Source of the DNA: Dendrobates tinctorius
Lineage: Eukaryota
Direction of reading: 5' to 3'
NCBI RefSeq assembly: GCF_039654945.1
Contig: NW_027361821.1
Location: forward strand, 9,610,001-9,674,000
Length of the DNA: 64,000 bases
The translations under genes were made by a program, and so were the position numbers. The notes beneath the pieces were generated by a model, which did no database searches, had not been told where the DNA came from, and saw only the letters and a program-made list of their open reading frames with translations. Each line of letters opens with the position of its first letter. The stretch's first letter is position 1. Positions 1 through 64,000 of this stretch are shown piece after piece.

Positions 1-1060
1 CCGATCCTGTGTGATACTGACTGCGGAGCCATGTATGTAATCCTCTCCTGTGTGATACTGCCTGCTGAGCCATGTGTCTAATCCTCTCCTGTGTGATACT
101 GTCTGCTGAGCTGTGTATCTAATCTAATCCTGTGTGATACTGTCTGCTGAGCTGTGTATCTAATCCTCTCCTGTGTGATAGTCTGCTGAGTCGTGTATCT
201 AATCCTATCCTGTGTGATTCTGACTGCTGAGCCGTGTATCTAATCCTCTCCTGTGTGATACTGTCTGCTAAGCAGTGTATCTAATCCTATCCTGTGTGAT
301 ATTGTGTGCGGAGCTGTGTATCTAATCCTATCCTGTGTGATACTGACTGCTGAGCTGTGTATCTAATCTAATCCTGTGTGATACTGTCTGCTGAGCTGTG
401 TATCTAATCCTCTCCTGTGTGATAGTCTGCTGAGTCGTGTATCTAATCCTATCCTGTGTGATACTGACTGCTGAGCCGTGTATCTAATCCTCTCCTGTGT
501 GATACTGTCTGCTGAGCCGTGTATCTAATCCTCTCCTGTGATACTGTCTGCTGAGCTGTGTATCTAATCCTATCCTGTGTGATACTGACAGCGGAGCTGT
601 GTATCTAATCCTCTCCTGTGTGATACTGTCTGCTGAGCCGCATATCTAATCCTATTCTGTGTGATACTGACTGCAGAGCCGTGTATCTAATCCTCTCCTG
701 TGTGATACTGTCTGCTGAGCTGTGTATCTAATCCTATCCTGTGTGATACTGACAGCGGAGCCGTGTATCTAATCTTCTCCTGTGTGATACTGTCTGCTGA
801 GCCGCGTATCTAATCCTATCCTGTGTGATACTGACTGCAGAGCCGTGTATCTAATCCTATCCTGTGTGATACAGTCTGCTGATCTGTGTATCTATTCCTA
901 TCCTGTGTGATACTGTGTGCTGAGCCGTGTATCTAATCCTATCCTGTGTGATACTGACAGCGGAGCCGTGTATCTAATCCTCTCCTGTGTGATACTGTCT
1001 GCTGAGCCATGTATCTAATCCTATCCTGTGTGATACTGACTGCGGAGTCGTGTATCTAAT
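1..1060. repeat. 41-bp minisatellite (CTGTGTGATACTGTCTGCTGAGCTGTGTATCTAATCCTMTC)n, about 26 copies, runs off window start
   Basis: Unit starts recur at 7, 48, 89 etc. (period 41). Confidence 0.97.
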
Positions 1061-1065
1061 CTGTA

Positions 1066-1885
1066 TCTGTAAGGTACTATTTATCGGCCACTGCCTCATT
1101 CAGGCGTTCTGATTCCTTGTTTATTTTACCAGAGGACCCTTGTAGGGGCCTGGGCATTTCTAAAGCATTCATTGTCCGCTGAATCGAGACTGCTATTATC
1201 CAGGCCTATAGAGCTAAGACGAGGGTGGCCTCATTTAGGATTTGGGCACTCTCTACATGTTAGTGGTGGGAGCTTTCTGGGTGGATCATCATCAGGCATT
1301 GGCTTTGCAGCTGTGTAAAGCAGTTACTAGGGCATCAGCGCATATATTTGCTACATTTTACAGCTTCCTTGCTTCGGCAGATGCAAGCTGGTAGGATGAT
1401 ACTGCAGGTGGCAGTAGCATAGAATTATGCTTGAGTTACAGTGGAAGACTAGGTGGTAATGTTATGATATTTAAATATTTAAATCTTTGCCACCCTAGGG
1501 ACAGCTTTAGGATGTCTGATGGTTCTCTCTCCCCCAATGAGACAAACAAGAAAAGTAGAATTTTGGTATTTACCGTAAAATCTGTATTTTTTTGTTTTTT
1601 TAGCTTTCATTGGGGGACACACAGCTCCCTTCTTTGGTTTGGTCAGGCATGCTGTTATAATTCATCTTGCTGTAATTCTTTACTGTTCTCCTTCTACAGC
1701 TTTCTCACAAAACTGAGGAAGCCTGACTCCAGCAAGTGACATATAGTATGTTGGGCAGAAGCCAATTTTGTTTAAATGCAATAATAGTGTCAGCCTACAG
1801 ATAGTAGCTGATTATCCTATGGTTCTGTGTCCCCAAATGAAGACTATGAGAAACAGATTTTATGGAGAGTGCAAAAAAATCAACT
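1066..1885 (+). mobile_element. DIRS1-like retrotransposon 3' end: degenerate tyrosine recombinase C-terminus plus ICR/terminal repeat
   Basis: Manual translation across lesions gives VRYYLSATASFRRSDSLFILPEDP...AIIQAYRAK...HQALALQLCKAVT...ASADAS...ILQVAVA, matching DIRS1 YR C-termini; TCCCCCAATGA (1530), TTCATTGGGGGACAC (1606) and GTGTCCCCAAATGAA (1827) fit the ICR/ITR layout. Confidence 0.75.
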
Positions 1886-1962
1886 TTTTTCATTTATTTG
1901 CATAACTCTAATAGTTACCCAAAAATTCTGCACACAGATATTTTCCTAACAAAGTCCAAACT

Positions 1963-2405
1963 TCACGCTCCTGCTTGCTGCGTGATGTAGTCTGTCACCA
2001 CTTTCGGCTGTTCATACAAATGTTTCAACATATAAAAAAACGAATTCCAGAGGGTTGAGACATTAGCAGGTTGTGCACTGGGTGCCCATTTATTTTTCAC
2101 AAAGCCAGGTGGGCATGCTCTGTAATATACGATCTTTTGAAATAGGCTGACACATTTCTGGCCGTAGCCACTACCTTTCTCAAGCAAGTATATTTGTGAA
2201 AGAAATCTTGCGCTAATACATGCAGGAAGTGGTCCATGCTTGGAGCATGAGTTATTTTGCCTGACCGTAAGGCAGCCAGAATGTTCTGAACATTGTCGCT
2301 CATGAGAATTCCAAGTTGCAGTTCACAGGGAGCCAGTGGGTGAGTTGCCACTTGATGCACAGCAATAACTTGTCGACCATGTGACTTTTCTCCGCCATCA
2401 ATTTT
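1963..2405 (-). pseudogene. Degenerate hAT (ZBED/Ac-like) transposase fragment
   Basis: ORFs 2097-2360 and 1963-2187 contain LGILMSDNVQNILAALRSGKITHAPSMDHFLH (xDN...CxxH region) and STLWNSFFYMLKHLYEQ (TRWNS motif); frameshifted. Confidence 0.8.
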
Positions 2406-3151
2406 TCTTCACACCAGAAAACACTGGTTACCTCTTGTAACGTTGTGTGATTATTGACCCCCTTATGTGAGACTGCTGCATAGTCTTTTCTTGCTTTGAT
2501 GAGAAATGTGCAGACAATGCCATGGCTATGTAAAGGCTTTGCTGAGTGGAGCTACATTTGAATTGGTGTCCATTTATCACAGTGTTAAAGCTTTGGCTGG
2601 AGCAGGAATGCACTTACCTTATATTATACTGCACGAAGGAGAGCTATGGCAGCAACAAACATAGATCTTATGGAAACGCAAACGTTATTTGTTAGTGCTA
2701 TAGCTAATGCATTTCCATTTAACAAAGACCTTTACTGGTATAATTGCAACACTGATTCTAATCAAGCCATGCTGTCACTTTGATTATGTCCTGTTGGAAA
2801 TGTAATTTGGCAGACCTAGCAAATGTAAATGTATCTCTGGCTGCGTCCACTTCAGAACTTTCAGATTCGTCTGTCACATGTTCTCTGCTTTCAGTCATTT
2901 GGAACTGAATATTTTTATGCTTGTTCAAGAATGTAATTGTCTGCTGTCTAAAATATGCAAATTGCCCTTTTGGGTATTACTAGGACACACTGAAATAGTT
3001 TTAGCCAGTTTAACAAAAAATCCACTATAGAAATTGAAAACATTGAAAGGATAGTGGAAAAGACATTGCGCCAAACAGTTCTTGAATGTAAAATGAGATC
3101 AATGAAGTTAGAGTTTGTAGCAGCAGAAAGCCGGCTTAGCTACCAAGAGAC

Positions 3152-3483
3152 AGGCTATGTGCACACGTAGTTTTGAGAGTTGTGGATTTGTCCCCGCGGA
3201 TTTGTAAAAATCCGCAGGTCAAAAGTCCTGCGGCTTACCTGCGGATTAGCCTGCGGTTTTGCCTTGCGGTTTCACACCTCACAATGGATAAGGTGTGAAA
3301 CCGCAGCGGAGTCCACACAAAGAATTGACATGCTGCGGATTGTAACCCGCAGCAAATCCACAGCATGTGCACAGCGTTTTTGATTTGACCATTGAAAACA
3401 ATGGTACTGTACAATGCAGCAGAAACTGCTGCAGACCCGCAGGGCCAGAAACGCTGCGAATCCGCAGCGTGTGCACATAGCCT
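3152..3483. mobile_element. MITE, PIF/Harbinger-like
   Basis: Perfect 16-bp TIR AGGCTATGTGCACACG ... CGTGTGCACATAGCCT; internal TGCGGA/TCCGCA repeats. Confidence 0.8.
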
Positions 3484-3485
3484 TT

Positions 3486-3880
3486 AGGCCCCGTCTCACA
3501 TAGCGATCTCGCTACATGTGACACGCAGCGGCGACTGGGCCCCGCTGGATATCGCTGATCATGCTTGAATGTCCTGGGCCCTTTTTTCATCGCCGGCGTC
3601 CCGCTGGCCAGCATCCATCGCTGTGTTTGACGCCGATGAGCGACCTCGTTAGCGACGCAGAACTCAGGGACGCAGGCTGGAATCGTTAAGAATAGCTGCT
3701 GTGTGACAACACACCAGCGATCCTTACCAGGTCGCATCATTGTCGGGATCGCTGGTGCATCATTGAAGAGATCTGCCTGTTTGGCAGCTTACTATCGACC
3801 TTGTAGCGACGCACCAGCGATCCTTACCAGGTCATATCGTTGTCGGTATCGCTGGTGCATCGCTATGTGAAACGGGACCC
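3486..3880. mobile_element. MITE, PIF/Harbinger-like, abutting previous MITE
   Basis: About 22-bp imperfect TIR AGGCCCCGTCTCACATAGCGAT ... ATCGCTATGTGAAACGGGACCC with TTA-type flanks; internal direct duplication (about 3712 and 3812). Confidence 0.75.
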
Positions 3881-5029
3881 TTAGTCATTGCTACGAAGGC
3901 TACAGTCACCCGACTGTGTTTCACATACATGTTCCGTCCATGTTTTTTATGTATGCATTGTATACCCCCCAATGTGTTCTCTTGTGTGGTTGGGTGGGCT
4001 GATTGTCTGCAAAAATAAAATCTGAGACGTCAATTTCTGCTCCGTTTTGCAGATCAAACGCACCTTCAAGTGAAAGCCAATGCAAAAATAGCACTCGGAT
4101 GTCATCTCTCTGTCATCCAGGTTATGTCCGTTTTTACCGTTTCATAGGTAGGAGGGGCTTGATAATTTTTTTTACATGCAAAAAATATAGATGTCACAAT
4201 GATGATAAAAATGGACGCAGATCAAAATGGATGCTTGAGTGAGACCTAACACTGAAAAAGAGTGTAAACGGCATTGATGAGGGCTTGTATATTCTGAACA
4301 TGAAATAGTTAATGAAAAATGGTCAGACATAGTGCCAAAACCCACTAAAACCTATTCTATAAAGTTTCCTGTTTACATCACACTTACACATATATTTGGA
4401 TACTTCAACAACGGCTCTGCAGACTTACACAACCACATTGTCTTTTCACACTTGAACATCATTTTACATTTACTTAGAGATATTCTGTACATTAAGTGTT
4501 GAGGACATTTGTCTGAGTGAAGTTTGATACAGTCTTAGCTCAATCAGAGATGAGTAAAGTGAATATGAACATATCGTGCTCACATAGGGCCACATTTAAT
4601 AACGCTTAGGCACGTTTTCCATGAAGTTAGATGCTGCACTATTACAATTGCTTATTCTTGGTTGACTCAGCTAAAAAGTGGTGCATGCATATAAAAATTT
4701 GGTGCAAATATTCAACAAGTCATATTCACTTTTAGTCAGAAAAAAAAGTTGTTTGCCACACCGCCAGTTGAATACCACTAATAGTGACAGGCCATGTAGC
4801 CACTGTGGGGCGCAGTAGTATGAGGGGCCTCGTGCTGAATGGCACTGCCCACTCCATCCTTTCAGAAGCTTGACTTAAATGGTATGAGCATTCTATGGAT
4901 GCACGTAAAGGTGAATATAATAATGGAACAGGGAGCCGTCAACCCTTTGCTCCACCATTCAGCCTGACATCATTAGATAGGCTATAAGAGTATTTGCTTT
5001 TTTTAACTTTGCCAGTAAGAACTTGTAGA

Positions 5030-5370
5030 GGGAAACTGTTGGAGGGCCAGCATTATGAGTATGAGCATTGTGAAGGTCCTCATACTGTACATGGGGTTGT
5101 GATGGCCATCATATTGTTTCTGGGGAGAGTTGAGGGACCATCATACTGTAAAATGTGTTTCATATTGTTTGTGGGGGGAGTTGTGGGACCATCATACTGT
5201 GTGTGTGGGAGAGAGAGAACTTTGGGTGAATCATACTGTGTTGACTGTTACTGTGTGGGCCTCATAATATTTGTGGGCAAACTGTGATGGTATTATACTG
5301 TTTTGGGGGTTACTTTAGGACCTCATAACGTGTATGGGGGAACTGTGGGAACATCAGATGTGCACACATG
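5030..5370. repeat. Degenerate ~30-bp tandem repeat (CATCATACTGTGTGTGGGG-like)
   Basis: Recurring CATCATACTGT/CATATTGTT motifs followed by G-rich tracts. Confidence 0.55.
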
Positions 5371-5475
5371 TGGGCTGAGTTCAGACCGTGCTCACTCTGG
5401 GAAGCAGGCACGTTTTGATTGCTGTTTCTAGATACAAGTGCTGACAATAACAAACTCAAGGTTCAACATTCCTTA

Positions 5476-5949
5476 GGCCTGTTTTACACTTCAGGTTTTT
5501 TGTGTCAGTTAAAAAAAGCGGATCCGTTGCTAACTGATGTGAATAGATGCCACCGGACCATTTTTTTGACGGATCCGATGAATGAAGAATTTTAAAGGAA
5601 CCGCAGCCCGGGGAGGAGAGAGAGAGATTTTTTTTTTCCCCAGGCGCCAGAACAGACTTTAGGGTTAAATTTCAGGCTGAGTGAAGTCTTTCGGGCATGC
5701 GCAGTGTGAAGTGCGGATCCTGCCGCCCGAAAAAACGTTACATGCTCCATTCGGGCATCTCGGCGGACGGCAAAATTTTGGCGGATCCGCAAAAAAATGG
5801 ATCCAACGGATGGCCGTCCGTCAAGATCCGCCGGTAATGCAACTCAATGGGAAAAAAACATATCCGCCAAACAAAATAGCGGATCCGGTTTTTTTTTGCA
5901 AAATGGCGGATCTTGACTGATGGACAAAAACTGAAGCGTGAAACAAGCC
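5476..5949. mobile_element. PIF/Harbinger-like MITE with TTA TSD (same family as 26347-26898)
   Basis: TIR GGCCTGTTTTACACTTCAG ... CTGAAGCGTGAAACAAGCC; TTA at 5473-5475 and 5950-5952; many CGGATCCG palindromes. Confidence 0.85.
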
Positions 5950-6277
5950 TTAAAATGAAACCACAGCTCCAGAGCTTGCACTTTAAGGCCCACCCAACAC
6001 TAAATGCTCTAGAAGGCTGGTAATTTATCCTATGGACTCCCCCTCTACAGCTGTGCAATCAATCTAGCACTAAACATGGCTGATTAACCCCTTTTAGCAC
6101 TTTGCGTGCTGGAGCACTTGCTAGGTTGCTAAAACCCTTAGTGAAACATAGCTCCCCTCCAGGACTTTACCAGTGACTTTGTCACAGTGAGTTACCCATT
6201 TGATCACTATTCATGGTCTGGGCTTATGCAATTTTCAGCACATCAATGTTTCAAATCTTTTGATTTATTTTGTTTGA

Positions 6278-7701
6278 CAAGACACAAGACAAGACACACT
6301 CAATAAAGGAGTGGTTCTGCAGGTGGGGACCACAGACCACATATCAGAACCAGTGCTTTCTGGCTGATGTTTTGGTCATTTTTGAAGGTTGGTTGTGCTT
6401 TCACACTCGTGGTAGCATGAGATGGACTCTACAATCCACACAAGTGGCTCAGGTAGTGCAGCTCATCCAGGATAGCACATCAATGCAAGCTGTGGCAAGA
6501 AGGTTTGCTGTGTCCGTCCGCGTAGTGTCCAGAGGCTGGAGGCGCTACCAGGAGACAGGCCAGTACACCAGGAGATGTGGAGGGGGCCGTAGGAGGACAA
6601 CAACCCAGCAGCAGGACCGCTACCTCCACCTTTCTGAAAGGAGGAACAGGAGGAGCAATGACAGAGCCCTGCAAAATGACATCCAGCAGGCCACAAATGT
6701 GCATATGTCTGCACAAACAGTTGGAAAGCAACTCCTTGAGGATGGTCTGAGTGCCCGATGTCCATAGAAGGTCGGTTGTGCTCCACAGCCCAACACCGTG
6801 CAGGATGTTTGGCATTTGCCACAGAACAGCAGGATTGGCAAATTTGCCACTGGCGCCCTGTGCTCTTCACAGATGAAAGCAGGTTCACACTGAGCACATA
6901 TGACAGACATGACAGAGTCTGAAGAAGCTGTGGAGAGCGATCTAATGCCAGCAACATCCTTCAGCATGACCGGTTTGGCAGTGGGTCAGTAATGGTGTGG
7001 GGTGGCATTTCTTTGGAGGGCCGCACAGCCCTACATGTGCTCACCAGAGGTAGCCTGACTGCCATTAGGTACCGAGATGAGATCCTCAGGCCCCTTGTGA
7101 GACCATATGCTGGTGCGGGTGGCTCTGGGTTCCTCCTAATGCAGGACAATGCCAGACCTCATGTGGCTGGAGTGTGTCAACAGTCCCTGCAAGATAAAGG
7201 CTTTGAAGCTATGGACTGGCCCGCCCGTTCCCCAGACCAGAATCCAATTGAGCACATCTGGCACATCATGTCTCACTCCATCCACCAATGTCACGTTGCA
7301 CCACAGACTGTCCAGGAGTTGGCGGATGCTTTAATCCAGGTCTGGGAGGAGATCCCTAATGACAACATCCGCCGACTCATCAGGAGCATGCCCAGGTGTC
7401 GTAGGGCGGTCAAACGGGCACATGGCGGCCACACACACTACTGAGCATCATTTCCTTGTCTTGAGGCATTTCCACTGAAGTTGGATCAGCCTGTAATTTG
7501 ATTTTCCACTTTGATTTTGAGTATCATTCCAAATCCAGACCTCCATGGGATATTAATTTTAATTTACATTGATCACTTTTGTGTTTTATTGTTCCTAACA
7601 AATTCTACTTTGTAATGAATCAAGATTTGCAACTGGAATCTTTTATTCAGTGATATCTAGGATGTGGTGTTTTAGTGTTCCCTTTATTTTTTTGAGCAGT
7701 G
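6278..7701 (+). mobile_element. Tc1-like transposon, 5'-truncated, inactivated transposase
   Basis: ORFs 6270-6767 (HTH region) and 6992-7444 (MVWGGI, QDNARPH, SPDQNPIEHIW); right TIR ends TTTTTTGAGCAGTG then TA; same family as 53363-54951. Confidence 0.93.
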
Positions 7702-9064
7702 TATAAAACTCAAAATCTGTAGTAGCCCGCTATATACAAATCCACAGTTCTCGCCCGATTTGGGTGAAATTTGGCAAGCCCCTTCTTCACCCACAGGAGC
7801 AGAATACTGTGCACGTTACATCTCGCTAGCGCCAGCGTCATGAGATTGGGGCCCCTGACGTTAGGCCCTATACATATATTAGAGAAATGTGAAAGTAAAA
7901 GTGCTGAGGGGAAAACAACAGTTGTGACTGACAGGGAAGGATTATAGCGATGGCACCAAAGAGTTGCTGCTAAAAGGGGCCGCACTACCACACACAGCAC
8001 ACAAACATTTCACAAACACCAAACAAACATCACACATACACCAACCCACAAGCACAACACCACACAAATGCCACAACACACCACACAAACACCAGACCAC
8101 TCTAGACACACACAACACAATCACCACCCCATAAATACCACATCACACACACACACACACATGCAAGGACCACACATGCATGCAAACACACTCAGATGGG
8201 AGCACCCTACGCACACGGACAAACATTACTGAGCAGCAATATTGGTCAGGCGAAAAATGCCTCACAGTAAGATTGTCATTATTGTTTACTCTACAGAGAG
8301 CTTTCATCACTGAAGCTGCTGAGGTAAAGTGAAAGCTGAACTCTGGTTGCTATGGGCAACTAGACAAGTCTGCCTGTGAGGCAGTTTTCATTACTTAGAT
8401 GTGAGCTCCTTCAGGTCATAGTAATACTGTGTGAGGGCTGCTCTGTATTTACTATTCATCCTATTACATCTCTTATCAGTGTCAGGGGAATACTAAAGGG
8501 TCATAATACTAAGGTCTGTTTTTTTAAAATACCGCCTAAAAAACAATCATCTATTGGGAAAGTTCATCCAAAAGCTAAGAAAGCAAAATTGTGTCAAAGT
8601 GCTGAGACAAATGAACAACGTGACTTGCGGCTTGAAAAGAAATGGATGAGACAGGCTAAAGGTAAGGCAGCAGAGACATCAGAGCAACGGGAATGTCGTC
8701 TTCACCAGAATCGGATAAGGCAGGCTGAAGCAAGGAATATGGAAATATCTGAACAAAAGGATGAATGTTGTGAAAATGACCGCATACGACATATGCAACT
8801 TGTGCAAAGATGTAGGCAGGCTGATTTATACTACATAATATGTAAAATCAATAGAAATGTTGAAATTAAAAAAAAAAGTTGTTGTTCACATCAATGTTAC
8901 GACAAATTAGTAAAATGCCAAAATAATAAAAATTTAAAGTGGAAAAAAATTACTGTAGCACTCTGAAAATGTCAATTTCAGGCTGACACTGAAAATTTTA
9001 CTTTTGCTACCATAACCAACAATTTAACATATTTCCGCGAGCGAAACTGCGGGTATCCTACTAG
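7702..9064 (+). mobile_element. Non-autonomous Helitron carrying an STPR-like repeat ORF
   Basis: 3' hairpin CCGCGAGCGAAACTGCGG (9035-9052) then CTAG (9061-9064) followed by T; 5' TATAAAACT resembles the 5' end of the Helitron at 9723-11244. Confidence 0.75.
8529..8966 (+). CDS. Helitron-derived N-terminal ORF with 23-aa STPR-like repeats (likely start codon now ATA)
   Basis: (I)PPKKQSSIGKVHPKAKKAK then ETNEQRDLRLEKKWMRQAKGKAA / ETSEQRECRLHQNRIRQAEARNM / EISEQKDECCENDRIRH, period exactly 23 aa. Confidence 0.6.
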   Translation: MPPKKQSSIGKVHPKAKKAKLCQSAETNEQRDLRLEKKWMRQAKGKAAETSEQRECRLHQNRIRQAEARNMEISEQKDECCENDRIRHMQLVQRCRQADLYYIICKINRNVEIKKKSCCSHQCYDKLVKCQNNKNLKWKKITVAL

Positions 9065-9860
9065 TACCAGATATTTGCTGAAAAGTTGATCTTCTGTATT
9101 TACTCTATGGATGTGAATGAAGCAGAATATTTGGATGTCAAGGGCTCAACCCCCTTGAAAGTATATGGTGCAGTTCAGGATTGGACAAAGACTGAAGAGG
9201 GTCCCTGTGCACCAACCATATTTTGGCCCTCTGTAGTCTAATAGATCACCATAATGCAAAATCCCTCCTGCTTTAGATTTAGAAGTGGGCCCCCTTGTCT
9301 CTTGGGCCCCTGTACAGGCATTATGTCAGCCCATAGTACAGGTAAGTTATTACTGCCTGCATTTTTACTAGTTTACTCCAGATTTTGACAAGTGAGAAAT
9401 GTGGCTAAGGCTACATTCATACATCGGTGGGAATGTTACCATCAGAGCCATGGGCCAATTTTATTCTCAGACATCATCCTAGTTTCTTCTGCTTTTTTTT
9501 TCTCTCATCTGTTTTTTGTCACTGGAGTAGGTAGACTGTCTGAACTTTTGTATCCATTCAGTACAATGAATGAGTTAAAAGCAGGGGAAGTCCAAAATAT
9601 GTCCTCTGTATTACACAGATCTCCCTAGACTTTAATGGCTGCGTCTGATCCGCAAAATGGACGAGAATAAGACATGTCCTGAGTTTCGCTGACCGGAGAC
9701 ACAGATCCATTTTTAAAACTGACTAGCTGAAGAGCCCGGCATTGCCCGGGCATAGTAACTAACTACGGTTAGTTATAACAAATTATAATGATTATATCTA
9801 TATATATATATATAATGCTGAGTGTAGAGCCCCACCCACTCTACATAGCCACATTCACTA

Positions 9861-10352
9861 TAATATCCCACATCATCCTGTCAGCCAGAGCTACCGGACT
9901 ACCACCCCTAATATCCCACATTGTCCCCTCACCCAGAGCCACCGGACTACTACCCCTAATATCCCACATCATCCCGACAAAGCCACCTGACTACTACTCC
10001 TAATATCCCACATCATTCCGTCATCGAGAGCCACCGGACAGCTACCACTTATATCCCACATCAACCCGTCAGAGCCACCGGACTACTACCTCTAATATCC
10101 CACATCATCCCATCAGCCAGAGCCACCGGACAACTACCACTAATATCTCACATCATCCCGTCACAGTTGCCGGACCACTACCCCTAATATCCCGTATCAT
10201 CCCGTCAGCCAGAGCCACCGGACAGCTACTCCTAATATCCTGCATCATCCCGTCAGCCAGAGCCACCGGACTACTCCCCCTAATATCCCGAATCATCCCG
10301 TCAGCCAGAGCCACCAGACTACTACCCCTAATATCCCACATCATCCCGTCAG
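9861..10352. repeat. 48-bp tandem array inside Helitron, about 10 copies
   Basis: TAATATCCCACATCATCCCGTCAGCCAGAGCCACCGGACTACTACCCC at 9861, 9909, 9957 etc. Confidence 0.93.
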
Positions 10353-10897
10353 CCTGGGGTCAGAACCAGAGCGCTGAGTGGAACGGTCCTAACTTCCATA
10401 CCGGGGATCCCTTTAAGAGAGGCATGGTGTCAGAACCAGAGCGCTGAGTGGATTTGCCCTGACTTCCATACCAATGATCCCTTTTATAGAAGCCTGTGGT
10501 GAGAATCAGAGTGCTGAGGTATTTACCCTAACTTCCATACCGGAGATCCCTTTATGAAAGCCTTGGATCAGAACGAGAGCACTGAGTGGATTTGCCCTGA
10601 CTTGCATACCAATGATCCCTTTAATAGAACCCTGGGGTCAGAATCAGAGCGCTGAGGGATTTGCCTTAACTTCCGTACAGGAGATCCCTTTAAGAGAGCT
10701 TGGGGTCAGTACCAGAGCTTTTGAAGGCAATTGCCCTGACTTCCATACCGGGGATCCCCTTAAGAGAGGCCTGGGGTCAGAACCAAAGCACTGGATGGCT
10801 TTGCCCTGCCTTCCATACCGGAGATCCCTTTAAGAAAGTCCTGGGGTCAGTACCAAAACGCTGAGTGGATTTGCCCTAACTTGCATACCAATGATCC
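10353..10897. repeat. 70-bp tandem array inside Helitron, about 8 copies
   Basis: CCTGGGGTCAGAACCAGAGCGCTGAGTGG...GATCCCTTTAAGAGAGG at 10353, 10423, 10493 etc. Confidence 0.93.
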
Positions 10898-11400
10898 ACG
10901 GGAGGGGGGATTCATTTCTGTCATGTGCTCTGTGCTCCTTTCTGGGGGGCAGACAATGGCTGGGAGCTTATGTTCCGGGGGATGCTAGATTTCTCCCACC
11001 ATGTCAATGTCTGCTGAGGTCTTGTCATGTGGGAAAACGTGCTCATAGCAACCAATCACAGCTCAGCTTCTTTTAACCAGCTCTGGTGAAATGAGAGATG
11101 CTTAGTGATTGGTTGCAAGGAAAACTGTTGCTCATAGCAACCAATCACAGCTCAGCTTCCTTTGAACAGCTCTGGTGAAATGAATGATGCTTCGTGATTG
11201 GTTGGTGATACTCACATACATACATTCAGTTTTATATATAGAGATGTGTGTGGCTTAAGGAAACTTTATGGGTCTGTGTGCTGCACTAAAAGAAAGCTGA
11301 CAGCATTAGGACGTTTAATACGCATGTGTGAATGTAGCCTAATCTATTCAATGGCTGCAGGTTGTCTTGAAATATTTTTTGCTATACTGGACATGATTAA

Positions 11401-11857
11401 AGGAAATCTTTCACCGGGGTTTTGCTATCCCATCTTAGAGCAGCATAATGTAGGGACAGAGACACTGATTCCAATGATGTTTCACTTACTGAGCTGCTTG
11501 CTGTAATTTTGATAAAATCAGCATTTTATCTGCTGCAGACCTTGGAGTTCTCTGAATGCTAAGCTCTGTATAACCCCACCCACACCACAGATTGGCAGCT
11601 TTCTGTACACACTGTGTATAGGCAGAAAGCTGCTAATCAGAAGTGCAGATTGAGTTATATAGAGCTTATGAATATGCAGGACCACATGGCAGCAGGTCTC
11701 CTAGTCCTCTAGTGATAATCTCCTGCTGATAAAACAGTGATTTTATCAAAGCTACAGCAAGCAGCTTAGTAAGTGACACATCATTGGAATCAGGGTCTCT
11801 ATCTTTACATTATGCTGTTCTCAGATTAGGTGGGAAAAACCTGCTGACAGATTCCTT
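11401..11857. mobile_element. TTAA-flanked Kolobok/T2-like MITE with long imperfect inverted ends
   Basis: TTAA at 11397-11400 and 11858-11861; arms e.g. CTGATTCCAATGATGTTTCACTTACT vs AGTAAGTGACACATCATTGGAATCAG. Confidence 0.8.
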
Positions 11858-12148
11858 TTAATAAACATCTTAACATCTTCAGAGGGAACCTGTCACCAGA
11901 AATAATGCTATTAGCCTGAAGATATAGGGTTAATCTGCAGGTTAATAGTATTTTTGTTTTGCCAAGCCCTTGCACGTAGTTGAGTGCAGCGTGAAGAAAA
12001 TGAACTTTATTCTCATCGGCAGCATGCAGATTCAGTCATGGGTCAGTGTTGGCACGAGTTCAGTTCAGGGTTTAGGTGCCTGTAACCGCATCCCCAGTCA
12101 TGTCTGACAACCACCTGCAATGCAGAACTAGTGTCAGTCAGGGCTAGG

Positions 12149-15100
12149 TGTTATGAATGGGTCACCGAGGAGGATAGCAAGCCCAGGCTAAGCCACAGAA
12201 AACCAGAGAGGTTGGTAACTAAGCAGATTGCAGACCCCTGATCCTGTCCACACAACTAGCAGTAGCTGTGGAGCGTGCCTACGATGATCCTAGATGCCTC
12301 AGTACAGCTGGAGAGCTAACTAAGCCTAAAGCAAGAAAGGGGAAATCTAAACTGCCCCGGAGCAGACCCCAAAGGAATAGATAGCCCCCAAACATATATT
12401 GTCGGTGAGACAAGATGAATACACAAACGCAGGCAGGAAAATAGACTGAGCAAATGATGGGGCCCACACTGACTAGACAGGACAGGAAAGGAAAGACACT
12501 GCAATCACGCAAAAAAACCTGCAAAAAGTCCAACACGTCTGATGCACAAAAACACTGAAGTCGTAGGACTTCGCCCCCACTATATCAGCACTCTGGTATA
12601 TTCTGAAAGCAAAGCAAAAAAGAGGCCAGTATAACAGGGGACAAAACAGGCACAAGCAGGGCAGTGATTCAGCACAGCTGGCTGACCCGCACAAAGCAGA
12701 GATAGGCAAAACCAGATCAAATGCAAACAGAATAGCAAATGAACCACTTAGCTGAACATTGCAAAAATCACCAGCAGGGATAGAGGCAGTCGGCTGTCTT
12801 AAATCCCAATCTGAAACCCCAGATCTCCAATCGTCATCCTCATTATCAGGTGGCCAGCCTCTGTCAATCAGATCAGCTCCACTACCTCCAGTAACCACCA
12901 GAGGGAGCCCAGAAAGAGAACTCGCAACCCCTCTGTCAATCTGACCAGCTCCACTACCCTTAGCAATAACCAGAGGGAGGCCAGAAAGAGAATTCACAAC
13001 AGTACCCCCCCTTGAGGAGGGGTCACCGAACCCTCATCCACACCACCAGGCCGGTCAGGATGGGCCCGGTGAAAGGCACAAACCAATCTTTCGGCATGAA
13101 TGTCGGAAGCAGACACCCAAGAATTATCCTGGCCATAACCCTTCCATTTGACCAAGTACTGGAGTCTCCGTCTGGCCAAACGAGAATCCAATATTTTCTC
13201 TACCTCATACTCCAAATTACCTTTAACCAATACAGGGTCAGGAGGCGCCGCCATGGGAACTACTGGCTCCACAAACCTCTTCAACAAAGATTTATGAAAC
13301 ACGTTATGAATCTTAAACGTAACTGGAAGAGCCAAACGGAAAGAAACTGGATTAAGGATTTCCAAAATCTTATAAGGTCCAGTGAATCTTGGCTTGAATT
13401 TTGGAGACGCAACCTTCATAGGAATATTCTTTGAAGACAACCAAACCATATCGCCCACTTTAAACCGGGGACCAATGGTCCTACGCCTGTTGGAAAACCG
13501 TTGGGCTTTTTCCTGAGATTGGGACAACTTATCCACCACTTGGTCCCAAATCTGCTGCATTCTCTCTACCACAGAATCCACACTTGGGCAGGCTGAAGAT
13601 TCCACCTGCCCTGAAGAAAATCTATGATGAAACCCAAAATTACAGAAAAAGGGCGACATCAAAGTGGCAGAACTAGCTCTATTGTTTAGCGCGAATTTGG
13701 CCAAGGGCAAAAATGAGACCCAGTCAACCTGATCAGCAGATATGAAACATCTCAAATAGGACTCCAAAGTCTGGTTTGTTCTCTCAGTCTGCCTATTGGT
13801 CTGAGGATGAAATGCAGAGGAGAAAGATAACTGAATTCTCAGTTAGGAACAAAAAGCTCTCCAAAATCTGGAAGCAAACAGGACTCCTCTGTCCGACACA
13901 ATGTTCTCAGGAATCCCGTGCAGCCGAACCATCTGTTGTAAAAACAAGGGCACCAACTCAGAAGAAGATGGCAACTTTGGGAATGGTACAAGATGGACCA
14001 TCTTAGAAAATATATCACAGATCACCCAGATAACAGTCATTCTTTGAGAGTCAGGAAGATTAGAAATAAAATCCATTGAAATATGGGTCCATGGCCTCCT
14101 GGGCACCAGCAGGGGCATCAACAACCCACTAGAACGAGCAAAGGACTTGGACCAAGAACAAGTCCCACAGGACTGCACAAAATTCCTGACATCACGAGAT
14201 AAGGCAGGCCACCAAAAAGATCGACTCACCAAATCTCTGGTACCAAAAACACCTGGATGACCAGCCAACGCAGAGCAATGAATTTCAGACATTACCCTTT
14301 TCCTCCACTGGTCAGGGACATACAATTTTCCCATAGGGCACCGTTCAGGTTTGTCCTCCTGAATCTCCTCCAGGGCATGTCTCAAATCGGGTTAGATGGC
14401 AGAAAGAACTACACCCTCATTTAGAATGGTAGTAGGCTCGGTCACATCAAGAGAATCTGCAAAGAAACTCCTAGAAAGGGCATCCACCTTAACATTCTTA
14501 GTGCCCGGAAGAAAAGAGACCACAAAATTAAAACGTGTGAAAAACTAGGCCCACCTAGCCTGTCTAGGATTCAAGCGTTTGGCTGATTCAAGATAAATCA
14601 AATTCTTGTGGTCGGTGAGGACCACAACTTGATGTCTAGCTCCCTCCAACCAATGTCTCCACTCTTCAAATGCCCATTTCATGGCCAACAATTCCCGATT
14701 TCCCACGTCATAGTTACGTTTCGATGGGGAGAATTTTCGAGAAAAGAAGGCACAGGGATTCATCTTAGAAGTCACCGGATCTCTTTGGGATAAAACGGCT
14801 CCTGCACCAATCTCAGAAGCATCTACCTCCACCTGAAATGGGAGTGAGACATCAGGTTGCCGTAGAACCAGAGCCGAAGTGAATCTCCGCTTAAGCTCCT
14901 GAAATGCCGAAACTGCCTCTGGAGACCAATTCACCACATCAGCGCCCTTTTTGGTCAAATCAGTCAGTGGTTTAACAATACCAGAAAAATTACTTATAAA
15001 TTTACGGTAGAAATTAGCAAAACCCAAAAACTTCTGGAGAGCCTTCAAAGAAGTGGGCTGAACCCAATCATAAATGGCCTGTATCTTGGCCGGGTCCATT

Positions 15101-17878
15101 TCAATAGTAGACGGGGACAAAATGAATCCCAAAAATGAAATCCTCTGTACACCAAAGAGGCATTTTGATCCCTTAACATACAGAGATTTTTCCCTCAAAA
15201 TCCGGAACACAGTCCGGACATGTTCCACATGAGAATCCCAATCACTGGAAAAGATCAAAATATCATCCAGATAAATGATCAAAAACTTATCCACAAAATC
15301 CCGGAAAATATTGTTCGTAAAAGATTGGAAGACAGAAGGGGCATTAATGAGCCCAAAAGGCATCACCAGGTACTCAAAATGTCCCTCCGGAGTGTTAAAC
15401 GCCGTCTTCCATTTATCCCCGTGCTTGATGCGAATAAGATTATACGCCCCCCTGAGGTCAAGCTTGGTAAACCAACAGGCACTTTTAACTCGGGAAAATA
15501 AATCAGAAATCAGGGGTAACAGGTACTGATATTTAACATTGATTTTGTTAAGGGAACGATAGTCAATACATGGCCTTAATGAAGCATCTTTCTTGGCCAC
15601 AAAAAACCCCCAGCACCTAAAGGTGAAGAAGATGGTCTAATATGACCCTTCTCCAAGGACTCCTTGATATAAGATCGCATAGCATCATGTTCAGGTACAG
15701 ATAAGTTGAAAAGCCAACCCTTGGGAAATTTACACCCGGGCATTAACTCAATTGTACAGTCATAACTTCTATGAGGAGGCAAAGACACAGACTTACTCAC
15801 TAAATACATCAGAAAAATCAGCCAAATAGTCGGGAATATCATGAGACTGGGGAGAGGTGGAGAAAACACGAGTGTCGCTAAGAACACATTGACAACCCCA
15901 ACTCACCACAGACACAGATTTCCAATCCAAAACTGGATTATGAGTTTGCAACCAAGGAAAACTCAGAACATTGGTATCATGCAAATTGTGCAACACCAAA
16001 AATTTACAATTTTCTTGGTGGTCCGGGGCGACCCGCATTATCACCTGGGTCCAAAACTGGGGTTTATTCTCCGCCAAAGAAGTAGCATCAATACCCCTCA
16101 AAGGGATAGGAGTCCACAGGGGTATCAATGGAAAACCACAATGTTTGCAAAGTCCAAATCCTTCAGATTCAAAGCTGCTCCTGAATCAACACAAGCCTTA
16201 GCGGAAGATGTAGACAAGGAGCAGATCAGGGTAATCACCAAAAGGAACTTAGGCTGTACACTGCCCACCGCAGATGTGTGAGCAAAACGCTTTTCTCATT
16301 TAGGGCAGACATAAATAGTATGAGAGGCGTCCCCACAGAAAAAACACAACTTACTGCGCCTTCTAAACTCCTGACATTGCGCCCTAGACAAAATCCTATC
16401 GCATTGCATGGTTTCAGAAGTTCGTTCAAAAGGCGGCAACACCTCTCGTGTAATTTTACGTTCACGTAAACGCCGATCAATTTGAATGGCCAATGACATA
16501 GAGTCATCAAGACCAGAGGGAACAGGAAATCCCACCATAACATCTTTTATGGTTTTTGCCAAGCCCTTCTGAAAGAGAGCTGCTAGGGCATCGTCATTCC
16601 ATGTAGTAAGGACCGCCCACTTTTGGAATTTTTGACAATATAACTCTGCAGAATCCTCACCCTCGTTCAATGCCAATAAGGTTTTCTCAGCTTGATCAAT
16701 AGCATTAGGTTCATCATACAATAACCCCAAGGCCTGAAAAATCGAGTCCACATTAGCCAGAATAGGAACTCCGGGTGTCAAAGAAAAGGCCCAATCCTGG
16801 GGATTGCCGCGCAGTGGGGAGATGACAATTTTAACTTGCTGCACAGAGCTCCCCGATGAGTTAGGTTTTAGAGCAAAAAATAGTTTGCAATTATTCTGAA
16901 AAATTCAAAAATTTAGATCGATCCCCAGAAAACACATCAGGAGTAGGGATTTTTGGTTCAACAACAGATGATTGAGCAAGATAGGCAGAAATTCCCCGCA
17001 CTTCACCAGCGAGCTGCTCAACACGATCAGACAATTGCTTAGTCTCCATTTATACAAAAAATATCCTCTTACAGCCCCAGAGAAAAAAAAGAGGAAAAAA
17101 TATAAAAAAAAATTGACACTTTTAAAAAAAAAATTCTTTCCTTCTTTATAGTACCCTAGAGTCTACAGTAAGGCTGGTGATTCTGTTATAAATGGGTCAC
17201 CGAGGAGGATAGCAGGCCCAGGCTAAGCCACAGAAAGCCAGAGAGGTTGGTAACTAAGCGGATTGCAGAACCCTGATCCTGTCCACACAACTAGCAGTAG
17301 CTGTGGAGCGTACCTACGATGATCCTAGATGCCTCGGCACTGCCGGAGAGCTAGCTAAGCCTAAAGCAAGAAAGGGGAAATCTAACCTGCCTCGGAGCAG
17401 ACCCCAAAGGAATAGATAGCCCCCAAACATATATTGTCAGTGAGACAAGATGAAAACACAAATGCAGGCAGGAAAATGGACTGAGCAAATGATGGGGCCC
17501 ACACTGACTAGACAGGACAGGAAAGACACTGTCTGCAATCACGCAAAAAACCCTGCAAAAAGTCCAACACGTCTGATGCACAAAAACACTGAAGTTGCAC
17601 GACTTCGCCCCCACATATCAGCACTCTGGTATAGTCTGAAAGCAAAGCAAAAAAGAGGCCAATATAACAGGGAACAAAACAAACTGGCACAAGCAGTAAC
17701 ATAAGGGCAGTGATTCAGCACAGCCCCAGCCGGAGCTGGCTGATCCGCACAAAGCAGAGATAGACAAAACCAGATCAAATGCAAACAGAATAGCAAATGA
17801 ACCACTTAGCTGAACATTGCAGGGACAGAGCAGGAGACATCAGACTTCAGGAGGCACAGGAAGAAAATCACCAGCAGG
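12149..17878 (-). mobile_element. Gypsy chromovirus (Tf1/sushi-type) element A, degraded; 3' LTR 12149-13001, truncated 5' LTR 17184-17878
   Basis: TG...CA LTR, G-rich PPT next to 13001; gag with CFFCGDASHTIYVC knuckle, RT (YLDD), RNase H, integrase, chromodomain (YEVEKILDSR...YLVKWKGY) over several frameshifted ORFs. Confidence 0.97.
12994..17047 (-). pseudogene. gag-pol of element A with multiple stops and frameshifts
   Basis: ORFs 16296-16844, 15793-16128, 15576-15887, 14545-15600, 13843-14385, 12994-13767. Confidence 0.93.
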
Positions 17879-18404
17879 CCCACATGGTATTTCTCATATG
17901 CACTTTATAGCCACTGAAGTATTATCTGATGCTGCTACATATGTATTATATTTATGATGTGCAATACCTTTGACAGTGGCTTTATGTACTTATCTGGTTC
18001 TTTGGGAGATTATTAGTTGTGGTAAGTCATTGCTTCTATAATAAGGCATGACTCATTGTAGGTCCTTTTTGTATTTTAAATGTTTTTAAAATGCTTTGTG
18101 TGCTTTTTTGCTTTTTGTAATATTGTCTAATAAAGTGTCATTATTCTTTATATATACAATTGAGGTGCTCCTTTATGTATGGGCATGATCTTTTTTCTTA
18201 CTCTTCTATGAAAAAGGGAGGACAGCGCAGAAGGAAGGCCTCCGTACCTACCTGGCCTGGTGTATCTAAAATTGCTTCCAGGCTGCCCGGCTCTCCATTA
18301 CGATCTGTTACCAGTGCCCCGGTCTGTACTATCAACCATCAGGTTAAGGAAAAGAAAACTACAGCCCTTGTGTCCTCCAGTGATCTCTTGTGCCCTGAGT
18401 CCTG

Positions 18405-19440
18405 TGTAGGGAAGGTGACCTGATGGACGTGTCAGAATGGAGAAAGGAAGGTTTGCACAGTTTAGACAGGTGTCAGTTACTACAGTGGGGAATCAGCTGA
18501 GAAAGTGTAGTGGACGTGCAGTACCTTGGGTTGACCATTAGAGGGCAGGGAGGAGTGTGAGCAAAGGACTTGACATCAGCTTAGGGCTTAGGAAACCGTT
18601 GGTCATGGGGGGCGGAGTTACAGGGAACCGGGAATGATATAAATTTGACAGGAGGGTTCCAGAAAGTTCCAGTTCCCAGGGGGAGCTCCAGTGACAGGAG
18701 GACTACGACAGTTTGTGCACTGTGAGGAAAATCAAATCAGGGGGACTGAGGAGAGAGAACGTCAGGGGGGTGGTCCTGACAGGAAGAACCGCAGTATAGA
18801 CGAGGCATGGGGTGAAGGACACCGTATTTGGAACAACAAAACTGACCAGTAAAGTGCTGATGGTGTACAGGCCTAAGGCGGCCACAGTGACTGAGCTGAC
18901 AGGATCGTCACAGAGTGAAAAAGGGGCGGTACGTATAAATATGTCCCTGGTGTAAAGTATGGTGTGTGAAGCGGCCCTGGACACGGAGGGCCGTGAGAAA
19001 GATATTGTGGTGTGCTGTGAGGGCCGTTAGTCGGACGGTGGAAAATAAACTTGGACCTGTTGCACCCGAAACTTGCCTCTATCTTGTGTCTGTACGTCAC
19101 TGCGCGGTATACAGAGGGACCACCCCCAGCCCGGGCCACCGACCCTACCCCTGCACCACAAGGTACACGAAGTCTGACATAAACAGAACCGGTAGCCCTG
19201 GGGCCCCGCTCCACCTGTGGGGAGCAGAACCATCCCAGCTGCGTCAACATCAGCCCCAGTGGTCTCCTTTAGCAGCGTCAGCCATCCGTTGCCGAACACC
19301 ACAGGTGGCATCACATTAAATCCCATATGCACATTCCCCATTTTACGGCACAGCCAGGGCCATGGAGTCGGGTCATGGCTCCATGACTTCCCCAAAGAAT
19401 TGTCTTCCGAGTACCACGCGGCCCTGGTGGGCGTGCCACT
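18405..19440 (+). mobile_element. LTR-like fragment homologous to the LTR at about 36520-37850
   Basis: Shared blocks GGGAAGGTGACYTGAYGGAC, GATA(T)AAAT..GACAGG..GGTTCCAG, AATAAACTYGGACCTGTTGCA, GGACCACCCCCA..CCGGGC. Confidence 0.65.
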
Positions 19441-19949
19441 TATAACTGGCAATGTCAGCCAGGCTGTTACCAGTAATTTTCAAATCAATAACACGGGCGA
19501 TAATATGCACCAATTATATAGAGGCACTGCCTGAAACTTTTCAGGTTGTTTGAATGATGTGAGCTGTAAATGTATAATCTTGTGTTTTGCGTTCACCATT
19601 TACAGTAAGGTAAATTCTAATTATCTTATTCTCCCCACCCACTTACATTTTTGCTGTTTCATCTTATCACTGTGAATCTCAATCTCTTTATTTGTCAGTT
19701 AAAACTCTTCTTTGAAGATTTTGCTTAGATTAGTACATTGTTCTAACTTCCTTTCTGTGTCATTAATTTGCCTATATTTCTGCTTACTTTCTGATGGTTA
19801 TCTCATAATCTTTCATGCTGTAAAAGTGTACAGTCATACAATAAAGTATTAGTCACACCAGTATGCAAGGTACACAGTATATTTCTAATTTTTACTCACC
19901 TGTCATTCAAAGAAAGCTAACCAATTTATAGCTATCATGACTAGAGGAC

Positions 19950-22900
19950 TAGAGGTGGGCAAACCTGAATGTTAAAGTGCAGAGTCTGTCTATGCACGGA
20001 TGCCAAACACAGACTTCTCCCAAAGGTCCGTATTACTGTTCGAATTTGGCAGTCCGAACAAAGCTTCTTAAAATCAACAAGCTTTACTGTGTTCTCGTAC
20101 CAGCGCAGGCAAAACCGACCGCTGAGGGCTGCAGCCCCCAGCTGTCTGCTTTATCTTGGCTGGTTATCAAAAATATAAGGGTCCACACTACATTTTTTTT
20201 AATTATTTAAATAAATAATAAAAAATATCCAGCCAAGCTAAACCAGTCATCTGGGGGCTAGTATTCTCAGAATGGGACAGGGTCATGGATATTGGCCCTC
20301 CCCAGCCTAAAAATAGCAGCTTGCAGCTGCCCAGAAAAGGTGCATCCATTAGATACGCCAATTCTGGCGTTTGATCCGGCTCTTTTAGTTTTGAGGTTGA
20401 TGTCAGCTGTTTTATGTTGACATTAAGCCCAACGGTTAGTAATTGAGAGGCGCCTATAAGACCCCCGTATTAACCCAATAGTTAAATGCAATAAACACAG
20501 AGTAAAGTCATTTAATTGAAATAAAAACTCCACAATCTTCTTTTACCAATTGTTCCACAAAATAGCAAAGTTATACTTACCTGTCTGCCAATAATTAATG
20601 CCCATGTTCCACGATGATCCGAATGGTTTGGTGAGTGGTCACATCAGTGATATGACCTCTTACAACTTCAGCCAGAAAACACTAAGCTGAGCGTGAGAAC
20701 ACGGCTGCAGTGACCAGCGGTAACTCTAATGATGTCACTGCTGGTCACAGTCAGCCGCAGTCTTGCGTTCTGGACAGTGTGTTCTGGCTTGCGTGATGAG
20801 AGGTTTCATCACTGATGTGACTGCTCATCACATCATTCGATTCATTGAGGGACATGGCCATTAATGGATGAATGGCAAAAAGGTGAGTATAAATTTGCTT
20901 TTTTATTGAGTAAAATAGGGTTGGGGAGTTTTTATTTCAATTAAAGGACTTTTTTCTGCCTGTGTTTTTATTACATTTGACTGTGAGGTTGATGTCAGCT
21001 GACATTACAAAACCGATATCAACACCACAGCTATTACCCCTCTTGCTAACACACCCAGGGCAAGTTGGAAGAGCCAGGTAAAACACCAGAATTGACACAT
21101 CTAGTGGATGCGCCTTTTCTGTGGCAGTTGTGGGCTGTTAATATTTAGACTGGGGAGATCCAATATCCATGGCCACTTTCCAGTCTGAAAATACTATCCC
21201 TCAGCTGTCTGCTTTAGCTTGGCTAGTTATTAAAAATGGGGGGACCCCACACCTTTTTTTAAATTATTTATTTAAATAATTAGAAAAAATGCAAGGGAAC
21301 ACCTATTTTTTTTATAACCATCCAATATAAAGCTGACAGCTGAAGGATGCAGCCTGCAGCTGTCTGCTTTAGTCAAATATTATGTCCAAAATTTAAAGAA
21401 ATGGCACTTTAAAATGCTAAATACCAAACAAAAAGGGGCAGAAATAGTTCTACCACCTAAAAATGAAGCAAACCATAAATATGCTAAAATTTAATGTTTA
21501 CTGAAATAATTTAAAAAATATAAAAAGACCACATATCCATATTAAGCAGAAGAAGCAGAAGGGCAAAACGTGCATCGGGGCACAGGTGATCACCGTCAGA
21601 CTGCGAGCACAATTTTCATCTTTTTTATCTACTATAGGTAACATCATTAGGATTAAGACTTGTATCCCATTGTGGAGCAAGTTTTTGCATTTGGCATGTT
21701 TAATACACTTCAAATGACTGGGTACACATAGGCTGTGGTTTGGAATACATGAATGTATAATCTTTTGGGATAATTAGTTTTGTTGAGGTTTTGAGCACAT
21801 ATTTAACCTCTGTTTTACAGACATTTCCCTCTGTGATTTTGAATCTGTGTAATTATATCTAATATATTATATCCTATTTATTACCTATTTATATTACATT
21901 GAACTGATTTTTTTATCTGTGGTCTGCAGTTATTTCCCATTGGGATATGTTTATGTTTAATATGGATAAGTGGCCTTTTTATATTTTTTAAAATTCTTTC
22001 AATAAACATTAAATTTTAGTATATTTATGGTTCACTTCATTTTTAGGTGGTAGAACTATTTCTGCTCCTTTTTGTTTGGTATTAAGCTGTCTGCTTTAGC
22101 TTGGCTGGCTATCAAAAATGGGGGGACTCCTTACAGTTTTTAAAAATTATTTATTTAAATACACTCGATCTGCAGCAACTGCTTGATGTTGCTCTGCGAG
22201 ACATGGCTGCTAGGAACTGAGGTGATGTCAGTAAGGTTATCTCAGTTCATGGCCGGTGTGAACTGAGATAATCTTACTGTAAGGTCAGCTGAGTTCATAG
22301 CAGCTGGTTTTCATGCCGTGCAGCACCAGTGCTGGAGTGATCAATAACCGCGAGTCCGGCATTGGGTACTCCAGCATTCATCAGTCCGGCACTCAAGCTA
22401 CCATGAGACTCGGTGGCTGGAAACTCAGGTAACTTTAAAGGTTACCACAATTCACAGCCACTGAGTCTCCTGGCATTTGCAAGGTCCAGAAACTACTTTA
22501 AGGTTAATAGAGTTTCCAGGTGTACTTGTTAATAAATAAAAAAGAAAAAAAAACAGAGTATGTCTGCTGTAATTTTTATAACCAGCTGAGTGAAAGTCAA
22601 TGTCTGGGGGCTAATGTTAATATTCTGGCAAGGGGCCAATAGCCATAAAGATTCCCAGGCTATTAATATCAGTTTACAGCTGTTTTCTTAGCCTTTTTTG
22701 GTTATTATAGGGGAGACTCCCCAAAAATGACATAGGGACACACCCATATTTACTAACCAGCAAAGGCTAAACAGACAGCTGTGGTGGGCTGATACTAATA
22801 GCCTAGGAAGGGGCCATGGATATTGACCACCTTCCAGACTAAGAAGATCAGCCCTCTGCCACCCAAGAAATTAACCTCTCTCTTCCCACTTGTTCTGGTG

Positions 22901-23110
22901 TGGTGGCAAGTGAGGTAATAATTGTGTGGTTAATGTCGCCTGCTCACTAGTTAGTAATGGAGAGGCATCCCCATTACTATACCCATAGTCAAATGTAATA
23001 AAGACACGCAGAGTAAAGTCAATTATTTGAGATAAAAACTCCCCGACCCTCTCTTACCCATTTATTCAACAAAAATAAATATGCAAAGTTATACTCACAA
23101 TTCTGCCAAT
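19950..23110. mobile_element. Foldback-like non-autonomous DNA element with ~600-bp inverted arms (about 20120-21360) and further arm-like segments
   Basis: 20121 GCTGAGGGCTGCAGCCCCCAGCTGTCTGCTTTATCTTGG mirrors 21322-21360; 20571 TTATACTTACCTGTCTGCCA mirrors 20872 TGGCAAAAAGGTGAGTATAA. Confidence 0.6.
21373..22084 (+). mobile_element. Penelope-like 3' fragment with inverted terminal duplication and 15-bp TSD
   Basis: AGCTGTCTGCTTTAG at 21358-21372 and 22085-22099; 21420-21545 is the reverse complement of 21957-22083; degenerate hammerhead-like motif at about 21547-21580. Confidence 0.65.
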
Positions 23111-23129
23111 ATTTCATTAAGGGGGGGGG

Positions 23130-24180
23130 GATTAATTTCAAAGTACAACAAAGGGTCATAATAAAATTGCTTTATTCACAAGTGAGGCAAGGTGAAAAAG
23201 GCACAAGTGCAATGCTGTAAAACCATAAAAGCATCACCCACAATAAGGGACACAGAGGCCCATGTTGCCAGTACTGCACTCTGATATAATCATGATAATG
23301 AGGAATAGTATTATATAGCACATACACCTAGTAACTCATAATGGTAGGTGCAATACACATAACAAATGGCCAGGCTATGACTGAATAGGTCAAAACTCGA
23401 AAACATATACACATATTATGCTCAATATTAGCTATTACCTGGACACTTGTAGCAGATGGCAAACAGGGGGTCCCTGGGTCCGCCCCAACACGCGTTTCGG
23501 AACACCTTCGTCAGTGGGCGCGAGGAATAGTGAGAGAGACTCTGTTTAAATAACGGGCATAGACCGGAAATTGGGCAGGCGCCGTAACTGGAAGTAGTAA
23601 TGCGTTGTCATAGTAACGCGCACGCTAGTCGTGTGCATATCTAATGAATCAGAGCGGCGATGTGAGCCGGCGCCTGGGAGATACCCACACCCCTCTAGGT
23701 ATGACAGTGAGCAAGTGTGAAGCCCAGAACACGCGGGGCCCCGCGAGACTGGACGCCCATAATACCTGACGTCAACATAGGAGGTGCTGAGGGAGCCACA
23801 CAGGCGCAATAGAAAAACTGAGGGAAGCGCCACCATGTTGGAAGCTGGCATAAATACATAGTCTCCATGGGGCCATAAGGGAAATGGATGGCACACGGAA
23901 AAAGGACATTAACCATCCATCATGCGGATAATATAAATATGAAATAGATAATCGTAAATACTAAATGTAAAAAATAATTAAAGCCAATATAATCTATAGA
24001 GGACAAATACAATGGAATGATATTCACATACAATTAGTGGGAATATACATGTGTATATATATATATACATATAAAAGTATATAAGGGATATACAGACTCA
24101 CAATTTAATAATAAAATACATACAATAATGATCAAAATATCACAATATGGTAACAAGAGTATGAATATCCCCATATAATT
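23130..24180 (-). mobile_element. Penelope-like element remnant (non-coding pLTR/tail)
   Basis: Hammerhead-like motif at 23481-23520 and AT-rich tail with AATAAA on the minus strand; no RT/GIY-YIG ORF seen. Confidence 0.5.
23481..23520 (-). ncRNA. Minimal type I hammerhead ribozyme-like motif
   Basis: Minus strand CGCCCA-CUGACGA-A-GG-UGUU-CC-GAAAC-GCGU-GUU-GGGGCG: CUGANGA and GAAA core, short stems II/III, closing stem I. Confidence 0.6.
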
Positions 24181-24239
24181 CCAGCTTCCTTTGCTGTCTT
24201 GTTCTGCATCATACTAGAGTTTGTGTGAGATTGAAGAAA

Positions 24240-24980
24240 ACCTTTAGCAGATGTCTGGCTTGTATCAAAATGTGATACAAATGCATGCCTTATGATAATT
24301 TGTGTAGGCCCTGTACTTTAGGCTTGGTACCTGGCATTCAATTACAGCATAGAATGGATCATTGTCCACCATTCTTTGAATCTGGCAAGACTACATGGAC
24401 AATGCAGTGAAGAGGCCTTCACGAGGCAACATGACATCGATCCTACTCCTGGGAATATGGTGTGGGATGGCATAACATACAATAACAGGACCACCCTAGT
24501 CTTCATTTCATGCACACTAAAAGCATTACATTAATTTGGTCATGGAACCACTGGTACGATCATTTCTCCAAAGTGTCCCAAGAATCATTTTCAACATAAC
24601 GCCAAGTCACATGTTGTTGATGCTACTGTGAACAGCCTTCTTGGCCCAAATGTGCTACCATTGCATATAGTGTCTCTGGACTTGTCTTCCATTTAGCACA
24701 TCTGCAAGATCATTGGTCAACAATTGCAAAAGGAGTTGCCAGCAGCGGATCTTGATATCCATACTAAAGTGCATTCATTGGGGCAGAACATTTCTCAGAC
24801 AACCATTAATAATCTCATTGATAGCAGCCTAGCCTGTGTAACTGCGAGCATTTCTATGGGTGGCACTCATACTTGATGCTGAAAAAAATTGCAACGTTTT
24901 GGAAATGTCTATTGATCTTGCAATTTCCATAATTCCCCTAATTTTCCTTCTTGACGTTGCAGTTTCAATCTTGAGTAGTG
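24240..24980 (+). mobile_element. Old Tc1-like transposase remnant
   Basis: Manual translation: MVWDGITYNNRTTLVFI, FQHNAKSHV, SLDLSSI*HI; ends TTGAGTAGTG then TA. Confidence 0.7.
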
Positions 24981-26346
24981 TATGTAATAGCTTCTTCTAG
25001 TTTTGTTTTTATTTGTAGCACACACATCACATATTTTAATTTTGTTAGCCATTAAAAGGTATCATATCTACAAGATAATTTTGTTTCTCCCTCTGAGAGC
25101 AATCTTTTTCAACTAATACAGTACCAATTTTTTTTCTTTTAGCATATTTTCAGTAACACCAATACAATATTCAAAATAAAGAACTATGCTAATGTATATT
25201 TTTGTTACATTGTGTGAATATCTTGCAATATATCAATGTGTTAAATACTGCTTTTGCTAGAAGCTACACTATGAACAGAAAAGCTCAGAGTGGTCTTAGC
25301 GGCTCCACATCTGGCCTCGTGGGCTGCATAACCAAAGCTGTCTTTAATAGAACAAATGAAGCTAAACTTGTCCTTGCATTTTTAACTACCCTAAAAATGT
25401 TCCTTCACATTTGCAATACAGTGCAAGAAACGACCACAAGAAACAATCAGAAAGAAGAAAATTCAGCATTTTCTTTGTATTTATGACTCAAGATTATTTT
25501 GTTTACCTTTCACCTAGATTTACTATGTTCTAGTTTTTTTTTCTTTTACCAGGGTTTTTTAACTAATTTTCTCTGAGAATAACCACCTTCTTATGGGTCA
25601 TGTCTTCACTTTTCCTGATCAAGATTCATAGTTTCCTCTTTTGTTTTCTGTGTGCGTGATATTTCTGGTCAACACAGTAAAGAACCACAGTAAATTGCTG
25701 CACTGGCAGTGAGATTTCCTGTGCTCAGACAATTAACAGAAATAAACGCCTGCTTCTTGGAAAATAAGGTAAGACTGAAATTACAGTTGTGTTGCTAAAA
25801 ACTTAGGGAGATAACTCAATGCAAATATTATTTTTTCAGAGTAATGATATTGCATATATAGCACCTATATACTATGAAGCGCTGTACAGAAATGTTCATC
25901 ACTCACATCTCAGACACCTACACAAGGACAATTTTGGTGCAGTTGCATGAGTTCTCCTACAATATCATCAGGAACATTGGCTTTTTGGTAGATACGAGCC
26001 AGTCATAGGTTCATGCAGTCGTCCATGGATCTTGGTCCGATCTCAGATCGTAATGCATGGACTGGCCATGGGTCTCACAATCATAACATAACAGTCTCAT
26101 AGAAATGTATGAAACTGTCATACTCAGATCAGGAGAGCCACAGCCAGTCCGTACATTGCGGTCTAAGGTTGCACTGAAATCCACGGATATCTGCATCCGC
26201 CCTTAGAAGTATCATTGCATAAGAATTTGTAAAATTTCAACCACTTTTCAGATGAGGAGCAACTAGTCGTTCAATCCAATAAATTGGACGAAATTAAGTA
26301 ACATTAAAAATAACTTCTGACCATCTGGAAATCCAGTTGAGGCTAA

Positions 26347-26898
26347 GGCCTGTTTCACACTTCCGTTTTTGACCATCAGTCAAAATCCGCCGTTTTTGCA
26401 AAAAAACGGATCCGCTATTTTTTTTGGCGAATCCGTTTTTTCCCCATTGATTTGCATTACCGGCGGATCTTGACGGATAGCCATCCGTTGGATCCGTTTT
26501 TTAGCGGATCCGTCAATTTTTTTGTGTCTGCCAAGATGCCTGGACGGACCATGTAATGTTTTTTGTGCTGCAGGATCCGCACTTTTATAGTGCGCATGCC
26601 CGGAGGAATGAAGTCAGGCAGAAATTTAACCCTGAAATCATTTCTGGAGGACAGAAAAATCTCTCTTCTCTCTCCTTTCTCCTCTCTCCTCTCTTCTCTC
26701 CTCTCTCTCTCCTCTCTCTCTCTCATCTCTCTCTCTCTCCCCTTCCCGGGCAGCAGTTCTTTTAAAATTCTTCATTCGGCAGATCTGTCAATAAAACGGT
26801 CCGGTGCCATCCGTTCACTTCAGTTAGCAACGGATCCGCTTTCCGCCATTTTGGCGGATTTTAACTGACACAAAAAAAACTGATGTGTGAAACAGGCC
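26347..26898. mobile_element. PIF/Harbinger-like MITE with TAA TSD, inverted relative to 5476-5949
   Basis: TIR GGCCTGTTTCACAC ... GTGTGAAACAGGCC; TAA at 26344-26346 and 26899-26901; internal CT microsatellite. Confidence 0.88.
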
Positions 26899-27699
26899 TA
26901 ACAGTGTTTCCAAATAAAATGCATTTTTCAGAGCAATATTTTAAAATATTTATCATAAAATTTTACAAGATTTTATACCTTTCCAAAAGGGATTCTAGAC
27001 TATGCTAATGCAGATCCTGATTGTGTCAGTTCAGATATTAAAGGGTTTTGTCTTGCTTAATCAAACTCTTTTTATAAGGATGGAGGACACAATGCAAAAT
27101 TGTACCTGCTTTGGAGGTAGAAATGGCCCCCCTTACCTCTTGGGACCCTTTAACAGCACCTTTATATATGGAAGCTGCGCTTACATTAACTCTTTATGGA
27201 CACCATAACTTTTTTATTTTTCAGTCAGCACAGCAGTTTTTGCTGGGCAAGTTGTAGTTTTGAAGGTTTGAATAACTCCATTAACTTTTCCATTCAATAT
27301 ACAATACAACAGAAAAAAAATTCCAAATGGGATGAAATAGTGAAAAATGCTGTGGCTTATTGGTTTGTTTTTTTTACATTTTCCTCTGGCTTTTTTTATA
27401 TGGTAAAAATGACGCTGAATCATGATTCTCTAGGTCGGTAAGATTACGGCGATGCTAAACCTGCTTAGGTTCTTTTATGTAGAGTAATGTTTTGGTTTGT
27501 GTCGCAATTTTCTGAAATCCATAGCACTTTTTTTTTTCAATTAATTGAACTTTGTAACAGGTCTTTTTTGTATGGTGAGATGACAGTCCTATTGATATCC
27601 AGTTGAGTTGGATACCATAGTGTTGTAGTATATAATTAAAATTACGGTTTCTTATAAAGCTCTGATTGCAGCTAAGATTTATAGGAGCACAACATGGCA

Positions 27700-28406
27700 G
27701 CCGATGGATAGTACGGGTTGACACTGTTGTACCCTCGGACTGCAGGGCAGCTTGAACTTGTTTGGATGTTAGTCGAGGTTCTTTATCCAACATCCGCACA
27801 ATCTTGTGCTGAAATCTCTTGTCAATTTTTCGTTTCCGTCCACATCTAGGGAGGTTAGCCACAGTGCCATGGGCTTTAAACTTCTTGATGACACTGCGCA
27901 CGGTAGACACAGGAACATTCAGGTCTTTGGAGATGGACTTGTAGCCTTGAGATTGCTCATGCTTCCTCACAATTTGGTTTCTCAAGTCCTCAGACAGTTC
28001 TTTGGTCTTCTTTCTTTTCTCCATGCTCAATGTGGTACACACAAGGACACAGGACAGAGGTTGAGTCAACTTTAATCCATGTCAACTGGCTGCAAGTGTG
28101 ATTTAGTTATTGCCAACACCTGTTAGGTGCCACAGGTAAGTTACAGGTGCTGTTAATTACACAAATTAGAGAAGCATCACATGATTTTTCAAACAGTGCA
28201 AATACTTTTGTCCACCCTCTTTTTCATGTTTGGTGTGGAATTATATCCAATTTGGCTTTAGGACAATTCTTTTTGTGTTTTTTCATTTAAGACAAATTAA
28301 ATGAAGATAATAATTCCAAAGAATTTGTGTTTGCAATCATTTTCAGGAAGAAATTGAGTATTATCTGACAGAATTGAAGGGGTGTCAATACTTTTGGCCA
28401 CAACTG
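27700..28406 (-). mobile_element. Tc1-like transposon 5' half (TIR plus N-terminal DNA-binding domain)
   Basis: MEKRKKTKELSEDLRNQIVRKH...GRKRKI...TVSTRTI in ORF 27455-28069; terminus CAGTTGTGGCCAAAAGTATTG preceded by TA on the minus strand. Confidence 0.9.
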
Positions 28407-28613
28407 TAGTATCTGCAGTGTTTTTCCCCTATTCAAATGAATAGGACACAAAAATGCAAGTGAAAAGTCTGCAAAAAAGCAGAATATTTCCTGCCAACAC
28501 TGTAGATGAATCCACAGCAAAAATGGTGTGTGTGAACAGACACTACAGGGGTTTTCTGATAATTTAAAAATAATTAGCATGTCAAATATTAAATCCCCTG
28601 TGGCTCCAGCACC

Positions 28614-28815
28614 GATGCCTCGGGGGTCTCTGCCAGTCTCAGCACTGTACTGCAGTGGTCTTGTGGCTCCGGGGGTCTCTGCAAGTCTCCACACTGGGCT
28701 GCAGCCATTTTGTGGCTCTGGGGGTCTCTGCCAGTGTCCGCACTGGGCTGCAGTCATTTTGTGACTCCGGGGGTCTCTTCCAGTCTTAGCACTGGGCTGC
28801 AGTCATCTTGTGGCA
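28614..28815. repeat. 49-bp tandem repeat, about 4 copies
   Basis: GTGGCTCCGGGGGTCTCTGC... at 28663, 28712, 28761, 28810. Confidence 0.85.
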
Positions 28816-29744
28816 GCACCTTATATTATAGCTGCAAAGTGAATAATAACCATCAGGGACCCCGAACCATCGGCCACGGAGCCAGAGGGGATTTAGCAGA
28901 GTAGTTTGGGGTGACATGTAAGACTTTTTTTATCGCTTTTTATTCTGCTGTTTGTGAGGTAGGATGTAGATAGAGACAGCAATTCTGCTAATATTTTCTA
29001 TTATGTGACTGTACGGCCCCTTCACTCAACCGGGTATCATGTTTTTCACAGATGCCACGTGTCTCCTATTTAACCTATGGTGCTGCCCTCATGTCGTGTT
29101 TTCCCAGCAGCACAGATGACAAGGGCCAATTCAAGTCTATGGGTCCATGTAAACATGCCATCCGTGTGCCGTTCGTGTTTAGCATTGAAAGTATGTGAGA
29201 GGCTTTGTAATTTCATTTCCAGTATCCATACTGGATGGCACATGGACGGGACACTGATCAAAAACACTGGTGATACCGATATCTGAGTAACACGTACGTG
29301 TTTTATATGGACATGTGAAGGAAGCCTAACAGTGTTGTTGGTGGGGCAAGTTTGATGTGCTGCTTCATTGTTGGTGCTGGGTGATCCCAGCATATTCTCA
29401 ACATACTTTGAGCTAATTTTGTGTATTTGCATTACTGAGTAGATGCTAAGAATATGCTGACATAGCTTGTAGGCAAATTTGATTTCCAATTCTTAAAACT
29501 AGGAAAGGTGAAATTCCTATTTCTTTGGGAAGTATACATTTTGTTCAGTAAAGTTGGTTTTATATAATATTTATTTTTATCTAGTAAATAATTATTTTTT
29601 GTTATTGCACTTTAATGGGTATTCCCATATTTCCAGGATGTGCCACAATAGTAGATGTGGTTCTGACAAATGGATCAGGCATCTGTTTTGCTGTTAGTGG
29701 AGAGATGGTCAGAATTTTGTCTACCTCACCACTTACATCACTGC

Positions 29745-30262
29745 TTCCCAGTGAGCCCGGCTGCGGAGGGATTTGCGGCTTCCGCCAGGCCAAGCGACAC
29801 CTCTGCCCGCATCCCCAAGCCACCCAGCCCGGCGGCGCCACGTCCTGTGTCGCCGGTGCAGAACCCACCTGTGGCCGTCCCTGCCACATTCCACCTTGAG
29901 GCGGCGGCCTATCCACCGAAGCCTGCTGCCACTCCGGCCCCATCTGCGACTCCGGTTGTGGGGTGCCCCGCAGCCGTGTCTACTTCACTCCCGGAGTCGG
30001 CTGCGGCCTGCTTGTCAGGCTCTGCGGCCTACCCACCGGGACCCTTGACTGCTCCTGCCCGTCGCCCGGCCCTAGCGGCTGCTGGACCGCTGGAATCTGT
30101 GGCCGCCCCTGCCCCGCTCTCGACCCCATCCGCGTCCCGCCCACCGGACACCACGGCCTACACCGGACCCTCCGTATGGGTTGCGGAGGTCATAGAGAAG
30201 AAGAAGGCCCGAGAGCGGGAGATCTGGAGCCTGCTCCATGAAAAAGGAGAGGCTGGCATGGC
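29745..30262 (+). pseudogene. Pro/Ala-rich 5' part of a cold-shock-domain ORF in an LTR-associated element (continues at 36063)
   Basis: GC-rich open frame within ORF 29670-30284 ending VIEKKKAREREIWSLLHEKGEAGM, cut by Gypsy B at CATGGC. Confidence 0.6.
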
Positions 30263-33200
30263 TGTTATGATTGAGTCACCGTAGGAGGCAAAAACAGAAA
30301 TGCTAGCTAAGTCCAGAAAACCAGAGAGGTTGGCAGCTATCAGATTGCAGACCCCTGATCCTATCCACAACAACTAACAGTAGCCGTGGGGGGTTCCTAC
30401 GATGCCCTAGACCCCTCGATCACAGCCGGAGAATTAAATAGGCCTAAAGAAAGAAAGGGGAAATCTAAACTGCCCCAGAGCAGACCCCAAAGCAATAGGC
30501 AGCCCCCAACATATAATGACGGTGAAGCAAGATGAAAACACTAACACAGACAGAAAGAAAGACTGAGCAAAGACGGGGCCCAAGCTAACTAGATAGGAAA
30601 GGACAGGAAGGCTGCTGTCTGCAATCCGTGAAAAACCCTATGAAAATAAGTGCCAACAGACTGACAGTGAAAAAGGCCCTGAAGACGCTAGGCTTCAAAA
30701 AAGCTATGTCAGTACTCAGGAATATTCTGAAGACAGAGCAACAGGCAAAAGGAGATTCAGCTCACCCCAGCAGGGAATGGCAGAATCCAGAAAAGCAAGG
30801 AAAACAAAACACAAATGCTAACAGGCAAAGCAGAAAACTTAGCTTTAGAGGAGCAGGAATCAGACTGGTGTCCTAGAAGTCCACAGAGAAATCACCCGCA
30901 GGGCAGAAGGGCGTCGGCAGCCTTATATCCAGTCCGTGACTCCACTCAGCCAGTCATCCTCATTAGGCTCAGGTGCCTGATAATCAGGCTCACTACCTTC
31001 CTTTACCAGAATAGGGAGTTCACCAGACCTCAGTGACGAAGGGGAAAATGAACTCACAACAGTACCTACCCCTTGAGGAGGGGTCACCGAACCCTTAACC
31101 ACGCCACCAGGGCGATCAGGGTGAGCCCGATGAAAGGCACGCACCAATCTTTTGGCATGAATATCACAGGCAGAGACCCAGGAATTATCCTCCTGACCAT
31201 AACCCTTCCACTTAACCAAATACTGGAGTCTCCGTCTAGCCAAATGGGAATCCAGTATTTTCTCTACCTCATATTCCATGTTACCTTCAACCAATACAGG
31301 GTCTGGAGGTGCCACCCCAGGAACAACTGGTTCAACAAACCTCTTCAACAAGGACTTATGGAACACATTATGGATTTTAAATGTGACAGGAAGAGCCAAA
31401 CGAAAAGAGACCGGATTAATAATCTCCAAAATCTTGTAAGGTCCAATAAATCTAGGCTTAAACTTAGGATAAGCCACCTTCATAGCAATATTTTTTGAAG
31501 ATAACCACACCATATCACCAATCTTAAACTGGGGACCAATGGTCCTATGTCGATTGGAAAACCGCTGGGCCTTTTCCTGGGAGAGAGATAACTTATCCAC
31601 CACTTGGTCCCAGATCTGGTTCATTCTCTCCACCACAGTGTCAACACCTGGGCAGGCAGAAGGCTCCATCTGCCCTGAAAAAAATCGAGGATGAAACCCA
31701 AAGTTACAAAAAAAAGGTGACATCAAAGTGGCAGAACTAGCTCTATTATTTAAAGCAAATTCGGCCAAGGGCAAAAATGAAACCCAATCATCCTGATCAG
31801 CGGAAATAAAACATCTCAAATACGACTCCAAGGTCTGGTTTGTTCTCCCTGTCTGCCCATTGGTCTGAGGGTGAAAAGCAGAGGAGAAGGACAACTGAAT
31901 TCCCAGCTTGGAACAGAAAGTCCTCCAAAATCTAGACACAAACTGAACTCCTCTGTCAGATACAATGCTCTCAGGAATCCCGTGTAAGCGAACCACCTGT
32001 TGCAAAAACAGGGGCACCAACTCAGAGGAAGATGGCAACTTAGGGAGTGGTACAAGATGAACCATCTTAGAGAACCTATCACAAATCACCCAAATAACAG
32101 TCATTCTTTGAGAGACCGGCATATCAGAGATGAAATCCATTGAAATATGGGTCCATGGCCTCCTGGGGACCGGCAAAGGCATCAACAACCCACTAGAGCG
32201 AGAACAAGATTTAGACCGGGAGCAAGTCCCACAGGACTACACAAAATTCCTGACATCATGAGACAAGGTGGGCCACCAAAAAGAGCGACTCACCAGATCT
32301 CTAGTACCAAAAATACCTGGATGACCAGCCAATGCAGAGCAATGAACTTCAGACATCACTCTCTTCTTCCACTGGTCAGGAACATACAACTTTCCACTGG
32401 GACAACGCTCAGGTTTGTCCTCCTGGAACTCTTGCAGAGCAAGTCTCAAATCGGGTGAGATGGCAGAAAGAACTACCCCTTCGCCTAAGATGGTAGCAGG
32501 CTTGGTCACCACAGGAGAATCAGCAAAGAAACTCCTAGAGAGGGCATCTGCCTTGACATTCTTAGTTCCAGGAAGAAAAGAGACCACAAAATCAAAACGT
32601 GTAAAAAACAAGGCCCACCTAGCCTGTCTAGGGTTCAAGCGTTTAGCCGACTCTAGGTAAATCAAATTCTTGTGGTCAGTGAGGACCACAACTTGATGTT
32701 TAGCTCCCTCCAACCAATGTCTCCACTCCTCAAATGCCCATTTCATGGCCAACAGTTCCCGACTCCCCACATCATAGTTACGTTCAGATGGAGAGAACTT
32801 TCGGGAAAAGAAAGCACAGGGATTCATTTTAGATGTTACAGGATCCCTTTGGGACAAAACAGCTCCTGCACCAATCTCTGAAGCATCCACCTCTACCTGG
32901 AACGGGAGTGAGACATCAGGTTGCTGCAAAACTGGGGCGGAGGTAAATCTTCGCTTCAGCTCCTGAAAGGAAGCAACAGCCTCCGGAGACCAATTCAACA
33001 CATCAGCACCCTTCTTAGTCAGATCAGTCAATGGCTTGGCAATACTAGAAAATTTTGCTATAAATTTCCGATAAAAATTAGCAAAACCCAAAAACTTCTG
33101 GAGGGCCTTCAAAGAAGTGGTCTGAACCCAATCATAAATGGCCTGTACCTTGGCCGGGTCCATTTCAATAGTTGACGGAGGCAAAATAAATGCCAAAAAT

Positions 33201-36056
33201 GAAATCCTCTGTACTCCAAAAAGGCATTTCGATCCTTTGACATACAGGGAATTCTCCCTCAAGATCCGGAACACAGTCCGAATATGTTCCACATGAGAAT
33301 CCCAATCCTTGGAGAAGATCAAAATATCATCCAGATAGATAATCAAAAATTTATCGACAAAGTCTCGGAAAATATCGTTCATGAAGCACTGGAAGACAGA
33401 AGGGGCATTAGTGAGCCCAAAAGGCATCACCAGGTACTCAAAATGTCCCTCCGGAGTATTAAACGCCGTCTTCAATTCATCCCCCTGCTTAATGCGGATA
33501 AGATTATACGCCCCCCTGAGGTCAAGCTTGGTAAACCAGCAAGCACCTCTAACTCTAGAGAATAGATCCGAAATCAGGGGTAACGGATACTGATATTTAA
33601 TAGTAATTTTATTGAGGGCACGATAATCAATACAAGGCCTTAAAGAACCATCCTTTTTGGCCACAAAAAAAAACCCGGCACCTAAGCGTGAAGAGGATGG
33701 TCTAATATGACCCTTCTCCAACACCTCCTTAATATAGGACCGCATAGCCTCATGCTCGGGTACAGATAAATTGAAGAGCCGACCCTTGGAAAATTTACAC
33801 CCCGGGCTTAGTTCGATTGCACAGTCATAACTCCTATGAGGAGGCAAGGACGCAGACTCATTCTCACTAAATACATCATAAAAGTCCGCCAAATAGTCAG
33901 GAACATCATGCGACTGAGGAGAGGTGGAAAAAACCGGAGCCTCACTAAAGGCACACCGACAACCCCAACTCACCACAGACACAGATTTCCAATTTCCAAT
34001 CCAAAACTGGATTATGAATTTGCAACCAGGGAAACCCCAGAACAACGGCATCATGCAGACCATGCAACACCAAAAATCTGCAATTTTCTTGATGGTCTGG
34101 GGCGACCCGCATTACCACCTGGGTGCAAAACTGAGGTTTATTTTTCGCCAAAGGAGTAGCATCAATCCCCCTCAAAGGGATAGGCGTCTGCAGAGGTGTC
34201 ATCGGAAATCCACAACGTTTAGCAAAATCCAAGTCCATTAGGTTTAGCGCTGCTCCCGAATCCACAAAGGCCTTGGCGGAAAATATGGACAGGGAGCAGA
34301 TCAGAGTAATTGCCAGAAGAAACTTAGGTTGAACACCACCAACAGAAAACGTGTGTGCAAAGCGTTTCTCTCGTTTAGGACAAACAGAAATAATATGCGA
34401 GGCATCTCCACAGAAAAAACACAGCTTATTACGCCTTCTGAACTCCTGACGTTGCGCCTTAGACAAAACTCTATCACATTGCATAGGTTCAGACGTCTGT
34501 TCAACCGGTGGCAACACCTCTCGTGCAATCCTGCGTTCACGTAAACGCCGATCAACCTGAATGGCTAATGACATAGAATCGTCCAGACCAGAGGGAACAG
34601 GAAATCCCACCATAGTATCTTTTACGGCTTCTGACAAACCCTTCCGAAAGAGAGCAGCCAAGGCATTATCATTCCAGGTAGTAAGGACCGCCCACTTTCG
34701 GAACTTTTGACAGTACAACTCTGCAGAATCTCGACCCTGGTTCAATGCCAACAGGGTCTTTTCAGCCTGATCAATAGCATTAGGTTCGTCATACAACAAC
34801 CCCAAAGCTTGAAAGAATGCGTTCACATTAGTCAGAATAGGATCATCTGGTTTCAAAGAAAACGCCTAATCCTGGGGATCGCCACGCAGCAAAGAGATGA
34901 CAATTTTAACCTGCTGCGTGGAGCTCCCTGACGAGTTAGGCTTCAAGGCAAAAAATAATTTACAATTATTTTTGAAACTCAAAAATTTAGATCGATCCCC
35001 AAAAAATACATCAGGTGTAGTGATCTTTGGTTCAACAGCATGCGAACGAGCAAGGTAGGCGGAAATTCCCCTCACTTCCGCAGCGAGCTGCTCCACACGA
35101 TCAGACAATTGCTTTATCTCCATTGAGAGAAAAAAAAATTCCCCCTACGGCCTCAGAGATATAGAGGAAAGAATATACACACACTTTTTTTTTTTTTTTA
35201 AACACAATTCTTTCCTGCTATTGAGTACCCTAGGATCTGCGGTATGGCGGGTGATTCTGTTATGATTGAGTCACCGTAGGAGGCAAAAACAGAAATGCTA
35301 GCTAAGTCCAGAAAACCAGAGAGGTTGGCAGCTCTCGGATTGCAGACCCCTGATCCTATCCACAACAACTAACAGTAGCCGTGGGGGGTTCCTACGATGC
35401 CCTAGACCCCTCGATCACAGCCAGAGAATTAAATAGGCCTAAAGAAAGAAAGGGGAAATCTAAACTGCCCCAGAGCAGACCCCAAAGCAATAGGCAGCCC
35501 CCAACATATAATGACGGTGAAGCAAGATGAAAACACTAACACAGACAGAAAGAAAGACTGAGCAAAGACGGGGCCCAAGCTAACTAGATAGGAAAGGACA
35601 GGAAGGCTGCTGTCTGCAATCCGTGAAAAACCCTATGAAAATAAGTGCCAACAGACTGACAGTGAAAAGGGCCCTGAAGACGCTAGGCTTCAAAAAAGCT
35701 ATGTCAGTACTCAGGAATATTCTGAAGACAGAGCAACAGGCAAAAGGAGATTCAGCTCACCCCAGCAGGGAATGGCAGAATCCAGAAAAGCAAGGAAAAC
35801 AAAACACAAATGCTAACAGGCAAAGCAGAAAACTTAGCTTTAGAGGAGCAGGAATCAGACTGGTGTCCTAGAAGTCCACAGAGAAATCACCCGCAGGGCA
35901 GAAGGGCGTCGGCAGCCTTATATCCAGTCCGTGACTCCACTCAGCCAGTCATCCTCAATAGGCTCAGGTGCCTGATAATCAGGCTCACTACCTTCCTTTA
36001 CCAGAATAGGGAGTTCACCAGACCTCAGTGACGAAGGGGAAAATGAACTCACAACA
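30263..36056 (-). mobile_element. Full-length young Gypsy chromovirus (Tf1/sushi-type) element B; 799-bp LTRs 30263-31061 and 35258-36056
   Basis: TG...CA LTRs differing by about 5 substitutions by eye; CATGGC on both flanks; gag CCHC, FVDSGA protease, RT YLDD, RNase H, integrase, chromodomain. Confidence 0.98.
30923..35123 (-). pseudogene. Single-frame gag-pol of element B with few lesions
   Basis: ORFs 34866-35123, 33945-34856, 32237-34063, 30923-32188; two in-frame TAG stops and a 7-bp duplication ATTTCCA at 33985-33998. Confidence 0.93.
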
Positions 36057-36062
36057 CATGGC

Positions 36063-36265
36063 GGCTCGTGTATACCAACCTGGAGAAGGGATATGGGTTC
36101 ATTCGAGACCTCGAAACCGGCCAAAAGGTATATCTTAACGTGACTTCCATCCGTCACGGCCGGGCTTTGCGGGAGGGGGACTTGGTGTCATACTATAGAG
36201 TACTGTCTCTGCGGCTATTATGCGGTAGCCGTGATCGTCGAACCCGAAGGCCACGTGCCACCGTA
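36063..36265 (+). pseudogene. Cold-shock (OB-fold) domain-like coding segment
   Basis: LVYTNLEKGYGFIRDLETGQKVYLNVTSIRHGRALREGDLVSYYRVLSL then, after a frameshift near 36212, GYYAVAVIV; KGYGFI equals the RNP-1 motif. Confidence 0.7.
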
Positions 36266-36519
36266 AAAAAGGGACCCCCAAAGACACTCCCAGCATCCCG
36301 GGAGCTCCACGGATGTGGAGTCCCCTACTATTGGCATAACACCGGCTATCAGGAGATGGCCCGGACTACCGGGATTTCGTTGCACCGTTGTGCAGGCCTA
36401 GAGGACAGTTTCGTGTACAGTGAAGGAAAATGTTTTTATGTTTTTTGTTGTTTATTGTTTTCTCCCGACCTAGCGGGGATGTGGGGGAGAAAGTGCTAAT
36501 GTTAAAGGAAGGGGGAGTA

Positions 36520-37850
36520 TTCCTGTCCCGTTTTAAAATGTTGTGTTGAAAGGAAAAAAAAACACAAAAAAACGAAAAAGACAAGAAAAAGGGGTTACTC
36601 CTGTATGCTAACAAGTTGATTTAATGTGTAGTATGTATAAAAATGTGTAACGGGTCCCGGGTACAGGGTATGATAAAACGCTGACCATGACTTTCTTATT
36701 AGGTGGACAAAGAGACGGAAGATATTGAGCCAGACCGTGGTCCGTCAGTCTGGTCCCCGACACCACGGATACCCCAAAAGGATGGGTGGGCGCTAGCGAT
36801 GACCTGGTAGGTGAAAGGCCTCGGTCATGGCGTTCCGGACAGTAGAGGGTGACAGAAGGGGAGAGCAGTGGGAGGTTCACACCGTAGAGTAGTCCGGGTG
36901 GACCTCACCAACCTGAAAGAAGTTGTCACGTGGTGTGCGCGCCGGCGAGTAGCAGTAGGCTGCTCGGAGCATGGTGCTCCCGGTTTGGTTCGGCCCCCTG
37001 CATGTGGCGGGTTTGGCCCAACAACCGGTCCAACAACAGACGGAGGACAAGCTTCAGGACGACGTAGGTAGGGAGTACGATTGTCAGGGACGACAATAGA
37101 CAAAGGAAGGAAGAGTGTGGGGAAGGTGACTTGACGGACAGACTTGACTGAAGGGAGAAGGGACAGTTTGTACACTATAGACGGATATTGGCAATGACAG
37201 AAGGGAAACAGCTGGAGAAGGTGGAAAAGGAGTGCAGTACCTAGATTTGACCACAAGATGGCAGGAGGGAGCATGAGAACAGGACTTGTCAGCACTTAGG
37301 ACTACGAAACCGCTTAGTCATGGGGTGCAGGGAGACAGCAACCCAGGAGGGAAATTCTCGAGGAAGGGGATAAATAGGACAGGGTTCCAGGCTAGGACTA
37401 GTCCCGGGAAGAGCTCAGGAGGAGAAGACTCAGTACGAAGGACTGACAACGGTGGAGAGCTCGACCAGGGGACTGACAGGAAGAGACAGTCAGGGGGGTG
37501 GCCCCTGACACAAAGAACTGCAGGACAGATGAGGCCCTGGGGGTACCGATTGGATGACGACCTCGGACAGGTGAAGCGCTGGCGGTAGATAGGTCTAGGA
37601 CAGCCCCAGCGAAAGATCCGCGAGGAACGTCACTATGACTGAAGGAAGGTGAAGGTACCCGGACCTGAATACGGAGAGCTGTAAAGGAGCTGCGGTGTAT
37701 GGCTACGGTCGTCAGGAGGATGGCCAATAAACTCGGACCTGTTGCAACTAAAATCTGCGTCCGTCTCGTGTCTGTGTCGTCTGATCGCGGTAAGCAGTGG
37801 ACCACCCCCAATCCGGGCTATTACTACAGTGTGACGGGACCCCGTGCTCA
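36520..37850 (+). mobile_element. LTR-like sequence downstream of the cold-shock ORF (start 36520 or 36645)
   Basis: 14-nt polypurine tract AAAGGAAGGGGGAG 36504-36517; TATA-like GATAAATAG about 37370; AATAAA 37726-37731; homologous to 18405-19140. Confidence 0.6.
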
Positions 37851-38034
37851 AAATACATGCAAGTTCCATTTGTGAGACTTATACTTTAAGGAAATGTACC
37901 TTGAAAGTACTTATTGTTGTGTTATGCAACTTTCCAACAGGCCCTGAATGAGACACAAGTGTTTCTTTTTTGCCTGGAGTGTTTCTTTAGTTTGTTATTT
38001 ATAAATTAAATTAAATTGGTTATTTATTGGCTAA

Positions 38035-38330
38035 TTATTATTATTCTTATCATTCACTATTATAGTGCTATTTATTCCATGGTGCTTTACATGTGAAAAG
38101 GGGCATACAAAGACAAGTACAATAAACATGAGCAATACAAAGCATACACAAGTACAGAAGGAGAGAGGACCCTGTCCGTGAGGGCTCACAGTCTACAGGG
38201 GATGGGTGAGGATACACTAGGAGAGAGTAGAGCTGGTCGTGTGGTGGTTCAGTAGACTGAGGATCGCTGCAGGTTGTAGGCTTGTCGGAAGATGTGGGTC
38301 TTCAGTTTCCTTTTGAAGGTTACCGTGGTA
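38035..38330 (-). mobile_element. L2 LINE 3' end fragment
   Basis: ATT-repeat tail then TATAGTGC...GCTTTACA...GGACCCTG...GCTCACAGTCTA, parallel to the L2 end at 50227. Confidence 0.6.
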
Positions 38331-39559
38331 GGTTAATAAACACTTTGTTTGATATTACCTCATTTTGCAACAGAATTGGTATTATTTCTATATAACTGCA
38401 AGGTGGGCCCCAAGAATGATTTTTCTCTGGTGGGCCCAAAGTACTTCAGTCCGACGCTGCCTGTACTGCATTACACAAAGGGGTATATAACCACCTGACT
38501 CTTTGTTTATCCCCTTAACACCTTTTGAAATTGTCCTGCGCGCTATGTAAGTCCTGGTGGTCCGGTGCGATAGACGTCCTCGCTGAGGCGTCTATCCCTT
38601 CTCTCCGCTTCTGATCACCATCCTTCTGCCCTGACTGATGTGGATGTTACCTCCTGCATCAACCACATAACTGGGCAAAATCTCACACCAGCGCACAGAC
38701 ATTGTTGGCTCGTGCCTGCATACTGGGCTCTGCCATACTGCAGGTGGAGCCTAAAATTTAAGTCTCTGCACAGGTGCAAGATTTTGCAGGGCTTTGTGGA
38801 TGATGCAGGAAGATGGCGATCAGAAGCCTGGTGGTAGGGATAGTCACCTATAGGACTGGACCGGCAGGATTTACATAGAGCGCAGGAAAATTTCAAAAGA
38901 TGTTTAGCAGCATACAGGTGGGAGTCGGGGGTTATTTACCCCCTTTATGGAATGCAGCACAGGCACTGATTAAGGTGCTAGTCTCAATTCAGAAATTAAA
39001 AACCTGGTGACAAGTTTCATTTAAAGTTTATTATTAGACTTTTCTTTTTTACAGTTTTTAACAACTTCTAAGTCCAAAATAAAGTTTACTATTATCTCTT
39101 TTCCAATTATACTGTATAGTAACATATAAAACATAGTAGATATTAAGGTTTATCCATACAGTAATAGATAGATACATAGACTTTGATTATCAACACTTAC
39201 AGTTTTAACACAGGCTTTAGCTGATGTGAAATGTGAAGGGACTGCTGGTTCTGAGATGATGAGAAAGCAGAGAGCTTTGTGTAAAAACATAACAAATGTG
39301 GGTAAAGGCATTAAAGAGGACATAAAACCAGAAAAAGTGAAACTATAACATGTGATTAAAATAAAAAAGGAAGTAGAGAAATATGATCTGCACATTCGAA
39401 ATCAGAAAATATGAAATATATAAGAGAAAAAGAACAGCCAAAGGGTTATATCCAAAATCACAATGTGGTCTTATAACAATGCACTGATATATTTATACCT
39501 CATTTGTAATTCATTTTTAAATCTGCCTAATTTTGCATATATGTGCCTGTGTGCTGGTA

Positions 39560-40165
39560 TGTAAGAGGAGTGATATACTGCAGGATGGGGATACGTACAG
39601 TGAGATGAAAAGAGAGATAAATATTGAAGGGATGGGACAGTAATAGAATGGGCTGAGAGGAGAGAAATAATAGAATATAATAGAATAGAATAATAGAATA
39701 ATAGAATGGGCTGAGAGGAGAGAAATACTGCAGGATGGTGCTGTATACAAGGCGCTGAGAGTAGAGATGTACTGCAGGATATGGCACTGTCTCTATATAC
39801 ACAGATGGGCTAAAAGGAGAAATATACTGCAGGATGAGGCTGTATATACAAGGGGCTGAAAGGAGAGATATACTGCAGGTTGATTCTATATGTAAGAGAC
39901 TGAGAGTTGAGACACGGCAGGATGTGGCTCTGTATTGGAATATACAGAGGGTCTGAAAAAAGATAAGCTGCAGGATGGGGCTCTGTATAGAGGGGTTGAA
40001 AAGAGAGATATACTGCAAAATGGAGTTACAAACAGAGGGCTGAGAAGAGAGATATACTTCACCATAGAAAGATGAGTCTTTGTATAGAGGAGCTGCAAGG
40101 ATATATTGCAGGAGTGGGCTGTATATAGCGAAGCTGAGAGTAGAGATAATCTACAGGATGTGGCT
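39560..40165. repeat. Degenerate ~47-bp minisatellite (GGGCTGAGAGGAGAGATATACTGCAGGATG...)
   Basis: ATACTGCAGGATG-like core recurs about a dozen times. Confidence 0.75.
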
Positions 40166-41510
40166 CTGTCTCTGCTCAGCTTTGTGACATTGGAGCAGAT
40201 ACAGATAAAAATAAACACAAAGATACAAGAAAAGAAACTTTATGTTGGGCTTAGTCTGTATCTCAACAATAAGTATGCATTTACTGTGCTTTGTGAAAAA
40301 TAATATGATTCTAGGAAAAACCCTATAAGTACTAAAGACTCTTGTCATGAAGGGATTGAAAAAGTCTGTGGTCATCATTAACAGTGTCATTTTGTGTTCA
40401 GTTTGGAGAACTCTCATATTATTTTAGTTGTGTTGGTTTATTTGAATTGTTCTTATGTTATTGGTTTACAGCAAATAAAATAACTTTTGGAAATTCTGCT
40501 AATAAATCTAATATTTACATTTGTTTGGTGATCTGAAACATTTAAGTGTGACAAACATGCAAAAGAATAGGAAATGAGGAAGGGGGCAAACACTTTTTCA
40601 CACACCTGTAAGCATATGAAGTGTCAAAATGATACTCAATAGATTGACATTGTAAAAGACTTCTAACTCACGCAGGGAGCAGTGTGATCAAGATAGTCTG
40701 AAAAGCGGTGTTGTCACTGAGAAGAGGCGAAGAGTGGTGAAAGATACTGTAGAAGCTGGTGGTATGTGAGTATATTAATACACCGAGTACACTTCATACA
40801 CATACTGTATATCATAAAGTCATACACTGGTCGGCAATTGACTAATTATAATAAAATGTTACTACAAATGCATCTTTTATGTCACATCTACATTCTACAA
40901 AACAGGTAACAATATGCAATCTATAATGTAGCCTAAGAAAGAATTCGGTACGCAGCGTAGTAGCGACAGTGTGGTGATAATCACTGAGTTCTGAAATGTA
41001 AAGTCAGGACTATCACATACAGCTTCTCAGAGCTGCCATCGTGTGAAACAGAGCTGTTCCTTTATTAATGTGCATGCACCTATTTTTCAGTAACTTGGAA
41101 CTGCCCTTTTGAAGAAGTATGCAAACATTTGTACAGTGGATTCATCACACTCCTCACTTGCAAAAGCACAATGTTTTCATTTTTGTGGTTACACTATTGT
41201 TATATCATCTTTTATATTATCATGCAACAATGAGAAGTCTGTAAGGCTGGAGCTACACGGTGACTTTGGATACACAGGTCACGCAGCCAAAGATTTCTCT
41301 ATGCGCTGCTGCTTCTTGACAGCATAATGCAAGTGAATAGAGTGCCATTGTCATCTGCAAGGTACCTGATACAAAAAGAGTTTCAAAATTCAGGGGAAGA
41401 GTCTTGAGGAGATCATTTGCATATTCCCAGTGCCTTCTGGGATAAGTGAAGAGTCTCCGCGAGCTCAACGAATTTTGGCTCATCTTTCATCGTTTTTAAG
41501 AAATCTCAAG

Positions 41511-42473
41511 ATGGAAGAGGCCAGGAGCCATTTGGTGAGCTGCATTTCTTGCTACATGTTCACAGACTTACCAGTGGAAAAGCCAAACTTCACATGCCAC
41601 AAATGCAAGCTTGTGTCCCTGTTGGAGGAAAAGTTGCAAAATCTCGAAGAGAGGTTAGCTACGTTGAAGATCATTAAGGAAGGTGAAGAGTTCTTGGACA
41701 GAGCAGAATTATCTCTTCATGTTACAGAAAGAGAAGAAATTCGAAGTACACCTGAAGAAACAGAGGAATGGAGACATGTGACCCAGAGAAGCAGGAGGAT
41801 CAGGAGGCAGTCAGCACCCATACTGCTCAGGAACCAGTACCAGGCTCTCACGCAGGAAAACGATGAAGAAATACATCAGGATAAGACTTTGCCAACAAAC
41901 AGCAACCTTGTACGCCTTCAGAGTCCTCCTGGATGGAGAAAGAAAAATGTTGTGAAGAAGAAACGGAGAGTGGTGGTCATGGGGGATTCCCTGTTGAGAG
42001 GAACAGAGGCCGCTATCTGCAGACCGGATATAACTTCAAGAGAAATGTGCTGTCTTCCAGGTGCAAAAATTAAAGATGTGTCTGACAGGATATCAGGACT
42101 CTTCAGACCTACAGATGACTACCCATTCCTGCTACTACATGTGGGGACAAATGACACTGCAAGAAATGACCTGGAAACCATCTGCAGAGACTTTGAAGAC
42201 TTAGGCAAGAAAGTGAAAGAACTGGGAGCGCAGGTGGTCTTCTCTTCCATCCTCCCAGTGGATGGCCATGGAACAAGGAGGTGGAATAAGATTCTGCAGG
42301 TGAACAACTGGCTACGTCGATGGTGCCGTCAGCAAAGATTTGGATTTCTGGATCACGGAGTGAATTACTTATACGATGGACTACTTGCTAGAGATGGGGT
42401 GCACCTTACGAAGACTGGAAAACATGCATTTGGAAGTCGCCTTGCTACACTTGTAAGGAGAGCTTTAAACTAG
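41511..42473 (+). CDS. CR1 ORF1p: zinc finger/leucine zipper plus SGNH esterase domain
   Basis: CISC...CHKC, LVSLLEEKLQNLEERL, VMGDSLLR, HVGTND, DGVHL; uninterrupted 320 codons from ATG 41511. Confidence 0.92.
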   Translation: MEEARSHLVSCISCYMFTDLPVEKPNFTCHKCKLVSLLEEKLQNLEERLATLKIIKEGEEFLDRAELSLHVTEREEIRSTPEETEEWRHVTQRSRRIRRQSAPILLRNQYQALTQENDEEIHQDKTLPTNSNLVRLQSPPGWRKKNVVKKKRRVVVMGDSLLRGTEAAICRPDITSREMCCLPGAKIKDVSDRISGLFRPTDDYPFLLLHVGTNDTARNDLETICRDFEDLGKKVKELGAQVVFSSILPVDGHGTRRWNKILQVNNWLRRWCRQQRFGFLDHGVNYLYDGLLARDGVHLTKTGKHAFGSRLATLVRRALN

Positions 42474-42619
42474 AACAACATGGGAAGGGAAGCAAAAGAC
42501 CAGAAAAAGCCATACACCTGACAAATGCTATTGAGAGCTCTGCTATTAGAAGTGAAAAGGAAGAACAAAGACAAAATAATCTAATTAATAAAAATATTGG
42601 AGAAAGAGAAACCAATCAC

Positions 42620-45099
42620 AAACTAAAATGTTTCTATACTAATGCACAAAGCATGGGCAACAAATAAGGAGAATTGGAACTACTAACACAGGAAAAGAAA
42701 TATGATGTCATTGGAATCACTGAAACTTGGTGGGACAATACACATGATTGGAATACAAGACTAGAAGGATACAACTTATTTGCAAGAAACAGACTTGATA
42801 AGCGAGGAGGAGGTGTCGCATTGTATGTTAGAAACGCGTATATCTGCACAGAGATTGAAGCTTCAGAGACTGGGAGTTCTGTGGAAACTGTTTGGGTAAG
42901 AATACAAGGGAGGAAATGGTTGAGGAGGTAAAAGTGGCTGGGAGCCTAGGAGGTAGCGACCATGCTATTTTAGAATTTTGGATAACTAGAGGCGGAAGAC
43001 CTGTGAAGACTCAGACGTCAAGGTTAGATTTCAGAAAGGCAGATTTTAAGGGATTCAGAAAGAGAATTGGAGGGATCAAATGGCTGGATATCCTTAAAGA
43101 CAAAAATGTCCAGGAAGGATGGGAAATCTTGAAAAATGAAATTCTCAAAGCACAGTTGTTAACAATTCCGAAAAGAGGGAAGAATAGGAAGCATTTAAGG
43201 AAACCAGGATGGATGAACACAGAACTTAAGCACATGCTAAAAAGGAAGAAAAATATGTTTATAAAATGGAAAGAGGGAGGCATATCTAAAGAAGAATATA
43301 ATGCTGTCTGCAGAACCTGCAGGGCACAAATCAGATTAGCTAAAGCTGAAAATGAATTGAGGCTTGCAAGAGATGTCAAAAGCAATAAAAAAGGATTTTG
43401 GGGATATGTCAAAAGTAAAAGAAAAGTCAAAGATGCTATAGGATTTTTACAGGATGAAAATGATGAAATGGTAAGACAGGATGTTGAGAAGGCCGAACTT
43501 TTAAATTCCTATTTTGCATCTGTTTTCTCTCAGAAAGGAAATGTAACATCAACTGTTCTTCACTGTCCTATTAAGGGAATAGAAGAATCCAGGATATCTA
43601 TAAACAGAAAGATAGTGAGGAAACACTTAGCTAACCTAAATGAATTCAAGTCTCCAGGTCCAGATGAATTACACCCCAGAGTACTGAAGGAGATAGCAGA
43701 AGAAATTTTTGAACCCCTCTCCATAATCTTTGAAAATTCTTGGAGAACAGGAGAAGTGCCAGAAGACTGGAGAAGAGCAAATGTTGTTCCTATCTTCAAA
43801 AAGGGGAAGAAGGTGGACCCAGGCAACTATAGGCCGGTGAGTCTGACTTCTATACCAGGAAAGATCTTTGAACAAATTATTAAACAACATGTATGTCAGT
43901 ACCTGGATAAGAATGAAGTGATTAAACAGAGTCAGCATGCGTTTGTAACTAATAAGTCATGTCAGACTAACTTAATTTCCTTCTATGACGGAATCACTGA
44001 TTGGGTGGATCAAGGAAATGCTGTAGATATAGTATATCTTGACTTCAGCAAAGCATTTGACAAAGTCTCTCATACAATCCTTATTGAAAAAATGACTAAG
44101 TATGGAATGGACAAGGCAACTGTTAGGTGGATTCATAACTGGCTTAGTGATCGGACCCAAAGAGTGGTCGTAAATGGCTGCACATCCAGTTGGAAGAATG
44201 TCTCAAGTGGGGTACCACAGGGCTCTGTCCTGGGCCCTGTATTGTTCAACATCTTTATCAACGATTTAGATGAAGGAATTGAGGGTAAACTGATTAAATT
44301 TGCTGATGACACAAAGCTAGGAGGGATAGCTAATACTAGAGAAGAGAGAGAGAGGATTCAAAAAGATATAAATAAACTGGAGAAGTGGGCAGCAACTAAC
44401 AGAATGGTTTTTAACAGGGAGAAATACAAAGTACTACATCTGGGCAATAAAAATGAAAAAAGCATATACAGAATGGGAGGAATAGGGCTAAGTGACAGCA
44501 CATGTGAAAAAGACTTGGGTATACTAATAGATCACAGACTGAATATGAGTCAACAGTGTGATGCAGCAGCAAAAAAGGCAAATGCAATTCTAGGATGTAT
44601 TAACAGAAGCATACAGTCTAGATCACGTGAAGTCATTATTTCCCTCTACTCCTCTTTGGTCAGACCTCATCTGGAATATTGTGTCCAGTTTTGGGCACCA
44701 CATTTTAAAAAAGACATCAACAAACTGGAGCAAGTTCAGAAAAGAGCGACCAGAATGGTGACCGGTCTGCAAACCCTGTCTTATGAGGAAAGGCTGCAGG
44801 ATTTGGGAATGTTTAGTTTGCAAAAGAGAAGACTGAGAGGAGACTTAATAGCTGTCTACAAATATCTAAAGGGCTGTCACATTGTAGAAGGATCAACTTT
44901 ATTCTCATTTGCACAAGGAAAGACTAGAAGCAATGGGATGAAACTGAATGGGAGGAGACACAGATTAGATATTAGAAAAAACTTTTTGACAGTTAGAGTG
45001 ATCAATGAGTGGAACAGGCTGCCACGAGAAGTGGTGAGTTCTCCTTCAATGGAAGTCTTCAAACAGAGGCTGGACAGACATCTGACTGGGATGATTTAG
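42620..45099 (+). pseudogene. CR1 ORF2 (APE endonuclease disrupted, RT open)
   Basis: CFYTNAQSMGNK* (TAA 42665), GITETWW, jump from VWVRIQG to EEMVEEVKV...SDH; RT motifs YLDFSKAFD, GVPQGSVLGP, FADD in ORF 42892-45099. Confidence 0.93.
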
Positions 45100-46804
45100 C
45101 GAATCCTGCTTTGAGCAGGGGGTTGGACCAGATGGCCCAGGAGGTCCCTTCCAACTCTACGATTCTATGATTCTATGATTCTATAAGTAGTTGAATTATT
45201 TGCAACTTTCTAGCCTTGATCACGAAAGCTTGAAACTCTCAAAGAGCGTTTACTTGCATGACGCTATGACTCTCCTTTGATTGAGCGACGGCTCCCTGCT
45301 GCTACTACAGTCTCGGTCTTTAGGCGGTAGGGGTGACATCACACCAGCAGTGCACATCAACACCTCTAGCCAATCACAGAGATCACCTCCAGTGATGACG
45401 TTGACAAGATGAACCACTGATCTCAGTGTAGAAGCCACTAAGCTCAGTGACTGGCTACACCAGTGATGCATTGTTGATATGATGTCACCACTGCAGCCAA
45501 AATAGCAGACAAGAGCAGCATTGGGGAGCTGCGGCTTGTCAAGGGAAAGGAGTAATTGTTGAGTTTGTTATTTTACTTATTTTACAGCGATTTGGCCACG
45601 ATTTCCTGAAAGCGGACAATCTCTAAGAATTTTTTTTCTGAACATTTACCTAGAATTGTAGATATTCTACAAGAAAATGATAACTTGGGTGGTAGTTTAT
45701 CAACATATTAACAATTTTAGTGAAATTGATAGAAACAGCACAAAAAGGGCAGCAGTATTTACCTGCCCAATTCTCAGAACTAATGCACTACCAGGACTCA
45801 GCAAACTCATATAGTAAAGATGGCGGCAACACAAGTGCAAAATACTGATGAGACAACCACTCACAACCTACCAATTCATGGAGAGGGTGATTGCTTAGTG
45901 TATGATTGCACAAAAGTGGCTTGTATAGGGCGCTGGTCACATACAGGTACTGCATAGTATCTAGCTTACAGCCTATTAGTCATGCCCATACTATTAGATT
46001 AGGCGGACAGCTTGGTAGGGAAGATGTCCAGCAACAGATATGGAGAGGCAAGTGTTAAAAACAACTATTTATTTAAAACAAAATATTTTTTTCTCAAAGC
46101 ATTTTTTGTATCATATTAGTAAAAATTGCACCAGACTTAGATTAGTTAGGCTGCCCAGCATTATCTATGTGCATCCCATGAGAACAGACTCCCTAGTTTA
46201 CAAGGCCAAAAAAACTCACCTCCCGATGCAAAAGTGAGTGGCCCTGGATAACTCCTATAACTGATTGGGTGAATATTTCCAGGAATTTAAATATTTTTCT
46301 GTCTTTCCTTTAACCCCTTCTCTAAAATGTAATAATACTGCATCTGCCTGTAACAGCAGCGACCGGAACTTGCTCCGAACACACTAGTTTAACCATTTCA
46401 ATGCCTCTTTCAATCAATCATAGTGGAATTTAAATGGTTGTATTGTGACCGTGGGGTGCCAATGGGCTGTCATGGCAGCTAGGGGCCTACTGAAGACCCA
46501 TGCTGCTACTATGTTGATTATCCTATGAAAGCAAGCTTTTGATTGGGCTTCATGAATTTCATAATTTATATATACTGCAATACTTTTGCTCTGCAGTTTA
46601 AAAAAAAGTGGTCAAACAAGCAATTATAGATTCCTATACCCTGAAGGAAACTAAAAATCAAAGTAAAAAAAAGTTTTAAAAATATTAAGAAATATAAAAA
46701 TTAGAATCTTCACCTTTTCCCAACTTAAAGCTAAAAAAGAAATTAAATTAAACATTTTCATTATCGTCACGTCATGTTATTCTTCTGTTTTCAAGTACAT
46801 TATA

Positions 46805-48366
46805 CACTGTGTTCCAAATTATTATGCAAAAAATATTTCCTCGTATTTTCTCTAAATTACCTATATGAATTGCAGTCATTGTAATTTTCCCGTCATCTAA
46901 TATTCTAGTATAATTGCAATGTTTTTGAACAAACTGCCTATGAAAACAGTATATTTTTAAAAAGAAGAAACACTCAAAATGCATGTTACAAATTATTATG
47001 CACAGCAGAGTTTTAAACCTTTTTATTTTTATTTTGAACAAAAAAATGGTCAATTGTGAAATTATAAGCATTATCAGCTTATTACAAAATGAAATCAAAC
47101 AGTTTTCAAGTCAAAACTTTATTCTAGGTGATGTTACATTTGCACATAGGACCCCTTGTTCGAAAGAAGCTTCTGAACTCTCTCGTCCATTGAATTTGTC
47201 AGTTTTTGGATGGTTTGTGCTTCAATTGTTTTGCATGTGGACAGAATACCCTCCCAGAGCTGTTGCTTAGATGTGAACTGCCTCCTGCCATCATAGACAC
47301 TCCTTTTGATGATGCTCCAGAGGTTCTCAATGGGGTTGAGGTCAGGGGAAGATGGTGGCCACACCATAAGTTTGTCCTCCCATAGCAGCCAGAGATGCAG
47401 ATATGTTATTTGCAGCATGAGACGGTGCATTATCATGCATGAAAATGATCTTGCTGCGGAAAGCACGGTTCTTCCTCTTGAACCATGGCAGGAAGTGCTG
47501 TTTTAGAAACTCCACATAGATTGTGGAGTTCATCTTTACCCCTTCAGGGATCCTAAAGGGGCCAACAATCTCTCTCCCCATGATTCCAGCCCAAAACATT
47601 ACTCCACCTCCTCCTTGTTGGCGCCTTAGCCGTGTTTTCATGGGGTGTCCATCAACCAGCCATCCTCTACTCCATCCATCTGGACCATCGAGCATTGCAC
47701 GGCACTCATTGGTGAACAAAACAGTTTGGAAGTCAGTCTTCATGTATCGTTTGGCCCACTGCAGCCGTTTCTGCTTGTGTGCAGTGGATAGAGGTGGTCG
47801 ACAGGATGGCTTACGCACAGCTGCAAACCTCTGAAGGACCCTGCATCTTGTTGTTCGTGGGACGTTGGAGGCACCAGCAGCTTCAAAAACTTGTCTGCTG
47901 CTATGACAAGGCATTTTTGCAGCTGCTCTTTTAACCTAACGCAATTGCCTGTTGGAAAGAGTCCTCAACTTTTCCTTATCAGCACACACACGTGTGTGCT
48001 GGGAATCAGCTACATACTTCTTGATTGTGCGATGATCACGATGAAGTGTCTTGGCAATGATGATTGTAGTCATGCCTTGACCTAAATACTCCACAATTTG
48101 TTGCTTCTCAGCAGCCGACACATCCTTTTTCTTTCCTATTTTGGCAAAAAATGTAGGCTGCTTAATAATGTGGAACAGCCTTCTTAAGTAGTCTTGCCTT
48201 TATTTGGACACACCTGCCAAACTAATTTGCACAGGTATCTGCAATTGCTTTCAGTGATATAAAGAGCCCTGACACACATCACCATCAATGAGTTTAAATG
48301 ACAAACAAAAAAATTCTAACCTTATCACTCCTAAACTCTTTTTGCATAGTAATTTGGAACACAGTT
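46805..48366 (-). mobile_element. Full-length Tc1-like transposon, frameshifted
   Basis: TIR CACTGTGTTCCAAATTATTATGCA at both ends with TA flanks; ORFs 47936-48121, 47342-47914 (MHDNAPSH), 47134-47466 ([11 protein letters not shown]). Confidence 0.93.
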
Positions 48367-49217
48367 TATTTTAGAATAGATGTCATTCAAAACTGCAACT
48401 TGTTCTGCAAAAAAAACGTTCAAATGGCTATATTTTCAAAAAAATTTAAAAAATGATGATTCTTAGAAGGTAAGGAAAAACAAAAGCTCAAAAATGAAAA
48501 TTGACTGCATGGGAAGGAGATAAATGTATGTCTTGATAAATACCCAATAAGTACTCATTTTAGTCACAGTTATAATATTATTCCACACAAATATAATGCA
48601 GAATAGTTGATGCAACTGAGAGAAACGCTTGTGCTGAAAACCTCTGTTCTTCAGAAGCACCGCCATCCAGCTGTATCAGGCAAGGTCAGTGACAATGCAT
48701 GCTGCTCCGGTCACACAAACAACAGCGGTATTTAGTCACTTGTACTGACCCTTCTTAGTAGAGCAGGGCTCATGCTGTTTTCTTTGGTAAATCCTCTGAA
48801 CCACTGGCCGCAGATCAAAGGTAAGACTTTAGCTAAAATGTCTTATTAAAATATCTTACTTATTTCTTTCTTTGCTGATTCTTTGCCTAATGTCTAAATG
48901 ACCAAACAGCAAATAAGGGTGATTTTTTTTTCTTGTATTTGCATGTGGCGTAGAGTGTGTTTCTAGGATTTCTTTCAACTGGATGGAACTTTGAAAACAT
49001 TTTTATTATGGCCTTACATCCACCAGCTAATATCAAGAAATTACAAGTGAGCCTGTTTACAAAGTTGTATTTGCTAGGTCCAGAGATACCTCACATATAG
49101 AGATTCTGAAGACCACCGGTATGTATTCTTGGCTCAGTTATACATAGCAAAGGAGTTGCCAGTCCCCATTACACATTGATACTTGGATTCAGTTCCTAGT
49201 TCCCATAATTACACATA

Positions 49218-49740
49218 TAGTGGGTGCGGAAAGACAATGACCCTAAGCACACAGCTAACATAATAAAGGAGTGGCTTCAGAACAACTCTGTGACCATTCT
49301 TGACTGGCCCAACCAGAGCACTGACCTAAACCAAATTGAGCATCTCTGGAGAGACCTCTGGAAATGGCTGTCCACCAACGTTCACCATCCAACCTGATGG
49401 AACTGGAGGGAATCTGCAAGGAAGAATGGCAGAGGATTCCCAAATCCAGGTGTGAAAAACGTGCTGCATCATTCCCTAGAAGACTCATGGCTGTACTAGT
49501 TCAAAAGGGTGCTTCTACTCAACACGGAGCAAAGGGTCTGAATACTTATGACCATGTGATATTTCAGTTTTTCTTTTTTAATAAATTTGCAAAAATTTCT
49601 ACATTTGTTTTTTTCAGTCAAGATGGGGTGCACAGTGTACATTAATGAGAAAAAAAGAACTTTTTTGAATTTACCAAATGGCTGCAATGAAACAAAGAGT
49701 GAAAAATGTAAAGGGGTCTGAATACTTTCCGTATCCACTG
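49218..49740 (+). mobile_element. Internally deleted Tc1-like element
   Basis: Left stub TAGTGGGTGCGGAAAG joined to DNDPKH...DLNQIEHLW coding; right end TACTTTCCGTATCCACTG then TA. Confidence 0.8.
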
Positions 49741-50226
49741 TAGGTATCTTAGGACATTCACATAAAGAAATAGAGCCAGCTCACCGACTTCCAAAGGGAG
49801 CACAGAACACCATCCTGATGTGGCTTGTTCAATGAAGAAAATAGAAAAAAAAAAAAAAAAATGAGGAGCTGGATTTTTTTCTATTATCTTAGGACATTGA
49901 CATGTTAATTTACCATATTTAATCAGGATACAGTAGGCATTCCAACATATGAAGAGGATTTGGATAAACAACATAATCTGTAGACTTTTTACATATGATG
50001 TTTGGGAGGTTGTATATTGCAATCATTTAATTGGAGGTTAGTAGCAATAAAATAAATCTACTTATAAAAACATAAAAATAATTTGTAAAGATTCTGGAGA
50101 GAAGTAAATTATATTGTTGAATCAGTTGTACATAGTGAAGGATATGTAATTACCCATTACATATTGATATCTGCATTCATTTTCCAGAACACATAATTGC
50201 CTTGTGTCCTTTAGTCAGGGTTGACA

Positions 50227-51487
50227 TAATAATAATACATTTTATTTCTATAGCGCCGACATATTCCGCAGCACTTTACATTTCAGAGGGGATTTGTACA
50301 GACAATAGACATTACAGTATACCAATAATCACATAGATTATAACAAATACCAAGAGGATTGAGGGCCCTGCTTGCAAGCTTACAGTCTATGAGGAAAGAG
50401 GTAGACACGAAAGGTGGGTGGTAACAGTTGCCCTGATTGTATGGACCAGCCATAATGTTAAGTGTGTAACAGTACACACACAGAGGGTTAATGGATGCAT
50501 AAAGCATTTGGGAACATGATGCAGGGAGCCTGGTTATGGTAAAACTTTTGGCTGTGCCACACAGGGATAGATTAGGTTAATGTGTTGAGGCGATAGGCCA
50601 GTCTGAATAAATGCGTTTTCAGGGCACGCTTAAAATTGTGGGGATTGGGGACTAATCATACTGATATGGGAAGTGCATTCCAAAGAATTGGCGCAGCACG
50701 TGTAAAGTCTTGGAGATCGGAGTGGGAGGTTCTGATTATTGAGGATGCTAACCTCAGGTCATCAGCAGAACGGAGGGCACGGGTAGGGTGGTATACTGAA
50801 ACAAGGGAGGAGATGTAGGGTGGTACTGAGCCATGGAGGGCTTTGTGGGTGAGGGTAATAAGTTTATACTGAATTCTGGAGTGGATAGGTAGCCAGTGTA
50901 ATGACTGGCACAAGGTACAGTAGAGGCATCGGTGTAACAATTGGTGAGGAATATGATCCTGGCTGCAGCATTCAAGACAGATTGGAGAGGGGAGAGTTTG
51001 GTAAGAGGGAGACCGATTAGAAGACAGTTACAATAGTCGAGACGAGAATGAATAAGAGAAACAGTAAGAGTTTTTGCAGAGTCAAAAGTAAGAAAAGGTT
51101 GAATTCTAGAAATGTTTTTGAGGTGCAGATGACATGAGCGAGCCAGTGATCGAATGTGAGGGGCAAAGGAAAGCTCAGAATCAAGTATGACCCCTAGACA
51201 GCGGGCATGTTGCTGGGGAGTAATAGTGGAACCACACACAGAAATGGCAATGTCGGGTATAGGTACATTAGTAGAGGGAGGAAACACAAGGAGTTCAGTC
51301 TTTGACAGGTTCAGTTTCAGATATAGTGAGGACATGATGTTAGACACAGCGTTTAGACAATCGCCGGTGTTTTCTAGAAAGGCTGGCGTGATGTTAGGAG
51401 AAGAAGCGTATAATTGGGTGCCATCAGCATAGAGATGGTACTGGAAACCAAATCTACTGATTGTTTGACCAATAGGGGCAGTGTACA
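50227..51487 (-). mobile_element. L2 LINE 3' portion (RT C-terminus and tail)
   Basis: HLYADGTQLY, LKLNLSKTE, SRLDYCN, LHWLPIHSRIQYK in ORFs 50754-51521 and 50656-50940; TAA-repeat tail. Confidence 0.92.
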
Positions 51488-53362
51488 AGGACATGTGCAT
51501 ATGCAGATTTTTCCTTCTCATTCAGAAAAAAAGACTGTTTTTCATCCGTATGTCCATATCTTAAAACTGTGTGTCATCCGTATGTCTGTTTTTTGTGTCT
51601 GTGTGCCATCGTAATGTCTGTTTTTTGCATCCTTGTGCCATTTGCATGTGTAATATTTGCATTGGTGTGCCACCAGTATGTCTGTTTTTGGAATCTGTGT
51701 GCCACCTGCATGTTTTTGCACATATGGCATCTGTTTTTACCTGAACAATTTAATAAATTGTAACAACCATTTAAGCTGCCACCGTGGGCAGTGTGTCCAG
51801 TAGTTTACATCTCAATGTGGCGCAGTGCCTCCCCACGAACCTAGCTGGGAGCTCTAGGGGAATAAAAGAGGGTCTTTCACTTTTGCCAGGGGTCAACCCG
51901 GGAAACCCATCCCCATGCACCTCATGCAGTCACAAGAGATGAGATTAAAACATCACAACAGGTTTATTGCATAGAGGTTAAATGGAGTTAAATGATGTAA
52001 AAGGCAAGGTGCATAATAAGCTACAGCAAACAAATGATATCACACATACACAACAGATATGTGACACTCTTAAAGGTATAGAATGTGTTTCACACTGAGC
52101 TTGGATGCTATGATAGCACAGGGCAATCCCAAGGGGGTAAAACAGTTCAGCTGTCAAACCATAAATTCTCCCAATTCTATCTATGCTACTAACGCACAGC
52201 TGAGAAAGACACTCTCCCGTTAAGTGATTCAAAATACTCTCCTAACTAATAACACTTAACCCACAAATGGCTGCAGCAATGCAAGTATTAGTTCATCATT
52301 GGGGCCTGGTTGCTGCAGATGTTGGCGCACTTTCAGGGACCATTGGTGCACTTACTAATTCAATAAGAGCAAAATTTTCCTCACAGATGATCCTCTTAAA
52401 AACTTTTTGGAACCTGGAATCAAAAGTCCCAACAATATTCAATTAACATGTAGTTCTGTTATAAACTCATCAACAGTGGAACCACAAGTCCTGGCAGGGT
52501 GTTCTTAATTCTTGATGCAGCAACTCTCTAGTCACACTTGTCTCCAGCTTAGAGCTTCAGCATTCAGATACCTGGGGAAACTTGGAGAGGGGTCATGATC
52601 TTTCTCTAGGGTAGGCCATGCAGCAGTGGACATCTCCTGGTAACCTGGCTTGCCTGAAGGACAAAGGAATAGCTACAATCATAGTGGGGGTATATAAAAT
52701 ATGTATAAAATAATTAACATATATACTACTAATCGATATCAAACCCTTTACTACACTGAGCAGGACTATGATGACACCATGTGGACAGTTGGAACAACCT
52801 CCAGCAAGAAAACAAAAAAGAAAAACTGACCATATAGTCAACTAAAATAATTTTTATTATAATTTTTATTATAATTCTGGTTAAAAACACAATGGAACAT
52901 ACAAAGCTGAATTAATTAGTGTACAGTTACATTGGACCCAAAACCAGGAAGGGTATATACGAAGTATTCTGCAATACAAATATTACAAATGCTGCAATAA
53001 GATATTGCCATACATACACTCAGGTTAAAGTGACATGTGCAAGTACTATACTAGAGTATATTACCAATATTCCCAGAATGTAGTAATAGCGATTACAAAC
53101 AAAGTAACTTGTGCAAGTGCTTTTCCAGAAAAAACATAAAACCTAATACAGTCACAACAAAGTGACCTGTGCAAGTGTTTTCCAGAAAAAACATAATCTA
53201 TTACTATCATGACAATTAAATAAATCAAAAATCCTGTGCATAAATTAGTAGAGTGGTATTAATATCCATTATATGAGACCAGGATTTACATAAGGTCCGA
53301 GAGTGATAGTATCAATATTTGTAAAAGCAACATTCATAGATTAATGTGCCAGCAGGTATATA

Positions 53363-54951
53363 CACTGCTCAAAAAAATAAAGGGAACACTAAGATACCAC
53401 ATTGTAGATATTACTGAATGAAATGTCACAGCTTCAAATCTTTATTTTTTACATAGTGGCATGCGTTGAGAACAAGAATACATAAAAATGATCAATGTAA
53501 AGCAAAATTAATATCCCATGGAGGTCTGGATTTGGAAGGATACTCAAAATCAAAGTGGAAAATCAAATTACAGGCTGATCCAACTTCAGTGGAAATGCCT
53601 CAAGACAAGGAAATGATGCTCAGCAGTGTGTGTGTGACCTCCACGTGCCTGTTTGACCTCCCTATGACACCTGGGCATGCTTCTGATGAGTCGGCGGATG
53701 TTGTCATGAGGACTCTCCTCCCAGACCTGGACTAAATCATCCGCCAACTCCTGGACAGTCTGTGGTGCAACGTGACGTTGGTAAATGGAGCGAGACATGA
53801 TGTCCCAGATGTGCTCAATCGGATTCAGGTCTGGGGAACGAGCGGGTCAGTCAATAGCTTCAATGCCTTCATCTTGCAGGAACTGCTGACACACTCCAGC
53901 CACATGAGGTCTGGCATTGTCCTGCATTTGAAAGAACCCAGGAGCAACCACACCAGCATATGGTCTCACAAGGGGTCTGAGGATCTCATCTCGGTACCTA
54001 ATGGCAGTCAGGCTATCTCTGGTGAGCACATGGAGGGCTGTGCGGCCCTCCAAAGAAATGCCACCGCACACCATTACTGACCCACTGCCAAACCGGTCAT
54101 GCTGAAGTCATGCTGAAGGATGTTGCAGGCAGCAGATTGCTCACCACGGCTTCTCCAGACTCTGTCACGTCTGTCACATGTGCTCAGTGTGAACCTGCTT
54201 TCATCTGTGAAGAGCACGGGGCAAAGTGGTGAATTTGCCAATCCTGGTGTTCTGTGGCAAATGCCAAGCGTCCTGCATGGTGTTGGGCTGTGAGCACAAC
54301 CCCCATCTGTGGACATCGGGCACTCAGACCATCCTCATGGAGTCGGTTTCTAACCATTTGTGTAGATACATGCACATTTTTGGCCTGCTGGAGGTCATTT
54401 TGCAGGGCTCTGACAGTGCTCCTCCTGTTCCTCTTTGCACAAAGGCTGAGGTAGCGGTCCTGCTGCTGGGATGTTGCCCTCCTACGGCCCCCTCCACATC
54501 TCCTGGTGTACTGGCCTGTCTCCTGGTAGCGCCTCCAGCCTCTGGACACTACGCTGACAGACACATCAAACCTTCTTGCCACAGCTCGCATTGATGTGCC
54601 ATCCTGGATGAGCTGCACTACTTGAGCCACTTGTGTGGGTTGTAGAGCCGGTCTCATGTTACCACGAGTGTGAAAGCACAACCAACATTCAAAAGTGAAG
54701 AAAACATCAGCCAGAAAGCATTGGTACTGAGATGTGGTCTGTGGTCCCCACCTGCAGATCCACTCCTTTATTGAGTGTGTCTTGATAATTGCCAATAATT
54801 TCCATCTGTTGTCTATTCCATTTGCACAACAGCATGTGAAATTGATTGTCAATCAGTGTTGCTTCCTAAGTGGACAGTTTGAATTCACAGAAGTTTGATT
54901 TACTTGGAGTTATATTCTGTTGTTTGTGTTCCCTTTATTTTTTGAGCAGTG
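53363..54951 (-). mobile_element. Full-length Tc1-like transposon, frameshifted (family of 6278-7701)
   Basis: TIR CACTGCTCAAAAAA(A)TAAAGGGAACAC at both ends with TA TSD; FTDESRF and QDNARPH motifs in ORFs 54074-54316 and 53847-54074. Confidence 0.95.
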
Positions 54952-55050
54952 TATATGCGTGCAGCAAAAACACATCCAGTGAAAAAAATGTATGAAAAGT
55001 ATCAGGGAACTCACTAGATAATATGGCGCGTCTGCTCCTGGATGGCATTG

Positions 55051-55089
55051 TCCGCAACGCACGTTTCGGCACATAGCCTTCGTCTGACC
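55051..55089 (-). ncRNA. Degenerate hammerhead-like motif
   Basis: Minus strand CAGACGA-A-GGC-UAUGU-GCC-GAAAC-GUGC-GUU; core U replaced by A. Confidence 0.45.
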
Positions 55090-55162
55090 TTCACAAATGA
55101 TAATTGAGTGCAAAATTATTCCTATTCCTATATATAATAAATATGTATGTGTGTGTATTGTA

Positions 55163-56770
55163 CAGTGGGGCAAAAAAGTATTTAGTCAGTCAGCAATAGT
55201 GCAAGTTCCACCACTTAAAAAGATGAGAGGCGTCTGTAATTTACATCACAGGTAGAACTCAACTATGGGAGACAAACTGAGAAAAAAAAAATCCAGAAAA
55301 TCACATTGTCTGTTTTTTTTTTCATTTTATTTGCATATTATGGTGGAAAATAAGTATTTGGTCAGAAACAAGCAATCAAGATTTCTGGCTCTCACAGACC
55401 TGTAACTTCTTCTTTAAGAGTCTCCTCTTTCCTCCACTCATTACCTGTAATTATGGCACCTGTTTAAACTTGTTATCAGTATAAAAAGACACCTGTGCAC
55501 ACCCTCAAACAGTCTGACTCCAAACTCCACTATGGTGAAGACCAAAGAGCTGTCAAAGGACACCAGAAACAAAATTGTAGCCCTGCACCAGGCTGGGAAG
55601 ACTGAATCTGCAATAGCCAACCAGCTTGGAGTGAAGAAATCAACTGTGGGAGCAATAATTAGAAAATGGAAGACATACAAGACCACTGATAATCTCCCTC
55701 GATCTGGTGCTCCACGCAAAATCCCACCCCGTGGGGTCAGAATGATCACAAGAACGGTGAGCAAAAATCCCAGAACCACGCGGGGGGACCTAGTGAATGA
55801 ACTGCAGAGAGCTGGGACCAATGTAACAAGGCCTACCATAAGTAACACACTACGCCACCATGGACTCAGATCCTGCAGTGCCAGACGTGTCCCACTGCTT
55901 AAGCCTGTACATGTCCGGGCCCGTCTGAAGTTTGCTAGAGAGCATTTGGATGATCCAGAGGAGTTTTGGGAGAATGTCCTATGGTCTGATGAAACCAAAC
56001 TGGAACTGTTTGGTAGAAACACAACTTGTCGTGTTTGGAGGAAAAAGAATAATGAGTTGCATCCATCAAACACCATACCTACTGTAAAGCATGGTGGTGG
56101 AAACATCATGCTTTGGGGCTGTTTCTCTGCAAAGGGGCCAGGACGACTGATCCGGGTACATGAAAGAATGAATGGGGCCATGTATCGTGAGATTTTGAGT
56201 GCAAACCTCCTTCCATCAGCAAGGGCATTGAATATGAAACGTGGCTGGGTCTTTCAACATGACAATGATCCAAAGCACACCGCCAGGGCAACGAAGGAGT
56301 GGCTTCGTAAGAAGCATTTCAAGGTCCTGGAGTGGCCTAGCCAGTCTCCAGATCTCAACCCTATAGAAAACCTTTGGAGGGAGTTGAATGTCCGTGTTGC
56401 CAAGCGAAAAGCCAAAAACATCACTGCTCTAGAGGAGACCTGCATGGAGGAATGGGCCAACATACCAACAACAGTGTGTGGCAACCTTGTGAAGACTTAC
56501 AGAAAACGTTTGACCTCTGTCATTGCCAACAAAGGATATATCACAAAGTATTGAGATGAAATTTTGTTTCTGACCAAATACTTATTTTCCACCATAATAT
56601 GCAAATAAAATGAAAAAAAAACAGACAATGTGATTTTCTGGATTTTTTTTTCTCAGTTTGTCTCCCATAGTTGAGGTCTACCTATGATGTAAATTACAGA
56701 CGCCTCTCATCTTTTTAAGTGGTGGAACTTGCACTATTGCTGACTGACTAAATACTTTTTTGCCCCACTG
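55163..56770 (+). mobile_element. Apparently intact Tc1 transposon (1608 bp, ~209-bp TIRs, TA TSD)
   Basis: CAGTGGGGCAAAAAAGTATTTAGTCAGTC ... GACTGACTAAATACTTTTTTGCCCCACTG; TA on both sides. Confidence 0.98.
55532..56554 (+). CDS. Tc1 DD34E transposase, 340 aa, uninterrupted
   Basis: [25 protein letters not shown] with 34 residues between second D and E; N-terminal paired-like HTH and GAPRK linker. Confidence 0.97.
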
Positions 56771-58649
56771 TATGTGCTGTACATCAGGATATAAAGACCT
56801 CCACACCACTCAAACAAATTTTGACTTAGGACCAAACGTTCTTCTCATTCACCCAGAGAAACTCCTGTATGACACAGATTATGCAACACCCAATTGTGCT
56901 ATATCCTCTCTGCACACGTGGTTGAAAAGATTCCTAAAATATTCCAATATTCCACCTACCTGCAACCTGTTAGTGCCTCCAATAGTGCACATCTGTCACA
57001 TATTTCAAGCTTCGACTTGATTTAACATAATCACAATATTAAAAGTAGAATTAAGAAATTAAGCATATCAAATTTTAGAAACTGCAGCCTGCCTTACAAA
57101 GCCCAATCCATGTCTTCTATTTGGGCATGACTGATTGCTAGGGGCCCCATTTCTTGACTCAATATAAACATTAAAACTGGTGACCCTTGCCCCAGAATCA
57201 GACTAGTTTGCGCAAAATGGCAGTGCATATATAGTTTATGGTTAAAGTGGTATTCCCAGAAATTTGCGCCCAAATTTTAGTGCATTTTTTGGCACATGCT
57301 GCTGGACAATAAACCATTTATCCTTTTGTGTAACGCATGTCACTTTTAAGTGATGCCACATACCACTTGTCAGACAAAAAGCAAAAAGTTTGTATCTATC
57401 CCCTGAACATGTGGGAGGTGCAAACACATGAGATGATATGACTTGTTTGATCCAGTCTTACAATGTTGACTGTTTAATATCTTTTGTCCCTATGTGGTCT
57501 CTTATGTGGATGCATCAGGACTGGCTCACGCATCATAAACTTATGAGAGAGTCCTTAGTATGCAGCATATTATATGTAGTACTCTTTTTGCACTTTGCAG
57601 TCACTTTTTGCATAGCTATTTTCTATAATCTTTTGCACTTTATGGGATATCTATATATAGTGTTTCTTTTTTTTATTATTAATTCAATGAATTTTCTATG
57701 AATTATGGTGTTTGGGCTGGCGGAACGCACCAAATTATAAAATAATAGTAGGTGCGTTCGCAGCCCGGGGTCCACCGTGCAGAGGTGGTACACTGCTGCT
57801 AGGTAGTGGCGGAAGAATAGAGCGGCGTAAAAACAGTTACACGTGGGTTACGTCACCCAATGTGAACAGGTGCGAACTCTGTTAATGCACAGAGTCGCAC
57901 AACCGCTGAACGTAGATGCCGGAGCCTGTTTAGCTCACAGAGCCCGGCCAAAAGAGCGCACAGTGTACGGCCACAGAACTCTACCCCAAGGACACGTGGT
58001 TAGAGTCCTTCTAGGCCCACTGAGCACACGGCATTGCTGCCGCGAGTGCCGCTATAGACGCTGGCTATGAAGTGGAGCGCGTGCACTGAGGCGTGCTGAG
58101 TCCCTGGTGAGGGCTGATGCCTGACTCAACCTCTGTCCTCCCTACACCTAAGCCTGGGTGCTAGCAGGCTAGGCAGCACAACACATGTGTACCAATGGTA
58201 GGGGTTTCTTAATGAGTCATTCACCAGAGACATTCATACGTGCATACATCACTCACTCCACATAGTCTGTAAATACAGTCTTATCCTAGCGCATGGCCGA
58301 GCGGCCATGCGAACCTTTTATAGCCGCGAGCATCCGGAACCTTCCTGGCTTCTTGGATGGGCCAATCCGAACATGAGCAGGACCTGAGCACGTGACCTTC
58401 GATCTCCAATGGGAGATCACTCCACGGGCATGCTCAGTGGCCTGACATGGGGACTTAGTCCCTGGAGAATCTTGCTGCTGAGCAGCATGTATTGTCATAG
58501 ATGTGCCAGAGGTGGCAGCAGCAAGCAAACCCACGGAGCTGGTCTGGGCAGAGTGCCTGGACCGACGAGTTTGCTGAGCAACCTCCTCTGCGGCTGGAGA
58601 GGAATGGGATTCTCGCTATGCAGCGACAGAAATCCGATGCCTAACATTA

Positions 58650-61600
58650 CCCCCCCTCCTAGGGCCCCTCTCTGGGCCTCACTCCACTCAAATTCCGCAA
58701 TGAGAAGAGGAGCGTGGATGTTCCCCACCGGCTCCCAGGTCCGAGCCTCTGGACCATGACCCTTCCAATCCACCAAGTGAAACTTTTTGCCCCGCATCAT
58801 CTAGCATCCCACGATGGCATTGACCTCAAACTCGTCTGACGGCAAGTCTGATGTCCCAGCAGATGGCTCAGAAAACCGGGACATGTGCACCGGCTTAAGG
58901 AGAGACACATGAAATGTGTCCGATATAGCCAAGTGTGGTGGAAGAGCCAGGCGGTAGACCACAGGGTTGATCTGCTCGAGGACCTTGAAAGGGCCAATAT
59001 AGCACGGTGCAAACTTAGCGGATTCCACCCGCAGCCTGATGTTTCGAGTGGAGAGCCACACTAAGTCGCCAGGAGCGAAGGTCAGAGCCGGGCGCCGGTG
59101 AGTGTCAGCGGAGGACCACATTCTCTCCTTGGAGGCCCGGATAGCATCCTGCGTGCGATCCCAAATGTCACGTGCCTCCACCACCCAGTCTGCCACCCTA
59201 GAGTCGGTGGACGACACGGGCATGGGCACTGGGACGCGTGGATACTGGCCGTAATTTAAGAGGAATGGGGTCTGAGCGGTGGAGTCGGCCACAGCGCTGT
59301 TCAAGGCGAACTCCGCCCACAGCAGCAAGGGTGCCCAATCATCCTGCCTGGCCAAGACAAAATGTCGCAGATATGTCACCAGGGTCTGATTGGCTCTCTC
59401 AACCAACCCGTTCATCTCGGGATGATAGGCCGAGGAGAGATTTAGCTCTATGCTGAGCAGAGAGCAGAGCTCTCTCCAGAACCGAGATGCAAACTGAGGA
59501 CCCCGGTCACTGACAATCTTATCCAGCATACTGTGCAGGCGGAAAACATGTTTAATAAACAACGCTGAGAGAGTGGTACCAGATGCACCATCTTGGAGAA
59601 ATGATCGGTGACCACCCAAATGACGGTGCTGCCACTGGACTTGGGCAGACCCACCACAAAGTCCATACCGACCATCTCCCAGGGCCTGTCAGCAACCGGC
59701 AGAGGGTAGAGTAACCCAGCGGGCCGATGCCGAGAGGGCCGATTCTGGGGGCAAGAGACGCACGCCTGTATATAGTCCCTGACGTCACGGGCCATATGCG
59801 GCCACCAGTACGTCCTCGCCAGAAGCTCAGAGGTCCGTTTGGTCCCAAAATGTCACCCAGCCTGGACAAATGAGCCCAAGAGAGGACCTCCGGTCGCAGA
59901 TGGGCAGGGACAAAAGTCTTGCCCGGAGGTACAGACTCGAGGGCGACCGGAACCACGGTCCTCAGGCTCTCAGCTGAGGCTCCTCCTCCTCCGATGACAC
60001 CACGGAGCGGGAGAGAGCATCGGCCCGGACGTTCTTCTCCCCGGAGAGAAAATGCATTGTGAAGTGGAAACGGGAGAAGAACAAGGACCATTTGGCCTGG
60101 CGAGAATTCAACCGCTGGGCTGTTTGTAAATAGACCAAATTCTTGTGGTCGGTGAACACCTGGAAAGGGTGGCGAGCCCCCTCCAGGAGGTGTCTCCACT
60201 CTGAAAAGGCCAACTTCATTTCTAGCAACTGCCTGTTGTTAGGAGATTTCTTCCTTCCCTATGATGAAATCTAGACCCTTACATGCTGCAGTCTCCTGCT
60301 TTTCATCTGCGGTAGAGGAGATTGCAGAGGAGAGTGCCTTGTGGCAACTCTCTCCAGAGGCTAACTCCTCTGTTCCCTCCACTGAGCATGCTCATGGGAC
60401 GAGCTCCCATTGGAGTTCGGGAGTCACATGCTTAGGTCCTGTGTCCAATCCTATTGGCTCCTCTTGGAGCCTTGGAGACTTCTGGAAGGTCCCGTTTGGT
60501 ATAAAAAGCGCGCATGGCTGTTCCGCCATGCGCTAGTATTTCATACTTGCTGCTGTATGTATGGTCATGGAGGCTTAGACTGGTGACTGACTTATTAAGA
60601 AACCCCTTCCCTCTGATAATACGATTGTGTGAGTGCTTGGGTTCAGCCAGTAGCAGCGCTAGCGCCAGCGCGCATATGCTCCATCTTGCTCAGCAGCTTA
60701 GCGTCTACATTGCAGCAGCATTATTGCAGCGCCTTGCCAGCGGCTCAGTTCTTGCCGCACTGCAGTTGCAGCTTTCTCTGCATCCGCGGTTGCGACGCTT
60801 CGCACTTTATTTGACGGTAGGTCTAGACGGAGTAGTCCTGCTGTTTAAGGCTACTCCTGTGACTGCGAATATCGCGACTGTATCGCTGTGAGTCTATGAC
60901 TCTGAACAGACTCAGCATTTAAGTTGAGCTTATTTGCCTGCAGCTCTGTGAGTAAAACAGAGCTTGCTTTTGTGCACTGGGTGCCGTCTAACCCTTTCGC
61001 ACATTACCGCCTTGTGCTCTGCCTCTCTAGCAGCGTTTTTTCCATCCACCGCACAGTGGACCCCGGGTGGCGAAGGCACTTTATTTATTTTTTATTTAGT
61101 GTCTTCCGCCACTCCTAACACCTGTCCCCGATGGAATAATTCCTCTCTGCCGGTGTGAAGGTTTTGGAGAAGACGCATGGGTGCTTCCGACCTTGCGAGT
61201 CCTTCTGGAACAGGACCGCTCCAGCACCGACGGAAGAGGCATCCACCTCCAGAATGAAGGGCTTATCTACATCGGGGCGATGTAGAATGGGAGCACTAGC
61301 GAAATGGGACTTAATGGAGGAGAAGGCCTTGGAGATCGGTTCCGACCACAACTTGGGGTTTGCACCCTACTTGGTGAGGGCTACCAAGGGTGCTACCAAA
61401 GTCGAGAAGTGGGGGATGAATTGGCGATAGTAATTTATGAACCCCATAAAGCGCTGCACCGCTTTGAGAGAACGAGGTTCCTGCCAATCCATCACCGCCT
61501 GTAGCTTGGCAGGATCCATGGCCAATCCCCGGGCGGAGATGATATAGCCCAGGAAACGCAAGGACTCCTGCTCAAACACACACTTCTCCAACTTGGCATA

Positions 61601-63616
61601 GAGGGAGTTTGCCCGCAGGCGATCGAAAACTTTGCAAACATCTCTCCGGTGGGAGTCAATATCTGGTGAGTAGATGAGAATATAATCCAGATAGACTACA
61701 ACCGAGGTGGTAAGCATATCCCGGAAGATATCGTTCACAAAGTCTTGGAAGACTGCCGGGGCATTACAGAGGCTGAAGGGCATCACCAGGTATTCATAGT
61801 GCCCATCCCTGGTGTTAAATGCCGTCTTCCATTCGTCCCCATCACGGATGCGAATCAGGTTGTAAGCCCCCCGCAGATCAAGTTTGGAAAATACCCTCCC
61901 TCCCCGTAACCTATCAAACAGCTCTGATATCATGGGCAGAGGATACTAATTCTTAATGGTGATGGCGTTAAGACCCCTGCAATCAATGCAAGGACGTAGT
62001 TACTCGCTCTTCTTCTGGACGAAGAAGAATCCCGCCCCCGCTGGTGACACTGACTTCCTAATGAATCCTCTTGCCAGATTCTCCCTGATGTATTGAGACA
62101 TGGCCTCTGTCTCCAGGAGAGTTAGGGGATAGACTCTACCCCGGGGAGGCTCAGCACCAGGCAAGAGGTCAAAAGGACAGTCATAGGGGCGATGCGGTGG
62201 AAGGGTCTCCGCCGCCTTTTTGGAGAACACGTCCGCATACTGTCGATAGTGTTTGGGGAGCAAGGAGAGATCTGTGGGAACCTCGGTGGAGGCAACCTGA
62301 GCGCACTCCCTCAGACATCTACCCTCACATGATTTACTCCACCCAATAATCCTCCCTGAGGACCACTCTATATAGGGGGAGTGGTACCGCAACCAGGGGA
62401 CCCCTAGAAGTACCTGGTCAATACTCTCGGGTATGACGAGGAGGGATATCGTCTCCTGATGAGATGGAGCCACTGAGAGTAACAAGGGGGCGATCTGGTG
62501 GGTTATCTGTGAGGGTAGAGTGGCGCCGTTCACCACTCTGACGGTGACTGGTGTAGACATCATAACCAGGGGTATAGCGTGCCGTTGAGCGAAGGCTGAC
62601 AACATAAAATTGCCCTCTGCCCCGGAATCCACACAAACCTCCACCGCCGGAGTGGAAGAACCAAACCCAAGTGTCCCCTTAAAGGACAATTTGGAGGAAA
62701 ACGCTGCAGATTCTAGTGAGCCGCCTCCTACGGCCACTAGGGGTGTGCGTCTTCCCAGCCACTGTGGGCACTGGTTGACAAAGTGACCAGACTGCCGGCA
62801 ACCATGACAGATCACAGGGGCTCGAGCGGGCCGGGGCCTGGATCCCTTGCGGGAAGCCCCCTGACGCTCGGACGCCTGATTGGGAGATTCCAGAGTTTTA
62901 GCAAAACTGGGTGCCAACCTAAACCTCTGCCTACACTGTGTCCGCTCCAACCTTCGCTCGGCAAAGCGAAGGTCTTTACGGGTGGAGACGGTGATAAGCT
63001 CCTCCAGTGTAGCAGGAATCTCCCTGGTGGCCAGAGCGTCCTTCACATGGCCAGCCAAACCTCTCCAGAATGCTGGAATGAGGACCTTATCTGGCCACTC
63101 TAACTCCGAGGCCAGTGTCCGGATCTGGATGGCAAAGTGGCTGACCATGGAGGAACCCTGTGACAATGCCAGCAGCCGGAGCGCAGTGTCATGGGTGACT
63201 CGCGGTCCTAGGAAGACATGCTTCAGAGTGTCCAGGAACCGAGAGGCAATCTGCACCACATGATCACCACGCTCCCACAGCGGTGTGGCCCACTCCAAAG
63301 CACTGCCCAACAAGAGGGAGATAATAAATCCCACTTTGGCCCGCTCGCAGGGGAATCGGGCTGCCAGCTGCTCCAGCTGTATCGAGCACTGGCTCACGAA
63401 ACCCCTTCAAGAGGCACTATCACCCGAGAACTTCTCGGGCAGTGGGATGCGGGACAAAGTCGGGGCAGGGATGGCAGTGGTCACACGGGAGACAGCCTCT
63501 GTGGCTGCCTGAGCAGCGAATGCAGTAACATCCGCAGCTGAGGCTGGACGCTTGAGAGCCGCCAACCTGCCCTGCAGCTGCCGGATGTACTGCAGCAGGC
63601 GCTGTTCGTCCGCCAT
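58650..63616 (-). pseudogene. gag-pol of element C, frameshifted and split by solo LTR
   Basis: ORFs 63407-63616, 62000-63397, 61367-61933, 61115-61351, 59962-60228, 59448-59795, 58801-59619, 58495-58800. Confidence 0.92.
60237..61120 (+). mobile_element. Solo LTR (884 bp) inserted in RNase H of element C
   Basis: Termini TGTTAGGAG ... CTCCTAACA; TSD CCTGT at 60232-60236 and 61121-61125; TATAAAAA near 60500; removal restores NYSIGDR|QLLEMKLAF. Confidence 0.93.
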
Positions 63617-64000
63617 TACTAGCCAGACCCTGGCGCTAGGATAATGTTAGGGCTGGCAGAACGCACCAAATTATAAAATAATAGTAGGTGCGTTCGCAGC
63701 CCGGGGTCCACCGTGCAGAGGTGGTACACTGCTGCTAGGTAATGGCGGAAGAATAGAGTGGCGTAAAAACAGTCACACGTGGGTTACGTCACCCAATGTG
63801 AACAGGTGCGAACTCTGCTAATGCACAGAGTCGCACAACCGCTGAATGTAGATGCCGGAGCCTGTTTAGCTCACAGAGCCCGGCCAAAAGAGCGCACAGT
63901 GTACGGCCACAGAACTCTACCCCAAGGACACGGGGTTAGAGTCCTTCTAGGCCCACTGAGCGCGCGGCATCACTGCCGCGAGCGCCGCTATAGACGCTGG

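What the first reader, a model, noticed from the sequence alone, without database searches (positions are those of the whole stretch)
12766..63644. tRNA-independent self-priming signature in all three Gypsy elements, with a compensatory base-pair change
Seen (element-sense): no TGG-type tRNA PBS. Element A PBS AATCACCAGC (17173-17182) is complementary to LTR GCTGGTGATT (12766-12775, 17866-17875); element B PBS AATCACCCGC (35247-35256) to GCGGGTGATT (30890-30899, 35885-35894); an A-U pair in A is a C-G pair in B, and a G-U pair extends both to 11 bp. Divergent element C PBS TTATCCTAGCGC (63633-63644) pairs 12/12 with GCGCTAGGATAA (58281-58292). Each partner starts about 24 nt after a TATA-like box (ATTTAAG, GATATAAG, TATAAAAG), where the transcript should begin. 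Established: S. pombe Tf1 primes reverse transcription with the first 11 nt of its own mRNA, and this was proposed for vertebrate Tf1/sushi elements. The covariation is direct comparative support in this genome.
Basis: partly seen in the sequence, partly recalled or inferred. Interest (0 to 1): 0.78.

Follow-up and report, generated by a model that had tools for sequence, protein, structure and literature searches.

The report
Self-priming Gypsy retrotransposons in a frog
Three Gypsy-type jumping genes in this window lack a tRNA primer site. Instead they carry a 10-12 base site that pairs with the predicted first bases of their own RNA. This is the self-priming trick already known from yeast Tf1 and vertebrate "sushi" elements, so the case is solid but ordinary.

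Summary
All three elements lie on the minus strand and are Ty3/Gypsy chromoviruses. Right after the 5' LTR, with 0-1 spacer bases, sits a site with no TGG. It is perfectly complementary over 10 bases (A, B) or 12 bases (C) to one LTR site. That site starts 22 bases after a TATA-like box, at a T|G step.

Chance is excluded: about 0.1-0.4% of shuffled LTRs reach the match in each element. The A/B difference is compensated on both sides.

I fetched nine more scorable relatives from frogs and fishes. All show the same design with different sequences: 118 of 120 own primer/site positions pair, against 3.8 of 10 in cross-element pairings.

The best reading is Tf1/sushi-type self-primed reverse transcription. 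This is described in the literature as a common feature of that group, vertebrates included, so these are new members of a known kind.

Three things remain untested. The RNA start is inferred, because only assembled contigs were available. Host tRNA fragments could not be checked. RNase H cutting is untested.

One correction: element A's 5' LTR has no U3 and no target-site duplication, and it begins within 3 bases of the predicted RNA start. This is unexplained.

First readers noted the same signature at least 14 times elsewhere in this genome.

The parts
12149..13001 (-). Element A 3' LTR (853 bp, TG..CA). It carries a 42-nt deletion near 12763 relative to A's 5' LTR and to B.
12766..12775 (-). 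Element A predicted self-primer (start of R) in the 3' LTR, GCTGGTGATT. It lies 22 nt after ATTTAAG.
13005..13013 (-). Element A polypurine tract, AAGGGGGGG.
17173..17183 (-). Element A primer-binding site, G+AATCACCAGC, directly after the LTR's terminal CA. No TGG.
17184..17878 (-). Element A 5' LTR, R-U5 only. Homology stops within 3 nt upstream of the self-primer (17866-17875). There is no U3 and no target-site duplication.
30263..31061 (-). Element B 3' LTR (799 bp). Self-primer GCGGGTGATT at 30890-30899; GATATAAG at 30922-30929.
30923..34856 (-). Element B coding region in three pieces: gag-protease (33945-34856), RT-RNase H-integrase zinc finger (32237-34063), and integrase-SH3-chromodomain (30923-32188). 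There is a frame change within 33945-34063 and an in-frame stop at 32237-32239.
31065..31074 (-). Element B polypurine tract, AAGGGGTAGG.
35247..35257 (-). Element B primer-binding site, G+AATCACCCGC.
35258..36056 (-). Element B 5' LTR. Self-primer at 35885-35894; TATA-like box at 35917-35924. The CATGGC target-site duplication lies at 30257-30262 and 36057-36062.
57709..58646 (-). Element C 3' LTR (938 bp), preceded by the polypurine tract AGGAGGGGGGG.
58281..58292 (-). Element C predicted self-primer, GCGCTAGGATAA. It lies 22 nt after TATAAAAG (58315-58322).
63633..63644 (-). Element C primer-binding site, TTATCCTAGCGC. 12/12 complement with no spacer.
63645..64000 (-). Element C 5' LTR, cut by the window end. 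Its own self-primer copy lies outside the window.

Best explanation
A, B and C are Tf1/sushi-type chromoviruses that prime minus-strand DNA synthesis with the first 10-12 bases of their own RNA instead of a tRNA.

Proposed steps:
1. Transcription starts at the G of a T|G step, about 29 nt after a TATA-like box in the 5' LTR. This is inferred.
2. The RNA's 5' end folds back over about 600 nt of R-U5 and pairs with the site that abuts the LTR end. The complementarity is shown, and the long-range helix is predicted for B.
3. The element's RNase H cuts off the paired stretch. Its 3' end, which lies next to the last base of U5, is extended by reverse transcriptase. This is inferred by analogy with Tf1.
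4. The plus strand later copies the primer into the primer-binding site, so a change at the start of R is passed on to that site. This explains the A/B compensated change and the complete turnover of the pair between families.
For: - Domain order and chromodomain integrase.
- No TGG next to any 5' LTR.
- The complement is beyond chance in each element.
- The duplexes are predicted stable, at -16 to -19 kcal/mol.
- B's R-U5-PBS fold pairs nt 1-9 with the site in both the minimum-energy and the centroid structure.
- The primer starts 28-32 nt after an A/T hexamer in 8 of the 9 elements scored for it. The joint background probability of that pattern is about 5e-9.
- 8 of those 9 have T at -1 and G at +1, and pairing never extends upstream of that point.
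- Nine scorable relatives show the same design with different sequences: Ranitomeya (4), Pseudophryne, Labeo, Hemibagrus, Chelmon and one unnamed.
- Over all 12 elements, 118/120 own pairs are Watson-Crick, against 3.8/10 in cross-element pairings.
- Compensated changes occur between close relatives: A/B, A/L005, L001/L011/L009/L012 and L002/L004.
- Literature: the Tf1 mechanism (PMC7175516); self-priming as a common feature of Tf1/sushi elements (PMC10085805, PMC6317226, PMC4600332); the primer copied into cDNA (PMC11042837).
Against: - No RNA 5'-end data. All runs found were assembled contigs, which cannot show a start.
- The two flanking duplexes of the Tf1 'pretzel' structure were not detectable above shuffles.
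- R-U5 is about 585-640 nt, much longer than in Tf1, so the pairing is long-range. B's whole-leader fold is no more stable than shuffles (z = 0.05).
- There is no AATAAA or ATTAAA in the three LTRs.
- The three copies are not intact, so nothing shows they are active now.
- Host tRNAs were not available to exclude internal tRNA fragments.
Confidence: 0.85

Rival explanations
1. A host tRNA fragment, internal or a half-molecule as in copia or Ty5-like elements, is the real primer, and the LTR complement is incidental.
For: No tRNA set of the host could be examined. Half-tRNA priming exists in some Ty1/copia lineages (PMC6317226).
Against: Twelve related elements have 12 different sites, while tRNAs are conserved across vertebrates. 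Each site matches its own LTR at the same promoter-relative place. None begins with TGG.
Confidence: 0.03
2. The 5'-end/PBS pairing is real, but it serves RNA circularisation, packaging or strand transfer, and priming is done some other way.
For: Only complementarity is shown here, not primer use. The long-range helix appears in the fold of B.
Against: The paired site occupies exactly the place where every LTR element needs its minus-strand primer, 0-2 nt from the LTR end. No alternative primer site is present. The primer's 3' end points into U5, as priming requires. In Tf1 this same duplex is the primer (PMC7175516).
Confidence: 0.07
3. The match is chance complementarity in long LTRs.
For: Matches of 10 nt do occur now and then. 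In C, 22 of 4983 internal windows reach 12 nt.
Against: Per-element probability is about 0.1-0.4%. The match recurs in all 9 scorable relatives, at the same distance from a TATA-like box. Compensated changes are present.
Confidence: 0.01

Closest known systems
Tf1 / Tf2 of Schizosaccharomyces pombe (self-priming shown experimentally)
   Same: Chromovirus with a chromodomain integrase and no tRNA primer site. The RNA's first bases pair with a site just after the 5' LTR. Tf1's site begins ATAAC (PMC11042837); the cores here also begin with A. L012 in Ranitomeya is a tandem array sharing a middle LTR, as seen for Tf elements.
   Different: The duplex here is 9-10 bp (12 in C), against 11 in Tf1. 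R-U5 is about 600 nt, so the fold-back is long-range. The flanking 'pretzel' duplexes were not detected. The host is a vertebrate. Cleavage and primer use are untested.
Vertebrate Tf1/sushi group (sushi-ichi of pufferfish and relatives; Butler et al. 2001, J Mol Evol 52:260, cited in PMC6317226, PMC10085805 and PMC4600332)
   Same: Vertebrate chromoviruses predicted to self-prime. The LTR has a short U3 with an A/T box near the 5' part (PMC3601003 on the Sushi LTR model). C's gag resembles PEG10, a mammalian gene with homology to sushi-ichi GAG and POL (PMC10570562). The fish relatives fetched here are labelled 'Tf2 polyprotein' by their sources.
   Different: These are frog families not named in anything I could read. 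The original paper is not held, so I could not compare sequences or its structure drawings. No tree with reference elements was built.
Ty3 of Saccharomyces cerevisiae (tRNA-primed Ty3/Gypsy element)
   Same: Closest solved RT-RNase H structure (7q5b and 4ol8, E about 1e-81 to 1e-85). Same gene order.
   Different: Ty3 uses initiator tRNA-Met (my own knowledge). The elements here have no TGG site.
Plant Tcn1-clade chromoviruses and TAR/Houba copia elements (predicted self-primers)
   Same: Self-priming is predicted from the same kind of LTR/PBS complementarity (PMC6317226).
   Different: Different hosts and, for TAR, a different superfamily.

Membership tests
Tf1/sushi-type self-priming chromovirus | Ty3/Gypsy gene order (gag, protease, RT, RNase H, integrase) with a C-terminal chromodomain | tested here: met
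   Pfam hits RVT_1, RT_RNaseH, Integrase_H2C2, rve, SH3_Tf2-1 and Chromo in A and B. C has gag, protease, rve and SH3_Tf2-1, with no chromodomain hit in its degraded ORFs.
Tf1/sushi-type self-priming chromovirus | No site complementary to a tRNA 3' end (TGG...) next to the 5' LTR | tested here: met
   The first bases after the LTR are GAATCACC (A, B) and TTATCCTA (C). No TGG lies within 19 nt.
Tf1/sushi-type self-priming chromovirus | The site just after the 5' LTR is complementary to a sequence inside the LTR | tested here: met
   Complement of 10, 10 and 12 nt; 0-7 of 2000 shuffles reach it. All 9 scorable relatives show the same.
Tf1/sushi-type self-priming chromovirus | The complementary LTR sequence is the very 5' end of the transcript | tested here: inconclusive
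   Supported indirectly by a TATA-like box at -28 to -32, a T|G step, and a sharp upstream end of pairing. No reads showing RNA ends were available.
Tf1/sushi-type self-priming chromovirus | Three-duplex 'pretzel' RNA structure around the primer/PBS duplex (PMC10085805) | tested here: inconclusive
   The central duplex is predicted in B. Flanking duplexes score no better than shuffles in a crude duplex-energy test on 9 elements.
Tf1/sushi-type self-priming chromovirus | RNase H cut after the paired stretch, and use of that stretch as primer | not testable with these tools
   Needs biochemistry or cDNA end mapping.
Tf1/sushi-type self-priming chromovirus | Phylogenetic placement inside the Tf1/sushi clade | not tested
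   Only indirect evidence: the SH3_Tf2-1 domain, source names 'Transposon Tf2-6/Tf2-9 polyprotein' for fish relatives, and the PEG10 match of C's gag. No reference sequences were available for a tree.

The most novel reading that the evidence does not exclude
Element A's 5' LTR is not randomly truncated. It begins at the element's RNA start: homology ends within 3 nt of the self-primer, with no U3 and no target-site duplication. On this reading it is a fossil of a non-canonical cDNA or an integrase-independent insertion of a self-priming element, comparable to the LTR-truncated, duplication-free insertions described for HIV-1 lacking integrase activity and the truncations proposed for Tf1 (PMC11042837). 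If such copies recur genome-wide, they would map the transcript start without any RNA data.
Probability: 0.12. Interest if true: 0.5.

Novelty: new member of a known kind. Interest (0 to 1): 0.28.

Why it matters
This confirms that abundant, recently active frog chromoviruses use tRNA-independent self-priming. B's LTRs are 99.4% identical, and thousands of related contig pieces occur in the DNA runs.

It also gives a clean comparative data set: 12 elements and 12 different primer/site pairs. The set shows a conserved 9-10 bp core, a fixed distance from the TATA-like box, and a primer-binding site that co-varies with the start of R.

The practical value is for annotation. LTR-finding tools that demand a tRNA primer site will mis-score these families.

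It does not change what is known about the mechanism.

Tried and rejected
- RNA evidence for the start site. The look-up of sequencing runs returned no run on record as RNA, and only contigs. Read laying therefore gave no molecule ends.
- Family variation from those contigs. The A-type T at site position 35249 is the majority: 57-76% of depth in the three runs of organism A and 80% in the run of organism B. The matching primer position 35892 was not among the rows shown, and the two sites cannot be linked in contigs.
- Pretzel flanking duplexes. No signal.
- Was the extra 42 nt in A's 5' LTR an insertion? Rejected: it aligns with B, so A's 3' LTR carries a deletion.
- LINE-mediated retrocopy of a read-through transcript as the origin of A's U3-less LTR. 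There is no poly(A) and no convincing duplication downstream; only a 13/14-nt similarity at about 11676-11689, inside repeat-like DNA.
- A diverged U3 upstream of A's 5' LTR. No LTR start motif within 800 nt, and no second copy of A's U3 anywhere in the window.
- Ustilago (L007) and Closterium (L006) loci. LTR ends are unclear, so they were left out of the counts.
- L010 (Ranitomeya). Its primer-binding site is partly deleted, so it was left out.
- tRNA genes. None in the window or in the first eight fetched loci (L001-L008), and no Rfam match in the window.
- Original papers. The Levin and Lin & Levin papers I looked up, and the Esnault & Levin review, are not held. Butler et al. 2001 (J Mol Evol) is known to me only through citing papers.
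Full report
**Observation**

Repeat finding and pairwise alignment give the anatomy:

- Element A: 3' LTR 12149-13001 (853 bp); 5' LTR 17184-17878.
- Element B: LTRs 30263-31061 and 35258-36056 (795 of 800 aligned bases identical), flanked by a 6-bp duplication CATGGC.
- Element C: 3' LTR 57709-58646; a 5' LTR that starts at 63645 and runs off the window.

All LTRs begin TG and end CA. Polypurine tracts precede the 3' LTRs. Pfam finds gag, protease, RT, RNase H, integrase, a Tf2-type SH3 domain and, in A and B, a chromodomain. These are therefore Ty3/Gypsy chromoviruses.

None of the three copies is intact:
- B has one frame change (33945-34063) and one in-frame stop (32237-32239).
- A and C are more broken.

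**The primer site**

In element sense the base after the LTR's terminal CA is G, followed by AATCACCAGC in A and AATCACCCGC in B. In C the site TTATCCTAGCGC follows CA directly. None contains TGG.

- The reverse complements occur once in each LTR, at LTR position 227 (A), 163 (B) and 355 (C).
- In each case the partner lies 22 nt after ATTTAAG, GATATAAG or TATAAAAG.
- Shuffled LTRs reach the observed length in 7, 3 and 0 of 2000 trials.
- Of all internal 14-nt windows, 2/4168, 6/4181 and 22/4983 reach it.
- The A/B difference is U-A in A and G-C in B at the same pair.
- The extra G.U pair in A and B exists. Relatives do not keep it, so I give it no weight.

The partner in A's 5' LTR (17866-17875) is orthologous to the one in the 3' LTR. 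What looked like a 42-nt insertion beside it is the ancestral state, because it aligns with B. The 3' LTR carries the deletion.

A's 5' LTR has no U3:
- Homology to A's 3' LTR and to B stops within 3 nt upstream of the partner.
- The DNA beyond is AT-rich and unrelated.
- There is no LTR start motif within 800 nt and no target-site duplication.
- There is no second copy of A's U3 in the window.

**Comparative test**

A protein search with B's RT placed the closest relatives in the poison frog Ranitomeya imitator, at 65-82% identity. Fish relatives were about 52-57% identical, some labelled 'Transposon Tf2 polyprotein' by their sources. The host is therefore probably an anuran.

I fetched 12 loci and delimited LTR pairs. 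Nine elements could be scored, and every one has the same design with its own sequence:

| Locus | Organism | Primer |
|---|---|---|
| L001 | Ranitomeya | GGCTTCCTGT |
| L011 | Ranitomeya | GGCTTCCAGT |
| L009 | Ranitomeya | GCCACCTGT |
| L012 | Ranitomeya | GCTCCTTGT |
| L005 | Pseudophryne | GCTGCTGAAT |
| L002 | Labeo | GTCAGATCGT |
| L004 | Chelmon | GCCAGATCGT |
| L003 | Hemibagrus | TTTGGTTATT |
| L008 | unnamed | GCGAAGTATT |

Each primer matches a site 1-2 nt after its own 5' LTR.

Over the 12 elements:
- 118 of 120 positions are Watson-Crick with the element's own site, against a mean of 3.8 of 10 when primers are paired with other elements' sites.
- Both exceptions are the outermost pair in L009 and L012.
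- All ten columns show two or more pair types.
- Close relatives differ by compensated changes: A/B one; A/L005 two; L001/L011 one; L001/L009 two; L001/L012 two; L002/L004 one.

Among the 9 elements scored for promoter context:
- 8 have an A/T hexamer starting 29-32 nt upstream of the primer. The joint background probability of that pattern is about 5e-9.
- 8 have T at -1 and G at +1.

Loci left out of the counts were L006 and L007 (unclear LTR ends) and L010 (primer site partly deleted).

**Mechanism**

Shown here:
- The complementarity.
- Its position at the exact place a minus-strand primer must bind.
- Its geometry: the primer's 3' end faces U5.
- Its promoter-relative position.
- Its co-variation.

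Predicted: the 5' end of B's RNA pairs with the site across 637 nt in both the minimum-energy and the centroid fold. The leader as a whole is no more stable than shuffles.

Inferred from Tf1:
- The first 11 bases pair with the primer-binding site.
- RNase H cuts between bases 11 and 12.
- The released oligonucleotide primes synthesis (PMC7175516).

In Tf1 about half of the cDNA carries the primer-binding site as single-stranded DNA copied from the primer (PMC11042837). It follows that a change at the start of R that reaches both LTRs will be written into the site within a replication cycle or two. I therefore read the covariation as a footprint of primer copying rather than as two independent selected mutations. 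It also explains why a self-primed site, freed from a conserved tRNA, drifts to a different sequence in every family.

**What could not be shown**

- No run on record as RNA and no raw reads were offered, so contigs gave no molecule ends.
- The contigs do show that the LTR family is very abundant, and that the A-type T at 35249 is the majority state in both coded organisms.
- No tRNA genes were at hand.
- The two flanking duplexes of the Tf1 'pretzel' (PMC10085805) were not detectable by a crude energy test.
- None of the three LTRs has AATAAA or ATTAAA.

**Comparison with what is known**

- It is said to have been described in elements 'from yeast and vertebrates' (PMC6317226).
- It is 'implicated ... 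from fungi to vertebrates' (PMC4600332).
- All three cite Butler et al. 2001.

The finding is therefore a well-supported new member of a known kind. First readers of this scan noted the same signature at least 14 times elsewhere in this genome. Those notes are unchecked, and I could not test them.

**Verdict**

Confidence in self-priming is 0.85. Interest is modest at 0.28. The only unexplained item is A's U3-less 5' LTR beginning at the predicted RNA start.

Noticed in passing
window 17184-17878 and upstream to 18700: Element A's 5' LTR lacks U3. It begins within 3 nt of the predicted self-primer/RNA start, with no target-site duplication. A random truncation would land there about 0.5% of the time.
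   Followed up: partly
L012:5803-16745 (Ranitomeya imitator): A tandem array LTR-internal-LTR-internal-LTR of a self-priming element, flanked by a single CCAGGG duplication. Tandem Tf1/Tf2 elements sharing one LTR are described as products of an integrase-independent pathway (PMC11042837).
   Followed up: no
L010:8025-8050 (Ranitomeya imitator): A young copy (LTRs 99.4% identical) whose primer-binding site has lost about 8 bases. The site is expendable once the copy is inserted.
   Followed up: no
window 29670-30262 and 36063-36499, + strand: Element B sits inside plus-strand ORF-bearing DNA. The ORF downstream of the insertion has a weak cold-shock domain match (Pfam CSD, E = 1.4e-4, below the family cut-off). 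Another first-reader note (s1-376876) covers this.
   Followed up: partly
window 41430-45099, + strand: A non-LTR retrotransposon: an ORF with GDSL-lipase/OSK-like similarity, followed by a 735-aa reverse transcriptase ORF.
   Followed up: no
window 27455-28069 (-), 54184-54852 (-), 55532-56554 (+): Tc1/mariner (Sleeping Beauty-like) transposase remnants. The last has HTH and DDE_3 domains in a 340-aa ORF.
   Followed up: no
window 1-1084 and 9886-10935: Tandem repeat arrays: about 26 copies of a 41-nt unit at the window start, and 92-nt and 70/138-nt units near 10 kb.
   Followed up: no
window LTRs of A, B and C: No AATAAA or ATTAAA anywhere in the three LTRs, so the poly(A) signal and the R/U5 border are unknown. 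The fish relative L002 has AATAAA about 50 nt before its LTR end.
   Followed up: partly
window 57709-58292 (-): R-U5 of element C folds much better than shuffles (z = -5.3). B's leader does not (z = 0.05).
   Followed up: no
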